Positions 1 to 64,000 of a stretch of 64,000 nucleotides of DNA are shown here, piece by piece. This DNA comes from Calothrix sp. NIES-2098. Lineage in GTDB: Bacteria; Cyanobacteriota; Cyanobacteriia; Cyanobacteriales; Nostocaceae. Positions within the stretch are counted from its first letter, which is position 1. Each line of letters starts with the position of its first letter. A model generated the notes under the pieces. The model was not told the DNA's origin, searched no databases, and worked only from the letters and a program-made list of their open reading frames with translations. A program made the position numbers and the translations under genes. The stretch lies in NCBI GenBank assembly GCA_002368175.1, contig AP018172.1, forward strand, positions 93,599 through 157,598, written 5' to 3'.

Positions 1-823
1 CCGCATTTTTCGCCATCAGTTTCATCACAAGATCGCACAGAACTTGAGGAATGGATGGTTCATTTTTAAATTGTGTAGCGTTTTGTGCTTCACGCAGGAT
101 ATTTTTAATTTTGCATCGATCTGGTTGTTTAGCAATATGAGAGTAAACTAACTCCATTGGATCGGATGTTACAAAAGGTAAATCTCCTGTCAATAACTCG
201 TAAAAAGTCACGCCTAGCGAATAAAAATCTGTACGATAATCAATGCCGCGATTCATTCTGCCAGTTTGTTCGGGAGAAATATAAGCTAGAGTTCCTTCTA
301 AAATATTAGGGTTTTGTAGTTGTTGGGTTTCTCGTGGTAATAATGAGGCGATAGAAAAGTCAATTAGTTTAACCTGTTTGGTTTGGGGGTGAATCAAAAT
401 ATTGGCAGGTTTAACATCTTTATAAATAATTCGTTTTTGGTGTAGTTCGCCAAGAGTTTGTGTAATTGTAATAGCTATGGGAAAAAATTCTTCTAGGGTT
501 AATTTACCTGAAGTAGTATAGTGATTCAGGTAACTGGATAAAGAGATACCACCATAATCTTCCATTACCAGAACATAGCCATTACCATATTCTTCCAGAC
601 TATATAGTTTGATAATGCCGTTGATATCGAGATTTGCAGCAATAGCGTACTGGTTACGAAACTGGATAATTTCGCTAAAGTTAGGAGATTCATTCTGCAT
701 CATCTTCAGGATCACAGGGTGCAAGTCTTGTTCTCTGATTCCCCGGTAAACAAGTGTTCTATTTCCTGCGTAGATTTGTTCGTCAATCCTATATCCTGGA
801 ATTTTTAACGATGCAGTCAGCAT
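1..823 (-). CDS. Serine/threonine protein kinase, N-terminal catalytic domain. Partial CDS: the C-terminal part continues beyond the window start.
   Basis: The minus-strand ORF is absent from the ORF track because it runs off the edge. Reverse-complement translation gives the ATG at 823-821 and the sequence MLTASLKIPGYRIDEQIYAGNRTLVYRGIREQDL...HQKRIIYKDVKPANILIHPQTKQVKLIDFSIA...LAYISPEQTGR...DFYSLGVTFYELLTG. These match Hanks kinase subdomains VIb (YKDVKPANIL), VII (DFS, a DFG variant) and VIII (ISPEQ). Confidence 0.8.
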   Translation of the reverse strand, partial: MLTASLKIPGYRIDEQIYAGNRTLVYRGIREQDLHPVILKMMQNESPNFSEIIQFRNQYAIAANLDINGIIKLYSLEEYGNGYVLVMEDYGGISLSSYLNHYTTSGKLTLEEFFPIAITITQTLGELHQKRIIYKDVKPANILIHPQTKQVKLIDFSIASLLPRETQQLQNPNILEGTLAYISPEQTGRMNRGIDYRTDFYSLGVTFYELLTGDLPFVTSDPMELVYSHIAKQPDRCKIKNILREAQNATQFKNEPSIPQVLCDLVMKLMAKNA

Positions 824-946
824 ATTGATAGAACCTAGCATTAATAACGTTTTAGCTATTAACTAGTGTTCCCATGAGGCTATGCTGTATAACAAAAATA
901 GTTTTTTCAGTAATTTCGATGCTTATCTAGTTAGCAACTAGCTGAC

Positions 947-1723
947 TTAGACAGCAGCGATCGCACAAACTTGTAAACCAACCGGTGTTTGAATAATTAC
1001 AGATTCCACCCCAAAGACTTGCGCGATCGCCTGGGGTGTGAGAACTGCTTCCGGTGTACCAATATCCCAGAGATGACCTTGTTTTAATAAAGCGATACGG
1101 GAACTATAGCGTGCAGCTAAGTTCAATTCATGTAATACAGTAACAATAGTTAATTCTTGTTGCTGATTAAGTTCTTTGAGTAATTCTAATAGCTGTAGTT
1201 GATAGTTAATATCTAAATAAGTTGTCGGTTCATCTAACAATAATACTTGCGGTTCTTGCGCCAATGCTAATGCTAAAAAAGCGCGTTGTCTCTCCCCGCC
1301 GGAAAGTTGTTCGATTAGGCGATCGCTAAATTTTTCTAGTTGCGTTTTGGCAATTGCTGCTTCTACTTTCTGCCTATCTTTAGCTGTTAATTCCCATTGC
1401 CACCAAGGTTGATGTGGTGTACGTCCCAAACTCACTAATTGCTGTACAGTTAAACCTACAGGAACAGTTTGTTGTTGGGGTAACAATGCTAATTTTTGTG
1501 CAACTAAATTTGGCGGTTGAGAGTGAATTGCCTTGCCATCAAGTAACACTATTCCCTGTTGTGGAATGAGAATGCGACTCAGCAATTTTAGTAATGTAGA
1601 CTTACCAGAACCATTAGCACCAACTAAACTTAACCATTCTCCTGTTTGTAGAGTCAGGTTAATATTTTGGATAATTGGTACAGTGCTGTAACCGCCTGTG
1701 AGATTTTGTAATTCAAGTGGCAT
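947..1723 (-). CDS. ABC transporter ATP-binding protein, FecE/BtuD family (iron-siderophore/cobalamin-type importer ATPase).
   Basis: Walker A GANGSGKSTLLKLL, ABC signature LSGGERQRAFLALAL and Walker B LLLDEPTTYLD are present. The gene sits immediately downstream of a FecCD permease gene on the same strand. Confidence 0.85.
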   Translation of the reverse strand: MPLELQNLTGGYSTVPIIQNINLTLQTGEWLSLVGANGSGKSTLLKLLSRILIPQQGIVLLDGKAIHSQPPNLVAQKLALLPQQQTVPVGLTVQQLVSLGRTPHQPWWQWELTAKDRQKVEAAIAKTQLEKFSDRLIEQLSGGERQRAFLALALAQEPQVLLLDEPTTYLDINYQLQLLELLKELNQQQELTIVTVLHELNLAARYSSRIALLKQGHLWDIGTPEAVLTPQAIAQVFGVESVIIQTPVGLQVCAIAAV

Positions 1724-1773
1724 TTTTAATTGGTTATTTGTCTTTTTTATTCATCTTTTTGTCCCTTCATACT

Positions 1774-2796
1774 TTAATCACCAGTCTCTTTGAAACCAGC
1801 CGAACGGCGATAAAGTAACCAGATAAATAACGGCGAACCCAGCAAAGCGGTGACGGAACCTACTGGTAATTCTATAGCTCCCAATCTAGAGAGTAAATCG
1901 GCAAAGATGAGCAACCATGCACCAGCCAGTGCGGAAAGCGGTAAAACAAAGCGATGATCTGTACCGACAATTAAGCGAACACCGTGGGGAACCACAAGAC
2001 CAACAAACCCAATTAAGCCACTGATGCTGACTGCACCTGCGGCGAGTAAAGTTGCAACACCACCAATTAACAAACGCGATCGCGTTAATGATACTCCCAA
2101 ACCCAAAGCCAAATCATCTCCCAAAGCCAAAACATTGAGCGATCGCGCTAGCAAACATCCCCCCAACAATGCCACGATAATGTAAGGGCCAGCAGTAATA
2201 ATTTCTTTCCAACCTCGCCCATTTAAGCTACCAACTAGCCAGTTAAGTGCAATTTGAATTTGACCGTCTTCAGCTAACAACAATAATGTACTTTGTACTG
2301 CACCAAATAAAGAACTCACCGCTACTCCGCCTAAAATCAAGCGTTCCACAGCAATTCCCGACCCCGCACGACCGAGAAAAATAACTATAGCTGAAGTTAC
2401 AATTGCTCCCAGCCAAGCCGCCAAAGGAATAGCAGCCGGAAAGATTTGCAACACTACCATAACTATGACAATTAGCCCTGCGCCTGCGGAAATCCCTAAA
2501 ATAAAGGGATCGGCAAGACTATTGCGTAACATTCCTTGCAGCAGTGCGCCAGACATTCCCAAAGCTGCACCAACAATTAAAGCGGCTATAATACGCGGGA
2601 GTCGTAAATCCCAGAGAATTGTCTGCTTAATAGGATCGCCTTGGTGAAGAATTGCTTGCCACAATTCACTTCCACTCAACGGTACTGCGCCTTGAGAAAC
2701 AGAAATTCCCAGCGTTACTATCAGTGCTGTAACTAATAATAAAACCGCCCAGAGTAGACGGTGTTTCGGAAAAATTGTCTGCAATAATTTATTCAT
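1774..2796 (-). CDS. FecCD-family ABC transporter permease (iron-siderophore/B12-type importer).
   Basis: The 340-aa protein is a polytopic membrane protein with a typical FecCD/BtuC region (RLPRIIAALIVGAALGMSGALLQG). The arrangement is an operon with the downstream ATPase. Confidence 0.85.
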   Translation of the reverse strand: MNKLLQTIFPKHRLLWAVLLLVTALIVTLGISVSQGAVPLSGSELWQAILHQGDPIKQTILWDLRLPRIIAALIVGAALGMSGALLQGMLRNSLADPFILGISAGAGLIVIVMVVLQIFPAAIPLAAWLGAIVTSAIVIFLGRAGSGIAVERLILGGVAVSSLFGAVQSTLLLLAEDGQIQIALNWLVGSLNGRGWKEIITAGPYIIVALLGGCLLARSLNVLALGDDLALGLGVSLTRSRLLIGGVATLLAAGAVSISGLIGFVGLVVPHGVRLIVGTDHRFVLPLSALAGAWLLIFADLLSRLGAIELPVGSVTALLGSPLFIWLLYRRSAGFKETGD

Positions 2797-3024
2797 CTCT
2801 ATGATTGAGCATTAGCCTAGCAGCCATGAGTTGCATAACTTTTGTAATACAAATATCACTAGTCATTCACGCTTTAGTTTTGGCAAAACCTAGCGGGAAA
2901 ATCTTAACTCAATGACAAAGCGCAAAGTCGAGCCAGTGCGTTCCTGTCGCCTTGCGTCGGAAAGCAACTGGCGTGGAGCGCCGGCTTCCGGCGAACAGAA
3001 CTTTGTAAGAGAGGACAAATCAAA

Positions 3025-3717
3025 TTATTGATGAACTGCACCATCAGGCATAATGGCTCCAGCTAAATTAGCGCCGATTAGTTTAACCAAAAGGCGCTCG
3101 CCAGAGCGAATCCGCGCGCCTGTCAAGTCGGCTCCCCGCAAGTCAGCACCGCTAAGATCTGCTCCGATTAAATTAGCCGAGCGCAAATTGGCTTCTCGGA
3201 GATCGGCTAAAAGTAGATTAGCTCTAAATAGATTTGCTTCCGATAAATTTGCACCTCTTAAATTTACTTTGTGCATAAAAGTATCGCTGAGATTCGCACC
3301 ACTCAAATTGGCAAAACTCAGGTTTCTTCCCGATAAATCTTTGTTGCTTAAATTTGCCCTACTAAAATCTTGTCCACTCAAATCAGGATTTTTTGGTGGT
3401 TGTTGATAGGGTGTTTCAGGTGGCTTTTTCGGTTGAGGTGGCGGCGAGTAAGTTGTATGTTGAGTATTTTGAGTATGCTGTGTATGTTGCTTATGATGTG
3501 TATGTTGATGCTTAAGTTTGAACGAACGCAATTTATCGCGTGCTTCGTTGAATGCCTTAATTTTTTCTTGTGCTTTTTGTTGTAAACGGTGATTGTCTTG
3601 GGGAATGCGATCGGGATGCCATACAAAGACCAAATCTTTATAAGCCTGGTTCACTTCCTCAAGTGTGGCACCAGGCTCTAATTCCAAGACTCTATAATAC
3701 CGTTCCAACTCGCTCAT
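3025..3717 (-). CDS. J-domain (DnaJ-like, HPD motif) protein fused to a His/Gln/Thr/Pro-rich linker and C-terminal pentapeptide repeats.
   Basis: The N-terminus YYRVLELEPGATLEEVNQAYKDLVFVWHPDRIP is a J domain with the HPD motif. It is followed by an HTQHTQ...PPPQPKKPP linker. The C-terminal ~110 aa are A(N/D)LXX pentapeptide repeats (ANLSGANLSD, ANLSEANLFRANLLLADLREANLRSANL...). Confidence 0.75.
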   Translation of the reverse strand: MSELERYYRVLELEPGATLEEVNQAYKDLVFVWHPDRIPQDNHRLQQKAQEKIKAFNEARDKLRSFKLKHQHTHHKQHTQHTQNTQHTTYSPPPQPKKPPETPYQQPPKNPDLSGQDFSRANLSNKDLSGRNLSFANLSGANLSDTFMHKVNLRGANLSEANLFRANLLLADLREANLRSANLIGADLSGADLRGADLTGARIRSGERLLVKLIGANLAGAIMPDGAVHQ

Positions 3718-4411
3718 AAGATGTTTTCGTGGACATTCAAGTTAATTATCAGTGATGCATCCCTCTATTGGCTTAATTCTTTATTAAATCTCTATTTACT
3801 TGTACTATTTAATAACACATATAATTCGAGTTTTTGAGTGCCAATGGAAGTAGTTTTAGCTATCTGGCTAGCCCAATATATTAATTGAGCCACAGTAGCC
3901 TTTATCTCAAAAAAAGTTATATTAATATGCTAACTGATAGAGTACGGCAATTTTATCAGGTGCATCAGTTATTGTAAAAGCTACTTAATATAGTGTTTTT
4001 GTCATATTTTTCTACTCCTTTAAGATTATCTAAAAACGATCGCAACTAGTTTTGTTGCTCAATTTGATGATGAGGGAGTTAGTGAAACTCCTACGATCGT
4101 CAATAACAAGCCAGATATTATATTTGTTGACTGCTGATTCTGTACTTACGCACAGAGTAGGCAAATTTCACCCTTTCGCCAAACCTGAAACGAGAGACAG
4201 GGTATTTCTGTTGCAACTGCTTGTATAGCGAACTCTTACAGCAGAAGACTTTCACACAGTTATTATACAAGCCAAGAGTGACTAACTCAGTCCATCAATA
4301 ACTTTTCTGTTGGCAAACCACTCTTAGTAGTCGGCTTTATGGGACTTTTCTAGAATTTCCCCTTTAGCCAATAGTTATTATTGATTTTTCTTTATCTTCC
4401 TATCTTTCCAT

Positions 4412-4897
4412 CTATCCATTTCTCCATCGATTAATAGCTCTTAAATAAGCTGCCACTGGAATTTGATAAACTTCAATAAAAATCCAAACAATAATTGCTA
4501 AATGTAACAGAAAAGTTAATATAGTCCAGATATATGGTATCCAAGTAATAAGTTCGTGTGGAGATGGGGGAAAATTGTAAGCCACAATCCCAATTAAAGT
4601 TGTGGGCAAAAGTATAAAAGCGATCGCTGCTAACCCATAACCCCAACCCAGTTCCACTCCTTCTAACTGAGCTTCTGTCCAGCTAAAACCATTCCAACGC
4701 CAAACTAAGGGCGGTTGCCGAGAAGGCATCTTGATTTGCTGTTGTTCTAGGTTGACAGTAAAAATCTCTTGACAAAAGTCACAAGCCATCGCTTCCATTA
4801 ATGGCATATGAGTAATTTTACCAACGCGACAGACTGGGCAAGGGTAAACTCCGTGATAATCGAAAGATGTGGCTAGAATTTTAGAACGAGGCATCAT
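4412..4897 (-). CDS. Hypothetical membrane protein with an N-terminal Cys4 zinc-ribbon-like motif.
   Basis: The ORF is 161 aa. It has CPVC...CDFC near the N-terminus and two or three hydrophobic helices in the C-terminal half. No recognisable catalytic motif. Confidence 0.45.
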   Translation of the reverse strand: MMPRSKILATSFDYHGVYPCPVCRVGKITHMPLMEAMACDFCQEIFTVNLEQQQIKMPSRQPPLVWRWNGFSWTEAQLEGVELGWGYGLAAIAFILLPTTLIGIVAYNFPPSPHELITWIPYIWTILTFLLHLAIIVWIFIEVYQIPVAAYLRAINRWRNG

Positions 4898-5187
4898 AAA
4901 ACCTAGTAGCGCTAATAAGGTGATTGGGCTGCTGGGAAATTTTACGAGAATAATGAATTGTCCGATTTCTGAAGGTTCATCAATATCCCTTTACCCATGA
5001 CCCAAAATACTTGTAACTTTATATAATTTTTACGGTTATACGTCAGGAAAACGTCTTGACAGGCGCAATAGTACTGAGTTTAACCCTTTTTGGGGAGTTG
5101 TGGAGGTATTGACGCCACCAACTGCGTCTGTTATCTTGGCTTATATATAAGGTTTACATCAAAATAATCTACTTGCGCACAATAAAA

Positions 5188-5244
5188 ATGTTCAACAGCA
5201 AATCTTACTTTTATTTTTGGTTTAAGGCGGTTCACCGGCGGTGA
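5188..5244 (+). promoter_or_regulatory. Candidate leader peptide 1 (18 aa, MFNSKSYFYFWFKAVHRR) with six consecutive aromatic codons. Proposed to be an aromatic-amino-acid attenuation leader ORF.
   Basis: ATG at 5188 and TGA at 5242. Codons 7-12 read Tyr-Phe-Tyr-Phe-Trp-Phe. The ORF's 3' end (5227-5238) is the 5' arm of a 12-bp antiterminator stem that competes with terminator 1. No strong SD precedes it. Confidence 0.45.
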
Positions 5245-5276
5245 ATTAAGTTTCCTAATGGAAACCGCCCGGTGAA

Positions 5277-5303
5277 CCGCAGAGCCAACTCTGCGGTTTT
5301 TTT
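5277..5303 (+). terminator. Intrinsic terminator hairpin 1 (8-bp stem ccgcagag/ctctgcgg, loop ccaa, followed by 7 T). It overlaps the alternative antiterminator stem 5227-5238:5269-5280.
   Basis: GC-rich stem plus U-run read directly from the sequence. The stem's 5' side shares nucleotides 5277-5280 with the perfect 12-bp pairing gcggttcaccgg/ccggtgaaccgc, so the two structures are mutually exclusive. Confidence 0.55.
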
Positions 5304-5326
5304 GTTTTTAGGAGTATTTCATCGTC

Positions 5327-5389
5327 ATGGCCTATTTCGGTAGTTGGTTTTACGGCTTTTACTTTTGGCCCAGAGCAAGTTCCGGGTAG
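5327..5389 (+). promoter_or_regulatory. Candidate leader peptide 2 (20 aa, MAYFGSWFYGFYFWPRASSG) with 9 of 20 residues aromatic, preceded by an SD.
   Basis: AGGAG at 5310-5314 lies 12 nt upstream of the ATG at 5327; the stop TAG is at 5387-5389. The ORF end agttccggg (5378-5386) can pair with cccggaac (5419-5426), the 5' arm of terminator 2, forming an antiterminator. Confidence 0.5.
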
Positions 5390-5418
5390 ATAGCGTCATG
5401 CCGATGATTTAGAACGCG

Positions 5419-5453
5419 CCCGGAACTCTCAAGATGAGATTCCGGGTTTTTTT
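5419..5453 (+). terminator. Intrinsic terminator hairpin 2 (cccggaa...ttccggg stem followed by T8), about 45 nt upstream of the DAHP synthase start.
   Basis: A 7-bp perfect stem plus extension with a 7-nt loop, then TTTTTTTT at 5447-5454. It is mutually exclusive with the pairing to the leader ORF 2 end. Confidence 0.6.
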
Positions 5454-5498
5454 GTTAACAACTTCACTCTCATCACGTCAAACAAGGAGAATCTCACA

Positions 5499-6371
5499 AT
5501 GATTAATGCTCAACTCGCTGCTCAATCCCATCCTCACCACCAAACAATCGTCAAACTCTCAGAAACAGTCAGCTTCGGGGGAGAAGAGATAGTCATTATT
5601 GGTGGCCCCTGCACTGTTGAAAGCTTAGAGCAGATGGAAACAGTCGCCCAAAAGTTAGCCGCTGCACCCGTACAGGCTTTGCGGGGTGGTGTCTACAAAC
5701 CGCGGACATCTCCTTATGCTTTCCAAGGCATGGGTGAAGAAGGACTAGAAATTTTAGCGGCAGTGCGATCGCGCTACAATATCCCAGTTGTGACTGAAGT
5801 CATGTCAATTGCCCAAATTGAAATAGTGGCAGCTCGCGCTGATATGCTGCAAATTGGTAGCCGGAATATGCAAAACTTCGACTTGCTCAAAGCTTTGGGA
5901 CAAGCCAACAAGCCAATACTACTCAAGCGCGGTTTAGCGGCGACAATTGAAGAATTCGTCATGGCAGCTGAATATATTTTGAGCCACGGTAATCCTGATG
6001 TGGTACTTTGTGAAAGAGGGATTCGTAGCTTTGATAATTACACCCGCAATGTACTTGACTTAGGAGCAGTAGCAGCTCTCAAGCAAATTACTCATCTACC
6101 AGTGATTGTAGATCCATCCCATGCCGTAGGTAAACGAGAATTAGTAGCACCTATGGCTAAGGCTGCTGTTGCTTGTGGAGCAGATGGCTTAATTATCGAG
6201 TGTCATCCCCAACCAGAAAAGTCTGTTTCCGATGCACGTCAAGCACTATCTTTAGAAGATATGGTGAATTTGGTTGATAGTTTAAAGCCTATAGCCGCAG
6301 CAGTTGGGCGGAATATATCAGAATCTATCGGGGTAGGTTTAAAAACAGCCCCGATTTTTTGTGCTGCTTAA
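5499..6371 (+). CDS. aroF: 3-deoxy-7-phosphoheptulonate (DAHP) synthase, class I-beta (AroF/KDO8PS-like short form).
   Basis: The 290-aa protein has [30 protein letters not shown] and DPSHA motifs typical of the Thermotoga/Pyrococcus-type DAHPS. An SD (AGGAG) at 5485-5489 precedes the ATG at 5499. Confidence 0.85.
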
Positions 6372-6680
6372 ATTTTAGAAAAAATCTAAGTAACGGACTG
6401 ACACAGCTAAAATAATGCACTAAAAAATGTTCGTAGTTGCGCTTTAGCGCCTTCTAAACAATAAATTTAATGCCAAACTTTAGTTGTGTCACACCAGTAG
6501 CGCGCAATGCTCTAACCCAATGCACCAAAACCTTTGAATAGTGCGTTATGTCAAAAGCTAACGCAACGACAATAAAGCAAAAGCAACATCCACACTGCTT
6601 TTTGCCTCCCTATATGTATTCAAAAATCAAATATTAAGTCATAAATTTCTGTCTTGAAAAAAAGTCACAAGGCAGGGGAA

Positions 6681-6928
6681 TAGCAATTGATTACTCCAAA
6701 ATCGCAAATGTAGTATCAAAAATCGCAAATGTAGTATGCGAAACGGCAATTGAGTACTCGAAAATCGCAATTGATGACTCCGAAATAGCAATTGATCGCT
6801 CCGAAATGGCAATTGATTGCCCCGAAATAGTAATTGAGTACTCCAAAATGGCAAATGTGGTATGCGAAACAGCAACTGAGTACTCGAAAATCGCAATTGT
6901 GACTACCAAAATAGTAATTGCGGCTAGC
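6681..6928. repeat. Tandem array of about 12 copies of a 21-22-bp unit, approximately GAAAT(N)GCAATTG(N5)TCC, with a palindromic CAATTG core. Same family as 30275-30483.
   Basis: The periodicity was read directly, for example gaaatagcaattgatcgctcc/gaaatggcaattgattgcccc/gaaatagtaattgagtactcc. ORFs called here on both strands (6639-6896, 6691-6909) are artefacts of the repeat. Confidence 0.8.
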
Positions 6929-6959
6929 TATCCATCAAGAAGGCATCATTCTTTATAAT

Positions 6960-8210
6960 TAGGACTTACGCAATTGGCACAAATAGCAGGCAGGGCAAAG
7001 CCCTGACACGCGACAATATAAATCAAACCAAGCACATAAAAATACTTGGGCGCTTCAGTTGCTGAATTAAATAATTAGAAAGCAAGTTATGCTTGATTTG
7101 ATAGATAGTTTTGCCAGTTCTATAGGCTAAATTCTTTAACCTAACCCAAACCAACATTGCACAAGCAATATGATTTCTTTGGAGTCTAGCTTTCCGACAC
7201 TGGCAAGATTCAATGCCAGTTAGTTGTTTAATTTCCCTGTGAAACTCCTCTATTTTCCAACGAATTTTACACACCTGTTGTACAACATCCGTGGAACTTT
7301 GAGATAAATCGTTAGTGGCGACATAATCCGTTCTGTTGGTAGAAACAGTAACCCGGAATAGTTTCACTTTTTTATTAGCTGGGAATCCTTTAATTTTTAT
7401 GATTTTACCACAGTCTAATTCTTCTTGGTTCCATTCTAATAATTCAATCCGTTTATATTTTTCTTGACCAAATGTATCATCAACTAAACGATTATTTTTT
7501 AAAGGGCAATAATAAATTTTGTCTAAGCTATCAATATATAGCATTAAACTGTGTACCGCATACCATGTATCCATCAAAACAGTATCAAATGGTAAAAGCT
7601 TATGATACACAAGGTTTTGGAGCATATCTTTCACATGGTCTATCTTGGTTTTCCCATCGACATCAGGATTAAAAATTCGATAATCTATGACCCAAAATCT
7701 TTGAAGTGTAGGGTTGACATACACGCAGCTAACTACACCAATGCCTTTCAGGACACCATGCTCATTACCACTATATTGTCTTCTGACTATTTCTATTTCT
7801 TCAGAATACTTTTTATCTAAAACGCTATCATCAAATATGATGTAACCATTTTCATCAGACTCAACGACCTCTTTCACGTTATCCCATAGTAAACGAGGTG
7901 TTAATTTTTCGGTTTTCAAATAATAGTTAATTGCGTCATGACTAATACTCTCTAAATGCTCTGCCAAATTGGTAATTGTATAATTAATTTGACTACTTAA
8001 TAAATATTGGCAGTAATTAAGCTTAGTAAATCTCATTACCCTTAGCGAAATTTATCTAATATAACCTCTACCTATTTTCTCACGAATATTTCGATAGTAC
8101 TTCCAAGACAGCGACTTCTATTACGAAGGCAAAGCTTTCAAAATCAGATTTAATTAATACATATGTACTATGAACTAACGATCGCATTGTGCCAGTTGCG
8201 TAAGTCCTGA
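6960..8210 (-). mobile_element. Insertion sequence copy A (1251 bp) with an imperfect ~22-bp terminal inverted repeat TAGGACTTACGCAA(T/C)TGGCACAA and a 4-bp direct repeat TAAT at both flanks.
   Basis: The element is identical to the copy at 42904-44154 in inverted orientation. Its ends were defined by where the two copies diverge from their flanks. TAAT occurs at 6956-6959 and again at 8211-8214. Confidence 0.8.
7023..8036 (-). CDS. DDE transposase of the IS (337 aa), IS4/IS5-superfamily-like.
   Basis: Candidate DDE residues: D in IIFDDSVLDKKY, D in TVLMDTWYAVH, and E in WKIEEFHREIKQLTG (the YREK-like region). The protein is 100 percent identical to the ORF at 43078-44091. Confidence 0.8.
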   Translation of the reverse strand: MRFTKLNYCQYLLSSQINYTITNLAEHLESISHDAINYYLKTEKLTPRLLWDNVKEVVESDENGYIIFDDSVLDKKYSEEIEIVRRQYSGNEHGVLKGIGVVSCVYVNPTLQRFWVIDYRIFNPDVDGKTKIDHVKDMLQNLVYHKLLPFDTVLMDTWYAVHSLMLYIDSLDKIYYCPLKNNRLVDDTFGQEKYKRIELLEWNQEELDCGKIIKIKGFPANKKVKLFRVTVSTNRTDYVATNDLSQSSTDVVQQVCKIRWKIEEFHREIKQLTGIESCQCRKARLQRNHIACAMLVWVRLKNLAYRTGKTIYQIKHNLLSNYLIQQLKRPSIFMCLV

Positions 8211-8860
8211 TAATTCCTAGCTTCAAAACATTGAGAAAAAACTAACAAACAGCAAATAAGCTGCTAAATAAATCACTTATAGAGATTGCATCACTCTAAA
8301 GATAGGTACTTGAGTGAAACTTTGCAAAATCAAGCATTCTTTATCTTAGCTTTATAGATAATTGTGATTTTCTAATCAGCCTTTGTATAATCTTGAGTTT
8401 CATTATTGATACTTCAAATACTTAAAGTAGGCTCGGTGTATTTTATTTACTGTGCTATAACAGAATGAACGTCTGTAATTCTCTTCAGAGCGATCGGTGT
8501 TGCAACTACCTGCTTAATAGCTGTATTTTATACATTAAAAATAAAACACTGACTTAATATTTTCTTGATAAAGCCAGAATTGAAGCTCTAAAAGCCCTTT
8601 ATTTTAAAGCATTTGAGAGACTTTATCCGAACTTTATGGACTAATGTATTGTTTTTATAAACACTTTACGTAAATAAAGAGTATTTACGTAGATAATGGA
8701 AATATCTGCGACAATTAGATTAAGAAGTCCTGATTTTTGCTAGTAGCAGCAAATACAAATAAGGACGTAAATGTTTACTAGCCCCTGAAGAGTTAGTGCT
8801 TGCGACTCATGAAGAAAGTTTGCAGATAGCAAAAATCTAGTAATTCTGGATGAGAAAATT

Positions 8861-9547
8861 ATGAATTTTAAATCAATAGGCTTGGGAATAACTTTGACGT
8901 GTGGCACATTGGCTGTAGGCAATAGTCTAACTATGTCACCAGTTCAGGCGTTTAGCCTAAGTGGAACTGTAAGCTTATACGGGCGTGCTGACTTAGGCAC
9001 TAACACAAGCAATCCACTTTCAACTGCTATTACTTGGTTGAAGCAACCTAGGGTTGAAGAAGGTACGGGCGATTTTTTCAATTTAGAAGATCAACCAGTG
9101 ACAATCAAGAATCTACCTCTGACTCTAAAGGCAGGTGAAGTTGCAGGTAATAAGAATACCTACACATTTAACGCTGTGACTAGTTTCATTGATTTCGGTT
9201 CTTATAGTTTAAATGGACAAACTAAAAAGCTGACCTTTGACCTTGATGCAGGAAAACTTACTAGAACTATACAAACTAATGGTGTTGAGGTAGGTACCGT
9301 TAATAATTTGCCATTTGGACTTAGTGGAAAATTTCTGTTTGGTGATGAGACTGTTGCTACAGGGTCTCTAAGTGGAAATAGAAGCTTCTTGGGTAGTGAT
9401 TCTAGTGGTCTTACTACCATTAGTCTAACTACTCAAGCTGTACCCGAACCTTTAACTATATTGGGTTCAGCAACAGCTTTAGGATTCGGCACTACCCTGA
9501 AGAAGAAATACGGCAAAAAGCAAAACAAAGAAAAGACAACAGTTTAA
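8861..9547 (+). CDS. PEP-CTERM sorting-domain secreted protein.
   Basis: N-terminal signal peptide MNFKSIGLGITLTCGTLAVG. The C-terminus VPEPLTILGSATALGFGTTLKKKYGKKQNK has the PEP motif, a hydrophobic helix and a basic tail. Confidence 0.75.
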   Translation: MNFKSIGLGITLTCGTLAVGNSLTMSPVQAFSLSGTVSLYGRADLGTNTSNPLSTAITWLKQPRVEEGTGDFFNLEDQPVTIKNLPLTLKAGEVAGNKNTYTFNAVTSFIDFGSYSLNGQTKKLTFDLDAGKLTRTIQTNGVEVGTVNNLPFGLSGKFLFGDETVATGSLSGNRSFLGSDSSGLTTISLTTQAVPEPLTILGSATALGFGTTLKKKYGKKQNKEKTTV

Positions 9548-10134
9548 TCGCCTTTTCTAGCATTTTCATTGTGCATAATTGAAGTGGTTACATAACAGAA
9601 GCGCTGGTTGATAATTTTTATTTTTGTTGCATCTAACCATTTGTCTACCCAAAACGAATAATTTTCTTAGCCTCTCAAGAGAGAGTTTAAGAACGAAGAG
9701 ATACAGGTTGACTTTTTGGTATTAGTACAAAATTTCTCCAGTTTATTATATTGTTATCAGGTCTATCCAAACTTTGCCAGCGAATGATTAAATTCTTCAC
9801 AAATAAGAAATGTTGTACTAAACCATAATTCGAGAGATTTTGAAGTACAAGGTGCACTTTCCTAAAAATTCATCACTCAAGCTGCTAGGATGTGAAAATT
9901 ATTTTAGTTAGCCACGATCGCACTTAGCTATAATAAGAAATTAATCTGCTTCATTTGATGAGCTAGGTTGTTTATAATTATTCTAAAAAATCTCAAAATA
10001 TCCAAAATTTCAATTAATAATAGCACCTACCTAAACATAGGCAGGTGCTATATCTTTCCATTTAATTTCAGGGATAAATAATATCTACACGAACTCCCTG
10101 AAGGTTAATATAATCAATTTTCAATCTAAATTTT

Positions 10135-10407
10135 TTACACAGCACTACTGCGGTTTAACAAATTCCACAAGAAAACAGCGATAAGCGCGCCGATAACTGC
10201 AACTATGATACCAGTAATGCTGAGAGTAGAAGCAGTTAAGGCTAACGTTCCCGTAGTAAAGAATACTCCTAAACTACCGCCGATAAATGCACCGATGATA
10301 CCTAACAAGATAGTTCCGAGAATTCCGCCACCTTGATGGCCTGGATAAATAGCCTTAGCGATCGCACCAGCTATTAGACCTAAAAGAAGCCAAGCAATAA
10401 TGTTCAT
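10135..10407 (-). CDS. GlsB/YeaQ/YmgE-family (transglycosylase-associated) small stress membrane protein.
   Basis: The 90-aa sequence MNIIAWLLLGLIAGAIAKAIYPG...GIIGAFIGG matches the conserved YeaQ/YmgE pattern. Confidence 0.8.
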   Translation of the reverse strand: MNIIAWLLLGLIAGAIAKAIYPGHQGGGILGTILLGIIGAFIGGSLGVFFTTGTLALTASTLSITGIIVAVIGALIAVFLWNLLNRSSAV

Positions 10408-11144
10408 TGTTGTGATTGAGTAACTTTTTCCTTCGATAAGTAAACATTAACAATTCACCAAGCAATTACCAATCTGCCATTAGAATTATTTATCCATATA
10501 TCTAAAGAGTAATATAAAAAACGCTATATCTTTTGGTATATGCCTGAAATTTGATAAGTAAAAATTTGAAGAAAAAGCTCCTAGTAGGTCTAAGACTAGG
10601 GGCTTATAAAATTATTGCTTGGTAATATTAGTATATGTATTTATGGTTACGTCTCTCCTCTACTTTAAGAATTAAGCTGCTGTATTTCAAAAGTATTGTT
10701 AACTTTACGTTTGCTAAAGTAAATTAGTAGCTTTTAAGGGAAAATTTTTGTAATAATCCTCTTAAGCATTACTCAGACGTTTGATTATCAAAATCACTTT
10801 ATACCTTTGGACAGAGGTTTATTGGTTTTGGGTTCATGAAAATTTAAATTGAATAATTTATATTACTTTGCATTCACTCCCATTCAATTTAAGTTAAGTC
10901 TGCATTTCTAAACGCTGGCGGGTTTTGTTCAGACTCGATGGTTGGCGAGCTTGTGCAACTTATTTCTGTTTATTCCCAGCACGTTAGACGAAACATCAAA
11001 TCATTCATCAATATCAAGCGCCTAATTGAAAACCGGTTTCAATGTTTGCATAGAAGTGATTTTGAATTATTCTTGATTGCTTTAAATTCTGTAGTCTTTG
11101 GTATTGTCAAAGCAAACTAAAATAATTGTTTCAAGGAGTAAGAA

Positions 11145-11618
11145 ATGGCTAAATCACAAACACAAAATATTCTTTCTTTGATTGAGGCAGAACATCGCCA
11201 AGTTGAAAAACTCTTTGCAGAGGCAGAAAAGGCTGATTCTAATCAGTTATATGATTGCTTTAATCAAATATATAAAGCATTGACATTACACGCTAGGACT
11301 GAAGAACTAGTATTCTATCCAGCAATGCGAGAGTATGAGGAGACTGAACAATATATTGAAGAAGCTGAAGCAGAACACGAAGAGGCTAAAATTCTTCTAG
11401 AGGAAATTAAAGCACTCAAACCGACTGATTCAGAGTTTAAAACAAAAATTAAGGAACTGAAAAAGGCAGTTCAACATCATGTAGGAGAGGAAGAAGAAGA
11501 AATTTTTCCAGCTATATCTGATTGTATGAGCGATCGCCAACTCAGCGAACTGGGTCAGGAGTTTGAAAAAACTAAAGCTCAACTAGAGGAAGAAGTGAAA
11601 GCTGCTATGATAACATAG
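11145..11618 (+). CDS. Hemerythrin-like (HHE cation-binding domain) protein.
   Basis: 157 aa, acidic and helical. His/Glu spacing (EAEHRQVEKLF, LTLHARTEE, EAEHEEAKILLEEI, VQHHVGEEEEEIFP) is consistent with a hemerythrin-type diiron four-helix bundle. Confidence 0.55.
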   Translation: MAKSQTQNILSLIEAEHRQVEKLFAEAEKADSNQLYDCFNQIYKALTLHARTEELVFYPAMREYEETEQYIEEAEAEHEEAKILLEEIKALKPTDSEFKTKIKELKKAVQHHVGEEEEEIFPAISDCMSDRQLSELGQEFEKTKAQLEEEVKAAMIT

Positions 11619-11878
11619 GGCAATTCTTACGCATTCTTTGTTGAGTAGATGATGTATCTTTAAGCATTCACATAAAACTTAGGTAGGTTTTTGATATTTA
11701 GTTGAATATCGGAAACCTACCTAAAAGTTTGTAAATTAAAAATTATACTATTTCACTTTCATAATCATACAAATGCACAAGTAAGGGTTTAGCAATAGTC
11801 ATAACTACGAACTCATTCTTCACTCATAATTAATGCGATGAACCATTAATAAACCGCAGCAACAGAAACTAAATAGCT

Positions 11879-13300
11879 ATGAAAGAAAACCAGGACTACC
11901 ATATGTCTCCCGAAGAATTTCGCCACTGGGGATATAAAACTATTGATTGGATAGCCGACTATTTAGAGAATGTGGAAAAGCTTCCCGTTCTTTCGCAAGT
12001 TGAACCTGGAGATATTCGAGCAAAGTTACCAAATACTGCACCTGTGCAAGGCGAATCTTTTGCGGAGATTATAAAAGATATTGATGAAATAATAGTACCG
12101 GGATTAACAAATTGGCAGTCTCCCAACTTCTTTGCATTCTTTCCTACAGGTATTTCTGCACCTTCAATTCTTGGCGAATTACTGAGTGCTGGTATGGGCG
12201 TGCAGGGAATGTTATGGGCTACTTCTCCGGCTTGTACTGAGTTAGAAACTCATGTTTTAGATTGGCTAGTAGATATGCTGGAATTACCCTTGCATTTTAA
12301 ATCTACTCAAACAGGGGGAGGAGTAATTCAAGATTCAGCTAGCAGTGCAACTCTTGTGGCTTTGGTAGCAGCGAGGGAACAAGCAAAAGCAGATATGAGT
12401 AAATTAGTTGCTTACACTTCTACCCAGGCGCACTCTTCAGTTGAGAAGGGAGTCAAGATTGCGGGAATTAGCCATGAAAATTTGCGCTATATAGAAGTTG
12501 ATGCTAATTATGCAATGAAGCCAGAAGCATTACAACAATGCATAGAAAAAGATATTCAGGCTGGGTTAACGCCTTTTTATTTGGCTGCTACTGTCGGGAC
12601 AACTTCATCAAATGCAATCGATCCTTTACCGCAGTTAGGCGCGATCGCTCACAAATACAATATCTGGTTTCATGTTGATGGGGCAATGAGTGGTACAGCC
12701 GCCTTATGTCCTGAATTTCGCTGGATTCATCGAGGTTTGGAGTTAGCCGATAGCTATTGCTTCAATCCCCATAAATGGATGATGACAAATTTTGACTGTA
12801 CTTGCTTTTACGCGCGCGATCGCGCCAAGCTAATTCAGTCCCTTTCAATCGTGCCAGAATACTTGAAAAATCAAGCCAGCGAATCAGGTGTGGTAATTGA
12901 CTATCGAGACTGGCAAATTCCCCTAGGAAGAAGATTCCGCAGCCTTAAGCTTTGGTTTGTGATTCGCCATTATGGAATTGCAGGCTTACAGCATTATGTG
13001 CGCAAGCATATAGCTTTAGCCCAAGAGTTTGCTGAATGGGTAAAATCAGATTCGCGCTTTGAATTAGCAGTCAATCCGCCGTTAAATTTGGTATGTTTTC
13101 GGCACAAAGGCGGCGATAAGATAAACCTTGCGATCGCTAACAGTCTCAACTCTTCTGGCAAAATATACCTAACTTCCACCAAGCTTGACCAAAAAGTTAC
13201 TCTCAGAATGTCAATTGGACAAGCAACAACTGAGAAATTACACGTGCAGCAAGCTTGGGAATTAATCTGCCAAATAGCCGATGGAATTGTGGGTGTTTAG
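11879..13300 (+). CDS. Pyridoxal-phosphate-dependent group II decarboxylase (aromatic L-amino-acid / tyrosine decarboxylase-like).
   Basis: The 473-aa protein has DSYCFNPHKWMMTNFDCTCFYARDR (PLP-lysine region of DDC/TyrDC-type enzymes). The N-terminus FRHWGYKTIDWIADYLENV is typical of AADC. Confidence 0.85.
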   Translation: MKENQDYHMSPEEFRHWGYKTIDWIADYLENVEKLPVLSQVEPGDIRAKLPNTAPVQGESFAEIIKDIDEIIVPGLTNWQSPNFFAFFPTGISAPSILGELLSAGMGVQGMLWATSPACTELETHVLDWLVDMLELPLHFKSTQTGGGVIQDSASSATLVALVAAREQAKADMSKLVAYTSTQAHSSVEKGVKIAGISHENLRYIEVDANYAMKPEALQQCIEKDIQAGLTPFYLAATVGTTSSNAIDPLPQLGAIAHKYNIWFHVDGAMSGTAALCPEFRWIHRGLELADSYCFNPHKWMMTNFDCTCFYARDRAKLIQSLSIVPEYLKNQASESGVVIDYRDWQIPLGRRFRSLKLWFVIRHYGIAGLQHYVRKHIALAQEFAEWVKSDSRFELAVNPPLNLVCFRHKGGDKINLAIANSLNSSGKIYLTSTKLDQKVTLRMSIGQATTEKLHVQQAWELICQIADGIVGV

Positions 13301-13968
13301 CTAGGAGTACCAAGAGATAGCGGTTGATGGGGATTTGCGGCTTTGATTAGCAACTCGCGAACTTCATCATCTGTAGTTTGCCCAAAGCGTTCATACCATT
13401 GACCAACGCTGTAGAAAGGTTTGGGTGTCGCCAGACAAACCATTTCGTCTACTTTGTCTGCTAATTGTGAGTAAGCTGTGGATGGTGCAACTGGGACTGC
13501 AACTACAATCCGGGTAGGTTGCTGTTTTCGGACTGCAAGAATCGCCGCCCACATGGTTGCACCAGTTGCTAAACCGTCATCTACCAAAATCACTGTCTTT
13601 CCTTGTAGTTTTGGGAAAGGGCCATTCCCACGATACAGCTGTTCTCGTCGCTTTAATTCTTGATATTCTTGCGCCGCTACTTCAGCAATATTTTGTTCCG
13701 AAAGATTGAGGTCGCGAACAATATCTTCATTAAGTATTTCTACATCACCAGATGCGATCGCTCCCATTGCCAACTCTTGTTGATTGGGTACGCCTAATTT
13801 GCGTACTAACAAAACATCTAATTCAATATTTAATACTGTAGCAATTTCAAAGGCAATAGGTACGCCACCTCTTGGTAAGGCTAGCACCAATACATCCGGG
13901 CGGTTAGCATAGCCTGTTAAATCTTGAGCTAACAACCGACCAGCTGAACTTCGGTCTGTAAATAACAT
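13297..13968 (-). CDS. Phosphoribosyltransferase-domain protein (predicted PRTase).
   Basis: PRPP-binding motif VILVDDGLATGATMWAAI. The gene is convergent with the decarboxylase and overlaps it by 4 bp. Confidence 0.7.
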   Translation of the reverse strand: MLFTDRSSAGRLLAQDLTGYANRPDVLVLALPRGGVPIAFEIATVLNIELDVLLVRKLGVPNQQELAMGAIASGDVEILNEDIVRDLNLSEQNIAEVAAQEYQELKRREQLYRGNGPFPKLQGKTVILVDDGLATGATMWAAILAVRKQQPTRIVVAVPVAPSTAYSQLADKVDEMVCLATPKPFYSVGQWYERFGQTTDDEVRELLIKAANPHQPLSLGTPS

Positions 13969-14176
13969 GAGTAATAAGTTGTTGCTACTATTTTTATCCT
14001 ATGAACCGATTTTAAAAAGCTAATAATTTCCTGTCTTCTTACTAATGGAGCGACATGTTCAGACTATGTATCTGCCTAAAGTATGAGTTAGTAATCGATC
14101 GGAGCACTTTAGCTTGAAGATACCTAATTAAAGCTATTATCTAAATTTATCTAGTCAATCTATACAAATAACTAAG

Positions 14177-16063
14177 CTAGTTTGCATTATTCGAGTATTT
14201 ATTAATTTCTAAATAGCTTTTCCAAAAATCTTTATTAGTAAGTTCCGGTAGTGTTTGTCTATAAAGTTGTCTTAAGCGAGAAAACTTAATTAAAAGTTGA
14301 AAACAGATGATTATTATTTTCACAAAAACTTTTAGGAATTCCCACCGTGAAACTTTCACAACAAAGCCTTCCTGATTACTCAAGTTATAGTACAAAGCTT
14401 TCTTGGCTCTGAAAAAGTTTATCGGTCTATACCCATGCATCGGAACAATAGTATATCCTTTTTCTGATAACTTATTATCGTTATGGAATAAAAAGTTAGG
14501 TAATAAATGACCATTTAATGTAATTCTTCTTAGCCAACGATGTAGGGTAGTCTCTGTCTCCTCAATACTTTTCTCATACTTAACATAAACAAAAGGTAGC
14601 TCTAGTTTCTTTATTGCTTTCTCTCCCATACGCAAAATTTCCAAGTTATTCTTTTCTGGGTCAACTGTTCTCAAGCGATCGGGGCCATTTAAAAAATCTG
14701 AAGCTGCTTGTAGAATGAGATGTGCAGTTTTGTACCTATAGCAACATGCTTCTTTCAGGCTAAATTTTAAAATCTTTTTAATTGCGCTGATGCTGCTGTA
14801 TGTATCAGAGTGAATAGCACTTAAAATCATTTCGTTTTTTATAGAATAATAATGTTGTGGTGCAGGAGAACACTTACTTTCAAAAGACTCATGCCAGACA
14901 CATATACCATTTAGAGTTACATTTTTTTGCTTTAATCTTATTCCTAGTTCTATGTCATCACCTCTCACAAAAAAAGGATAGGGTAGGTTAAGATTATCTA
15001 TAGTTTTTGTTGGAAAGCAAAAGAGCCACCAGCCATTATAGTTAACGTATTCCTCAATTTCATTGAATAAAACAGTTTTTAAAAGTCTTAAATCGAGATC
15101 CGGCTTGACTCTAACAACCTCATTATCCCAGATAGCCCCATTTTCGTGCTGAATATATTTACGATCTAGCTTTAACATACTGCCACCAATACACAAGCTC
15201 TTGTCATTAAGAACTCTTTGTAAGTTATAAATTCTTTCAAAAGCTTCTGGCGCTATAACAACATCATCATCCATAAATATAATATGTGAAAAATCATTTT
15301 CACGTTCCAACACTTCTATAATACCTCTCGTATAACCGCCACTTCCTCCTGTATTTTTATTAGGGACTAAATGAATTTTAGAATTTAGAATACTATTTAA
15401 TGTTCTGCCATTGTCAATTATAAATATTTCAAATTTGTTTTCAATATCTGGTTTAATAAAAAGATATTTGTCTAATAATTCAATATTTCTATAAACATAT
15501 GCTTCTCTTTTATATGTACATATAACAATAGCAATCTTCTCATTGGCCTCTGTAGAGAGATTAGCATTTGTATGAAAGTAACCATTTCCAAATAAACAAT
15601 TATCTTTTAAAGCTTGAATTTCAACATAAAGCAAGCCTTTATAACCTTGAATTTTTATATCTTGAAACACGCTAACTTCATCTAAAGTTTCGGTGGTAAT
15701 AACCGTTTGCTTTACTAAATTTGCTTTTTCTGAGAAATAATCAACTTGGAATAACTTAATTTGAAATTTTCCTTGTAGATATAAGTTAATATTTATTGTT
15801 TTTACACTTGTATATTCCTGCCATTTCTGTACTGAGAAAGCGTTAAAATAAGTATTAAATTTGATAATTCCACCTTCTTTAAGTTCAACTCTATTTTGCT
15901 CATAATTCAGCAAACATTTAGAATTTAGCCGGAGAAAGAGTTCTTCTGTAGTACAAATATCAGTATTTGGTAAGATAATATTTTGTAGTTTAACAGCAGT
16001 TAGAGTGTTTTGCAGGTTTGTTTTTGGGTTTGCAATAACCTCTGTCATTTTCAATTTCTCCAT
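14177..16063 (-). CDS. Glycosyltransferase family 2 protein (628 aa) with an N-terminal non-catalytic domain.
   Basis: GT-A signatures are present: IAIVICTYKRE, FIIDNG, GGSGGYTRGIIE, and IIFMDDD (DXD). Confidence 0.75.
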   Translation of the reverse strand: MEKLKMTEVIANPKTNLQNTLTAVKLQNIILPNTDICTTEELFLRLNSKCLLNYEQNRVELKEGGIIKFNTYFNAFSVQKWQEYTSVKTININLYLQGKFQIKLFQVDYFSEKANLVKQTVITTETLDEVSVFQDIKIQGYKGLLYVEIQALKDNCLFGNGYFHTNANLSTEANEKIAIVICTYKREAYVYRNIELLDKYLFIKPDIENKFEIFIIDNGRTLNSILNSKIHLVPNKNTGGSGGYTRGIIEVLERENDFSHIIFMDDDVVIAPEAFERIYNLQRVLNDKSLCIGGSMLKLDRKYIQHENGAIWDNEVVRVKPDLDLRLLKTVLFNEIEEYVNYNGWWLFCFPTKTIDNLNLPYPFFVRGDDIELGIRLKQKNVTLNGICVWHESFESKCSPAPQHYYSIKNEMILSAIHSDTYSSISAIKKILKFSLKEACCYRYKTAHLILQAASDFLNGPDRLRTVDPEKNNLEILRMGEKAIKKLELPFVYVKYEKSIEETETTLHRWLRRITLNGHLLPNFLFHNDNKLSEKGYTIVPMHGYRPINFFRAKKALYYNLSNQEGFVVKVSRWEFLKVFVKIIIICFQLLIKFSRLRQLYRQTLPELTNKDFWKSYLEINKYSNNAN

Positions 16064-16257
16064 TTATAAATGCCGAATAAGAAGCAAAAGTGCTACTAAA
16101 AGTTGCTGAATACACATCTCTCATTGCTAATAGATTAAACAGCGATTAATATACCACCAAAACTAGCCTCGATAACGCAATTTTAAATTTCGTATTAGCA
16201 ACTTTTAATTGCTAGAGTATCTTAAAGTATCCACATCAAAAAATCATAACTAGATAG

Positions 16258-18561
16258 CTAACAAGCCTCTTCACTCAAATTAGCTTTATTAAAATTAGTT
16301 TTATGCAGATTTAACCCAGCTTTCCAGCCAACGAGAGTTCCGGCAAAAGTTTGCTGAATGTATCTTATTAAAGTTGAGATTGGAAGATGATGTGTAAATT
16401 TTAAACGCAGTATCCTGAGTAAGCAACGATAGGTTAGCAGTAATATTAAGCGAGTTAAAAAAATAGCAAATGGAATTTTTTTAAGGCCATGCTTAAAAGC
16501 AAAGTAAGTTGTATTTTTTGCTAAAGAATACCAGCAGGTAAGATGCTTTTGATCGATGCGATTATGGCTAGGCTGAGGATAGTGATTTACAGTAACGTCA
16601 GCATAATGAACTTCATAGCCAGCTTTGATTATACGTAAACAAACATCAGTTTCATCGAGAAAGTAATCAAAAAATTCATCATAGCCATTAATTTTTTCAA
16701 GTAAATCTTTTCTAAAAGATGAATTTGTGCCCATTAAACCGTTAAACCAAAAACCATCTGCTTGGTTATAATCAGCAGCATCAGCAGAGCGAATGGCAAT
16801 TGTTTCGCTCAAAACATTGGTAATTCCATGACAAAATTGTAAGGGTTGATTATTACGAGTTAAGTCTCTAACTTTACCTCCAACTGCACCACATTTGTTA
16901 CCATATAAAGAATAGGTAAATATTAATTTTTCTATCCATTCCGAGGGTGGAATGGCATCATCATCAAAAAAAGCAATAATTGAGCCTGATGCTAATTTGA
17001 TTCCCTTATTTCGGGAGTAACTAATATTGTGCGGTTCAACTTTCAATAATTTTACTGTCAAGCTACTATGATGATTTAGACGATCAACTAGTTCACTCGT
17101 CTGGTTTGTTGAGGAAGCATCAATCACAATCACTTCAAAATTTTGGTAGCATAGGAGTTCTAGCGATTTCAGGGCTTTCTCTAAAAAATGAGAGCGATCG
17201 CTCGTACAAATTACAATTGATACTAAGGGAGAACCTAAATTTGCTGCTGTGTTCGGCATTGGTGGTAACTTAAACTTAAGTTTGCGAACTTGCCAGTATA
17301 TCTGCCACATTTGACTGATAGTTTGATTAACTGAATGAATCAAACTTAAAAAATTAATTGAAACAGGGACGTAACCATTACCCGTAAAATAGTAAACTTG
17401 CTTTGCAAAATTGAGAACGTAAAGTTTGGGTTTTTGATAACTAATAAAAGCTATATCTATTGGTTTATTAAAAAATGCGAGTAGCCATAGCCAAAAATAC
17501 TGAACTAATTTTTGAGGTGGATGCCACAATGTAAGTTGTTGCTCCACCTCCATTTTGTTTAAAATTTGACTTTGTAAATCATCTTGATAAATATTAGATT
17601 GTACAAACACTGTAGAAGGCTGCTGAATAATTTCGTCTAAAGAATACTCAATATAATTTAGCGGTCTAGGCATCTTTCCTCGAATATTTGCAAGGAAGTC
17701 TTGAAAACCTGTAAGAGAAACTTCAGCTAAAAAGTATCGCCCTGTTGCAGCGTAATAAACTAGACGCGGCAAACTTACAATAACTCTTTTTAATACGAAA
17801 TCAGGTCGATGCTTTTGCCAACAGTAACAAAGATTGCGTTCATCATAATAATTAACCCAGGGTCTGCATTTAAAATCAGGTGAATGATGCCAAACAATCG
17901 AAGCTGGATTCGCCGCTACAATCCAACCAGCTTGCTTTGCTCGCAAACACCACTCTACATCATCGAAATGTAAGAAATAATCTTCAAAAACTCCGATTTC
18001 TTGAACAATTTCTTTACGTACTAATAGCGATGCTGCCGCACAAACATCCACATTAATGTAATCTCTACCCTTGAGGATTTCCTCATTTGAAATATTACTG
18101 TAATTACCAAAGTTAGTTTTTAAATGTGCTTTAGTATTGTTAATAAAACTACCTATTTCTTGAATAGTATTTGGTTCCTGTAGTTTGCGAATTTGAGAAC
18201 CAACTAATCCTACTTCAGAATATTTTTGTAAAGTTTGAACTAATGTTTCTAGAGCTAGCGGATCTAGACGAACATCATTATCAAGTAGCCAGATGTAATC
18301 GTATTCAAGTTCGCTCACAAATTGTAAACCGTAAGAAAATCCTCCAGAACCACCTAAATTACTACCTGTTTGCAAAACTTTGATAAAAGAATAGTGGTTT
18401 TCTAAGTAAATTTGAGTACCATCTGTTGAAGCATTATCTACAACATAAATATCTAGATGGAAATTTGGTGCATTGAGTTTTTTGATATCTTCAATTAGCA
18501 AGCAAATATGATGTAGCTTGTTCCAAGTTACAATCACAGTAGCTACTTTAATATTCCTCAT
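16258..18561 (-). CDS. Two-domain glycosyltransferase family 2 protein (767 aa).
   Basis: Two separate GT-A modules. The first has VATVIVTWNK...VVDNASTDGT...GGSGGF...HFDDVEW. The second has VSIVICTSDRSHFLEKALKSLEL...EVIVIDASSTNQT...FFDDDAIP. Confidence 0.8.
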   Translation of the reverse strand: MRNIKVATVIVTWNKLHHICLLIEDIKKLNAPNFHLDIYVVDNASTDGTQIYLENHYSFIKVLQTGSNLGGSGGFSYGLQFVSELEYDYIWLLDNDVRLDPLALETLVQTLQKYSEVGLVGSQIRKLQEPNTIQEIGSFINNTKAHLKTNFGNYSNISNEEILKGRDYINVDVCAAASLLVRKEIVQEIGVFEDYFLHFDDVEWCLRAKQAGWIVAANPASIVWHHSPDFKCRPWVNYYDERNLCYCWQKHRPDFVLKRVIVSLPRLVYYAATGRYFLAEVSLTGFQDFLANIRGKMPRPLNYIEYSLDEIIQQPSTVFVQSNIYQDDLQSQILNKMEVEQQLTLWHPPQKLVQYFWLWLLAFFNKPIDIAFISYQKPKLYVLNFAKQVYYFTGNGYVPVSINFLSLIHSVNQTISQMWQIYWQVRKLKFKLPPMPNTAANLGSPLVSIVICTSDRSHFLEKALKSLELLCYQNFEVIVIDASSTNQTSELVDRLNHHSSLTVKLLKVEPHNISYSRNKGIKLASGSIIAFFDDDAIPPSEWIEKLIFTYSLYGNKCGAVGGKVRDLTRNNQPLQFCHGITNVLSETIAIRSADAADYNQADGFWFNGLMGTNSSFRKDLLEKINGYDEFFDYFLDETDVCLRIIKAGYEVHYADVTVNHYPQPSHNRIDQKHLTCWYSLAKNTTYFAFKHGLKKIPFAIFLTRLILLLTYRCLLRILRLKFTHHLPISTLIRYIQQTFAGTLVGWKAGLNLHKTNFNKANLSEEAC

Positions 18562-18964
18562 AAAATTTATATGTTTGTTTTGGAATATTGCTCGACTTCT
18601 TTAGGTGATTTGAATAGCGTTAGCCAAATCTCCAAAATGTAATTTGCAAACTTATGAGAAAAGATTTCCAAAATTTACCGCAATTGACTTTTAATTTCTT
18701 CTATCTAAAGTTGTGTAAGTCTCTATCTTAAGATCGATATAATGCGTTAAATAATTTAGTAGCAGTAATTACAAACTTATTTAAAATATAATTTACGTAG
18801 CTCTAAATACACATATAATATTAAGTATAGGATTAATATTTGATTTTGGAAATATACATAGAATGGGCATTGCCCACCCTACAAGTACTATTGCCTTTTA
18901 AGCAATAACAAATGAGAAATAACAAAAATATAATTTGACTTTTTTTCACCTAGACAATTAGAAA

Positions 18965-19789
18965 ATGGAATTACTTTCAGAGCCTTTAAGCGTAGAATAT
19001 TTAAATATTGAAATTTCGGGGCTACCTAAGTCATTAAAAAATACTCAGATAGTGCAAATGTCAGATTTCCATTTTGATGGATTGCTACTATCGGAAGAAT
19101 TATTAACACAAGCAATTAATACTAGCAATCAAATTAATCCCGATCTAGTATTACTTACAGGTGATTTTGTGACTCATAGCCCTAAACCAATACATCAACT
19201 AGCAAGTCGGTTGAAGAATTTAAAAAGTCGGGTTGGAATTTATGCAGTTTTAGGAAATCATGACCTATATTTCCCTAACTCTAAAGCAGAAATTACTAGC
19301 GCTTTAACATCTGTAGGTATCCAAGTACTTTGGAATCAAGTAGCTTATCCTTTAGGCTCTGATTTGGCTTTAGTAGGACTTCCTGATTATTGGTCGTCGG
19401 AATTTAACCCTGGATTGGTAATGCGGCAAATAGATGTTAATACACCGCGAATCGTGTTATCTCACAATCCAGATAGCGCCGAAGCACTACAAAAATGGCG
19501 TGTGGATTTACAACTTTCAGGACATACTCACGGCGGTCAAATAGTGATTCCGGGAATTGGTTCTGTACCTAGTTGGATTCATGCTTCTCGTCATGACATT
19601 CCGGAATTTCTCTGGGCTTGGATACCTTTTTTAAAAGGGAAATGGCCAAAAGTTGTGAAAAATTGGCAATGGAGTCAAGGTTTACATTGGGTGGGTACAA
19701 ACAAGCTTTATGTAAATCGCGGTTTGGGAACTTTTCCCCCAGGACGTTGGCATTGTCCGCCGGAAGTGACAGCGATCGCTTTAATTTAA
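18965..19789 (+). CDS. Calcineurin-like metallophosphoesterase.
   Basis: Motifs SDFHFDG, LTGDFVTH, GNHD and GHTHGG are present. Confidence 0.8.
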   Translation: MELLSEPLSVEYLNIEISGLPKSLKNTQIVQMSDFHFDGLLLSEELLTQAINTSNQINPDLVLLTGDFVTHSPKPIHQLASRLKNLKSRVGIYAVLGNHDLYFPNSKAEITSALTSVGIQVLWNQVAYPLGSDLALVGLPDYWSSEFNPGLVMRQIDVNTPRIVLSHNPDSAEALQKWRVDLQLSGHTHGGQIVIPGIGSVPSWIHASRHDIPEFLWAWIPFLKGKWPKVVKNWQWSQGLHWVGTNKLYVNRGLGTFPPGRWHCPPEVTAIALI

Positions 19790-19901
19790 TATTAATAAGC
19801 CTGGGGATCGTAAATTTCTAGTTGGGGCTGTCATTTGTCATTGGTCATGGGTGAAGAAATTTTAGACGAGAGATTTTTGACTACATTACAGATAAAGCAA
19901 T

Positions 19902-20594
19902 ATGAGCGACGCCCTAACGCAAAAAATTCAGCAGGATTTTGATAGAATCGCCTTACTTCAGTCCCAGCAATGGAATCATAACAATCATTACCACCGTTTC
20001 TTACTCAAGCAATTACCATCTCATTGCGAGAGTATTTTAGATATAGGCTGTGGTACTGGGGTTTTCTCTCGTCTTTTAGCTCAACGTGCCGAGCGAGTCA
20101 TTGCGGTAGACTTATCTGCAAAAATGATTGAAGTCGCGCAGCAACAGTCTCAAAGTTATCGAAATATAGACTTCCAAGTAACTGATATATTGCAATGGGA
20201 TTTTCCTGTTAAACATTTTGATGCGATCGCTTCGATAGCTACAGTTCATCATTTACCCTTGGAAATATTATTGCCGAAAATTCAGGCGGCTCTCAAACCG
20301 GGTGGAAAGCTGTTAATTTTAGACTTGGTTAAATCCGAAGGAATAGCGGATATATTCAGCAATGCTCTTGCTTTTCCCTTAAACTTGACATTACAGCTAC
20401 TTAAAAACAAACGCCTCAGACCAACACCAGAAGCGATCGCAGCATGGCGAGAACATGGTATTACTGATGAATATCTGACGCGATCGCAAGCAGAACAAAT
20501 ATATTTGAAATTCTTAACTGGAGCGAAAATCAAAAAGCATTTGTTCTGGCGTTACTCAGTTGTATGGGAAAAACCATTAGCGCCAGGCTCGTAG
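19902..20594 (+). CDS. Class I SAM-dependent methyltransferase.
   Basis: Motif I ILDIGCGTGVFSRLLA; post-I acidic residue VIAVDLS; motif II FDAIASIATVHHL. Confidence 0.8.
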   Translation: MSDALTQKIQQDFDRIALLQSQQWNHNNHYHRFLLKQLPSHCESILDIGCGTGVFSRLLAQRAERVIAVDLSAKMIEVAQQQSQSYRNIDFQVTDILQWDFPVKHFDAIASIATVHHLPLEILLPKIQAALKPGGKLLILDLVKSEGIADIFSNALAFPLNLTLQLLKNKRLRPTPEAIAAWREHGITDEYLTRSQAEQIYLKFLTGAKIKKHLFWRYSVVWEKPLAPGS

Positions 20595-20777
20595 TTGCGC
20601 TTTAGCGCTATAGCAGAGTAGCGCAACTACAAACCAGAAAATTCGCTTCTTCAGGACTTAAACAAAATATTAACGAGAAACTTACAGGCAATTCTAGCCA
20701 ATACTCGGCATACTTAAAGAGGGAGAGCAGTTTAAACAACTCCCTGCTATCTGAGGCGTGAAGGTAAACCAGCGACA

Positions 20778-21317
20778 ATGAGACGTACAACCACTAGTAG
20801 ATCGGCTAATAGTTCTAGATCATCTTCATTCCAATCTTCCATATTTAACTTCACCACCATAGCAATTTTGGGGGGAGTATTTGTCTTAGGTATTGGAATT
20901 GGTATAGCTTTTAGCTCGACAACAACTTTATCCCCATCAAATGTGGCTTCCCGTGAATTTATTGATACCAAAGCACCAAACCCTGAGATTTGCGTGCAAT
21001 ACGGAGCCAGCGCTATGGTGATGGATGCCAGACTTTTTGTAACTCTTAACCCTTTTAATGTCTACGTTGCTCAACCGAGTATGCGCCCTGGATGCGTTCT
21101 CCGTCAAAATAACTGGGCACTTTTAGAGCAGCGCAAGTTAGTAACATCTGACCAAGTAAGAGAATGTAAGAATCGCCTAAACACTTTTGGCTTTACGGGT
21201 AACTTAGATACTGACAAACCTGATATTAGATGCATATATCAAAATGAAGCTGCTCAGAACTTCTTTATGTCTCAACCAGGAGCAGTTGCCCCACCACAAG
21301 AAACGGATAGATTTTAA
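20778..21317 (+). CDS. Conserved hypothetical membrane-anchored protein (cyanobacterial DUF-type).
   Basis: 179 aa, with a Ser/Thr-rich N-terminus followed by a single TM helix (IAILGGVFVLGIGIGIAF) and a soluble domain containing conserved Cys residues. No catalytic motif recognised. Confidence 0.4.
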   Translation: MRRTTTSRSANSSRSSSFQSSIFNFTTIAILGGVFVLGIGIGIAFSSTTTLSPSNVASREFIDTKAPNPEICVQYGASAMVMDARLFVTLNPFNVYVAQPSMRPGCVLRQNNWALLEQRKLVTSDQVRECKNRLNTFGFTGNLDTDKPDIRCIYQNEAAQNFFMSQPGAVAPPQETDRF

Positions 21318-21430
21318 ATAGACTTAAACTTAGTGGTTCATCGCATAAGTTATCAAGGGTTGCAAGGAAGCATCCGACTTCTTGAATCAGTCGGATATCT
21401 TGCAGCCAGCAAAATTAATGCGATAAACCA

Positions 21431-22513
21431 TTAGGAAAATAAATGAGAAATTTGAGTTGTTTGTTCTATAAAAACGCTAATTTTTTCAGGCTGAATTTGC
21501 TTATTGAGTTGGTAAATTATCAGCCATTCACCCCAGCCTTCTACCCACCAGCCAGGATGCTGACTAAAGAATTGCAAGACAGGAAAATTAAATACTTCTC
21601 GGATACCACTTTCTGGTTGACCTTGCAGTCGGTAACTCTGGGAGAATTCTAGATTAGAGGTAAAATTAATGTCTTTATGTCTGAAGAATTCTTTAATTTT
21701 GTCAGATAGATTTTTAGGTCGGAGATTAAACTCAGGTAACTTCCGATAAGGTACTTGGAAAACTGCCACTGTTTGTTGGTATTGATTAGAGTCTTCACCA
21801 GAACCTTCTTGAAATTCATAGTCGCAGAGAATGGCTTCCCAATTTGCACCACGCTTGCGGAGGATATTTCGCATTTCTCGTGAATACCCACGCTGGAACA
21901 AAGGAAGTTTGTAAAAATCTTCATATTGCAGCGTTTTGTCTTCCTCTGAGAAGGTGAGAGCGAGATTTGAGGCTGCTTGTTTGATGTTTTCTGTGCGCTT
22001 CCGCTGACGCTTAGGGAGAATAATCCCACAAGTGCCAGCGAAAATGGCTCCGGTTGTGAAGAAGAGCGTGCTTGCTCCCAACATCGTATAAGATGAGCAA
22101 GTTGCACCTGGTTCAAGCACGGACTGACTTGGCTGTTGAGAATTAAAATGCACGCTTACCTTTTGTCCTTTTTGATATCTGTGGACAATTGACTGAGCGT
22201 GTTCTGAGTCGCTACTACCATATTGCCCAAAAGTTACTCGATCCGATGAGTAAGGCTTTTCGGCTACTGTGTATTGATAGCGGACATCTGCCTCATAACT
22301 AATAGAATCTTCAACCTGACTTTCCTTTACCGCTGATGAAGTGATTAGTCCATTAGTTGTTGACCAATTCAGGCTTTCTTGAGCATTTTTTAGTTCTTGA
22401 TATCCTATAGGAATTAGACCACCGCCCACTACCATAAATACTAAACCCAAGCCTGTTCCCATAATGGTATGAAATTTGCTCATCTTGATGTCACCTCCAT
22501 TTCTTTTCATCAA
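21431..22513 (-). CDS. DUF3592-like membrane protein with a C-terminal soluble domain.
   Basis: After an N-terminal TM helix comes a beta-rich segment (TNGLITSSAVKE...YEADVRYQYTVAEKPYSSDRVTFGQ...YQKGQKVSVHFN) typical of DUF3592. A second TM helix and an ~190-aa C-terminal domain follow. The true start may be an internal Met. Confidence 0.5.
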   Translation of the reverse strand: MMKRNGGDIKMSKFHTIMGTGLGLVFMVVGGGLIPIGYQELKNAQESLNWSTTNGLITSSAVKESQVEDSISYEADVRYQYTVAEKPYSSDRVTFGQYGSSDSEHAQSIVHRYQKGQKVSVHFNSQQPSQSVLEPGATCSSYTMLGASTLFFTTGAIFAGTCGIILPKRQRKRTENIKQAASNLALTFSEEDKTLQYEDFYKLPLFQRGYSREMRNILRKRGANWEAILCDYEFQEGSGEDSNQYQQTVAVFQVPYRKLPEFNLRPKNLSDKIKEFFRHKDINFTSNLEFSQSYRLQGQPESGIREVFNFPVLQFFSQHPGWWVEGWGEWLIIYQLNKQIQPEKISVFIEQTTQISHLFS

Positions 22514-22841
22514 GAAATGCCAAGCTTCTGCAAGTATTTAGAATTCGACACTAATATCGAGAGCAAAACTTCAAAATAATATGAGGTTTTTAATTGTTAA
22601 TAATTAAGTTGATACTTATATGCTAATACTTAAAGCTGTACGAACGTAATTTATATTACAAAAATTGATTTTATATTTTTATAAATTTTTATGAGAAATA
22701 TTGATGTATTTTAGCCAGTAGGTGCATTATGCGAAAGGCTAACGCACACCCTAAATATTTTTATGCTACATATACTTAGATTCTTCAAAAATTAAATCGG
22801 ATTGCTATTGTTTTACTCATATAATGAGCCAAATTCGTTTG

Positions 22842-23579
22842 CTAATCACCAGAGAAGAACAAAGGTAAAATCAGCGCTGTCAAAATTCCCGCTAGTACAA
22901 TTATCTCAATGATGTTGAGAGGGAAATTATTCTGCATCAAATGATGAATTCTTCCCTCAGAAGTAGCTGATAAATTACTCAACCAATTACGCAAACGAGT
23001 AGACCATTGTTTTGGGCTATCTTGTGGGCGTACATTCAGCGAAAATATTGATAATAATAAAGGCGCACCACCTACTTTGCTGGACATCAAAATGTGAAGC
23101 GCGAAACAGCAAACTATAAACACCCAACTAATCAGATGTAGCGAGTACCAAATTTCATTTAACTGTCTTGTAGGCAACCATTCTTCTTTCATCATTCTGC
23201 CAGACAAGACAGCTAAAAATCCAGCGATCAGCATTAATGTATTAGCAATTCTTTGCAGACTAACCCACCAAATCGGTTTACTAACCTGACTTAAGTTTTG
23301 GAGAGAATCTTTTTGTAACAGCTTTTTGTTCCCTGCATGAAAGCTATAGAGGGCTAAGGCTGGAAAAACAACAAAGAAAAATACTGCAAATGTCCCGTGG
23401 ATATCTATAATTTGGTCAATCCGAGGGATAGGTACTTTCCCAAATCTGCCATCGAAAGTATTGTAAACTAAAAAACCTGTGACCATAGCGGCGATCGCTA
23501 AGATTGCACTAACACCATGAATAATCTTTAACAACAAAGGCTGATAGGGCGCAGAACCAGACATGAGTACTTCCCTCAC
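22842..23579 (-). CDS. Cytochrome b561-like / Ni-hydrogenase b-type cytochrome family membrane protein.
   Basis: Four TM helices carry spaced His residues (IHGVSA, IHGTFAVFF, LHLISW, LHILMS), as in di-heme b561-type proteins. Confidence 0.45.
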   Translation of the reverse strand: MREVLMSGSAPYQPLLLKIIHGVSAILAIAAMVTGFLVYNTFDGRFGKVPIPRIDQIIDIHGTFAVFFFVVFPALALYSFHAGNKKLLQKDSLQNLSQVSKPIWWVSLQRIANTLMLIAGFLAVLSGRMMKEEWLPTRQLNEIWYSLHLISWVFIVCCFALHILMSSKVGGAPLLLSIFSLNVRPQDSPKQWSTRLRNWLSNLSATSEGRIHHLMQNNFPLNIIEIIVLAGILTALILPLFFSGD

Positions 23580-23741
23580 TAGTTATTTGCATCCGTGGTT
23601 CAAAAATATTATTTAATATTACGCCCGTTTCAGGGAATACCAAAAAACAAATTATCCCAAATTTTCAGGATGGGATAACGCCACCGCTAGGAGTTGATAC
23701 ACATTTTTCTGTGTCAGCCGAGCAGGTAAATCTTTTAGTAG

Positions 23742-24785
23742 TTAATTTCCTGTTTTGGGAATAGGTTGACCAAACTCAATCACTGGTGTTTCGGGAACAT
23801 TAGATGAATATGGAGATTGCGGAAGTGTAGGAATAGGAAAATCAGGTTTAGCAATCGAAGTAGGGTTATTAAAATTACCAGGTTGATTTGGGAAAATAGG
23901 TGGCGGAAGGGTAGAACTGGGGAGTTGAGATTGGTTGTTAGGCGTCAGAGGCGGTACAACTACAAATGGTTGTTGTTGGTTAGTAGGTATTACCGGCAAG
24001 TTATTAGATGATGGCGGTAAAGTAGGAAAGGGCGATTGTTGGTTAGGATTTGGTAATTGATTAATAGGTTGTTGAGGATAGTTATATGGGAATTGGGGTA
24101 AGTTATTAAGCTGTTGTGGGGAGTTAGGTAATTGTGGATAGTTACCTGGTTTTACAGAGTTTCTATAACCAGAATTGGCAGCACGTAAAACCCAGCGATT
24201 AGGATTTTTCTTAGATACAGGTTGCAATTTTACTTGATTGGGGTCTACAAAATTCCCTGGTGCTAAATCCAAAACAATGCGCGTTACGCCTGCGTTCAAT
24301 TGAGAAATTCGCACTCTTTGGATAGCTCCAGAATAATTTTGTTGAGTGGGAACATATCCCAACTTAGTATTAGGCAAATCGACAACAATCCGCGGAGGTT
24401 GGGCAAGATAGAAGTAGTGAGGTTTTGTACTTGCAGAAAGAGCAAATTCTAGTTGTAATACTTCTGGAGAAAAACGCCAATTATCTAGCCTAGCTAAGGG
24501 AGTGCTTACATTTCCTGGTGGGACATTGGGATAATAGGGAGCCTGTAGCTGCTTCGTTACTGGTTTGGCAATACTGCTACCAGCTTGTAAAGTAATTGCT
24601 ATGTATACGCCAAACAAGCTAATACCAAATAGCTGCCGACAATATGGGAAGAACTTCTTATAGCTGTTCCCATTCAGATACGGTACAACATTATATCGCC
24701 AATTGTAGGGGCACGGCAGTGCCGTGCCCCTACGGGTGTACCTCATGTAAAAGAGAATCGCTATAGTCCTTAAACCTTTATCCAT
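23742..24785 (-). CDS. AMIN-domain protein with a long Pro/Gln/Asn-rich low-complexity C-terminus.
   Basis: The central region YFYLAQPPRIVVDLPNTKLGY...VQRVRISQLNAGVTRIVLDLAPG matches AMIN domains of AmiC/PilQ N-termini. The C-terminal 170 aa are PNQ-rich. The 5' end contains a perfect 13-bp palindrome, so the true start is probably an internal Met. Confidence 0.55.
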   Translation of the reverse strand: MDKGLRTIAILFYMRYTRRGTALPCPYNWRYNVVPYLNGNSYKKFFPYCRQLFGISLFGVYIAITLQAGSSIAKPVTKQLQAPYYPNVPPGNVSTPLARLDNWRFSPEVLQLEFALSASTKPHYFYLAQPPRIVVDLPNTKLGYVPTQQNYSGAIQRVRISQLNAGVTRIVLDLAPGNFVDPNQVKLQPVSKKNPNRWVLRAANSGYRNSVKPGNYPQLPNSPQQLNNLPQFPYNYPQQPINQLPNPNQQSPFPTLPPSSNNLPVIPTNQQQPFVVVPPLTPNNQSQLPSSTLPPPIFPNQPGNFNNPTSIAKPDFPIPTLPQSPYSSNVPETPVIEFGQPIPKTGN

Positions 24786-24863
24786 GATTTCTATCTTTTA
24801 TATTTTGAGCTATTTGGTATTTTCTGTGATGCTTAATAGCTATTGTTCATCGGCACTCATATT

Positions 24864-25385
24864 TTAATGGCTTTTTTTCTGCTGTGATTTATTGTGATTT
24901 TTTTGAGGTACAGCTGTAAATTTAAAAGTTTTGGTGCTACCACTCAAGTTTAATTCACCTATCAAATTTCCCTTATCTAGCAATTGCATTTGTATTCTAG
25001 CTAAGTGAACGTATGCATTTTGCGGAGAAGTAAGATTACACAAATGAGATCTTTCTAGGTTGCCAGATAAACTCAATTGTTTATTTCTCAAAATGCCAGA
25101 GAGAACATCGTTTTTTGCATTGCTATTGGGGGTTTCTTCATTAGTATTTACTGGTAAGAAAGATGCATTGATGTAAATACCTGATTGTTGGATATTGAGC
25201 ATTAAAGCATCTGGTTTCTCACAGTTGGGAATATTTTCCGCCAAAGCAACACGATAGCTACTGTTAATTTCAGGAGGAGCTTTCAGGCTGCTTTCGCCGT
25301 AAGCACTGACAGTTTTAAACAATAGGAGAACTGAACCGATCGCAATCCCATAGAAGGCTAAGGATTTTACATTTAAGTGATTCAT
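24864..25385 (-). CDS. Hypothetical secreted protein.
   Basis: 173 aa with an N-terminal signal-like helix (LAFYGIAIGSVLLLFKTVSAYG). No recognisable domain. Confidence 0.4.
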   Translation of the reverse strand: MNHLNVKSLAFYGIAIGSVLLLFKTVSAYGESSLKAPPEINSSYRVALAENIPNCEKPDALMLNIQQSGIYINASFLPVNTNEETPNSNAKNDVLSGILRNKQLSLSGNLERSHLCNLTSPQNAYVHLARIQMQLLDKGNLIGELNLSGSTKTFKFTAVPQKNHNKSQQKKSH

Positions 25386-25389
25386 GGCT

Positions 25390-27564
25390 TCAGCTCCTAG
25401 CGACTGATTCTTGAGTACTGGCTTCCGAAAGTACGGAGGATAAATGAGAGGTAACTTGACTATAGCGGCGAGTAATCAGCAACGAAGAACGACATTGGAT
25501 GGCTAGCTGATCTGTATATCTGCCGAGAGTTTGACGTTGGATACCCCAAGCGCGGCTAGTACCAGCAATTGTCAGGTCAACGGCTTCGGAAGCTGCAACT
25601 ACTGCTTGAATTGGTTCTGGCGCTTCAATGGTTTTAATTTGAATGCGATCGCGTACACTATTTGGCATTTGCTCCATCATCGTGTGCAGCTCGTAACTCA
25701 ATTCATTGTTGACTTGATTTTCTGACAATACTTGTAAAATCTGCAACGTACAAGTATCGCGATTAATCAGCAATCTTAATGCAAGTATCAGCGCCAAATC
25801 ATCATGAATATTTGCCGAGTAAGGAACTAACAAGCTCTCTAATCGCTCTCCTCCGCGGTCAACAAATACTGCTACATCTACGGGTGTAGTAGTTAAAATT
25901 TGCCCAACTCTCCCACCTAAGCGATTATTACTAAAAGCTGGACGGTGCCAACCTACTAAAACCAAGTTAGGTTGCTCGATTTTGGCAATCTCGGCTGTTT
26001 CTCTAGCAACGTTGCTTGATAGGCGGATGATGGGGTGGACATAAGAACGTGTAGTTGGCGGTTCTAGAGTATTTATTAAATCATCTAGCTGTTGACGGCG
26101 TTGCTCGATTAAGCGGTTAGCCTCAACTGGCGTACTCTCAAACGCATAGTCTTCTTCAAATTCAATCAGGCTGAGGGGATGAACCACAGCAGATTGGCGA
26201 TAGTTGAGAGCGATCGCTACAGCTAACTGGACTAAGCCTTTTTGGCTGCTAGGATTAGCTACTGGTACTAAAATTCGGTACTCGCTACCAACAGTAGTTT
26301 CCTTTTCAGTTTCTTCTGCTTCTGGCTCAATTCGATCTAACCGGATCAGCTTTTTCGGATATGTCCATTCCAGCAGTGGTGAGGTCATAAATGTTGTCAC
26401 CAATGCCATAATCACCAGCATGGTAAAAAGTACAGGGGAAATCACGCCTAAATCTAGCCCAATATTTAATACGATTAACTCAGTCAAACCGCGAGTATTC
26501 ATTAACCAACCAAGGGCTGATGCTTCTCGCTTGTTAATCCCGCTGACACGCGCTGCAACATAAGTACCAATATACTTACCTGCGATCGCCACTGCTAAAA
26601 CTAATAAACACAGCAACCATAGTTCGGGATGGTTGAGCAAACCAATTTGTGTCCGCAAACCACTAAAGGCAAAGAACACTGGGAGTAGAAATACCAAGAC
26701 AAAATCTTCGGTTTTTTCTGCCAATTCCCTAACTAAATCTGCATTTTTGGGCATAGCCGCACCCAGCAAAAATGCCCCAAAAATTAGGTGAATACCAATT
26801 AGTTCGGTGATGAGGGCAGAAGCCACAACGGCCATATAAATCAACGCTACTACGAATTGACTCAGCCGCCCCGCGCGCTGGTAGTGGGTTGCAAGACGTT
26901 GCAAGAACCAACGCCCTGCTGTGAGCATAAAGCCGATATAGAGTAAGCTTTCGAGAATTGTGGGGAATGCACTAGCAATACTACCTTCTCTGGCGACTGC
27001 GATCGCAACTGCTAACACGCACCAAGCTGTCACATCATCCACAGCCGCACAAGTTAACGCCAATGTTCCTAAGCGCGTTCCTTGCAAGTTGTTCTCTGTA
27101 ATAATTCGTGCCAATACAGGAAAGGCTGTAATTGACATCGCCGCCCCTAAAAATAGGGCAAAAGCGGTAAAGGAAACACTCGCATTGGAAACCAGAGGAT
27201 AAAGCAACACTGCTAACAGTGTTCCTAAAGAAAATGGCACCAAAATGCTGACATGAGAAGTCAAAACTGCTGTTTCTAACTGACCGCTGAGGTATTTGGG
27301 ATTGAGTTCCAAACCAATGAGAAACATGAAAAATATCAGTCCTACCTGAGACAACACATTCAAAAATGGAATTGTCTCCGGTGGGAACAGAGTAGCTGCT
27401 ACTGATGGCGCAATCAGACCAAATAGAGAAGGGCCAAGCATAATTCCGGCGACAATCTCACCAATTACCAGCGGTTGCTTAACTGACTTAAATGCCAGCC
27501 CTACTAGCCGTGACAGTCCAATAACAGTCAGCACCTCAAAGAGAACGAGTATTACTGTGTGCAT
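25390..27564 (-). CDS. Cation:proton antiporter (CPA1/CPA2, Na+/H+ exchanger family) with tandem C-terminal universal-stress-protein-like domains.
   Basis: The N-terminal ~400 aa are polytopic, with CPA motifs (GEIVAGIMLGPS, FFMFLIGLE, ITAFPVLARI, GAFLLGAAMP). The C-terminal ~300 aa are soluble with a USP-like fold (NLVLVGWHRP...VDVAVFVDRG). Confidence 0.8.
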   Translation of the reverse strand: MHTVILVLFEVLTVIGLSRLVGLAFKSVKQPLVIGEIVAGIMLGPSLFGLIAPSVAATLFPPETIPFLNVLSQVGLIFFMFLIGLELNPKYLSGQLETAVLTSHVSILVPFSLGTLLAVLLYPLVSNASVSFTAFALFLGAAMSITAFPVLARIITENNLQGTRLGTLALTCAAVDDVTAWCVLAVAIAVAREGSIASAFPTILESLLYIGFMLTAGRWFLQRLATHYQRAGRLSQFVVALIYMAVVASALITELIGIHLIFGAFLLGAAMPKNADLVRELAEKTEDFVLVFLLPVFFAFSGLRTQIGLLNHPELWLLCLLVLAVAIAGKYIGTYVAARVSGINKREASALGWLMNTRGLTELIVLNIGLDLGVISPVLFTMLVIMALVTTFMTSPLLEWTYPKKLIRLDRIEPEAEETEKETTVGSEYRILVPVANPSSQKGLVQLAVAIALNYRQSAVVHPLSLIEFEEDYAFESTPVEANRLIEQRRQQLDDLINTLEPPTTRSYVHPIIRLSSNVARETAEIAKIEQPNLVLVGWHRPAFSNNRLGGRVGQILTTTPVDVAVFVDRGGERLESLLVPYSANIHDDLALILALRLLINRDTCTLQILQVLSENQVNNELSYELHTMMEQMPNSVRDRIQIKTIEAPEPIQAVVAASEAVDLTIAGTSRAWGIQRQTLGRYTDQLAIQCRSSLLITRRYSQVTSHLSSVLSEASTQESVARS

Positions 27565-27736
27565 AGTTTCCTCGAAAGCGACTATCCGGTTTCCCTAAGA
27601 TAATTCTTTAAACCAATAGAAATTGTCAACCTTTTTATACACACCACAAGTACAATCGTGCCAGGTTATGATGTTAATTGTTGTTACGACACTAGGCTAG
27701 TAATTAGCAATTAAGTGTGGGGAATCTAATATCTAC

Positions 27737-27778
27737 AGTCAAAAGTCAAGAGTCAAGAGTCAAAAGTCAAGAGTTAAT
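27737..27778. repeat. STRR-like heptanucleotide tandem repeat (AGTCAAG/AGTCAAA, 6 copies).
   Basis: agtcaaaagtcaagagtcaagagtcaaaagtcaagagtt, read directly from the sequence. Confidence 0.8.
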
Positions 27779-27902
27779 ATTTACAGGAGTTATTACCTCA
27801 AATATTTTGCTTAAGTCCTTCTTTCCTAACCCTGAGTTTCTAATTTTCAGCTAGTCAATCATAGACAATTTCCACAACGGGAGTATGAAGAACTTTAACC
27901 TT

Positions 27903-27930
27903 CTGCCTCCTGCCTTCTGCCTTCTGCCCT
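27903..27930. repeat. Heptanucleotide tandem repeat (CTGCCTT, 4 copies).
   Basis: ctgcctcctgccttctgccttctgccct. Confidence 0.75.
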
Positions 27931-27974
27931 ATTTAAAATAGCCAATTAACACTCAAATTTTGGCTTAATTCTGC

Positions 27975-29264
27975 TTAAGCCGGAGATTTTTCGTAACTTG
28001 TACCTTGTAATAAAAAGGCAACTAATGGCGATGCCATTAATGTTGTCACAATTGCCATAATAACCATGATAGTAAATAAAGTTGGGGTAATTACGCCTTG
28101 CTCTAGACCAATATTCAGGATGATTAACTCCATCAAACCGCGTGCATTCATTAGCGCACCAATAGTGGCTGATTCGCGCCAACTTTCTCCGGCAAATCTT
28201 GCTGCTAGCATACAAGCAATACCTTTACCCAAAATTGCGATCGCTATAATTAACAGCGTAATTCCCCACAAGGTAGGTGTATTTACCAATCCGATTTGCG
28301 TGTTGAGTCCAGAGAAGACAAAAAATATTGGCAATAAAAATGCCGTTGTTAAATATTCTGTGCGATCGCGTATTTGTTCGGCAAATTCACCCCTTGGCAT
28401 TGCTGTACCTAAAATAAAAGCACCAAAGACTGCATAGATACCTATGGCATCAGTAAACCACGAACAGAACATTAACACCATCAGCACTAAAGTTAAAGTT
28501 TGAATTGTCACCCTACCATCTTTGTCTGCGATGCGTGTAAAGATAGTTAATGCAGGTCTGCCAACAAAAATTGTGAATATCACGTAGCCGATACCACCAC
28601 CAATTGCTAAAGCAGCAATACTTGTATTCGCATTTAGACTGGCTAAGACAATAGCTAGCAAACACCATGCAGTCGCATCATCTATAGAACCAGCTGCTAG
28701 TGCTAAAGTGCCAAAGGTGGTTTTAGCAATGCCGCGTTCGTAGAGCATCCGGGCTAACATGGGAAATGCTGTAATCGACATCGAAGCACCGAGATATAAA
28801 GCCGCAGCCCAAGGTGTAACTCCCGATTTGAATAAATCGCCTTTACCATATAAGAAAAAAGCTGCCACTGCACCCAAACAAAAAGGCGCAATTATCCCTG
28901 CACCAGATACCAAACCAGCACTCTTCATGCGCTGCTTAATCAGATTGGTATTGAATTCTAAGCCGATTAAAAACATATAAATTACCAGCCCAATCTGACT
29001 GATTGCGAAGAGAATTGACATCGAAGGATTGGGAATTTTTGCTCCCGTTGCTAATAAAATTGGTGCTTTGGGAAATAGCCATTGCTGTATTTCTGGATTG
29101 ATTAAACCCAGCAAAGATGGGCCTAACATTACACCAGCAATCATTTCACAAACAACATCGGTTTGTCCCAAATATCGTTTCCCAACAATAGTTACCAGGC
29201 GACAAGTTACCAAGATTACGGTTAGTTGCAGTAACAGCTTGAGTACTAGCTCAAAATTTGACAT
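27975..29264 (-). CDS. Cation:proton antiporter (Na+/H+ exchanger family), short form without a regulatory domain.
   Basis: 429 aa and polytopic. It is a paralog of the upstream antiporter (GEMIAGVMLGPS, FMFLIGLEF, ITAFPMLARM, GAFILGTAMP). Confidence 0.8.
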   Translation of the reverse strand: MSNFELVLKLLLQLTVILVTCRLVTIVGKRYLGQTDVVCEMIAGVMLGPSLLGLINPEIQQWLFPKAPILLATGAKIPNPSMSILFAISQIGLVIYMFLIGLEFNTNLIKQRMKSAGLVSGAGIIAPFCLGAVAAFFLYGKGDLFKSGVTPWAAALYLGASMSITAFPMLARMLYERGIAKTTFGTLALAAGSIDDATAWCLLAIVLASLNANTSIAALAIGGGIGYVIFTIFVGRPALTIFTRIADKDGRVTIQTLTLVLMVLMFCSWFTDAIGIYAVFGAFILGTAMPRGEFAEQIRDRTEYLTTAFLLPIFFVFSGLNTQIGLVNTPTLWGITLLIIAIAILGKGIACMLAARFAGESWRESATIGALMNARGLMELIILNIGLEQGVITPTLFTIMVIMAIVTTLMASPLVAFLLQGTSYEKSPA

Positions 29265-29417
29265 TTTATTTCCTTATAGAAAATGGGGAGATTGGGGAAG
29301 GCAGTATAGCAATCTTAAGCTAAGAGTAAGCTTAGATAATGAAGAGTTGAGATTTTTTACAGATTGCGATCGCCAGTTAAATATTTCAGAAAAAACTGAT
29401 ATCTTTAAACAAAAAAT

Positions 29418-29909
29418 ATGAGTGCTAACGAAATCATTCTTCGACCTGCACAAGAAACAGATGCATGGGATATTAGTGCAATTCATATTGCTGCGATCAA
29501 AGCACTACCAGCAACTTTCTATTCTCACAAAGAACTGTTAGCTTGGCGAAATTATCGTGACAAGCCTGATGGTTCAAATATCATGAAGAGTCTTAAAGCA
29601 AAACATTTGTGGGTAGCTATCGAAAATGATGTAGTTGCCGGGTTTGCTAGTTATATTGCAGATGAACTCATAGCTTTATACGTACATCCCAAATACCAAA
29701 AAAAAGGTATAGGGCGAGTTTTAGTTCAACATTTTTGCCATCAAGCCAGCGAGCAAGGTATAGATAAAGTACTTACAACTGCTAGCCTTTATGCTGAAGG
29801 ATTTTATTCGCGGTTGGGTTTTACTTTTATCGCCAGGGCACCGCATCAGTTAAAGAAAGGGGTAATTGTTCCAGTCACGAAAATGAGTAAAAAATTAGAT
29901 TTAGCTTGA
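29418..29909 (+). CDS. GNAT-family N-acetyltransferase.
   Basis: Acetyl-CoA binding motif LYVHPKYQKKGIGRVLVQHF in a 163-aa protein. Confidence 0.8.
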   Translation: MSANEIILRPAQETDAWDISAIHIAAIKALPATFYSHKELLAWRNYRDKPDGSNIMKSLKAKHLWVAIENDVVAGFASYIADELIALYVHPKYQKKGIGRVLVQHFCHQASEQGIDKVLTTASLYAEGFYSRLGFTFIARAPHQLKKGVIVPVTKMSKKLDLA

Positions 29910-30039
29910 AATTCGGGGTTAGTAACCCCAAGGTGGAAGTCAAAAGAATTGTATTTCAGTCTTTTGCGTGATTTTAAATCGTCTCATTACAATTCTTCAT
30001 GACAGGCAATTATCAATAGACTTCTTGCACGAATACAAA

Positions 30040-30235
30040 ACTTACCCTCATCCCCCAGCCCCTTCTCCCAAAATTGGGAGAAGGGGAGCCGATAAGCTGC
30101 GAAGCATCTAATTTGTATATAAGACGCGGGCTTTCCGTCCCGCACTACAATTATTTTGCGTTTTTGACTTACATAATTTAGCTGCACATCAGCCGATCAA
30201 AGTCCCTCTCCCATGCATGGGAGAGGGATTTAGGG
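30040..30235. repeat. Cluster of GC-rich perfect hairpin (palindromic) elements.
   Basis: ccccttctcccaaaattgggagaagggg forms an 11-bp stem and gtccctctcccatgcatgggagagggat forms a 10-bp stem. These are typical cyanobacterial intergenic hairpin repeats. Confidence 0.6.
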
Positions 30236-30274
30236 TGAGGGTAAAGATTCATGCAAGAGGTCTAATTAAAGCTG

Positions 30275-30483
30275 CCGAAATAGCAATTGTAGTATCGAAA
30301 ACAGCAATTGTAGCCTCCGAAATCGCAATTGTAGTATCGAAAACAGCAATTGTAGCCTCCGAAATCGCAATTGTAGTCTCCGAAATGGCAATTGTAGCCT
30401 CCGCAACCGCAATCGTATTCTCCGAAATGGCAATTGTAATCTCCGCAACCGCAATTGACGTACCAAAAATAGCAAATGCGTAG
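30275..30483. repeat. Tandem array of about 10 copies of a 21-bp unit, GAAAT(N)GCAATTGTAG(N3)TCC. Same family as 6681-6928.
   Basis: gaaatcgcaattgtagtatcg / aaaacagcaattgtagcctcc / gaaatggcaattgtagcctcc ... It lies 200 bp upstream of the MVP gene. The heptad-repeat ORFs (30217-30483 +, 30249-30527 -, and others) are artefacts. Confidence 0.8.
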
Positions 30484-40561: not shown

Positions 40562-40774
40562 ATGTCTAACCAGATTACACTTCAGGTAAATGGAGAAAGC
40601 CATAGCTGTTCATCCCAAACTCCTTTACCAGAATTACTCCAACAACTTGGTTTTAATCCCCGCTTAGTAGCAGTAGAGTATAATGGCGAGATTTTACACC
40701 GCCAATTTTGGACAGAAACAAAAGTGCAACAAGGCGATCGCTTAGAAGTTGTCACTATTGTTGGTGGTGGGTGA
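40562..40774 (+). CDS. thiS: Sulfur-carrier protein ThiS.
   Basis: 70 aa ending in the Gly-Gly C-terminus (TIVGGG), with a ubiquitin-like beta-grasp pattern. Located downstream of thiE. Confidence 0.8.
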   Translation: MSNQITLQVNGESHSCSSQTPLPELLQQLGFNPRLVAVEYNGEILHRQFWTETKVQQGDRLEVVTIVGGG

Positions 40775-40792
40775 ATCAATCTATTGAGTCAT

Positions 40793-40853
40793 GGGACATG
40801 GGGCATTGGGCATTGGTTATTTCTCCCCACACTTCCCACACTCCCCACACTCC
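40793..40853. repeat. Short tandem repeats (GGGCATT-type heptamers, then CCCACACT(C) 8-9-mers) between thiS and the GT4 gene.
   Basis: gggacatggggcattgggcattgg ... ccccacacttcccacactccccacactccc. Confidence 0.7.
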
Positions 40854-40854
40854 C

Positions 40855-42048
40855 TCATTCAGCCTTATATAACGAACGATGAAATGTCTTCCTCTGGGCT
40901 AATTCTTTACCTTTGCGACCGAGTTGTTCGCGTAGGGGTTGGTCTTTACACAAGCGATTGAAAGCTTGAAAGACTTCATAACCCGAATTTGGGTTAACGA
41001 GTATGCCGTTTTCTTCGTGGTGAATTGCATCGATGACACCGCCTAAACGAGAAGCAATCACAGGTTTACCAAAGTAACTCGCTTCTAGGTAAACGATGCC
41101 AAAACCCTCGATACTGCTAGCTTTTTTATCGAAGAGATTCAGCATAGCAAATATATCACAGGCTGCATAATAACTAGCTAATTCGCGATCGGGTACATCT
41201 CCGGCAAAGTGTACCCTGCGATCGACTCGCAAGCGTTGTGCTAAAGATTTCAGTTCCGCTTCACAAGGGCCTTGCCCGCACATTATGTAGTGAACATCCA
41301 CCCCAACAGTTAGTAGTAGGGGTAAATTATCAATTACACGGTTAAAGCTTTTGTGCTTAACTAGCTTTCCCACCGAGAGAATCACTACTGCTGTATCGGG
41401 AATATTGTATGTCTGGCGCACGTTTGCACGTAACTCAGCTAAATTACCTTGACTGGTGACTTGGCTAAATTTCTCAGCCCTAACCATTGGGTTAATAACG
41501 TGGGTAGGGGTATCCAATCTTAACTTAGCTCTGAGATAATCTTGTGTATAGGAACTGTTACAGACAATCCCTTCAGCTCGTTTAAGTGTTAATTTAAATA
41601 GCGATCGCCATATCGGATTGCGTAACCCACAAAGAATATCATTACCGTGAAGATAGATAAAAAAACGAATAGGGAGGAAATAGCTCAGGAGTAAAAGTGA
41701 TGGAAACTCGTAGCCATGACCCCATTCAATATAGCGATAGTGATAGCGAAAATATAGTTTAATTGCTAGAACAAATGAATAAATCAGATTGAAGCAAGGA
41801 TTGAGAAAACTCCAATCCCTAGTAATTGGCCAGCGATATATCGGAAATTTTTGATCGCGATCGAATACTTTATCGCCTGAGCAAGCAGCAGCAAGAACAA
41901 TTACCCTTTCTGGATCTTGCAGACAACGATTATATATATACTCACTAATTACAGCTTCTTTTGGTAGAAAGCTGCGAGATATAACTAGAATATCTGGATA
42001 GGCAGTTTTGTCTCTAACATTTGTCGCCAGTTGTGAAATATGTTCCAT
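40855..42048 (-). CDS. Glycosyltransferase family 4 (GT-B, GT1/GT4-type).
   Basis: C-terminal donor-binding motif EGFGIVYLEASYFGKPVIASRLGGVIDAIHHEENGILV (the E-X7-E region). Confidence 0.8.
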   Translation of the reverse strand: MEHISQLATNVRDKTAYPDILVISRSFLPKEAVISEYIYNRCLQDPERVIVLAAACSGDKVFDRDQKFPIYRWPITRDWSFLNPCFNLIYSFVLAIKLYFRYHYRYIEWGHGYEFPSLLLLSYFLPIRFFIYLHGNDILCGLRNPIWRSLFKLTLKRAEGIVCNSSYTQDYLRAKLRLDTPTHVINPMVRAEKFSQVTSQGNLAELRANVRQTYNIPDTAVVILSVGKLVKHKSFNRVIDNLPLLLTVGVDVHYIMCGQGPCEAELKSLAQRLRVDRRVHFAGDVPDRELASYYAACDIFAMLNLFDKKASSIEGFGIVYLEASYFGKPVIASRLGGVIDAIHHEENGILVNPNSGYEVFQAFNRLCKDQPLREQLGRKGKELAQRKTFHRSLYKAE

Positions 42049-42903
42049 AATTAAGTTTTCTAACTATATTGCGAATAATTTTTAAGTTCTCATACTCTTA
42101 ACTAAGGCAAAGAAATTAGTGCCAATTTACTGCTGTCCTGGCACTGTAATTTTTGTGAATTTAAGACTTCGATCGAGATAAATTGGGTGTCAACTAAAGG
42201 ACGCAGTACGATGTATGATTTATTAACGCCAATCACATCTTACTCTCATCAATTATACGAAAGCAGTTAAGTGACTTGGCTACTCAGGGAAATCGCGGTT
42301 ACGGTAAATTCCCTTGATGGTGATGCGTAGTGCGGGCAGCTTGCCCCAGAGCGACCTACACTATAGATGTTACACGCGCATTCCTTTCCGTAATTACCAT
42401 GAGGAATGTGCTTTATCTGTATCTAATTTTCTACTGTTTTATCACATTCGCCAATGGCTACCGTGTAAAAAGCTGAAATCGACATCATTGTTTACTTTCA
42501 GTATTTATATCAGGTATGGCAAGCAAATTTGTAAAAATAGTTATCACTTGATGATACATAGGCTGTAGAACCATAATTCTCAATCCTTGTTTCAGCGATA
42601 GGAGTATACAAATTTCAGCAGTATTTGAAAACAGTAGCCGGAAATATTTTCTGTTTAACGTTGTATTGTTATTTTTTTAATTTAAATTCCTCACCACATA
42701 ATATTTGTCTACCTGATTAACAAGCATTAAACTTTGGTACTGCCAGCTAAATCAATTGCTCATAGACTATTGTGGTAATTGCTAAATTTAGTTTCTATCA
42801 ATAGGCTATCCTGAAAACTACTCAAATTTATGCCAAAATGCCAAAAAGTCGTTCGTTACTATAAAGAAAGTTCTCCATTAGTTAAGTCGATGGTGTAAAT
42901 ATC

Positions 42904-44154
42904 TCAGGACTTACGCAACTGGCACAATGCGATCGTTAGTTCATAGTACATAGGTATTAATTAAATCTGATTTTGAAAGCTTTGCCTTCGTAATAGAAGT
43001 CGCTGTCTTGGAAGTACTATCGAAATATTCGTGAGAAAATAGGTAGAGGTTATATTAGATAAATTTCGCTAAGGGTAATGAGATTTACTAAGCTTAATTA
43101 CTGCCAATATTTATTAAGTAGTCAAATTAATTATACAATTACCAATTTGGCAGAGCATTTAGAGAGTATTAGTCATGACGCAATTAACTATTATTTGAAA
43201 ACCGAAAAATTAACACCTCGTTTACTATGGGATAACGTGAAAGAGGTCGTTGAGTCTGATGAAAATGGTTACATCATATTTGATGATAGCGTTTTAGATA
43301 AAAAGTATTCTGAAGAAATAGAAATAGTCAGAAGACAATATAGTGGTAATGAGCATGGTGTCCTGAAAGGCATTGGTGTAGTTAGCTGCGTGTATGTCAA
43401 CCCTACACTTCAAAGATTTTGGGTCATAGATTATCGAATTTTTAATCCTGATGTCGATGGGAAAACCAAGATAGACCATGTGAAAGATATGCTCCAAAAC
43501 CTTGTGTATCATAAGCTTTTACCATTTGATACTGTTTTGATGGATACATGGTATGCGGTACACAGTTTAATGCTATATATTGATAGCTTAGACAAAATTT
43601 ATTATTGCCCTTTAAAAAATAATCGTTTAGTTGATGATACATTTGGTCAAGAAAAATATAAACGGATTGAATTATTAGAATGGAACCAAGAAGAATTAGA
43701 CTGTGGTAAAATCATAAAAATTAAAGGATTCCCAGCTAATAAAAAAGTGAAACTATTCCGGGTTACTGTTTCTACCAACAGAACGGATTATGTCGCCACT
43801 AACGATTTATCTCAAAGTTCCACGGATGTTGTACAACAGGTGTGTAAAATTCGTTGGAAAATAGAGGAGTTTCACAGGGAAATTAAACAACTAACTGGCA
43901 TTGAATCTTGCCAGTGTCGGAAAGCTAGACTCCAAAGAAATCATATTGCTTGTGCAATGTTGGTTTGGGTTAGGTTAAAGAATTTAGCCTATAGAACTGG
44001 CAAAACTATCTATCAAATCAAGCATAACTTGCTTTCTAATTATTTAATTCAGCAACTGAAGCGCCCAAGTATTTTTATGTGCTTGGTTTGATTTATATTG
44101 TCGCGTGTCAGGGCTTTGCCCTGCCTGCTATTTGTGCCAATTGCGTAAGTCCTA
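42904..44154 (+). mobile_element. Insertion sequence copy B (1251 bp), identical to copy A but inverted, flanked by the 4-bp direct repeat TATC.
   Basis: TATC is present at 42900-42903 and again at 44155-44158. Ends: TCAGGACTTACGCAACTGGCACAA ... TTGTGCCAATTGCGTAAGTCCTA. Confidence 0.8.
43078..44091 (+). CDS. DDE transposase of the IS (337 aa), identical to the ORF at 7023-8036.
   Basis: The protein sequence in the ORF track is 100 percent identical. Confidence 0.8.
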   Translation: MRFTKLNYCQYLLSSQINYTITNLAEHLESISHDAINYYLKTEKLTPRLLWDNVKEVVESDENGYIIFDDSVLDKKYSEEIEIVRRQYSGNEHGVLKGIGVVSCVYVNPTLQRFWVIDYRIFNPDVDGKTKIDHVKDMLQNLVYHKLLPFDTVLMDTWYAVHSLMLYIDSLDKIYYCPLKNNRLVDDTFGQEKYKRIELLEWNQEELDCGKIIKIKGFPANKKVKLFRVTVSTNRTDYVATNDLSQSSTDVVQQVCKIRWKIEEFHREIKQLTGIESCQCRKARLQRNHIACAMLVWVRLKNLAYRTGKTIYQIKHNLLSNYLIQQLKRPSIFMCLV

Positions 44155-44871
44155 TATCTATAGCTTATTTGGGATGGATAAATGAGAAAGTTTTATCCCT
44201 TGCTCATAGAAAACATTAGATAGTTTTGTTAAAAATGTCCTGCATCATAATTTACAGGCTTGCAGTTAAAAAAACTCTCCAAGTAATTATGGTAGATAAC
44301 TGAACTGCAAAAGTAAACCACCATTACTTGCTTGGTAAGTCAATTTAAGTAATCAATTATGAAAATTACTGTAATTAAGATTACGAATTTGAAAAATTCC
44401 AGTTTATTAACATAGAATTCTTAAATGGTAAGTATAATAGAGTCTCTAAAAAAAATCTGAGAGCAATGTTGCTGAATGAGGGATGCTTGCTGCATCTGTG
44501 CAGAAAACGTAAAACATTGTTTTGGTTATAGTTTCAAAGATAAGTCCGTCTCTAGACAGAAGATGAGGACTGCTGTCACCCCTGTGAGGAAGAGTCAGCA
44601 GGGTAATGATTAATTGATCCCAAAATTAGCCCAATCCAGAAAAGATTTAAGGTACGGTTATCTACTCAAGAAATCCTCCCTAAGCTTGCTGCTTAGGCAA
44701 GATAAGACACGGTACATTAAATATGTAGCCGACAAACAAGAATGTTACAGAGAGCTACTGCCAATCACAAACTCGCTTGCTTGCTACGGGCTGGCGTTAC
44801 TGACCAAGCATAACTCTCCTAGGATCATTGGGAGAAATCATCACCAATACCGTTTTTCAAGCGACTGTATT

Positions 44872-45852
44872 ATGCGTAAAAAACTACAACTAGCGATCAA
44901 ACCGCTGTTAAAAACTGTCTTTATCCTCAGCCTGGTGTTAGCTTTGGCACTTGGTCACGCTGATGGAGCATTAGCCGCCCGTAGTGGTGGTAGAATCGGC
45001 GGTGGTTCTTTTAGAGTGCCTTCTAGTCGCACTTACACGCCTCGCACCTACGCACCTCCTGGTGGGGGAGGATATTATGCTCCTTACCCTGGTGGTGGTT
45101 TTGGATTTCCTTTCCTGATTCCTTTTTGGGGAATTGGTGGAGGATTTGGCGGGTTGTTTACCATCTTAATTTTTATTGCGATCGCTAATTTCTTAGTTCA
45201 AAGTTTCCGCCGCGCCAGCAGTGGCGATACCGCAACAGAAGTAGGCTACAGCAGCAATCCTGCTGTATCTGTAACTCGTTTGCAAGTAGGTTTATTAGCT
45301 CAGGCGCGTGGTTTGCAAACCGAACTCGATCGCATTGCTGAAACTGCTGATACTAATTCCCCAGAAGGGAGAGCAGAAATTCTTCAAGAAACAAGCCTAG
45401 CATTGCTCCGCCATCCAGAGTACTGGGTATATGTTGGTGGCGGTACACAACAAGCTAAGTTGAATTCTGCTGAGGCTCAATTTAATCGTCTCTCACTTGC
45501 AGAACGCAGCAAATTTAGCGAAGAAACTCTATCTAACGTTAACAACCAACTTAGAGCCGCACTGGCGAAAGAAGCTTTACCTGGTAGTATCAATCCAGAA
45601 AATCCCACCGACTTAATTACTTCTGGCCCTGGGGAATATATTATTGTCACCTTGCTAGTAGCGACTCTCGGCAAGTATGCAATACCCGAAATTAACAGTG
45701 CTGATGATTTGCGTCAAGCCTTGCGTCAAATTGGTGGCATTCCTAGCGAGCAAATTCTAGCAATAGAGGTGCTTTGGACTCCTCAAGCTGAAGGTGATAC
45801 TCTCACTTCTGATGATTTGTTAGCTGAGTATCCCGATTTGAAGCTTGTTTAA
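44872..45852 (+). CDS. Gly-rich N-terminal membrane/secreted protein (DUF1517-like, cyanobacterial/plastid-type).
   Basis: Start placed at the internal Met MRKKLQLAIKPLLKTVFILSLVLALALG (signal/anchor). This is followed by a Gly-rich segment (GGRIGGGSFRVPSS...GGGGYYAPYPGGGFGFPF), a TM helix and a soluble C-domain. The upstream part of the ORF (44614-44871) is probably not coding. Confidence 0.5.
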   Translation: MRKKLQLAIKPLLKTVFILSLVLALALGHADGALAARSGGRIGGGSFRVPSSRTYTPRTYAPPGGGGYYAPYPGGGFGFPFLIPFWGIGGGFGGLFTILIFIAIANFLVQSFRRASSGDTATEVGYSSNPAVSVTRLQVGLLAQARGLQTELDRIAETADTNSPEGRAEILQETSLALLRHPEYWVYVGGGTQQAKLNSAEAQFNRLSLAERSKFSEETLSNVNNQLRAALAKEALPGSINPENPTDLITSGPGEYIIVTLLVATLGKYAIPEINSADDLRQALRQIGGIPSEQILAIEVLWTPQAEGDTLTSDDLLAEYPDLKLV

Positions 45853-45877
45853 TTACATCTAACTGCTACGGCATCAT

Positions 45878-45908
45878 AAAAACCGCTTGCTGTTAAGCAA
45901 GCGGTTTT
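45878..45908 (+). terminator. Intrinsic terminator, potentially bidirectional (perfect 12-bp stem aaaaccgcttgc/gcaagcggtttt with an A-run and a T-run).
   Basis: Located 26 bp downstream of the 44872-45852 CDS stop. The hairpin and flanking runs were read directly from the sequence. Confidence 0.65.
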
Positions 45909-46449
45909 GTGTTTCGCTATAATCATGTTTAGTATAGTTCTTCTTTTGTCATATTCCAGGGTAGCAAATGGGGAATCAAGAGTCAATCATAATAAAGGCA
46001 GAAATTGTTCTCTATCTGTTGTGCGATCGCATTTATGCAAAAAATATTTTGCAAATAAGCAGGTGATAGCAACTTCAGAGTTCCTTGAAGTAACATCAGG
46101 GTTTCCATTTCATTGTTTCGCGTACCCGGAATTAACTTCAGGGTTCCTTGAATGAACATCAGGGTTCCCGTTTCCGTGTTTCGCGCAGATTGAAATACAT
46201 CTCGACAATAATTGATGAAGATCTTATGATTAGTTACTAGCTTGATGTTTGGCGAATCAAAGCGGGGGCAAAAACCCTAGAGGATATGCCAAAATCGCCA
46301 GAACCTTGACAAAGCAATAATTATAGCGTTTCAGAGATTTGGGAAGATGTAAAATAATTGCAATAAGGTGGGCTGAAAATGACCATAATTTTCGATCTGT
46401 CAAATGTCTTCCCAGGAAGCTTGCTATTGTTAAGTTTCAGAACCCAGCT

Positions 46450-46633
46450 GTTTCAAACAACTATTACCCCGCAAGGGGATTGAAACGCCGCTGAGTAGAT
46501 AAAACACTTCGCTTGCTCCATGTTTCAAACAACTATTACCCCGCAAGGGGATTGAAACGTCGTAATAAACGCCACGCACCCATAAACGCGATCGCAGTTT
46601 CAAACAACTATTACCCCGCAAGGGGATTGAGAG
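46450..46633 (+). CRISPR. Orphan CRISPR mini-array with 3 repeats and 2 spacers. The repeat is GTTTCAAACAACTATTACCCCGCAAGGGGATTGAAAC (37 bp).
   Basis: Repeats at 46450-46486, 46522-46558 and 46597-46633. The last is degenerate at its 3' end (GATTGAGAG). Spacers are 35 and 38 bp and unrelated to each other. No cas genes lie within 15 kb either side in this window. Confidence 0.75.
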
Positions 46634-46748
46634 ATGTAAGTAACCCAGCGAAAATCAACCAAACTATGTTACCAAAAGTAACGACGCTGGCAACCCTTAC
46701 CAGTGACAACCCTAGCCAATTAACTTTAATTACCCGACCTATTTAATG

Positions 46749-47483
46749 TTAATGCGCGTTTGAATTGTGCAGCCAAGCTTGAAACAGAGATTCTAAAATA
46801 CTGTCCCTCGCTGAGTTACTCAATTCAGGATGTAACCACTTTTCAACTCTGAGAATGTAATAACCAAGTTTGGTAGGAATTGGCCCTATTACTTGTCCTG
46901 CTACTGCATCGGTGATAGCTTGGGCAATTTCTGGCATCAATTCTACTAGCAAACGCACGCCAACAAAATCGCTATTTTCTGGAGATGGTTGACCTTGAGA
47001 ATACTCTACGGCTAGGGCGGCAAAAGAAGCATTTTCTTTTTGAATTAAATGAACAATTTTTAAGGCATCAGATAAGTCAGTTACTAAAATCTGAGATAGT
47101 ATAACTCGTCGATAGCGATCGCAGTTATCCATGTAATCAGCATCGACTTCCATACCAAACAGATATTCCTTCAGCTTTTTGGTAAGGAGTTCAATTTTGA
47201 TTCCCAAAGACCAATCTTCTACAGAGATGCGCTGCTGAGATAGCCAATTGAGGGTTTCTGATGCTTCCAAAAGCTGGTGTTCTATCCGAAATGCATCTCC
47301 GGCTGCTTGTAATTCTTCGTTGGTAACTGTAATTTGAAACTGCTTGCAAGCCCGTAAAATTACACTATCTCTTTCTGCTAAAGCAGCAATCTCAGCAATT
47401 TTGCCAACGCGACGCAGGTAAGCCAAAATTTCTGTATCCGTTGCTGGAGAAATTGATGAAGGTTTGGTTAGGCTTTCTAGCAT
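46749..47483 (-). CDS. PpiC/parvulin-type peptidyl-prolyl cis-trans isomerase-like protein.
   Basis: The C-terminal region FAALAVEYSQGQPSPENSDFVGVRLLVELMPEIAQAIT...GQVIGPIPTKLGYYILRVEK resembles a parvulin rotamase domain; the N-terminal part is helical. Start chosen at the internal Met (47483), which has an AAGGA about 8 nt upstream. The ORF could extend to 47528. Confidence 0.5.
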   Translation of the reverse strand: MLESLTKPSSISPATDTEILAYLRRVGKIAEIAALAERDSVILRACKQFQITVTNEELQAAGDAFRIEHQLLEASETLNWLSQQRISVEDWSLGIKIELLTKKLKEYLFGMEVDADYMDNCDRYRRVILSQILVTDLSDALKIVHLIQKENASFAALAVEYSQGQPSPENSDFVGVRLLVELMPEIAQAITDAVAGQVIGPIPTKLGYYILRVEKWLHPELSNSARDSILESLFQAWLHNSNAH

Positions 47484-47574
47484 TACTTTGTCCTTTGTAA
47501 TTAATAGTAATTCGTATAGGAGAAACAACGGGCGAGTTTTCCCCGCCCTACAGGAAATTTTGTGATTTCAAAAA

Positions 47575-48996
47575 TTACTCAATCTGTTCTCGCCGTTGTT
47601 TGAGTTTCAACATGATTTCGGCGTGCATTTCACGAGTAATTGGATAAAAATACGTTAAAACTAAACCCGCAATCAAACAAATTGTCGGTAAAGGCCCAAC
47701 TGCAAGACGAATAGCCTGTAATGCTGACTCAGGTTGTGTGGGTAGTCCAGTTTGTCCAACTACAGCTTCTTTAAAACCGTATGCTTGCAAAGCATTTCCG
47801 ACTAAAAATAAACCAAAAGCTAAACCAAATTTTTGCAACAATACCATAAAGCCATAAAAAACTCCTTCGCGGCGTTGTCCTGTTTGGAGTTCATCTAATT
47901 CAATCACATCTGGAATCATTGACCAGGGAACTAGATAAGCTGTAGAAACGCCAAAACCTGCCATAACTGCCATTACATACATTAAAACTAGTTGTCCAGG
48001 TTGTAAGTAATAGAGTCCGGCGGCGGCGATTATCCATAGACTCATTCCTAAGAAATAAACAACTTTCTTGCCAACTTTTTTACTTAAATTACTCCAGAAA
48101 AAAAGCATCAATAAAGCTGTTCCTTGGACTGCAATCATGACTGTAGGAACATCGGCTTCTTGCAGGCGCATACAGTAAACAACAAAATAAGGAATAATGC
48201 TAGCTGTAATTTGTACGCCCAACCAAGAACAAAGATATATACCAATAACAAACAGAAAAGGTCGGTTGCTAAATACGATTTTTATTTGTTCAATGAAAGG
48301 AAGCGATGCAGGTTCTTCTATTTGAATGCGTTTAGCCTCAAATGCCAAAATGCGATCGCGCGTACCGTAAACGCACCAATATAAGGCTGCTACCGAAATT
48401 ACGGTACAGAGTGCGGCTAATACTATATATTGTTGCTGGCGATCGCTAATGAAGGAAAAAACAAGTTTGGAAAAAATTAACGATAGAATACTACCACCGA
48501 TGGAAAAGGTAAAGCGAAAACTGTTGAGGCTGGTACGTTCGTCATAATCTTGGGTGAGTTCTGGTGTCATTGCCGTATAAGGCAAATTGACAACAGTGTA
48601 AAACACCTGAGATATCATCCCAATGACTACGTAATACCAAAACAAACCCCACGCACTCAAGGGCGGTACAATCCACTGCAAGAAAAAGAAAATTCCGAAG
48701 GGAATTGCCCCATATAATAGCCAAGGCAAACGACGACCCCAACGCCGCGATTTCGTTTTATCAGTTAAAAACCCGACAAACGGATCGTTGACTGCATCCC
48801 AAATTTTCCCAACCATCAAAATACTGCCAGCCAAACCCGCCGGAATCCCAGCGACATTTGTAAAGAAAACTAACAGAAAAAATATCGAAATATTGGCAGT
48901 AATCGCCGGGCCTAAATCCCCTGCACCATAGGCTAGTTTGGTTTGAAACGGCAGTTTTTCGCTTTTAGCAGAACCATCAGCGGCAGAATCATTCAT
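47575..48996 (-). CDS. MFS transporter, glycoside-pentoside-hexuronide (GPH):cation symporter family.
   Basis: 473 aa with 12 TM helices. The N-terminal signature LAYGAGDLGPAITANISIFFLLVFFTNVAGIPAGLAGSILMVGKIWDAVNDPFVGFLTDKTKSRRWGRRLPWLL is typical of MelB/GPH transporters. Confidence 0.8.
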   Translation of the reverse strand: MNDSAADGSAKSEKLPFQTKLAYGAGDLGPAITANISIFFLLVFFTNVAGIPAGLAGSILMVGKIWDAVNDPFVGFLTDKTKSRRWGRRLPWLLYGAIPFGIFFFLQWIVPPLSAWGLFWYYVVIGMISQVFYTVVNLPYTAMTPELTQDYDERTSLNSFRFTFSIGGSILSLIFSKLVFSFISDRQQQYIVLAALCTVISVAALYWCVYGTRDRILAFEAKRIQIEEPASLPFIEQIKIVFSNRPFLFVIGIYLCSWLGVQITASIIPYFVVYCMRLQEADVPTVMIAVQGTALLMLFFWSNLSKKVGKKVVYFLGMSLWIIAAAGLYYLQPGQLVLMYVMAVMAGFGVSTAYLVPWSMIPDVIELDELQTGQRREGVFYGFMVLLQKFGLAFGLFLVGNALQAYGFKEAVVGQTGLPTQPESALQAIRLAVGPLPTICLIAGLVLTYFYPITREMHAEIMLKLKQRREQIE

Positions 48997-49067
48997 AATA
49001 TCTTGCGCTCGTATTAAAATAGAGAGTTTGCATTTGCCTTCAGTATTAGCTAAAAATTACTTCCCTT

Positions 49068-49586
49068 ATGCCAGACCTTTACGTTTCTTGGTCAGATTAT
49101 CACCAAAAAATTGAACAACTGGCTGCTCAGATTTATCAATCGGGTTGGGAGTTCAACCAGATTGTCTGTCTTGCCAGAGGCGGACTGCGAGTAGGAGATA
49201 TTCTCTCCCGTATATATAAGCAACCGCTGGCAATTTTGGCAACATCATCATACAGTGGCCCGGGCAAGCAAGAAAGAGGTTCCTTAACCTTTTCTCGCCA
49301 TATAACCATGACCACCGAAACTTTAGGTTCGCGGATTCTATTAGTTGATGACCTTGTAGACTCAGGAGTTACGCTCAAAGAGACTATCCCTTGGTTACAG
49401 CAAAATCCTGAGTTTGCGATCGCTGAAATTCGTACTGCTGTACTTTGGTATAAAGCTTGCTCGGTTATCGAACCCGATTATTATGTTGACTACCTATCTG
49501 ACAATCCCTGGATTCACCAACCCTTTGAACCCTATGAATACATGAACCCTGCTGAACTCGCAGCAAAAGTCAGCCAACCTTGTTAA
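49068..49586 (+). CDS. Phosphoribosyltransferase-domain protein (purine/xanthine-guanine PRTase-like).
   Basis: PRPP-binding motif ILLVDDLVDSGVTLKE in a 172-aa protein. Confidence 0.65.
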   Translation: MPDLYVSWSDYHQKIEQLAAQIYQSGWEFNQIVCLARGGLRVGDILSRIYKQPLAILATSSYSGPGKQERGSLTFSRHITMTTETLGSRILLVDDLVDSGVTLKETIPWLQQNPEFAIAEIRTAVLWYKACSVIEPDYYVDYLSDNPWIHQPFEPYEYMNPAELAAKVSQPC

Positions 49587-49613
49587 TCGGGCGATCGAGA
49601 GTTTTCTGTATAT

Positions 49614-50378
49614 TTATAATAAATTCTCTGGATTTTCTCCTAATTCTCGCAAACGAGCAGCCAAACGTTCTGCCCGTTGGCGTTCGACTTCTGCTTGTTG
49701 GGATGCAACTTCTGCCCTTTGGCGTTCTGCTTCTTCTGGTAAGAAAATTAAACTTCCTTCGCGGTCATAAAATCTTAGCCAAGGCGCAGTTTCTCGGTCT
49801 ATGGTTCCTTGCCAAATTCCCAACCAAAATCCTAAAGTTTCGCACCACAACCAACCTTGGTCATTAGCAACTAACGGCTGATAGCGAAAATTGGCATCCA
49901 AGCGCCATCCTTGCAAGGAGTTAGAGTCAAAGGGGTCAAAAACGAAATAGTCTCTAGTTCTAAAAACTCCTTCGTAGAGATTTTTTTTCTCGCCTATATC
50001 CACATTTTTTGTTGAAGGCGACATCAATTCGACAATTACATCAGGATAACGGCCGTTTTCATCCCATACAACCCAACCTTGCCGAGAACCAGTTCCTTCA
50101 ACATTGAGAACAACAAAAAAATCCGGCCCTTTAAAATCCCGATTTCGCGCCTGTGTACGACTGTAGTAAACAAACATATTACCGCCAACAAAGTAATCAT
50201 TGCGGTCTGACCAAGCTTGTTGCAACGACCGGATTAAAACATTCATCCCAATGCGGTGGCGGTTACTTTCCAAAGGTTCTCCGTCATCAAATATTAAATC
50301 TGTGGGTGGTGGGGTAGGTTCCCACTCTGGTACAGTAGGTGCTGGCAAACTCTGATTTTCAGTAATGTTTGTTGACAT
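49614..50378 (-). CDS. Uma2-family (DUF820) putative restriction-endonuclease-like protein with a C-terminal coiled coil.
   Basis: NRHRIGMNVL...YFVGGNMFVYY...PDFFVVLNVEG...PDVIVELMSPST...DIGEKKNLYEGV...YFVFDP is the canonical Uma2 pattern with the PD-(D/E)XK-like core. The coiled-coil tail is EAERQRAEVASQQAEVERQRAERLAARLREL. Confidence 0.8.
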   Translation of the reverse strand: MSTNITENQSLPAPTVPEWEPTPPPTDLIFDDGEPLESNRHRIGMNVLIRSLQQAWSDRNDYFVGGNMFVYYSRTQARNRDFKGPDFFVVLNVEGTGSRQGWVVWDENGRYPDVIVELMSPSTKNVDIGEKKNLYEGVFRTRDYFVFDPFDSNSLQGWRLDANFRYQPLVANDQGWLWCETLGFWLGIWQGTIDRETAPWLRFYDREGSLIFLPEEAERQRAEVASQQAEVERQRAERLAARLRELGENPENLL

Positions 50379-50485
50379 GGCATAACTTGATATATTTACG
50401 CGATATTTGTCATTTAAACTCCTTTGTCTAAATCCTAGTCTTTAGGGACTTCCATAAAATAAATTATCCAATTTACTCAGATTTG

Positions 50486-51415
50486 TTAAAACAACCATAG
50501 CCAAATTGGTAATGTAATAAGTAATACTATTACCCCCGCAGCCAAGGCGGTTACAGCCAAGTCGCGATCGAGATTGAAGGTTTCCGCAATTACAAGGGTG
50601 GCAAACGCTGGTGGCATTGCCATTTGTAGTACAATCACCTGTGCGGCTGAACCAGTTACACCAAAAAGTGATAAAGTACTGCCGATCGCTAAGGGAACTA
50701 GTAGCATTTTTATTGCCAAGCTCATACCTACTTGTGGTAAGCTTCTCCATGACTTTAACTGCGACAGTCTCATCCCAATTAATACTAGGGATAAAGCAAC
50801 GGCAATCCAGGCCAATTTATCCAAACAAAATTCAACTATATTAGGGATTTCCACCTGTCGAAACAGTAAGCCAAAACCAAAACTCCATAGGGCAGGATTA
50901 ATAAAGATTGCCTGAGTTATTTGCCAATAATTGCTGGTTTTACGCCCGAAATTGGCTGCTAATGCCACTCCTAAGCCGTAAGCGCCGAAGAGTGTACCTA
51001 ATAAATCATAGAATAAGGCCCAAGCAAAGTATTTTTGTCCTACCATTGCTAGGATGATGGGAAAGCCCAAATAACCGGTATTACCTACCATTGCTGCTAA
51101 AAGCAAACTACCCTGAGTTGGTTTTTGGGGCATGGTATTTGTCAAATAGGCTTGCCCTTGAATTGCCAACCAAGCCAATAATGCCCCTAGGAAAATGGCG
51201 AGGTAAGCGATCGCAGGTGCAATCCAAATGTGCCCAGAAAGGTCAGCTTGGCGTACAAAAGCTATGATGCTGATCGGCCCTCCCACGTAGAAAAGAAACT
51301 GACCTAAACGGGAGGGAACTGTGCTTGGTAGCTTACGTCCCAGAATGAATCCTAATAGGACTAATCCTACTAACTTGACATATAGTTCTAAAAGATTGGT
51401 CAAGATCGCACCCAA
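50486..51415 (-). CDS. AEC-family (auxin efflux carrier-type) membrane transporter.
   Basis: 309 aa and polytopic. The N-terminus MGAILTNLLELYVKLVGLVLLGFILGRKLP and the overall topology match AEC/MleP-type permeases. Confidence 0.75.
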   Translation of the reverse strand: MGAILTNLLELYVKLVGLVLLGFILGRKLPSTVPSRLGQFLFYVGGPISIIAFVRQADLSGHIWIAPAIAYLAIFLGALLAWLAIQGQAYLTNTMPQKPTQGSLLLAAMVGNTGYLGFPIILAMVGQKYFAWALFYDLLGTLFGAYGLGVALAANFGRKTSNYWQITQAIFINPALWSFGFGLLFRQVEIPNIVEFCLDKLAWIAVALSLVLIGMRLSQLKSWRSLPQVGMSLAIKMLLVPLAIGSTLSLFGVTGSAAQVIVLQMAMPPAFATLVIAETFNLDRDLAVTALAAGVIVLLITLPIWLWLF

Positions 51416-51473
51416 AAATATAGAACTAAAATGCTACCGCTTGCGTTTATTTTTTTCCAGTCTACAATCTGTT

Positions 51474-52325
51474 ATGGCTATTGAAAAAAGCAGGAGTGTA
51501 TTCTTGAATAAGGCTGGGTTTTCTGGAGAACCGCAACACTCATCCGCTGCTTCTGGTGATGATATTCCAGCAGCTTTACGCGATACTCCCGACGCAAAAT
51601 CTAAAGTGCGCGTGCAACCTCTAGTTTTGCTGATTGGTGGAGTATTCGCATTTGTCCTGCTTGCTGTCAGTAGTGGCTTTGTCTTTTTTATAATTTCACC
51701 TAAAAAAACTGCTACTTCTCAACCTTCACCAACTGTATCCCCAACACAAACATCAACTTCGGATAGTTCTGCAACCAATAATAGCGATACTGTATTGGGA
51801 CATTTAGCCTATGCAGAAGCGCCAGAATCAGAACTAGCTGTAGTTTCTCGCAGAAGTGGGATTAGAATGCGAAAAGCTGCTGCTGAAAAATTTCAAGAGA
51901 TGGTAAAAGCAGCACGCAGAGACGGTGTAATTATAGTGCCAATTTCTGGCTTTCGTTCGGTGAAAGAACAAGAGCAGTTATTTTTTAATGTAGGTGCGCA
52001 GCGAAATCAAACTCCAGCGCAAAGAGCAGCGTTGAGTGCGCCTCCCGGTCATAGCGAACATCATACAGGCTATGCGGTAGATGTAGGTGATGGAGCAGTA
52101 CCAGCAACGAATCTCCAAGCTAACTTTGAAAATACCAAGGCTTCTCAGTGGTTACAAGCAAATGCTGCTCGTTTTAGTTTTGAGATGTCCTTTCCCAAAG
52201 ATAACGCTCAAGGTGTCAGTTATGAACCTTGGCACTGGCGTTTTGTAGGCGATCGCGATAGCCTGGAAACTTTCTATAAAGCCAAAAATTTAAAACCTAC
52301 TCCCCTACCCCAATCAACGCCCTAA
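51474..52325 (+). CDS. D-alanyl-D-alanine carboxypeptidase (peptidase M15B, VanY-like).
   Basis: Zn-ligand motifs SEHHTGYAVDV and EPWHWRF. A TM anchor is followed by a Ser/Thr/Pro linker. Start set to the internal ATG at 51474 to avoid overlap with the convergent AEC gene; the ORF track extends it to 51321. Confidence 0.7.
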   Translation: MAIEKSRSVFLNKAGFSGEPQHSSAASGDDIPAALRDTPDAKSKVRVQPLVLLIGGVFAFVLLAVSSGFVFFIISPKKTATSQPSPTVSPTQTSTSDSSATNNSDTVLGHLAYAEAPESELAVVSRRSGIRMRKAAAEKFQEMVKAARRDGVIIVPISGFRSVKEQEQLFFNVGAQRNQTPAQRAALSAPPGHSEHHTGYAVDVGDGAVPATNLQANFENTKASQWLQANAARFSFEMSFPKDNAQGVSYEPWHWRFVGDRDSLETFYKAKNLKPTPLPQSTP

Positions 52326-52956
52326 TAATGTTGCTAGGGAATTTAAAAAATATTTTGGTAAATATATTGCCAACTTAATTATCAAAATAAATACAGAGTA
52401 AAATATGCTTTTTACTCTGTGTCTACCTATGTATCTGCACCCTTAATATTTTTGATGCCCTTTGCTTTATATCTAATAATTTATCTTTAATTATTAAAAC
52501 TCTCATCTATCTTACGGCTGGTTTAAAAATATGTGAGCTTTCATTAAGATTCTATCTTTTTGTAGTGGTTGAAACTGAGTAATAATCCCCAATATTTAGA
52601 GAAAGATTTGACACAAGTTAAACTTTTGACCAGGTAGAATTTAATACAATCTCAGATAAAATTTATACTTTTTAAAGTAGTAAAAGTGTTATATTTTTAT
52701 CAGAAAAAATCGCAAAATTATTGTAATGTTCAAGGTAAGTACGTTACCAAATAATGGTTTGCAGTTTAATATTATTTATATTCAGATACAAGTTGAAAAC
52801 TTTAAATAGTATAAAATACTTAGGAGCGATCGCACTCCTAACTCAGCAATTGTGACAAGAGAAAACTAACAATTGGCAACACAGAATAAATTTTCACTCT
52901 CTAGCTAGGTACATTTAAACAAAACGGGAACAGGTAACGTTCCCGTTGTTCAACTC

Positions 52957-53349
52957 CTAGGTCTTAAATTGTTCATCCACAGGAATTTTATAACCATCGG
53001 CAAGGCGATTAGTTGTGTTCGCAGTAGCAACGATCGCCAAGAGTTCGCCAAACATAGTATCGCTCATCCCCTTAGCACGTGCTGATGCCGTGTGTGAGGC
53101 AATACAGTAATCACAGCCATTCGTTACACTCACGGCGATGTAAATAAGTTCGCGCATTAGCGGATCGATCTCGCCAGGACTAGTCATCACTTCCTTGACT
53201 GCTTGCCAAGTGCGTTGCAGAGTCGGCGGATGGTTGGCGATCGCTTTCCAAAAATTGTTGATATAGTCAGTCTGGCGCGTGGCGCGGATGTCGTCATATA
53301 CCGCGCGGACTTCATCGCTAGCTTGTTCGTATTCGATGAGATTTGTCAT
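52957..53349 (-). CDS. Carboxymuconolactone decarboxylase-family (AhpD-like) protein.
   Basis: CxxxH motif in NGCDYCIASHT in a 130-aa protein. The start codon overlaps a TTTGTCA repeat array. Confidence 0.8.
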   Translation of the reverse strand: MTNLIEYEQASDEVRAVYDDIRATRQTDYINNFWKAIANHPPTLQRTWQAVKEVMTSPGEIDPLMRELIYIAVSVTNGCDYCIASHTASARAKGMSDTMFGELLAIVATANTTNRLADGYKIPVDEQFKT

Positions 53350-53375
53350 TTGTCATTTGTCATTTGTCATTTGTT
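53342..53375. repeat. STRR heptanucleotide tandem repeat (TTTGTCA, about 5 copies) straddling the start codon of the AhpD-like gene.
   Basis: tttgtcatttgtcatttgtcatttgtcatttgtt. The reverse complement gives ATG-ACA-AAT (MTN) for 52957-53349. Confidence 0.8.
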
Positions 53376-53583
53376 CTTCTCTCCCCTTCGGGTGACGCTC
53401 CTTCTCCCAAGGGGAGACGCTTCGCGAACGTCGCTCTAAGCGAAGCTATGCCGAAGGCTTTACGCTACGCTAACGCCAGTCGCCTGCGGAGGAGCCACTG
53501 CGTTGGGCGGGTTCCCCGACTTGTAGCAAGTGGCGTTGGAAACCCTCCCGCAGCGCTGGTCTCACCTCATCCCCCCACACTCC

Positions 53584-55500
53584 CTATCTAGCGCCTAAAA
53601 CTGAGCGATAGCGACCGAGAGCGATTAAGGGGAAATACTGTTGATAGAGGTGATATTTCAGATAGAAATGGCAGGGAAAGCCTGTACCTGTAAAGTACGC
53701 CTCGAACCAAGTACCATCTGACTTTTGGGTTGCTAAAAGGTAGCTAATTCCTTTTTCAATGGCATCACGAGCAAATTTGCCTGTGGCTTCACCTGCGGCG
53801 ATTAGGCCAATTAAAGCCCAAGCTGTTTGGGAGGCTGTACTATTTCCTTGCCCTTTAAGGCTAGGATCGTTATATGTGAAGCAAGTTTCACCCCAACCAC
53901 CGTCAGAATTTTGGCAGCTAACTAGCCAAGCTGCTCCCCGTTCGATACTCTTTTGCTGAGTTTGCGGCGCAACTAAGGCTAAAGCTGAGAGAACGCCACT
54001 AGTACCATAAATATAATTTACTCCCCAACGACCAAACCAACAGCCTTCGGGTTCTTGTTCGCCCAGAAGATAAGCGATCGCTCTCTCAAAGTTATGGTTA
54101 TCTATTGAGAGGTTACAAGCACCAAGCATTTCTAATACCCTGGCTGTGACATCTGCTGTATTTGGGTCAATCATGGCTTTCAGATCGCCATAGGGCACGG
54201 AATTAAGCCAATCTTGGTCGTTATCTAGGTCAAAGGCTGCCCAACCGCCTGGTTTACACTGCATGGTCGCAATCCAGTTTAAAGCGCGGGCGATCGCAGC
54301 TTGCTTTAATTTTTCATTAGGGAGTTTCGCTTGATGTAGCGCCATGACTACAACAGCAGAATCGTCTACATCTGGGTAAAAGCGATTGTCAAATTCAAAT
54401 GCCCAAGCACCGGGTTTTCCTTGGTGATTTTTAACATTCCAATCACCATAATCGAGTATTTGCTTGTCGATTAACCATTCTCCCGCCTGTACTACAGCCG
54501 GATGATCGGGCGCAATGCCAGAATCTATTAAGGCACGAATTCCCCAGGCTGTATCCCAAACTGGTGAAACACATGGCTGAACGCAGTAGCTATCTTCAGT
54601 TTCAATCGCAAAGTTATCGACTGCTTTTAATCCCCGTTCCACAATCGGGTCGGCTGGGTCGTAACCCAGACAGCGCAAAGCTAACAGGGAATTCAGCATC
54701 GCCGGAATAATTCCACCCCAGTCGCCTGTAGCTTCTTGCCGTTCTAATATCCATTTTTCAGCCGCTTTAATACCTTCTTCGCGGAAAGGAACTAAATTTA
54801 AGCTTTCTGCTAACTTAAAACCTTGGTCGAGGGTGATAAATAAATCTGTCCAATTGCCACTCCGAGGTAATTCCCATTGAACGCGATCGCGTCCTTCCGC
54901 ATACAGTTCGTCTAACGTAATCGCTGGATCAATCTGAAAAATCGGTTTACTGTTACAGACAATCAACAGCGGTACAGTACTCGATCTCGCCCAACTCGAC
55001 ATTTCATAGATGTTGAAGGGAAAAGCATTGGGCAAAAGCATAATCCAGGGCGGTAGCGAGGGGATACCGCGCCAGTCGTAGCATCCAATTAGGGCTAGGT
55101 GTAATTTAGTAAAGATACGAGTTTTACTAATACCGCCGCGTTCGAGAATAAAAGCTTTGGCTTTGAGCATCGCTGGATCGGTTGCTGGTACGCCTAGGAG
55201 TTTCAAAGCCATGTACGCTTCCACCGAGGTACTCAGTTCTCCCCCATCCCCATAGAACAGTTCCCAACCTCCATGCTGGCGTTGTTGATTGCGCAGGTAG
55301 GTTTCAACTTTGTGTAGCGGTCTGGTGCTATCTGTTCCCCAAATTTTATGCAGGAGGACAGCTTCAGCAGTAATAGTGACATTAGATTCTAACTCTGCCC
55401 ACCAGTAACCCGCCGGATTTTGAATTGATAGCAGATAATTTTGGCTGGCTGCGATCGCCGCTGCGACTTGATTGACTGTTACCCTGTCTTGAGTTTGCAT
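53584..55500 (-). CDS. shc: Squalene-hopene cyclase.
   Basis: The DXDD motif (DVDDSAVVVMAL) and multiple QW motifs (QNPAGYWW, QHGGWELFYG, DGGWGE, GTWFEAY) are present. Length is 638 aa. Confidence 0.9.
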   Translation of the reverse strand: MQTQDRVTVNQVAAAIAASQNYLLSIQNPAGYWWAELESNVTITAEAVLLHKIWGTDSTRPLHKVETYLRNQQRQHGGWELFYGDGGELSTSVEAYMALKLLGVPATDPAMLKAKAFILERGGISKTRIFTKLHLALIGCYDWRGIPSLPPWIMLLPNAFPFNIYEMSSWARSSTVPLLIVCNSKPIFQIDPAITLDELYAEGRDRVQWELPRSGNWTDLFITLDQGFKLAESLNLVPFREEGIKAAEKWILERQEATGDWGGIIPAMLNSLLALRCLGYDPADPIVERGLKAVDNFAIETEDSYCVQPCVSPVWDTAWGIRALIDSGIAPDHPAVVQAGEWLIDKQILDYGDWNVKNHQGKPGAWAFEFDNRFYPDVDDSAVVVMALHQAKLPNEKLKQAAIARALNWIATMQCKPGGWAAFDLDNDQDWLNSVPYGDLKAMIDPNTADVTARVLEMLGACNLSIDNHNFERAIAYLLGEQEPEGCWFGRWGVNYIYGTSGVLSALALVAPQTQQKSIERGAAWLVSCQNSDGGWGETCFTYNDPSLKGQGNSTASQTAWALIGLIAAGEATGKFARDAIEKGISYLLATQKSDGTWFEAYFTGTGFPCHFYLKYHLYQQYFPLIALGRYRSVLGAR

Positions 55501-55600
55501 CAGATACTATTTCACCTCAACACCACAACGGTGAAAAATATTTTCCCATAATCAGCAGACATAGTATTCTGTCTGAGACACTGAGAATGGGCAACAGGTC

Positions 55601-56797
55601 ATGGTGGCATTTGTATTAGTACTCACAGTTTTATCTTTATTGATTTGGATAGGATTACTGAGTTTTCGCGGGCAGTTTTGGCGATCTGACCAGAAATTAG
55701 AAGCAAAAGAAATACCCTTAACATCTTTGCCGAGAATTTGTGTAGTAATTCCGGCGCGTAACGAAGCCGATATGCTGCCAATCACCTTGCGATCGCTTTT
55801 ATTACAAGACTATCCTGGTGATTTTAACGTTGTTTTGATAGACGATCGCAGCACCGACGGTACAGCCGATTTTGCCCAAGGAGTTGCTTGCGCTTTAAAT
55901 AAACCCGAAAAATTGCATATTATCTCCGGCAAATCTTTACCTCCCGGTTGGAGTGGTAAACTCTGGGCTGTTGAACAAGGTATTCAAATAGCTACTGAGT
56001 TTACACCTGATTATTTTTTACTTACAGATGCAGATATTGAACATGACTTGAGCAGTATTCGCCGACTAGTAGCAAAAGCTGAACAAGAAGATTTAGACCT
56101 AGTTTCGGTGATGGTACGACTCAGATGCGAAACTTTTTGGGAAAAACTTTTGATTCCGGCTTTTGTGTTTTTCTTTCAAAAACTCTATCCTTTTCGCTGG
56201 GTTAATCATGCCAAAAACCCTACCGCCGCCGCTGCTGGTGGATCTATTTTAATTCGCAAACCAGCCCTTGAGCGTATTGGTGGCATTGCAGCAATTCGCC
56301 AAGCTTTAATTGATGATTGCGCCTTAGCCAAAGCTGTCAAGTTAGGCGCAAATGGCAGAGGAAACATTTGGCTGGGATTAAGTACTTTAACTCGGAGTTT
56401 ACGTCCTTATACCACCCTAGACACAGTATGGGATATGGTGGCGCGTACTGCTTACACCCAACTAAATTATTCGCCGTTGCTATTAGTTGGCACAGTCGTA
56501 GCAATGACTGTAATTTATTTAATTCCACCTGTAGCTACTATCTTAGGCAGTTTAACGGGCAATTGGGCGATGTCTGGCGACAAGACGCCTTGCGTCTACG
56601 CGCTTGTCGGTTTATCAGCTTGGTTGTTAATGACCTTAGCTTACTTTCCCACTATCCGCTTTTATAAATGTCCTGCTTGGCTAGCTTTTTGTTTACCTGC
56701 GATCGCTTTTCTTTATACATTAATGACCATAGATTCAGCTATCCGTCATTGGCAAGGACGCGGTGGTGCTTGGAAAGGGCGAGTTTACCCAGGATAG
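55601..56797 (+). CDS. hpnB: Hopanoid-biosynthesis-associated family 2 glycosyltransferase (HpnB-like).
   Basis: GT-A motifs: CVVIPARNEAD, VVLIDDRSTDGT, and TDADIEHD (DXD). Multiple C-terminal TM helices. Divergent from shc. Confidence 0.65.
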   Translation: MVAFVLVLTVLSLLIWIGLLSFRGQFWRSDQKLEAKEIPLTSLPRICVVIPARNEADMLPITLRSLLLQDYPGDFNVVLIDDRSTDGTADFAQGVACALNKPEKLHIISGKSLPPGWSGKLWAVEQGIQIATEFTPDYFLLTDADIEHDLSSIRRLVAKAEQEDLDLVSVMVRLRCETFWEKLLIPAFVFFFQKLYPFRWVNHAKNPTAAAAGGSILIRKPALERIGGIAAIRQALIDDCALAKAVKLGANGRGNIWLGLSTLTRSLRPYTTLDTVWDMVARTAYTQLNYSPLLLVGTVVAMTVIYLIPPVATILGSLTGNWAMSGDKTPCVYALVGLSAWLLMTLAYFPTIRFYKCPAWLAFCLPAIAFLYTLMTIDSAIRHWQGRGGAWKGRVYPG

Positions 56798-56976
56798 ATC
56801 GCGGCTCGTAGTTGCGCTTTAGCGCTAAAGCAAACAAGTGATGATTATTTGCACCGACTTACTTATTGGCGTGGTTTAGTAATCAATCTTCAGAGTGGAC
56901 AATTAGCCTTGAAATCGCTTATTACAGATGCATTCGGCTAAATCCTTTGTATCAAAATTAGCAAAAGCTCTGGAGA

Positions 56977-58071
56977 TTGATAGTGAAAACTACTCAGGAA
57001 GATGTCCCAATTAAATCGCGTCTGAGAGCGTTAGATGTTACAAAGGGATTCGTGATGATCGCGATGGCTACTCGCCATTGCGCTTTTTTCTTTTCTGCTA
57101 ATTTACTGCAAATACCATTCAATGTATTTGACCCCTATGTATTTTCTACATTCTTGCTATGTTTTGGTATTGGCAATGGACTGTCACGCCGTGCCAAAAA
57201 ACCGACAGTATTAGGTAAACTCTTATTTGTGTATTTGATTGGTGGATTACCAAGCGCAGTTGTTACTTACCTTTTAAAGCATAAAGAGGCGAGTATCAGC
57301 ATGGTTCCCACTATAGCCACTGACCAACTGATTAATGCAATCACGCTACAAAATCGACTTACTTACGCTGACTTCCTTGTACCTTTCATCGTAGCTTTTG
57401 CCTTTTTTTTAGGACTGCAATCTTTATTCCAAAAATTTAATCGCCTCACGTTAGCTACAGCCCTAGGAATTTCCTCAATTTTCTATATTTCTGGCTATGT
57501 TTTGACTCAAATAGCTCCCAACTCATTTTTCAAAGATTTTTACAGTCAAGGATTTCGCTGTCTGCAAAGTATACCAATATTTATTACAGGTATTTGTTTA
57601 GGTCTATTCCTGCGCGAAAAAGGTAAAATGCCAGTTTTGAAGCCGCAGATATGGGCATTGATTACTCTAACCTTTTTCGGTCTCATCGTGGTTGCGGATT
57701 GGCAGTTTCAACACCAGATGTACAATGGTAGATTGTGGAAAAAAAGCGGAGAATTAAGTTATTTGCTGATTAGTACTACCGTTTCCATTCTCTTGTTATT
57801 TGTCGTTGAAGGAATTATTAAATCGGGTTTTTTAGAAAAGCAGCTTTCTCTCCTCATAGATTTCTTAGAAAAGATCGGCGAGAGAACAATGCGATGTTTG
57901 TGGATACAGTTTTTGCTATTTCCCATAGCAGGTTATCTTGTTTCTCTTAATTTCGTTCATCCAGTTAACTTCATACTCAGCCTAGCTGTAATTGGTCTTA
58001 TGTGCTGGCTAACAGTGGACGATCGGCTATATAAAATATTATCTAGTAGGTTAGAAAATAAAAAAAATTGA
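56977..58071 (+). CDS. Polytopic membrane protein, acyltransferase-3/DUF1624-like.
   Basis: The N-terminal RLRALDVTKGFVMIAMATRH resembles the R-x-LD-x-RG-x(n)-H motif of membrane acyltransferase_3/DUF1624 proteins. About 10 TM helices. Confidence 0.4.
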   Translation: MIVKTTQEDVPIKSRLRALDVTKGFVMIAMATRHCAFFFSANLLQIPFNVFDPYVFSTFLLCFGIGNGLSRRAKKPTVLGKLLFVYLIGGLPSAVVTYLLKHKEASISMVPTIATDQLINAITLQNRLTYADFLVPFIVAFAFFLGLQSLFQKFNRLTLATALGISSIFYISGYVLTQIAPNSFFKDFYSQGFRCLQSIPIFITGICLGLFLREKGKMPVLKPQIWALITLTFFGLIVVADWQFQHQMYNGRLWKKSGELSYLLISTTVSILLLFVVEGIIKSGFLEKQLSLLIDFLEKIGERTMRCLWIQFLLFPIAGYLVSLNFVHPVNFILSLAVIGLMCWLTVDDRLYKILSSRLENKKN

Positions 58072-58081
58072 ATTGCACTTA

Positions 58082-58774
58082 TTAACTAGAAAATAATAAC
58101 GCGGTGACTTCTTCCAATGTTTTCAATGCTTGTAAGGAACCTCTAATTAAACGGGTAGCAGCAATAGGCTGTCGAAGTAATGTTAATGCTAAGGGTAAAG
58201 GCTTCAAGGAACCATCAGGACTGATTGCTGATGTTATGTCGGGGATATCATGCTGACAATCATCGCTGACTACACGCAACATTGCTACTGATACTCCCAT
58301 CACACTGAAAAACTCTAAAGCAGCAAATCCTTCCATATCTACAACATCAGTCCCAGACATTGCCGCAAGCTGGCGTTTTTCTGCTGCGGAACAAACTACG
58401 CGATCGCTTGTTAGTCCCTTCACCAAATTTGGTGCTAAGTTTTGAGTATTCAGTGCTGAGTATAACTGTGCTGTAAAAGTGCTATTGCACTCACGCATAT
58501 TCCCCTGATAAACACAGTTTTCATACAACACGATTTTTCCCACAGGGTAGCTGGGGGATAAACTACCACACAAACCCATCACCAGCACTCTCGCCTGTGG
58601 TTGATTCAGCAACCGCCCATCTTGTTGCAATTTGTGCAGATATGCGCCTAGAGCTTTTACACCCACAGGAATAGGAATTACAGTTGTATTTAAGCTAGCG
58701 ACACGGCTTAAGCCACGACACACAGCTTTGTACTCTGCGCCTTGGGGTACAAGAATTAGTTGGTCATTGGTCAT
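58082..58774 (-). CDS. hpnG: Hopanoid-associated phosphorylase HpnG (PNP/UDP/MTA-nucleosidase family).
   Basis: LILVPQGAEYKAV...RVLVMGLCGSLSP...TDVVDMEGFAALEF matches nucleoside phosphorylase family 1 in a hop cluster context. The start MTNDQ is built from TTGGTCA repeats. Confidence 0.7.
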   Translation of the reverse strand: MTNDQLILVPQGAEYKAVCRGLSRVASLNTTVIPIPVGVKALGAYLHKLQQDGRLLNQPQARVLVMGLCGSLSPSYPVGKIVLYENCVYQGNMRECNSTFTAQLYSALNTQNLAPNLVKGLTSDRVVCSAAEKRQLAAMSGTDVVDMEGFAALEFFSVMGVSVAMLRVVSDDCQHDIPDITSAISPDGSLKPLPLALTLLRQPIAATRLIRGSLQALKTLEEVTALLFSS

Positions 58775-59030
58775 TGGTCATTTGTTATTGGTCAAGCTCA
58801 AACTTTCAGGTTCAAACTTTCAGGTTCAAAGGCTCATTAATAGAGCAAAAAGCCTCCTTAATGGAGTTATTACCCTCATTAATGGAGCAAAAAGCCTCAT
58901 TCACGGAGCTATTAACCTCGTTCACGGAGCAAAAAGCCTCATAAGTTTACAACGCAGTTTCTCCCTTGTCCCATTTCTCCCCACACTCCCCACACTCCCC
59001 ACACTCCTCACCTTCCCCACACTCCCTCTA
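58760..59030. repeat. Composite repeat block: a TTGGTCA heptamer array (58760-58794), a 15-mer direct repeat, an ~30-bp repeat family (ctcattaatggagcaaaaagcctc, about 3 copies) and a CCCCACACT 9-mer array (58975-59030).
   Basis: Read directly from the sequence. The ORF 58632-59078 across it is a repeat artefact. Confidence 0.75.
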
Positions 59031-59870
59031 TACAGTTTGAGGCTCGCGCCTGCGAGGTATCAATTGGAGAGTGCGTAACGCAATACTAGCAAGCTTGGGC
59101 ATTAATTCTGGATTGAGCAGTCGGGAATCATACTTACTCATCCGATGATGATTTTCTTGAATACAGACGGCGAGAAACTTTTCTAATGTCAAGTCGTCGG
59201 TGAAAGTGCTAGCGCCAGTAGCAGTAAAACCAGTACCACTGGGATCGGCATCGCCAAAGGCGGTAATTAAATTACTCAGTGCTTTGCCGTAATACCAAAG
59301 AGTTCTAACGATCCGCAGAGGTAAAAGTCCTTGACCGCGATTAATTTGGATGTAGGTAAACCAATTGACAAAAAATACAATATGCCGTGCTTCTTCGTCC
59401 AAAATTGGATCGAAGATTGTGAAGAGTGGTTCAGGAAATACTTTAGCGTCACGGGCAATACCAAATAGCCCAAAGGCAAAGAAGGAATCTAAGCATTCTT
59501 CAAAACCAAAGGTTGTGAAGGCTGGCTCAATCTTTGGTGGTAGTTCTACAGGACGGCGTTCCGGCATTTCGATGCCATAGCGATCAATGAGTGTTTTGAT
59601 AAGACGGGCGTGGCGCGATTCTTCTCTACCTTGGAGAGCGATTGCTTCATGTAACAGGGGATCTGTCACAGTGGTTGCATAACTACTCACCATTGCGCCA
59701 GCTTCCCGTTCGATATCGAAAGCTTTCTCCCAAAAGGGAATAGCCCGCAATCGAGCTAGATCGGCATCATTCAAATCCGGCCAGGGTAGATGCTCCGGCT
59801 CATATTCTAAGTGGCTATCTAAAAAGCTGCGGCAGAATAATTCCTTGTGTTCAATAGAGCCAACTTTCAT
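59028..59870 (-). CDS. Ferritin-like diiron-carboxylate protein (AurF/desaturase-like fold).
   Basis: Two E-x(2)-H motifs about 90 aa apart (REESRHARLI and DEEARHIVFF), plus upstream Glu residues, fit a four-helix-bundle diiron site. Confidence 0.5.
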   Translation of the reverse strand: MKVGSIEHKELFCRSFLDSHLEYEPEHLPWPDLNDADLARLRAIPFWEKAFDIEREAGAMVSSYATTVTDPLLHEAIALQGREESRHARLIKTLIDRYGIEMPERRPVELPPKIEPAFTTFGFEECLDSFFAFGLFGIARDAKVFPEPLFTIFDPILDEEARHIVFFVNWFTYIQINRGQGLLPLRIVRTLWYYGKALSNLITAFGDADPSGTGFTATGASTFTDDLTLEKFLAVCIQENHHRMSKYDSRLLNPELMPKLASIALRTLQLIPRRREPQTV

Positions 59871-60022
59871 TACTCAAGTTCCATGTTGTAGAAAAAATTG
59901 AGTCATACCAAGGACAGAACATTCAGCAATTTTGCTGATTGGGGAGTACCCGAACTCGCAAACTTCAAGTGATTACTGTAGCATGACTAATAATTGTGTC
60001 ACCCGCACGATGATTTTCCAAG

Positions 60023-62737
60023 ATGGTCAAGCCTAATAGCTCAAAATCCGCACGAGAACGCTTCAATATTTCTAGATTGGCGATTGAATTTTCGTGGCTG
60101 ACGGTAGGTTTTTGGATTGCCGTGACGGTAGCTGGGCTTTTGGCTTTCAGTTCCCTCAAGTATGCTTTGTTTCCAGATATCACCTTTCCTGTGGTGGTGG
60201 TAAATGCTACTGCTCCCATAGAATCAGCTCTGGATACAGAGACCAAACTCACCCAACCAATAGAACAGCGTTTGAAATCCCTGGAAGGAATTGAGGATGT
60301 TCGCTCATCTACTTATCCGGGGCAAAGTGCTGTGAGTTTGTCTTTCGTCGTTGGGACAAACCTTGAAAATTCGACTCGCCAAGTCGAGACTGCGCTCAAG
60401 AAGTTGACTCTAACTCAGGGAGCAAATTATAAAATTATTCCCCTAAACCTCAATGAGTCATCTGCCATTAGTTATGCACTTGAGAGTCCAGGTGTTAATC
60501 TCACCGATTTAACGAAGTTGGCAAAAGACAAAATTGTGCCAGCGATCGCTAAACTACCAGGAGTGCTAAAAGTAGTGCTGTTGGGTGCGCCTAGTACTTC
60601 TCCTCCGCAGCTAGCAGCTAATACAGCTGCTTTACCGGAAGGCGGGGCTACCTTAGTGCGCTTTAACGGTCAAGATGCTTTGGCATTTCAGGTAATCAAA
60701 AAAGGCACAGCCAATACTTTAGAAGTGGTGAGCCGAGTTGAGAAAGAAGTTGGCAAGCTGCGGTCTACTCTCAAAGACGTCAAACTTACCTTAGCCGCCA
60801 CTCAGGCTGAGTATATCCGCAACGCCACCCATTCCACAATCGATGCTTTGATTGAAGCAGTTGTGTTATCGGTAATTGTCATCTTTCCCTTTTTGTGGAA
60901 TTGGCAAGCTACCTTAATTTCCGCCTTGGCGATTCCCACATCTTTGTTGGCAACATTTATCGTCATGGCATTTTTCGGCTTCAATCTGGAAACGATTACC
61001 CTGTTAGCCTTGGCTTTGGTAATTGGTAGTATTGTCGATGACGCGATCGTCGATGTAGAAAACATCATGCGTCACGTTGAAGATGGTGCAACACCCCGCC
61101 AAGCTGCTCTTTCTGCTACCAATGAAATTGGCCTGACTGTCACCGCCGCAACTTTTACAGCAGTCGCGGTTTTTCTACCAATTGGGCTGATGGGTGGAGT
61201 AATAGGTCAGTTTTTCAAACCCTTCGGGATTACAGTTTCCGCCGCTATGCTAGCTTCTTTGCTAGTAGCCAGAACTTTGTCGCCAGTACTTTCTATTTAC
61301 TGGCTCAAACCCCCATCATCCCGTTCTCGTCGTCGCGAATCTAAGCTATGGATTAGTTTTGCCCAAAGTTATCGAGATTTGCTGTCTTGGTCTTTGGATC
61401 ACAAGCGCATAGTCATGAGTTTAGCTTTACTCAGCTTAATTACGGGTATCGCCATCATTCCCATGATTCCCAAGGGATTTATTCCCAAACTCGATCGCGG
61501 CGAATTTAATATTACCTACACTGCGCCTCTGCTGAGTTTACCTGAGCATTTGAAGGCAGCACAGGCACAGGCACAAGCAGGACAAGGGGGACAAGGGGAA
61601 ACAGCTAATTCACAAATTGCCAACGCCCAATCCCAACTGCCAATTTCTAACCCTTTAGACGATTCTCTACAAGTTGCCAAGAAACTGGAAGAGGTCGTCA
61701 GAAAATCACCAGCTGTACAAACAGTATTTACTACCGTTGGTTCCCGTGAGGGTGAGCCGAATAAAGGCACAATTTATGTCAAGCTTAAGGAAGACCGCAA
61801 AGTCACAACTGCGGAAGTACAAGAGCAATTGCGTAAGTCTTTACCCAATCTCCCGAATGTAACTACCAGTGTGGAAGATATTCAATTTGTGGATACGGGC
61901 GGTCAGAAACCCTTACAGTTGGCATTAAGAGGTAATGACCTCAAAGAACTCAGCAAGGCAGCGAAAGCAATTAAAGACCGATTAGTCAAGCTACCGGGTT
62001 TTGCTGATGTTACTGTAACAGGCGAAAACAATCAAAACGACCAAATTTTTCAAATCGAGCGACTAAATAATCAGCGTGTAGCCTATATCGGCGCTAACTT
62101 AGGCAAAGATATGTCCCTAGGAGATGCTACTGATAAGGTCGTAGCAGAGGCTAAAGCAGTCCTGCCCCCTGGCGTAACTTTAGACCTGGGAGGAGATTCT
62201 GCCCGTTTGGGTGAAGTTTTTGGCAGTTTTGGTACTACCTTAGCTCTCTCAGCGTTGTGTATTGTGGTCGTACTGATTTGGCTATTCAAAAGTTGGGTAG
62301 ACCCAGTAGTGATTGGCGTTTCTTTACCTTTAGCTTTAGTGGGAGCAATGCTGGCGCTGTTAATTACCAAGAGTGACTTCGGTATGATTTCCCTGATTGG
62401 CTTCGTGTTTTTGTTGGGTATCACCAATAAAAATGCCATCTTGATTGTGGACTACATCAACCAATTGCGTAACTCTGGGATGGAACGCAAAGACGCTATC
62501 CTCAAAGCCGGGCCAGTACGCCTCAGACCAATCATGATGACCACTGCGGCGACAATCTTAGGTATGGTTCCCATCGCCTTAGGTTTGGGTGCGGGTTCGG
62601 AATTGCGATCGCCTATGGCTGTAGCGATCGCGGGTGGGTTGGTAACTTCAACTGTCCTGAGTTTAATTGTGGTGCCTGTGGTCTACGCCATCTTAGACGA
62701 TCGGTTTCCCCGATTCAAAAAGAGGTGGATTCCTTGA
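60023..62737 (+). CDS. RND-superfamily transporter (904 aa), HpnN-like hopanoid-associated exporter candidate. No adjacent membrane-fusion-protein gene.
   Basis: 12-TM RND architecture with two large periplasmic loops. The conserved TM4 region LIEAVVLSVIVIFPFLWNWQATLISALAIPTSLLATFIVMAFFGFNLETITLLALALVIGSIVDDAIVDVENIMRH is present. The shorter-than-AcrB length and position between hop genes support an HpnN-like role over a tripartite efflux pump. Confidence 0.6.
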   Translation: MVKPNSSKSARERFNISRLAIEFSWLTVGFWIAVTVAGLLAFSSLKYALFPDITFPVVVVNATAPIESALDTETKLTQPIEQRLKSLEGIEDVRSSTYPGQSAVSLSFVVGTNLENSTRQVETALKKLTLTQGANYKIIPLNLNESSAISYALESPGVNLTDLTKLAKDKIVPAIAKLPGVLKVVLLGAPSTSPPQLAANTAALPEGGATLVRFNGQDALAFQVIKKGTANTLEVVSRVEKEVGKLRSTLKDVKLTLAATQAEYIRNATHSTIDALIEAVVLSVIVIFPFLWNWQATLISALAIPTSLLATFIVMAFFGFNLETITLLALALVIGSIVDDAIVDVENIMRHVEDGATPRQAALSATNEIGLTVTAATFTAVAVFLPIGLMGGVIGQFFKPFGITVSAAMLASLLVARTLSPVLSIYWLKPPSSRSRRRESKLWISFAQSYRDLLSWSLDHKRIVMSLALLSLITGIAIIPMIPKGFIPKLDRGEFNITYTAPLLSLPEHLKAAQAQAQAGQGGQGETANSQIANAQSQLPISNPLDDSLQVAKKLEEVVRKSPAVQTVFTTVGSREGEPNKGTIYVKLKEDRKVTTAEVQEQLRKSLPNLPNVTTSVEDIQFVDTGGQKPLQLALRGNDLKELSKAAKAIKDRLVKLPGFADVTVTGENNQNDQIFQIERLNNQRVAYIGANLGKDMSLGDATDKVVAEAKAVLPPGVTLDLGGDSARLGEVFGSFGTTLALSALCIVVVLIWLFKSWVDPVVIGVSLPLALVGAMLALLITKSDFGMISLIGFVFLLGITNKNAILIVDYINQLRNSGMERKDAILKAGPVRLRPIMMTTAATILGMVPIALGLGAGSELRSPMAVAIAGGLVTSTVLSLIVVPVVYAILDDRFPRFKKRWIP

Positions 62738-63762
62738 TGCAAGCCTTTGTCACTGGGGGTACGGGTTTTATTGGTGCCCACTTGGTACGGCTGTTGCTGC
62801 AAGAAGGATATGCAGTCAAAGTACTTGTACGCCCTAGCAGCAACCTAGAGAATCTCCAAGGGTTGGAGGTAGAAATTGTCAAGGGAGATTTAAACGATCC
62901 GGATCTCTGGCAGCAAATGCTTGGCTGTCAGTACCTATTTCATGTTGCAGCTCATTATTCCCTGTGGCAAACAGACCAAGAGTTACTCTACCGCCATAAC
63001 GTCCAAGGTACGCGCAATGTCTTAGCAGCAGCCCAAAAAGCTGGGATTGAACGCACTGTATATACAAGCTCCGTAGCTGCAATTGGGGTAGGGGAATCTG
63101 GTAAAGTCGTAGATGAGACTCATCAGAGTCCCTTAGAAAAATTGGTTGGTCACTACAAAAAGTCGAAATTTCTGGCAGAACAAGTAGCCATGCAAGCAGC
63201 TAGTGCAGGTCAGGAAATAGTTGTGGTCAATCCCAGTAGCCCGATTGGGCCGTTGGATATCAAACCTACGCCAACAGGTGATATTATCCTGCGGTTTTTA
63301 CGGCGGCAAATGCCATTTTATGTGGATACGGGGCTGAATTTTATTGATGTGCGAGATGTGGCCTGGGGACATTTACTAGCTTTGCAGCGAGGTAAAAAAG
63401 GCGATCGCTATATCTTAGGACATCAAAATCTAACTTTGAAGCAACTTTTAGAACAACTTGCCCAAATTACAGGTTTAAAAGCACCGCAACAAGCCGTACC
63501 TAGTTGGTTGCCCCTTAGCGTTGCTTGGGTTGATGAGAAAATTCTCGCGCCCTTAGGAAAATCGCCCTCAGTGCCATTAGATGGTGTGCGAATGGCTCAA
63601 CAACCAATGTACTACAATGCCTCAAAAGCAGTACAAGAGTTGGGCTTACCTCAGTCTTCCCTGACTACAGCACTTCAGGATGCGGTCGATTGGTTTATTA
63701 GCAGAGGATATGTCAACCCCTTAGGGGAATTCAAAATTCAAAATTCAAAATTCAAAATTTAA
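62725..63762 (+). CDS. hpnA: Hopanoid-associated NAD-dependent sugar epimerase/dehydratase HpnA.
   Basis: Rossmann motif VTGGTGFIGAHLVRLL and a YxxxK-type SDR active site (HYKKSK). Overlaps the RND gene end by 13 bp. The C-terminus is extended by a CAAAATT heptamer array. Confidence 0.75.
   Translation: MDSLMQAFVTGGTGFIGAHLVRLLLQEGYAVKVLVRPSSNLENLQGLEVEIVKGDLNDPDLWQQMLGCQYLFHVAAHYSLWQTDQELLYRHNVQGTRNVLAAAQKAGIERTVYTSSVAAIGVGESGKVVDETHQSPLEKLVGHYKKSKFLAEQVAMQAASAGQEIVVVNPSSPIGPLDIKPTPTGDIILRFLRRQMPFYVDTGLNFIDVRDVAWGHLLALQRGKKGDRYILGHQNLTLKQLLEQLAQITGLKAPQQAVPSWLPLSVAWVDEKILAPLGKSPSVPLDGVRMAQQPMYYNASKAVQELGLPQSSLTTALQDAVDWFISRGYVNPLGEFKIQNSKFKI
63730..63759. repeat. Heptanucleotide tandem repeat (TTCAAAA, 4 copies) forming the last codons of hpnA.
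   Basis: ttcaaaattcaaaattcaaaattcaaaatt, encoding ...FKIQNSKFKI. Confidence 0.75.
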
Positions 63763-63831
63763 GACCCCACATATTTATCTGGGGGCTGAGATTGTGGTGT
63801 ATTGCAACGTATCAGAGGAGTGAACAGTTCG

Positions 63832-64000
63832 ATGGCGATTAATTTACAACAAGCTATAGATATCGGGAAATATCTCGTTACTCAGCGCTTGAAAGGGCGC
63901 AAACGCTTTCCCTTAGTATTAATGTTAGAACCACTTTTCCGGTGTAATCTAGCTTGTAATGGTTGTGGTAAAATCCAACATCCACCGGAAATACTCAAGC
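63832..64000 (+). CDS. hpnH: Radical SAM adenosylhopane synthase HpnH, N-terminal fragment (continues beyond window end).
   Basis: [51 protein letters not shown] includes the CxxxCxxC radical-SAM cluster motif and a typical HpnH N-terminus. Confidence 0.75.

Follow-up and report, generated by a model that had tools for sequence, protein, structure and literature searches.

Upstream of the DAHP synthase (3-deoxy-7-phosphoheptulonate synthase) gene of Calothrix sp. NIES-2098 lie two short ORFs rich in aromatic codons, each overlapping one arm of an antiterminator that competes with an intrinsic terminator, and these two units in series very probably form a two-stage, ribosome-mediated leader-peptide transcription attenuator of the gene that senses the supply of aromatic aminoacyl-tRNAs. 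Computation established the anatomy of the element, its conservation, the selection on its aromatic codons, the covariation of its base pairs and its exclusive linkage to a single gene. The window referred to below is the whole stretch of DNA analyzed (64,000 nt), and all features are on its + strand.

The regulated gene (5499-6371) encodes a type I-beta DAHP synthase of 290 aa, assigned by PF00793 (E = 1.8e-78), TIGR01361 (368 bits against a cut-off of 268) and NF006421 (408 bits), and its product is 100% identical to a Calothrix sp. NIES-2098 protein. The profile match covers profile positions 70-337 only, indicating a core enzyme without an N-terminal extension. DAHP synthase catalyzes the first reaction on the route to Phe, Tyr, and Trp, exactly the amino acids encoded in the leaders. 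A consensus scan predicted a sigma-70-type promoter at 5109-5137 (-35 TTGACG, 5109-5114; 17-nt spacer; -10 TATCTT, 5132-5137), which would place the transcription start near 5144 and give a leader of ~355 nt. A TTGAC[AGT]-17/18-TAnnnT pair is present in 70 of 76 orthologous loci (from the best 80 of at least 567 matches), with the -10 box mostly ending 45-50 nt before the start codon of leader 1. Between the second terminator and the gene start lie 72 to 433 nt, depending on the locus, a variation that argues for a transcriptional mechanism and against masking of the ribosome-binding site.

Unit 1 opens with leader ORF 1 (5188-5244, MFNSKSYFYFWFKAVHRR, stop codon TGA at 5242-5244), which was recognized by ORF calling and conservation. 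Among the 78 usable loci obtained from the best 80 of at least 567 matches it is kept in 76, with an ATG start in 75 of these and a length of 18 aa in 67; leader 1 of Nostoc PCC 7120 begins with GTG. No obvious Shine-Dalgarno sequence precedes leader 1 in the window. The regulatory codon run, delimited by codon columns, occupies 5206-5223 and consists of six consecutive codons that are all aromatic (TAC TTT TAT TTT TGG TTT, Y F Y F W F). The last codons of the ORF and the first base of its stop codon make up the 5′ arm of antiterminator 1 (5227-5242, GCGGTTCACCGGCGGT), which pairs with a 3′ arm at 5264-5280 (ACCGCCCGGTGAACCGC) at -34.1 kcal/mol (z -5.8). Within the loop of this helix is a small internal hairpin, TTCC taat GGAA (5252-5263), seen both in the fold and as helix 3 of the alignment, where it is 83.9% paired and three of its four pairs are altered on both sides. 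Terminator 1 (5274-5309, -17.7 kcal/mol) consists of an 11-bp hairpin at 5274-5299 (GAACCGCAGAG ccaa CTCTGCGGTTT) and a U-tract at 5297-5309, and its 5′ arm shares 7 nt (5274-5280) with antiterminator 1.

Both helices of unit 1 covary. Over 76 sequences (from the best 80 of at least 567 matches) the antiterminator 1 helix is 84.8% paired and terminator 1 is 95.3% paired. The core helix of antiterminator 1 has six pairs with changes on both sides, and the observed score was reached by no shuffle; compensatory pairs include A-U in 58 and G-C in 18 sequences, and G-C in 54 and C-G in 17. In terminator 1, one pair is A-U in 72 and G-C in 4 sequences and another is G-C in 42 and U-A in 13. One alignment column takes part in a U-G pair in antiterminator 1 and a G-C pair in terminator 1 in the same four sequences. 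RNAalifold predicted terminator 1 independently.

Unit 2 follows without a gap. The sequence AGGAG at 5310-5314, the likely Shine-Dalgarno of leader 2, stands directly after the U-tract of terminator 1; it is kept as (A)AGGAG in Nostocales and is missing in Microcoleus. Leader ORF 2 (5327-5389, MAYFGSWFYGFYFWPRASSG, stop codon TAG at 5387-5389), again identified by ORF call and conservation, starts with ATG in 72, GTG in 4, and TTG in 2 of 78 loci (best 80 of at least 567 matches). In its regulatory run, likewise delimited by codon columns (5333-5368, Y F g s W F Y g F Y F W), 9 of 12 codons are aromatic. The Ser-Ser-Gly codons and the first stop-codon base form the 5′ arm of antiterminator 2 (5373-5387, GAG..AGTTCCGGGT), which pairs with 5418-5430 at -21.5 kcal/mol (z -3.0), thereby taking up the outer 8-bp 5′ arm of terminator 2 (5418-5425) and most of its inner stem. 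Terminator 2 (5418-5453, -18.6 kcal/mol) comprises a hairpin at 5418-5447 (GCCCGGAAcTCTCA aga TGAGATTCCGGGT) and a U-tract at 5447-5453, and the segment 5418-5430 serves both as its 5′ arm and as the 3′ arm of antiterminator 2. Among the 78 sequences from the best 80 of at least 567 matches, antiterminator 2 is 86% paired and terminator 2 is 97.1% paired. Terminator 2 was also predicted independently by RNAalifold, and its closing pair is G-C in 41 and A-U in 29 sequences. Further compensatory examples in the element are CCGG/CCGG to CCAG/CTGG and CCGCAG/CTGCGG to CCGTAG/CTACGG. Antiterminator 2 is almost without covariation because its core sequence is nearly invariant. The sequence conservation of unit 2 exceeds what attenuation alone seems to need.

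Much of this anatomy had been put forward in the original prediction. The two mini-ORFs, which are conserved, the two terminators, and the two competing antiterminator pairings all lie where it had placed them, the gene downstream is the DAHP synthase it had named, antiterminator arms at both ORF ends overlap the terminator 5′ arms with which they were said to compete, and the Shine-Dalgarno sequence does abut the T-run of terminator 1. The check it suggested, for conservation and covariation upstream of orthologs, bore out the ORFs, antiterminator 1, and both terminators, and antiterminator 2 only in part, since this helix is conserved with almost no covariation.

Several results speak against a chance arrangement. 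The region 5160-5500 folds at -103.8 kcal/mol, compared with -81.3 ± 5.4 kcal/mol for shuffles (z -4.2). A six-frame scan of the 64-kb window found four ORF tails with at least six aromatic residues out of eight, two of which are the leaders, and a search across the window for other leader-like ORFs rich in particular amino acids gave nothing convincing. Of 78 usable GTDB species genomes (from the best 80 of at least 567 matches; relatives of the enzyme with at least 76% identity), 76-78 have the whole arrangement before the orthologous gene, and they are distributed over Nostocales, Microcoleus and other Oscillatoriales, Coleofasciculus, Leptolyngbyaceae, and Hydrococcus. The model strains Nostoc PCC 7120 and Anabaena variabilis carry it as well, as do four further loci beyond the genome sample. 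The protein searches covered the best 120 matches each, all with at least 78% identity, a sample outside which Synechocystis, Synechococcus, and Prochlorococcus fall. A metagenome scan with the leader-2 codon pattern, in fragments down to ~70% identity, gave 72 matches in leader format, 69 with DAHP synthase downstream and 65 with leader 1 upstream; in two of the remaining three the contig ends too soon, and the third (L134) is a probable chance match. None of the matches to the leader-2 pattern in the metagenomes placed the leader in another gene context, the rest being chance matches in unrelated sequence, without leader format. Hence the element is linked exclusively to the DAHP synthase gene, and because the arrangement is kept in ~150 independent loci the observation is real and not due to chance.

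The pattern of substitution in the leaders shows at which level they are constrained. The 12 aromatic codon columns contain 179 non-consensus codons, of which 84 are synonymous and 77 are other aromatic codons (161 together), to be judged against a yardstick of at most two aromatic codons among the nine single-base neighbors of an aromatic codon. The amino-acid class is kept even under two-base changes, as with TTT to TAC in 15 sequences. Since aromatic codons are exchanged almost only for synonymous or other aromatic ones, these triplets are read as codons. Additionally, leader indels are multiples of three and the position of the stop codon is fixed relative to the antiterminator arm. Both mini-ORFs are thus, to judge from the alignments, conserved as coding sequences under selection for aromatic identity. 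It is extremely unlikely that the element is instead a structured non-coding RNA (a riboswitch or the target of a TRAP- or PyrR-type protein) with ORFs incidental to U-rich sequence. Its RNA structures are stable and conserved and its U-rich tracts might bind a protein, but such a reading would leave the conservation of start and stop codons, ORF length, and frame unexplained, as well as the retention of amino-acid class described above. The aromatic run is unpaired in the consensus folds, which have no conserved multi-helix junction resembling a ligand pocket. Furthermore, a permissive cmscan of 4700-5800 returned four Rfam matches, all far below threshold and none a leader family, and at gathering thresholds there was no Rfam match across the whole window.

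The same alignments bear on a second alternative, which shares the anatomy of the attenuator and attributes the stall to the peptide. Here the aromatic peptides, notably W-F-Y-G-F-Y-F-W-P, would arrest the ribosome from the exit tunnel, in the manner of TnaC with tryptophan, and might do so on sensing a small molecule such as a free aromatic amino acid. Arrest peptides are frequently rich in Trp and Pro, and the leader 2 peptide is unusually well conserved; in 60 of 72 sequences its last Trp is followed by a Pro. We nevertheless regard a nascent-peptide sensor as very unlikely, given that F, Y, and W interchange freely within the run, which fits codon sensing rather than tunnel contact, and that conservation past the run is explained by the RNA: the CCC/GGG lies in a predicted local hairpin and the Ser-Ser-Gly codons are conserved as the antiterminator arm. 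A ribosome arrested at the end of the run would cover the antiterminator arm, and if abundant pathway product induced the arrest, a biosynthetic gene would presumably be expressed more strongly, contrary to the sign expected. A TnaC-type peptide was also considered as a candidate and rejected: aromatic positions interchange, and the stop-adjacent residues of unit 1 are fixed by nucleotide and not by amino acid, the last sense codon having G as its third base in 64 of 65 sequences, with E, G, Q, or R as the encoded residue.

If the ribosome reads these codons as in a leader-peptide attenuator, its position should decide between the alternative helices, and the switch was tested by folding with a ribosome footprint placed on the RNA. 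When unit 2 was folded at equilibrium with the complete terminator, the terminator was favored in every ribosome state, so antitermination there must be kinetic, and unit 2 was therefore modeled at the decision point, before the terminator 3′ arm is made. In both units the antiterminator had a probability of 0.92-0.98 with a stall on an early codon (5206-5215 and 5333-5360) and of 0.0 with the ribosome at the stop codon. A ribosome stalled at 5206-5215 left antiterminator 1 intact, and one at 5218 or 5221 partly masked it. In unit 2, antiterminator 2 reached 0.93-0.98 with the A site at 5333-5360, fell to 0.00 at 5363, was 0.38 at 5366, and did not exceed 0.03 beyond. Not all aromatic codons can sense, since a stall at the last one or two of them masks the antiterminator arm. 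Over 75 loci, an automated measure that is noisy and indicates a trend only gave sequestration of the terminator 5′ arm of 0.77-0.89 when the ribosome stalled on the first core aromatic codon, 0.71-0.77 for a stall midway through the run, and 0.44-0.52 with the ribosome at the stop codon.

A further helix of unit 2, P0, pairs a 5′ strand that includes the leader-2 start codon (5317-5329, TTTCATCGTCATG) with a 3′ strand within the loop of antiterminator 2 (5396-5408, TCATGCCGATGAT). In Microcoleus the complementarity is kept by unrelated sequence (GCGAAAACAGC / GCTGTcTTTTCGC). In a partner-swap control on 24 divergent loci the native mean was -8.0 kcal/mol, compared with -5.7 kcal/mol for crossed partners, and it was reached by 0 of 10,000 permutations. 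P0 is not uniform, being heterogeneous among loci. When unit 2 of the window was folded free of ribosomes, P0 had a probability of 0.95 and antiterminator 2 of 0.04, suggesting that P0 acts as an anti-antiterminator of this unit in the window and excludes antiterminator 2. A helix between the start region and the segment after the stop codon of unit 1 gave non-significant values in the partner swap (-7.9 and -7.5 kcal/mol, p = 0.11), and RNAalifold gives only a local hairpin in unit 1 (5229-5235 with 5241-5247). Unit 1 is predicted to be without an anti-antiterminator of the P0 kind and to allow read-through when untranslated.

Taken as models, these folds bear out the logic first proposed for the element: stalling leads to the antiterminator and arrival at the stop codon to the terminator, and every in-silico prediction of trp/phe/his-type attenuation that was examined agreed with it. 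Two points came out with qualification. The antiterminators do have substantial fold energies, but antiterminator 2 prevails only kinetically; and the two-stage device does consist of two units in series, but its stages are non-equivalent, with P0 in unit 2 only in the window.

We infer that the ORFs are translated, that transcription terminates in the U-tracts, that read-through responds to tRNA charging, and that having two stages brings a benefit. A ribosome would occupy leader ORF 1 while RNA polymerase proceeds ahead of it. With Tyr-, Phe-, and Trp-tRNAs fully charged, the ribosome would arrive at the stop codon at 5242, cover 5227-5242, and block antiterminator 1, whereupon the hairpin at 5274-5299 would form and the polymerase would halt in the U-tract. 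If charged aromatic tRNA were scarce, the ribosome would stall on the Y-F-Y-F codons (5206-5217), and 5227-5242 would pair with 5264-5280, sequester the base of terminator 1, and permit read-through. At leader ORF 2 a separate ribosome, a second antiterminator (5373-5387 with 5418-5430), and a second terminator (5418-5453) would repeat the test, and only transcripts past both checkpoints would reach the DAHP synthase gene. Because both checkpoints must be passed, output should climb steeply as any of the three aromatic amino acids falls. Untranslated transcripts that slip past unit 1 should end at unit 2, as P0 blocks antiterminator 2 when no ribosome is present.

The products of such termination might themselves have a role. 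In one reading the attenuator is real and the terminated leader RNAs, the peptides, or both also act in trans, like the Sinorhizobium rnTrpL RNA and peTrpL peptide; there is a precedent for such dual-function attenuator products (PMC7298713). With aromatic amino acids in ample supply, two short terminated RNAs (~160 and ~150 nt) would build up, and a function in trans would help account for the tandem layout and the very high conservation, which in unit 2 goes beyond the apparent need of attenuation. We consider this extension unlikely, since codons or alternative helices can account for every conserved segment and the element was never seen apart from the DAHP synthase gene in the metagenome scan with the leader-2 pattern.

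The mechanism itself is of a known kind. As in the enterobacterial attenuators (trpL, pheL-pheA, pheM-pheST, hisL, leuL, thrL, ilvL), a short ORF enriched in codons for the end product overlaps, at its 3′ end, an antiterminator arm that competes with an intrinsic terminator upstream of the gene, and a ribosome at the stop codon would lead to termination and a stalled one to read-through. P0 of unit 2 in the window would, like the 1:2 pairing of trp, give termination without translation. The cyanobacterial element differs from these systems in its host phylum, in lacking sequence or covariance-model similarity to any Rfam leader family, in consisting of two complete attenuators in series, each with its own ORF, and in regulatory codons that mix three amino acids instead of repeating one. 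Its target is the common entry enzyme and not a terminal branch, unit 1 is without an anti-antiterminator, and that of unit 2 uses the translation start region of the ORF and not the regulatory-codon segment.

Attenuation of DAHP synthase already has precedents. In Corynebacterium glutamicum, the established aroR-aroF system has a Phe-Tyr-Phe leader before the DAHP synthase operon (Neshat et al., 2014, via PMC11802643), at which ribosome stalling at Phe/Tyr codons raises transcription and which, according to the review, responds to limitation for Phe and not for Tyr (PMC11802643). Compared by description only, that actinobacterial element is a single leader with three aromatic codons, whereas the cyanobacterial one has 6 + 9 aromatic codons, including Trp, and two terminators. 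Comparative analysis led to the proposal that the uORFC-13-1 motif, found before aroF in Acholeplasma (Tenericutes only, 24 representatives), acts by ribosome-mediated attenuation (Brewer et al., 2021; PMC8632094). The motif likewise has a candidate upstream ORF with Phe codons adjoining an intrinsic terminator before DAHP synthase, but it is a single ORF in which a U run codes for at least one Phe, in contrast to the tandem cyanobacterial arrangement. For cyanobacteria, a 2016 comparative study stated that there were ‘no reliable data’ for leader-peptide attenuation (PMC4833913), and our full-text literature search turned up no account of a DAHP synthase leader, or of any leader-peptide attenuator, from cyanobacteria. 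The rarity originally claimed for the element therefore stands with respect to cyanobacteria, but not with respect to DAHP synthase, given the established precedent in C. glutamicum and the proposed one in Acholeplasma.

Serial arrangements are known as well. Tandem T-boxes and riboswitches sharpen or combine responses. The ORFs of the mgtCBR leader sense different signals and are not known each to be followed by a canonical terminator of hairpin plus U-tract. All of these likewise have two sensing modules in one 5′ leader acting serially on the same genes, in the case of Salmonella mgtCBR the tandem attenuators mgtM and mgtP (PMC3641672). The cyanobacterial modules differ from those of mgtCBR in carrying the same three kinds of codon, and with an alignment score of 53 between units 1 and 2 (shuffles, 21 ± 9) they look like diverged duplicates. 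A fuller reading, to which we give slightly less than an even chance, is that the element is a cascade of two diverged, non-equivalent duplicates in which stage 1 is open and stage 2 closed if untranslated, so that transcription of the shikimate-pathway entry enzyme would need two stalls in a row, both on mixed Tyr/Phe/Trp codons. The cascade would be ancient, because it is common to Nostocales, Oscillatoriales, Coleofasciculales, some Leptolyngbyaceae, and Pleurocapsales; it would possibly be the main feedback control of a DAHP synthase without the N-terminal extension found in the NCBIfam subfamily model, and it would be the first well-supported cyanobacterial case.

A strongly conserved example of this kind would demonstrate that cyanobacteria, too, sense amino acids through transcription-translation coupling, and the presence of the element in the genetically tractable Nostoc PCC 7120 and A. 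variabilis makes it directly testable. Its leaders are a ready new RNA/uORF family for databases. The aromatic pathway is a target of cyanobacterial engineering. Removing or adjusting the leader should relieve the repression of DAHP synthase, and the leader itself could be used as a native sensor for aromatic amino-acid status. As a serial double attenuator with mixed codons, it would be a single switch that integrates three end products at the entry of their pathway, a design that would show how duplication can sharpen a response.

The DAHP synthase gene (5499-6371, + strand; Pfam DAHP_synth_1, E 1.8e-78; NCBIfam TIGR01361, 368 bits against a cut-off of 268) matches the NF006421 subfamily model at positions 70-337 only, and the enzyme therefore lacks the N-terminal extension carried by some type I-beta enzymes. 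Its sequence is 100% identical to that of the Calothrix sp. NIES-2098 enzyme, which assigns the window to this strain or one nearly identical to it. Upstream of it, as the original prediction had held, lie two aromatic-rich mini-ORFs on the same strand, leader ORF 1 (5188-5244, peptide MFNSKSYFYFWFKAVHRR) and leader ORF 2 (5327-5389, peptide MAYFGSWFYGFYFWPRASSG), with clustered Tyr, Phe and Trp codons at 5206-5223 and 5333-5368. Across all six frames of the 64-kb window, only four ORF tails contain six or more aromatic residues in eight, and two of the four belong to these adjacent ORFs. Each ORF is followed by a strong terminator: an 11-bp hairpin at 5274-5299 and then TTTTTTTGTTTTT in unit 1 (-17.7 kcal/mol), and a hairpin at 5418-5447 and then seven U in unit 2 (-18.6 kcal/mol). 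The proposed pairing of the ORF ends with the terminator 5′ arms was also borne out. Antiterminator 1 joins the last codons of ORF 1 (5227-5242) to 5264-5280 (-34.1 kcal/mol, z -5.8), with 5274-5280 common to its 3′ arm and the base of terminator 1. Antiterminator 2 joins the last codons of ORF 2 (5373-5387) to 5418-5430 (-21.5 kcal/mol, z -3.0), and its 3′ arm comprises the outer 5′ arm of terminator 2 and most of its inner stem. The fold of the region beats all of 100 shuffles (z -4.2). The AGGAG described as directly following the T-run of terminator 1 is present at 5310-5314, immediately 3′ of the first U-tract. A sigma-70-type promoter is predicted upstream of both units (TTGACG at 5109-5114, a 17-nt spacer and TATCTT at 5132-5137), and a TTGAC[AGT]-17/18-TAnnnT pair occurs in 70 of 76 loci, the -10 end lying mostly 45-50 nt upstream of the leader-1 start.

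Both mini-ORFs proved to be conserved. Among the best 80 of at least 567 loci encoding relatives of the enzyme in one-genome-per-species collections, a sample covering fairly close relatives of the window's DAHP synthase, 76 loci had a recognisable leader 1 and 78 a recognisable leader 2, always in the same order; upstream DNA was too short to assess in two of the 80. The units are typically 85 nt apart, and leader 2 typically precedes the gene by about 107 nt. Apparent exceptions were resolved on inspection: two loci (L022 and L059) each have a single altered aromatic codon, and a Tolypothrix campylonemoides locus (L040, 1500-2503) retains both units intact, but terminator 2 is set apart from the DAHP synthase start by an insertion, masked as N and bordered by a duplicated stretch of about 70 nt, which is probably a mobile element. 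Hosts include many Nostocales genera, Microcoleus, Oscillatoria, Potamolinea, Coleofasciculus, Stenomitos and other Leptolyngbyaceae, as well as the pleurocapsalean Hydrococcus. A matching layout was found in four more contigs reached via protein matches, and in Nostoc/Anabaena sp. PCC 7120 and Anabaena variabilis ATCC 29413. On the PCC 7120 chromosome (BA000019.2) the predicted promoter lies at about 3692637-3692665, leader 1, which starts with GTG, at 3692708-3692770, leader 2 at 3692856-3692918, and the DAHP synthase ATG at 3693111.

A degenerate codon pattern built on the leader-2 core matched 95 stretches in metagenome contigs. The full leader format was present in 72, and in 69 of these 72 a DAHP synthase match followed downstream, with roughly 51-94% identity to the enzyme of the window; very short fragments account for the lowest figures. 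Of the remaining three, two contigs end too soon and the third (L134) is a probable chance match. An ORF of the leader-1 type lay upstream in 65 of the 72, with five others too short to judge. In one Microcoleus-type contig (ORBV01002328.1; L113, 2980-3580) the element has been naturally disrupted. Unrelated sequence, closing with a small hairpin, stands in place of unit 1 and the leader-2 start, and all that persists of the element before the DAHP synthase gene is the 3′ portion of leader 2 together with terminator 2. The other stretches were chance matches without the leader format. On the basis of the genome and metagenome scans, the leader element forms a family exclusively tied to the DAHP synthase gene.

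Spacing between terminator 2 and the gene start varies from 72 to 433 nt, often through inserted repeats, which argues against regulation by masking of the gene's ribosome-binding site. Most of this length variation consists of short tandem heptamer-like repeats (CCCCAGT/CCCCAAT, GGGGACT and AAAATTC types), as in PCC 7120 (L181, 1330-1490) and several other Nostoc loci. Tandem repeats also occur just downstream of the gene in the window, where an array at 6679-6920 contains about 11.5 copies of the 21-nt unit AATAGCAATTGAGTACTCCAA (73% match, with 42- and 63-nt super-periods). The array is adjoined by an insertion sequence, as judged from a 337-aa DDE-family transposase ORF at 7023-8036 (- strand; PF01609, E 1.6e-9). 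On the other side of the leader, a divergent gene at 4412-4897 (- strand) encodes a product of 161 aa that contains two CxxC motifs as well as predicted membrane segments and had no Pfam or NCBIfam match. Since the product is 81% identical to that of a PCC 7120 gene at the same site upstream of the DAHP synthase leader, this gene is a conserved neighbour. Further upstream, the ORF at 3025-3717 (- strand) combines an N-terminal DnaJ domain with C-terminal pentapeptide repeats through a low-complexity linker rich in His, Gln, Thr and Pro.

Codon usage within the leaders points to selection on the aromatic residues themselves. When sequences were anchored on their stop codons and codons tabulated over unique sequences, the 12 aromatic core columns contained 179 non-consensus occurrences, of which 84 were synonymous (TAC/TAT, TTT/TTC), 77 encoded another aromatic residue, including two-base changes such as TTT to TAC, and 18 were non-aromatic, several of these being register shifts from one-codon indels. 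Because at most two of the nine single-base neighbours of any aromatic codon are themselves aromatic, this distribution indicates selection on amino-acid class or, equivalently, tRNA class. Alignment gaps in the ORFs are multiples of three, and lengths are nearly constant (18 aa in 67 of 76 for ORF 1; 20 aa in 53 of 78 for ORF 2). Conservation 3′ of the aromatic run tracks RNA, not protein. The last sense codon of unit 1 has G at its third base in 64 of 65 unique sequences, encoding E, G, Q or R, and the stop codon is TGA, likewise in 64 of 65; in unit 2 the antiterminator arm is made of Ser-Ser-Gly codons.

Covariation supported antiterminator 1 and both terminators. The core helix of antiterminator 1 was 84.8% paired across 76 sequences, with six pairs changed on both sides (A-U 58/G-C 18; G-C 54/C-G 17/A-U 2; C-G 69/U-A 3; G-C 71/A-U 2; and two weaker pairs, G-U 15/C-G 9/U-A 2/G-C 1 and G-C 14/C-G 1). 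No shuffle matched its covariation score or its count of doubly changed cells, and all slid registers were far worse. Terminator 1 was 95.3% paired with two compensatory pairs. A column shared by the two helices is G in four sequences, giving U-G in antiterminator 1 and G-C in terminator 1, a pattern expected of a segment under two constraints. Extra loci showed further exchanges, among them CCGG/CCGG to CCAG/CTGG and CCGCAG/CTGCGG to CCGTAG/CTACGG. Terminator 2 was 97.1% paired, its closing pair being G-C in 41 sequences and A-U in 29, and unguided RNAalifold found both terminators. Antiterminator 2 was 86% paired, but its core, AGTTCCGGG/CCCGGAACT, is almost invariant and its weak covariation is therefore uninformative; the segment is triply constrained, by codons, antiterminator and terminator.

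The switch itself was modelled by folding the nascent transcript with a ribosome footprint kept unpaired, extending 15 nt 5′ and 11 nt 3′ of the A-site codon's first base, and cutting the fold at the point before the terminator 3′ arm emerges. Antiterminator 1 had a probability of 0.92 both without a ribosome and with the A site at 5206-5215, falling to 0.67 at 5218, 0.41 at 5221 and 0.00 at the stop codon. In unit 2 the competing structure is helix P0, in which the leader-2 start region (5317-5329, AUG included) pairs with 5396-5408 just 3′ of the stop. Without a ribosome, helix P0 dominated (0.95, against 0.04 for antiterminator 2). With the A site at 5333-5360, antiterminator 2 rose to 0.93-0.98 and helix P0 dropped to 0.05 or less. 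Further along, the respective values for antiterminator 2 and helix P0 were 0.00 and 0.99 (A site at 5363), 0.38 and 0.61 (5366), 0.03 or less and 0.95-0.97 (5369-5372), and 0.00 and 0.60 (stop codon). These footprint-constrained probabilities give both units a stall-on, stop-off logic, with 0.92-0.98 at early codons versus 0.00 at the stop codon, in agreement with the predicted mechanism. By the same folding, the final one or two aromatic codons in either run would be non-productive for sensing. The attenuation logic thus stood, but the two stages were not equivalent when untranslated: in the modelled window transcript, unit 1 is then open and unit 2 closed. In equilibrium folds with full terminators, unit 1 still switches and unit 2 favours the terminator in all states; antitermination there must therefore depend on antiterminator 2 forming first. 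A rougher index, computed for 75 loci as the pairing probability of the terminator 5′ arm at the decision point, gave 0.77 (unit 1) and 0.89 (unit 2) for a stall at the first core aromatic codon, 0.71 and 0.77 for a mid-run codon, and 0.52 and 0.44 for a ribosome at the stop codon. The no-ribosome state of unit 2 differs among these loci (mean 0.68).

Covariation for helix P0 is weak, and its conservation was evident in a partner-swap control. Among 24 divergent loci, native partners averaged -8.0 kcal/mol versus -5.7 kcal/mol for crossed ones, a mean reached by none of 10,000 permutations, and the helix is weak or absent in some loci. In Microcoleus, complementarity is kept with unrelated sequence (GCGAAAACAGC/GCTGTcTTTTCGC), and other clades have further variants. 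RNAalifold also returned a local hairpin in each unit, pairing part of the antiterminator-1 arm (5229-5235) with the stop-codon region (5241-5247) and, in unit 2, the Trp-Pro codons (5364-5371; 52 of 72 sequences use CCC for Pro) with a stretch of the antiterminator-2 arm (5384-5390). Both could be pause or anti-antiterminator hairpins. The units themselves resemble each other (5188-5309 versus 5327-5453; alignment score 53 versus 21.4 ± 8.6, above all 500 shuffles), and both carry a GTTC(A)CCGG/CCGG(T)GAAC-like arm motif. Their similarity would be compatible with an old tandem duplication and with convergence under the same constraints.

The tandem leader element has its logic in common with the trp, phe, his, leu and thr attenuators and shows their computationally testable defining features, namely a leader ORF, cognate regulatory codons, an intrinsic terminator and a mutually exclusive antiterminator, with helix P0 of unit 2 as a candidate anti-antiterminator. 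It had no match to the classical Rfam leader models, and scans of the region and the window returned no Rfam family. From its sequence features it is likely a two-stage ribosome-mediated transcription attenuator sensing aromatic aminoacyl-tRNA supply. The original prediction considered such control of a DAHP synthase, and leader-peptide attenuation in cyanobacteria, to be at most rarely described. The first part needs qualification: in Corynebacterium glutamicum, according to a review (PMC11802643) citing Neshat 2014, the aroR leader peptide (Phe-Tyr-Phe) controls an operon with aroF, and a candidate uORF-terminator motif has been reported upstream of aroF in Acholeplasma (PMC8632094). Salmonella mgtCBR offers a precedent for two sensing ORFs within a single leader (PMC3641672). 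The second part held, as full-text literature searches found no description of a cyanobacterial counterpart, and a 2016 comparative study (PMC4833913) had likewise stated that reliable data for such attenuation in the phylum were lacking. The proposed mechanism is a known one, in a phylum, Cyanobacteria, without prior reliable documentation of leader-peptide attenuation; new are the sequence family, the serial double layout, the non-equivalent stages and the mixed regulatory codons. To a specialist, the tandem leader element would be a solid extension of known attenuation rather than a shock.

Follow-up and report, generated by a model that had tools for sequence, protein, structure and literature searches.

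Arrays of short direct repeats are familiar from plasmids, as in parC of R1, the ~20-bp repeats of pSK41, the heptad iterons bound by omega and the 17-22 bp replication iterons. Cyanobacteria also carry small dispersed repeats (SDR), reportedly described by Elhai et al. in 2008. Two further systems come close to the repeats considered here. Heptamer-based tandem repeats are over-represented in the intergenic DNA of Nostoc, with polymerase slippage proposed as their cause (PMC4692102), and curved DNA upstream of the cyanobacterial rpoD1 and psbA2 promoters facilitates transcription, the elements of Microcystis K-81 being the one upstream of rpoD1 promoter 2 and CIT and RIB of psbA2 (PMC2758279).

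We analysed a 64-kb stretch of Calothrix sp. NIES-2098 DNA (64,000 nucleotides, referred to as the window) that contains two arrays of a 21-bp repeat. We read these arrays as non-coding, slippage-maintained minisatellites of the Nostocales that possibly act as architectural cis-elements, and we give this statement as a whole a probability of about 0.45. That the arrays are non-coding minisatellites is, taken alone, very likely; an architectural function is a tentative proposal that we hold to be doubtful on balance. The two arrays are:

6679-6920, minus strand: array 1, ~11.5 units of 21 bp (Tandem Repeats Finder, core matches, units in register)
30275-30478, minus strand: array 2, ~9.6 units of 21 bp (Tandem Repeats Finder, core matches)

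The presence of 21-bp tandem arrays at two loci, proposed in an earlier note on this DNA, was confirmed by Tandem Repeats Finder and by core counts. The arrays lie 23 kb apart and share the minus-strand unit consensus NCAWTTGYYATTTCKGMGWNY. With up to two mismatches, the pattern GCAATTG-N14-GCAATTG has 33 matches in the 64-kb window against 1.0 expected, just 2 of them outside the two arrays, and the 15-nt core CAATTGCNATTTCGG has 15 matches against 0.7 expected, all 15 within the arrays and all 15 on the minus strand. Array 2, whose end Tandem Repeats Finder places at 30475 or 30478, also has a 42-bp super-unit (4.8 copies, 86% matches); array 1 is more degenerate, with 73% matches at period 21 and higher scores for super-periods of 63 bp and 42 bp. 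The units are contiguous and run head to tail without the unique spacers that would define a CRISPR or an LTRR array. The same note had placed CAATTG in the unit consensus, which overstated its conservation: the hexamer is exact in 6 of ~12 units in array 1 and in 8 of ~10 in array 2, that is, in 14 of ~22 units altogether. Restriction-modification was rejected as a cause of CAATTG, the site being present at its expected frequency outside the arrays (34 vs 30.7).

Repeats with a period related to seven are common in the window, where 15 of the 20 tandem arrays reported by Tandem Repeats Finder have a period of 7, 14 or 21. A third 21-bp array at 58828-58942 has an unrelated unit, AAAGCCTCATTAATGGAGCAA, with a different palindromic core, CATTAATG, and is set among STRR heptamers (TTGGTCA), a 14-mer array and CTCCCCACA 9-mers within one intergenic region. 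The family of arrays 1 and 2 is distinct from the 7-bp STRRs, as had been suspected, having a period of 21 with super-periods of 42 and 63 and only a weak similarity at lag 7 (autocorrelation 0.27-0.37, compared with 0.68-0.73 at lag 21). A heptamer ancestry of the 21-mer was also considered and dropped, given that lag-7 similarity is weak in array 1 and missing in array 2.

The immediate surroundings of the arrays comprise two leaders, an insertion sequence and a major vault protein gene:

6921-6949, minus strand: degenerate 5' leader of array 1, reading ATGATGCCTTCTTGATGGATAGCTAGCCGC (alignment of array and flank)
6951-8210, minus strand: IS element of 1260 bp with a DDE_Tnp_1 transposase at 7023-8036 (repeat pair, Pfam)
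30477-30503, minus strand: 5' leader of array 2, reading ATGCCTAAAGCGGGTTGCGCCTACGCA, a variant of the dispersed repeat GATGCC-N9-GGCTACGCCTACGC
30687-33314, plus strand: major vault protein (MVP) homologue, full length (Pfam Vault and MVP_shoulder)

The leader of array 1 is homologous to that of array 2 but contains a stop and a frameshift. The IS was inserted 1-2 bp from this leader, so that array 1 indeed adjoins an IS end, with a gap of 23-31 bp. This adjacency looks incidental, and the IS is a neighbour rather than a member of the repeat family, because a second IS copy at 42904-44163, which is 100% identical, inverted and 34.7 kb away, has no array next to it. The two IS copies are recent insertions and offer a substrate for inverting the intervening segment with array 2 and the MVP gene. 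The leader motif GATGCC-N9-GGCTACGCCTACGC is a small dispersed repeat that occurs at the 5' end of many arrays and, in other genomes, also alone, away from arrays and in either orientation; sites are found in contigs L010 (6337-6350), L028 (1967-1980) and L113 (0-based offsets 2380 and 2824, minus-strand view). It may correspond to a published SDR family. Its translation reads 'MPxxGYAYA', and it can thereby seed spurious ORFs.

Array 2 lies in the 5' region of a true MVP homologue, as had been noted, and ends 204 bp upstream of the ATG, with the array core on the strand opposite to the gene. The closest relative of this MVP is that of Nostoc sp. T09 (94% identical), and the next best matches, at ~84%, belong to filamentous cyanobacteria without heterocysts, among them Aerosakkonema, Microseira and Leptolyngbyaceae; 2550 homologues were found at E <= 1e-50, often under the database name 'colicin uptake protein'. 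The patchy presence of the gene in Nostoc suggests that it was horizontally acquired. Further genes near the arrays encode FecCD, a DnaJ-pentapeptide protein, DAHP synthase, the IS transposase, a GNAT protein, ABC transporter components and Na/H exchangers. The window also contains an inverted repeat of 420 nt at 36292-36711 and 37657-38076 (72% complementarity), one arm of which lies near the alignment of a T09 solute-binding-protein gene (Pfam SBP_bac_1); it may represent two diverged paralogous genes in opposite orientation.

To place the two arrays within a family, one genome per species was scanned for three GCAATTG at 21-bp spacing, which listed at least 120 matches, and membership was assigned to units within 5 mismatches of the window unit. 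Among the matches listed, all 17 family loci belong to Nostocales (Nostoc, Calothrix, Tolypothrix and Aulosira); the other matches are different 21-bp repeats that merely share the GCAATTG heptamer. The family thus consists of intergenic 21-bp minisatellites that were found here, among the matches listed, in Nostocales only. All of its arrays lie between ORFs in heterocystous cyanobacteria, and a single chromosome can hold several dispersed loci, with at least three in Calothrix NIES-2100 (at 0.38, 4.44 and 5.55 Mb) and at least two in N. carneum (at 1.31 and 4.02 Mb). Their neighbours are unrelated (MutS, a CobN-like protein, a histidine sensor kinase, alpha-2-macroglobulin and TrpRS), and the arrays lie 5' of some genes and 3' of others. 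We found no description of this 21-bp family in the literature, the published SDR families being outside this comparison.

In N. carneum (contig L088), ~80 bp are duplicated on both sides of the array (3880-3980 and 4260-4330 in the minus-strand view). By eye, this segment resembles a promoter followed by the start of a gene whose N-terminus is Uma2-like, and the same segment also precedes arrays at other loci (L036, L108 and L002), with ATG changed to CTG. The presence of the segment on both sides of one array and ahead of others suggests that arrays may have spread together with flanking DNA through recombination. The short-read Logan contigs L121, L122 and L125, which contain the MVP and DAHP synthase genes of the window, end in or beside arrays; assemblies are thus broken up by the arrays, leaving a partial ORF to be called where the contig stops.

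We then compared arrays at orthologous sites. Over 27.5-36.2 kb the window shares synteny with Nostoc sp. T09 (86-93% identity), and T09 has an array at the same site upstream of MVP, with 11.0 copies (89% match) compared with ~9.6 in the window, unit variants that are mixed and homogenised differently from those of array 2, and a far-side flank that has been replaced while the array was kept. The second case, which was unexpected, is a subfamily of arrays located upstream of a conserved 142-aa gene (MSLKTRGSAAVDKAQ...) with 238 homologues, almost all annotated as hypothetical proteins; among the 120 homologues listed, the named ones come nearly all from heterocystous cyanobacteria, and some genomes have two paralogues. 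Nine loci of this gene were examined (L010, L113, L028, L015/L123, L030/L130 and L126-L129), five of them from the scan (one re-fetched as L130), L123 through a protein match and three picked for diversity, and they include N. punctiforme, Fortiea contorta, Tolypothrix tenuis and Fischerella PCC 9605. At 9/9 loci the gene is preceded, at a distance of 115-286 bp, by an array of 6-15 units of 21 bp that always has the same orientation. Homology between these loci is confined to the block from array to gene, which includes three conserved boxes between the two, GAGTAAAAAYACAG, TAAATCCACAAAACTACYCATCTCA and ACTCCACTATSTTGAAA; the DNA outside cannot be aligned. The 142-aa loci are flanked by variable DNA in which toxin-antitoxin, XisH/XisI and HicAB genes abound. 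A mobile module made up of array and 142-aa gene and flanked by GGCTACGCCTACGC was dropped as an explanation because the position and orientation of the motif are inconsistent across loci.

The units themselves turn over at these sites. Orthologous units differ (CATTTGCTATTTCGGCGACAG, TCGCATTTGCCATTTCGGCGA, ATTACTATATCGGCGAACTCA and others), and the consensus units of orthologous arrays are conserved at 0.69, compared with 0.66 at synonymous sites of the neighbouring gene, so that there is no clear purifying selection on the unit sequence. What would speak for constraint is the persistence of the array and not the sequence of its unit. The copy-number variation between strains that the earlier note had asked for was found, also between close strains (9.4 vs >=11 for the pair L123/L015 and 7 vs 10 for L036/L108, in addition to T09 and the window). 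These comparisons show that each lineage has resized and homogenised its arrays on its own, by steps of 21 or 42 bp, which is what replication slippage or unequal recombination produces.

The main rival to our reading follows from these data. The arrays might be neutral or selfish minisatellites, made by slippage in permissive intergenic DNA and persisting since their loss is slow, a possibility that we regard as serious if less probable than not. The similar divergence of units and synonymous sites, the copy-number variation, and the diverse and unrelated contexts all agree with neutrality, as do the degenerate state of array 1 beside an IS and the abundance of 7-, 14- and 21-bp tandem repeats in the window and in Nostoc genomes. 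Neutrality does not readily account for the nine 142-aa loci, from Nostoc to Fischerella, each with an array at a comparable distance ahead of the gene and in one orientation amid surrounding DNA that is no longer alignable, nor for the retention of the array upstream of MVP in T09 despite the replacement of one flank. The period, moreover, is strictly 21 bp across the family, with length changes that are compensated.

Both arrays contain open reading frames of heptad repeats, among them the minus-strand ORF of array 2:

30249-30527, minus strand: heptad ORF xTIAISE, 92 aa, or 84 aa from the inner ATG at 30503 (ORF listing)

This ORF starts with an ATG-led MPKAGCAYAFAIFG followed by xTIAISE heptads, and the plus-strand heptad reads EIAIVVS. 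The claim that all six frames are open did not hold, ORFs being found in four frames of array 2 and in two to three of array 1, with only two frames nearly stop-free across 16 family arrays. We asked whether the minus-strand ORF could be a real small protein of beta-strand heptad repeats, like the Hep_Hag/YadA-head repeats of adhesins. Over the 16 arrays, 1252 codons of the TIAISE frame include 1 stop; the T09 orthologue retains both the ATG and the MP..GCAYA N-terminus, and its intact, annotated 109-aa ORF starts as in array 2; gene callers report the heptad ORF in the Logan and T09 assemblies; and NCBIfam BimA gives a weak match (best E 2e-4, 15-20 bits vs a cut-off of 800). Against this, the antisense frame is equally open, and neither the TIAISE frame (27.7% observed vs 25.7% expected, p=0.29) nor this antisense frame shows an excess of synonymous change among distinct within-array variants. 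At the nine orthologous loci, the real gene beside the array shows pairwise identities of 0.88/0.93/0.66 at codon positions 1/2/3, in contrast to a flat 0.73/0.67/0.66 for the array consensus units. The depletion of stop-creating variants is similar in each of the three sense frames, and the TIAISE frame is open because the consensus is far from stop codons and not because of selection.

Start codons and homologues tell the same way. The start is missing, or is followed by a stop or frameshift, in L103 (TAA between ATG and array), L113 (1-nt deletion between ATG and array), L126, L028, L036/L108 and array 1 of the window, whose TIAIS frame has an in-frame TAA, a frameshift and no usable start codon. 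Most units of L028 have Asp in place of the 'core' Ile (consensus AIVDSAI). The apparent N-terminal motif is the dispersed DNA repeat described above, which is also found without arrays. Pfam returned nothing below E 0.1 for the heptad ORF, a search of 5.8 billion proteins retrieved two array translations, and HMMER against 1.84 billion representative proteins retrieved only unrelated low-complexity heptads, e.g. DEIAVYG and GTVAIHQ. No signal peptide and no partner genes were detected. A Hep_Hag/YadA-type heptad-repeat protein was rejected as no Pfam or NCBIfam model matched above its cut-off, and the protein-coding reading in general was rejected as purifying selection in one frame, a consistent start and a homologous protein family were all lacking. 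We thus consider a small protein very unlikely, and the proposal that the heptad ORFs are artefacts is borne out by the synonymous, codon-position, stop, start-codon and protein-database tests alike.

We also considered that the array acts at the level of RNA, as a transcribed tandem-repeat RNA such as a protein sponge or a structured leader. Such a role would fit the orientation kept relative to the 142-aa gene at all nine loci, and for array 2 the fold of the minus-strand RNA is somewhat more stable than that of its shuffles (z = -2.4). The plus strand gives z = -0.7, Rfam 15 gave 0 matches at gathering score in the whole window, and promoter and terminator scans found nothing above shuffles at either array. 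In addition, the array lies upstream of the promoter-like conserved boxes of the 142-aa gene, and loci differ in how the array is oriented to its neighbouring gene, MVP being opposite to the array core. With no Rfam match and unremarkable folding, an RNA element was rejected, and we regard this role as the most improbable of those considered.

The earlier note had further argued from the palindromic CAATTG that the array is a platform for cooperative protein binding, with dimers on CAATTG along one helical face, as in a centromere or partition site or a silencer; an iteron-like site was considered along with it. Three features speak in favor of such a platform: the period of two helical turns, a conserved ~13-15 nt core that has the size of an operator, and the location of arrays directly upstream of a small conserved gene in every genome examined, as in the autoregulated ParR, omega and iteron systems. 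The palindrome, though, is not a conserved feature, because CATTTG, CCATTG or CAATTA takes its place in the orthologous arrays of other genera. The conserved core of the family is the asymmetric WTTGCYATTTCGG of ~13-15 nt, which removes the argument for a dimer on a palindrome. No par operon (ParA or ParM plus a centromere-binding protein) is adjacent to either array, no rep gene lies within several kb of either, and BLAST against the 72,556 plasmids of PLSDB gave no array match, to which the low-complexity filter may contribute. A partition centromere should occur at one or few sites, and this candidate is unlikely in view of two arrays in the window and the several loci in Calothrix NIES-2100 and N. 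carneum; replication iterons are not supported either, for want of a nearby rep gene and a plasmid match. Taken together, dispersed loci, unrelated housekeeping neighbours and the absence of par and rep genes nearby speak against the arrays serving as centromeres or iterons. AlphaFold predicts the 142-aa protein to be a three-helix bundle with a disordered basic tail (pLDDT 75), and Foldseek matched it to no DNA-binding fold in the PDB (best E 0.77); these predictions neither support nor exclude it as a binder of the array. Overall, a dedicated protein platform of this kind appears improbable.

The period itself leads back to an architectural role. As proposed earlier, 21 bp equal two helical turns and keep successive units on one helical face. 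A dinucleotide wedge model with provisional parameter values was applied in 190-bp windows over the 64 kb and predicted the 21-bp arrays to be its most curved windows, namely arrays 1 and 2 and the unrelated array at 58828-58942, the last ranking first. With these parameters, the predicted ratio of end-to-end to contour length was 0.37-0.61 for the arrays vs 0.92 ± 0.06 for the background. By this prediction, the arrays share with curved upstream elements a sequence-directed curvature above background. Shuffled units tiled at 21 bp gave 0.80 ± 0.18, with 11% as curved as the real unit, and 11 of 13 family consensus units fell below the 35th percentile of their own shuffles, the other two being predicted straight. 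The predicted curvature would thus come mainly from the two-turn period and not from the unit sequence.

With a period of two helical turns, small sequence-dependent bends of each unit would add in phase, and the array would form ~200 bp of intrinsically curved, one-faced DNA beside a promoter region, here that of MVP. Where it is active at all, the array might work through this curvature as an architectural cis-element; alternatively, it might provide a platform for a nucleoid-type protein or a putative sequence-specific protein reading the asymmetric core. The heptad ORFs would be by-products of the repeat. The two-turn period and the persistence of arrays at one position in several genera point to an architectural cis-element as the most likely function, if there is one. 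We also entertain a bolder and rather unlikely model, in which the arrays are an order-wide cis-regulatory device of heterocystous cyanobacteria: a putative Nostocales-specific factor would read WTTGCYATTTCGG on the phased, curved platform, the ancestral site would be that upstream of the 142-aa orphan gene, and secondary copies, e.g. beside MVP, would bring further genes under the same control, with copy number tuning the output.

Bacterial tandem repeats are usually short-lived, and it is unusual for an array with changing units to be kept upstream of one orphan gene across the genera examined, from Nostoc to Fischerella. The family therefore provides a handle on whether repeat-encoded DNA shape or a putative binding factor regulates genes of multicellular cyanobacteria, and, if neutral, the arrays would still be useful as a copy-number marker for strain typing. 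Its recognition also matters for annotation, as arrays are sometimes called 'hypothetical proteins' (109 aa in Nostoc sp. T09, 126 aa in Calothrix FACHB-156); recognising the family removes such spurious genes. The arrays also break short-read assemblies.

Compared with the systems introduced at the outset, the arrays resemble the STRRs in being intergenic tandem repeats that are dispersed, restricted to or enriched in Nostocales and variable in copy number, with a period that is a multiple of seven. They differ from STRRs in a unit of 21 bp instead of 7, in a conserved 13-15-nt core of their own and in the positional conservation of some arrays across genera. With plasmid centromere and operator arrays they share the tandem arrangement of direct repeats, a unit length close to two helical turns and, in some cases, a position immediately ahead of a small gene; unlike these, the 21-bp family occupies many dispersed chromosomal loci, no par or rep genes lie near the arrays of the window, and the 142-aa protein encoded beside some arrays has no predicted DNA-binding fold. 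The leader GATGCC-N9-GGCTACGCCTACGC, present with or without arrays and in either orientation, has the character of a very small dispersed repeat, whereas the array itself is tandem and not made of dispersed single units. Finally, the arrays share with the curved promoter DNA of cyanobacteria a phased, sequence-directed bend upstream of a promoter region, which is here predicted. The elements of Microcystis K-81 are not exact tandem repeats, and the curvature of the arrays, known from prediction only, would derive mostly from their 21-bp period.

Follow-up and report, generated by a model that had tools for sequence, protein, structure and literature searches.

Two inverted copies of an IS701-family insertion sequence and the 34.7-kb block between them in Calothrix sp. 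NIES-2098

The two inverted elements in the analysed window, a stretch of 64,000 nucleotides, very probably arose when a multi-copy insertion sequence (IS) of the IS701 family inserted twice, independently, into the Calothrix sp. NIES-2098 chromosome. The sequence-only reading had preferred independent insertions to a composite transposon, and this was upheld by the duplication belonging to each copy, the differing outer flanks, the gene order of IS-free relatives, and an empty site in Nostoc sp. T09. Because of these four lines of evidence, the block between the copies was regarded as native chromosome in its ancestral orientation. The finding itself is ordinary and already known, as the element is annotated mobile DNA and a common cyanobacterial IS. 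The analysis defines both termini of an IS that is very widespread in Nostocales and corrects the length of its duplication, and it places the enclosed genes, including a bacterial major-vault-protein (MVP) homolog, in the native chromosome and not in IS-borne cargo.

Ends, duplications and age of the two copies

The features were located as follows, in window coordinates.

6955..6959: target-site duplication of copy A, outer, ATAAT
6960..8209, minus strand: IS copy A, 1250 bp, IS701-family, ends set against 63 related copies
7023..8036, minus strand: transposase gene of copy A, 337 aa, intact
8210..8214: target-site duplication of copy A, inner, ATAAT
8215..42899: native chromosomal block between the copies, ~34.7 kb, not part of the mobile unit, gene order continuous with IS-free relatives at both ends
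42900..42904: target-site duplication of copy B, inner, TATCT
42905..44154, plus strand: IS copy B, 1250 bp, IS701-family
43078..44091, plus strand: transposase gene of copy B, 337 aa, intact, protein identical to that of copy A
44155..44159: target-site duplication of copy B, outer, TATCT

A repeat search of the window found one inverted repeat, with arms at 6951-8210 and 42904-44163. Both copies lay where the sequence-only reading had placed them, whereas their ends, identity, duplication length, and inverted-repeat details were corrected. The comparison set for ends and duplications consisted of 63 related copies from other Nostocales genomes. The start was CA in 59 of these 63 copies, and the end was TG in 59 and TA in four, the latter being the terminus of both window copies. 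The element was therefore 1250 bp long, not 1251 bp as read earlier, when the ends were one base off against the related copies. Copy A, in IS orientation, extended from CAGGACTTACGCAACTGGCACAA to TTGTGCCAATTGCGTAAGTCCTA. The terminal inverted repeats were imperfect, with 21 matches over 23 bp. The core GGACTTACGCAA(C/T)TGGCACA occurred exactly four times in the window and was absent from 100 shuffles.

Each copy was flanked by a 5-bp duplication, ATAAT for copy A and TATCT for copy B. The 4-bp duplications reported earlier (TAAT and TATC) arose because the flanking T had been counted into the IS. Measured empirically in this window, 5-mers spaced across 1250 bp matched with a chance of 0.0014, and the chance for both copies was ~2e-6. 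Among the related copies, 47 of 63 combined CA...TG ends with a perfect AT-rich 5-bp duplication, including every one of the 11 copies in the complete genome of Aliinostoc sp. HNIBRCY26, and 16 of 63 were without a perfect duplication; 4-bp models that scored equally well among relatives were contained within the 5-bp match. If the element works like those of IS4-type DDE transposases, each transposition would involve staggered cuts in an AT-rich intergenic target, spaced 5 bp apart, and gap repair would then leave the 5-bp direct duplication. The uninterrupted sites would be expected to read CATTCTTTATAATTCCTAGC for site A and GGTGTAAATATCTATAGCTT for site B.

The element length in relatives ranged from 1206 to 1404 bp (about 1245-1400 bp for the subgroup). 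One scan confirmed more than 500 relatives among the matches listed, and 4132 proteins matched the transposase at E <= 1e-120. The plasmid collection contained no near-identical copy, with a best match of 87%.

When copies A and B were compared with each other, 1249 of 1250 bases matched. The sole mismatch was located at IS position 49, upstream of the transposase ATG, with T in copy A (window 8161) and G in copy B (window 42953). The copies were thus not identical as had been claimed, and the perfect identity from which recent activity had been argued was lost by one base. Recent activity itself was still reasonable, because at least four NIES-2098 loci encode the identical protein and the best match in other genomes, among the matches listed, had 96-97% protein identity. 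From this we infer that the insertions were recent.

It is unlikely that the near-identity resulted instead from gene conversion between older copies, or from consensus polishing of the repeat during assembly. The loci with an identical protein would supply many conversion templates, and short-read assemblies of the strain collapse the IS. However, the one private difference between the copies argues against simple copy-and-paste by the assembler, and both duplications were perfect, as young insertions should be, whereas 16 of the 63 relatives lack a perfect one. The distance to the closest listed copies elsewhere also stands against this explanation.

Insertion sites, the enclosed block and IS-free relatives

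Copy A was inserted in the intergenic region that separates a DAHP-synthase gene from the gene for a PEP-CTERM protein, and copy B in the spacer between divergent genes for a GT4 glycosyltransferase and a DUF1517 protein. A 412-aa TTG-start open reading frame to the right of copy B was rejected, as it is not on record and the real gene encodes a 326-aa DUF1517 protein from 44872. The block contained genes for the PEP-CTERM protein, hemerythrin, a PLP decarboxylase, glycosyltransferases, Na/H exchangers, MVP, ABC sulfate-type transporter components, ThiD2/TMP-TENI, and GT4. Those named in the sequence-only reading were confirmed, i.e., MVP, a solute-binding protein with permeases, ThiD2/TMP-TENI, and glycosyltransferases. 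No Rfam match was found in the window.

The gene order at both boundaries was continuous in relatives that have no IS at these positions. At the left boundary, the DAHP-synthase and PEP-CTERM genes adjoined in two relatives, with a 512-bp spacer and no IS. At the right boundary, the glycosyltransferase and DUF1517 genes adjoined without an IS in Aulosira sp. ZfuVER01, Nostoc sp. T09, and Tolypothrix. Furthermore, the entire right flank from VanY to DUF1517, followed by the glycosyltransferase, ThiS, and ThiE, was colinear with Aulosira.

At the nucleotide level, Nostoc sp. T09 provided an orthologous empty site for copy B, as the alignment was gapless and colinear after removal of the IS and one TATCT. 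This alignment came from a different species, with 72% local identity and an E value of 4e-9 in a small database, and the empty site had a single TAACT, not TATCT. Aulosira sp. ZfuVER01 was rejected as a nucleotide empty site for copy B, where an indel replaces 378 nt around the insertion point, and it contributed gene-order evidence only. For copy A, no nucleotide-level empty site was found among relatives, in which homologs of the PEP-CTERM neighbour had at most 65% amino acid identity and the spacers were unalignable across the junction; the left flank of site A had no match in one metagenome scan. The empty-site comparison proposed in the sequence-only reading thus yielded a site for B and none for A.

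The insertion sites were occupied in the assemblies of DRR315827 and DRR315828, which appeared to represent the same strain as NIES-2098. Site A was occupied in sample DRR315827, in which a Logan contig (L092) started with tg|ATAAT, and two further Logan contigs (L001 and L002) broke 30 nt into the IS at the inner junction of copy B. These two samples were the only independent assemblies carrying the flanks, with no strain-level before/after pair.

Inverted repeats of 1250 bp with 99.9% identity are easily long and similar enough for RecA-dependent recombination. The block could possibly be inverted by homologous recombination between the copies, and this 35-kb interval of the NIES-2098 chromosome could invert or confuse assemblies. 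A stronger proposal, in which the block is an active invertible segment that is flipped in part of the population and alters the expression of boundary genes, would draw on this substrate and on the position of copy B within a divergent promoter region, but it is very unlikely. Each copy kept a matched duplication; the hybrids ATAAT/AGATA and ATTAT/TATCT would be expected after a single inversion. On both sides, the orientation agreed with that of IS-free relatives. Matched duplications together with conserved gene order show that no inversion was fixed in this assembly. The GC skew was flat and uninformative on past inversion.

The least probable explanation, that the pair and the enclosed 34.7 kb arrived, or can move, as one composite transposon, is suggested by the classic Tn5- or Tn10-type layout of near-identical inverted copies around a block, but it is extremely improbable and largely refuted, because the left outer flank is ATAAT and the right one TATCT, each copy having its own matched pair, the genes flanking each boundary adjoin in IS-free relatives, and the cargo consists of chromosomal genes of a housekeeping type, whose order is shared with Aulosira, Nostoc sp. 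T09, and Tolypothrix.

Transposase family and comparison with known systems

The element was assigned to a family through its transposase. The protein matched the NCBIfam model NF049921 (transpos_IS701_2) with 421 bits against a cut-off of 250, covering 2-317 of the 318 model positions. NF033540, the main IS701 model, reached no more than 83 bits, below its cut-off of 150, and the transposase therefore belongs to a separate subgroup within the IS701 family. Neither an IS5 model nor an ISH3 model was present among the NCBIfam hits of the transposase, and a weak Pfam match was to DDE_Tnp_2/ISC1217 (25 bits, cut-off 20.2). In GenBank, Calothrix sp. NIES-2098 has at least four entries with exactly this protein, annotated as "IS701 family transposase", and the copy A transposase equals BAY06964.1 of this strain, as matched by gene count. 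Judged from its protein sequence, the element is a member of the IS701 family; of the two families offered earlier, IS5-like or IS701-like, the second was retained and the first dropped.

In an alignment of 16 sequences, down to 67% identity, the candidate catalytic residues D69/D70, D156, and E263 were invariant, and so was the motif C256-x2-R259-x3-E263-x6-K270. The DDE triad was assigned from motif position, not from structure, and a sequence search of the PDB gave no usable transposase homolog. With an intact reading frame that was the same in both copies, the 337-aa DDE transposase described earlier was corroborated.

The family has as its type element IS701, from Calothrix/Fremyella PCC 7601 (De Palmenaer et al. 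2008, PMC2266710). Its classical members measure 1400-1550 bp and have a duplication of exactly 4 bp, and the family is recognized by a DDE triad and a YREK motif without the Tyr (PMC2266710). The window element resembles them in having a single IS4-related DDE transposase in which the Tyr of YREK is missing (here C256-R259-E263-K270), terminal inverted repeats, a short AT-rich duplication, and a heterocystous-cyanobacterial host. It differs in its length of 1250 bp, below the classical range, and in its duplication of 5 bp instead of 4, found in both window copies and in most relatives. The NCBI 'IS701_2' subgroup thus departs from textbook IS701 in duplication length and in its short length. 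When the end CAGGACTTACGCA was compared with the IS701 terminal signature ---YACT-Y--YR, a consensus said not to cover the whole family (PMC2266710), ACT at positions 5-7 and YR at positions 12-13 agreed, while the other positions differed.

The window element shares its IS701-family placement with the subgroup of ISAba11 from Acinetobacter. ISAba11 is described as making 5-bp duplications. Its transposases are defined by an HHEK signature, according to the title of Rieck et al. 2012. Going by that title, the window protein differs in having C-R-E-K where ISAba11 has HHEK, and the host phylum differs as well.

ISH3 elements are 1225-1500 bp long, with CRGT ends and 4-5 bp duplications, and are described as restricted to archaea, with a Y-x2-R-x3-E-x3-R motif (De Palmenaer et al. 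2008, PMC2266710). The size and duplication length of the window element fit this description, its CAGG end matches CRGT at three of four positions, and the R-x3-E-x3-R spacing is present (R259, E263, and R267). In contrast to ISH3, it has Cys in place of Tyr and a cyanobacterial host, and its transposase fits the IS701_2 model along its full length. The DNA-level features of the ~1.25-kb cyanobacterial elements appear closer to ISH3 than to IS701. A bolder and rather doubtful proposal is that either these elements, with CA...TG ends, 5-bp duplications, and C-R-E-(R)-K, form a distinct bacterial lineage between classical IS701 and ISH3, or the inverted pair allows the 34.7-kb block to flip in a fraction of the cells.

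Finally, the arrangement resembles Tn10 and Tn5 in that two inverted copies of one IS bracket a segment. Unlike in Tn10 and Tn5, the outer ends share no duplication, and the enclosed DNA is syntenic native chromosome.

Anatomy of the two copies and their target duplications

A repeat search of the window found a single long inverted repeat, formed by two copies of an insertion sequence (IS), the ends of which were set by a rule derived from 63 relatives:

Copy A: 6960-8209, minus strand, 5-bp flank ATAAT on both sides
Copy B: 42905-44154, plus strand, 5-bp flank TATCT on both sides

The terminal-repeat core occurred four times in the window and not once in 100 shuffles, and no additional copies or solo ends were found within the 64 kb. 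The sequence-only reading had described perfectly identical elements of 1251 bp, each with its own 4-bp target duplication. With the relatives' end rule, the element was 1250 bp and the duplication 5 bp, and a base-by-base comparison matched 1249 of 1250 positions. The sole mismatch (T at 8161 in copy A, G at 42953 in copy B; IS position 49) was located upstream of the transposase start, and both copies contained the same intact 337-aa ORF. The anatomy was that of a functional IS: the transposase was intact, its catalytic residues were conserved, and inverted repeats and perfect duplications were present. Both copies were intergenic, and no gene disruption by either was visible. Copy A was located 588 nt past the DAHP-synthase stop and ~650 nt ahead of the PEP-CTERM start, and copy B was upstream of both the GT4 start (by 856 nt) and the DUF1517 start (by ~717 nt).

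From the two copies alone, it was ambiguous where the IS ended and the duplication began, with 4, 5, and 6 bp each fitting by eye. Loci with transposase relatives (79) were taken from species-representative genomes, and both ends were located in 63. The named hosts were all cyanobacteria, mostly heterocyst-forming Nostocales. The element started with CA in 59 and ended with TG in 59 of these 63 relatives, and the five bases outside both ends were identical in 47. Among the copies that kept this rule were all 11 of the complete Aliinostoc sp. HNIBRCY26 genome. The duplicated 5-mers of the relatives were AT-rich at every position. The 5-bp duplication rule holds across the lineage. A match of 5-mers across 1250 bp was found at 0.14% of window positions, and the chance of two such matches was ~2e-6.

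The window element ended with TA instead of TG, and its right repeat was CAATTG compared with the consensus CAGTTG. The TA end was also present in four relatives, three of which had perfect duplications, indicating that this variant works. On the model of IS4-type DDE enzymes, the transposase is expected to cleave the element at its CA/TG ends and to join these to target strands offset by 5 bp.

Among the related copies (fetched loci L003-L081), a perfect 5-bp duplication was absent in 16 of 63, some of which may be IS-mediated rearrangements or decayed insertions. In L053 and L058, extra partial IS ends adjoined the element.

Independent insertion into native chromosome

Insertion of both copies and the ~34.7-kb block between them as one composite transposon predicts a single duplication shared by the two outer ends. 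The outer flanks were instead ATAAT and TATCT, and each copy had a matched duplication pair of its own. Together with the gene order across both boundaries, these flanks bore out the earlier proposal that the copies inserted independently.

At the right boundary, the GT4 gene (inside the block) adjoined the DUF1517 gene (outside) in every one of the three relatives examined (Aulosira sp. ZfuVER01, Nostoc sp. T09, and Tolypothrix, the last as two assemblies), with their relative orientation unchanged and no IS between them. The entire right flank of the window was colinear with the Aulosira contig, sharing the order VanY, Mem_trans, Pribosyltran, MFS, Rotamase, and DUF1517, followed in the block by GT4, ThiS, and ThiD2/TMP-TENI. 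At the left boundary, the DAHP-synthase gene (outside) and the PEP-CTERM gene (inside) were adjacent, separated by 512 bp without an IS, in one genome assembly and one metagenome contig. The differing outer flanks and the gene order conserved at both boundaries indicate that the block is native chromosome and retains its ancestral orientation. Inversion of the block would follow from recombination between the copies; the swapped duplication halves expected after a single inversion were not seen in the assembly.

Empty sites were sought in relatives, as the sequence-only reading had suggested. For site B, the IS and one TATCT were removed and the remainder was compared. Nostoc sp. T09 aligned to the reconstructed site, colinear and gapless across the junction (E 4e-9 in a small database), with TAAGTCGATG-GTGTAAATATCTATAGCTTATTTGG in the window and TAAGTAGATGAGCCTAAATAACTATAGCTGCTTTGG in T09. 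T09 had one 5-mer, TAACT rather than TATCT, whereas the window had two TATCT split by the IS, as a genuine 5-bp duplication would predict. In Aulosira sp. ZfuVER01, an indel replaced 378 nt around the site. For site A, the search gave no alignable ortholog: the PEP-CTERM gene occurred only in relatives that were too diverged, and the flank of the site had no match in one scan of metagenomes. The independent short-read assemblies DRR315827 and DRR315828, which carry these flanks, broke at the IS ends, and therefore their sites are occupied; both probably come from the same strain as the window.

Other features of the window

21-nt tandem-repeat array: 6679-6920, 11.5 units, intergenic, adjoining copy A and ending ~35 nt before it
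21-nt tandem-repeat array: 30275-30475, 8.6 units, intergenic, ~200 nt upstream of the MVP gene
MVP protein, 875 aa: 30687-33314, plus strand, full domain set (Vault repeats, Vault_2/3/4, MVP_shoulder)
Divergent ORF pair: 35779-36924 (minus) and 37447-38583 (plus), matching diverged inverted repeats of 72-75% identity
205-aa ORF: 38686-39303, minus strand, between the ThiD2/TMP-TENI and binding-protein genes
CRISPR-like 37-nt repeat GTTTCAAACAACTATTACCCCGCAAGGGGATTGAAAC: 46449-46637, 3 copies at 72-75 nt spacing, between the DUF1517 and rotamase genes
Short heptanucleotide tandem repeats: 27737-27774, 33789-33823, 53341-53374, 63728-63759 (AGTCAAG, ATTTGTC twice, AATTCAA)

The two 21-nt arrays belonged to one family (consensus about AATAGCAATTGAGTACTCCAA), and the ORFs through them look spurious. 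The MVP ortholog of Nostoc sp. T09 occupied the same place, adjoining ABC transporter genes, and thus MVP is a conserved chromosomal gene in the clade. The minus-strand ORF of the divergent pair had solute-binding-protein domains, and the plus-strand ORF was taken to be its paralog, given that Aulosira carries a pair of such genes arranged alike. The 205-aa ORF had no Pfam match; at its position, Aulosira and Tolypothrix encode a phage-type integrase of 420-423 aa, of which it may be a remnant or replacement. The ~800 nt upstream of the GT4 gene (42049-42850), without an obvious gene, showed 84.6% identity to Aulosira sp. ZfuVER01 and 81% to Nostoc sp. T09, unusually high for non-coding DNA. 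Copy B was inserted 54 nt past the end of this stretch. For the CRISPR-like repeats, no cas gene was found among the neighbouring ORFs scanned, and no Rfam CRISPR family at threshold. The heptanucleotide repeats are STRR-type, a kind typical of heterocystous cyanobacteria.

Transposase family and known relatives

The PEP-CTERM neighbour protein was 100% identical to BAY06965.1 of Calothrix sp. NIES-2098, a complete genome of the NIES collection (PMC8634303). The exact transposase sequence had at least four accessions in this strain (BAY06895, BAY06964, BAY06993, and BAY07012), named "IS701 family transposase" in GenBank; the element is thus multi-copy and already annotated. BAY06964 is copy A, since it lies immediately ahead of the PEP-CTERM gene, and BAY06993, 29 coding sequences further on, fits copy B. 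Among the matches listed, the best elsewhere, in genomes or metagenomes, had 96-97% protein identity. The observation is correct but routine, that of a known, annotated, multi-copy IS. Its useful yield is in the corrections to duplication and length, the one inter-copy difference, and a firm family assignment.

IS701 had been one of two families offered, and the assignment is now firm, to the IS701_2 subgroup. The transposase matched NF049921 (transpos_IS701_2, NCBIfam) along the full length of the model, at 421 bits (cut-off 250), whereas the main IS701 model, NF033540, gave 83 bits against 150 and the IS4 models scored lower still. In Pfam, DDE_Tnp_1 was above the cut-off, DDE_5 just under, and DDE_Tnp_2/ISC1217 a weak match. 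Residues D69/D70, D156, and E263 were invariant among 16 aligned homologs (identity down to 67%), and the spacing C256-x2-R259-x3-E263-x6-K270 was kept. Loss of the tyrosine from the IS4-type YREK motif is the mark of IS701 (De Palmenaer et al. 2008, PMC2266710), and the transposase here shows that loss. The HHEK signature, which defines the ISAba11 subgroup according to the title of the paper cited for it, was absent. The published description of IS701 gives a length of 1400-1550 bp and a duplication of exactly 4 bp (PMC2266710), whereas the present subgroup is shorter and has 5-bp duplications. In length and duplication, it resembles at the DNA level the archaeal ISH3 family (1225-1500 bp, CRGT ends, 4-5 bp duplications; PMC2266710).
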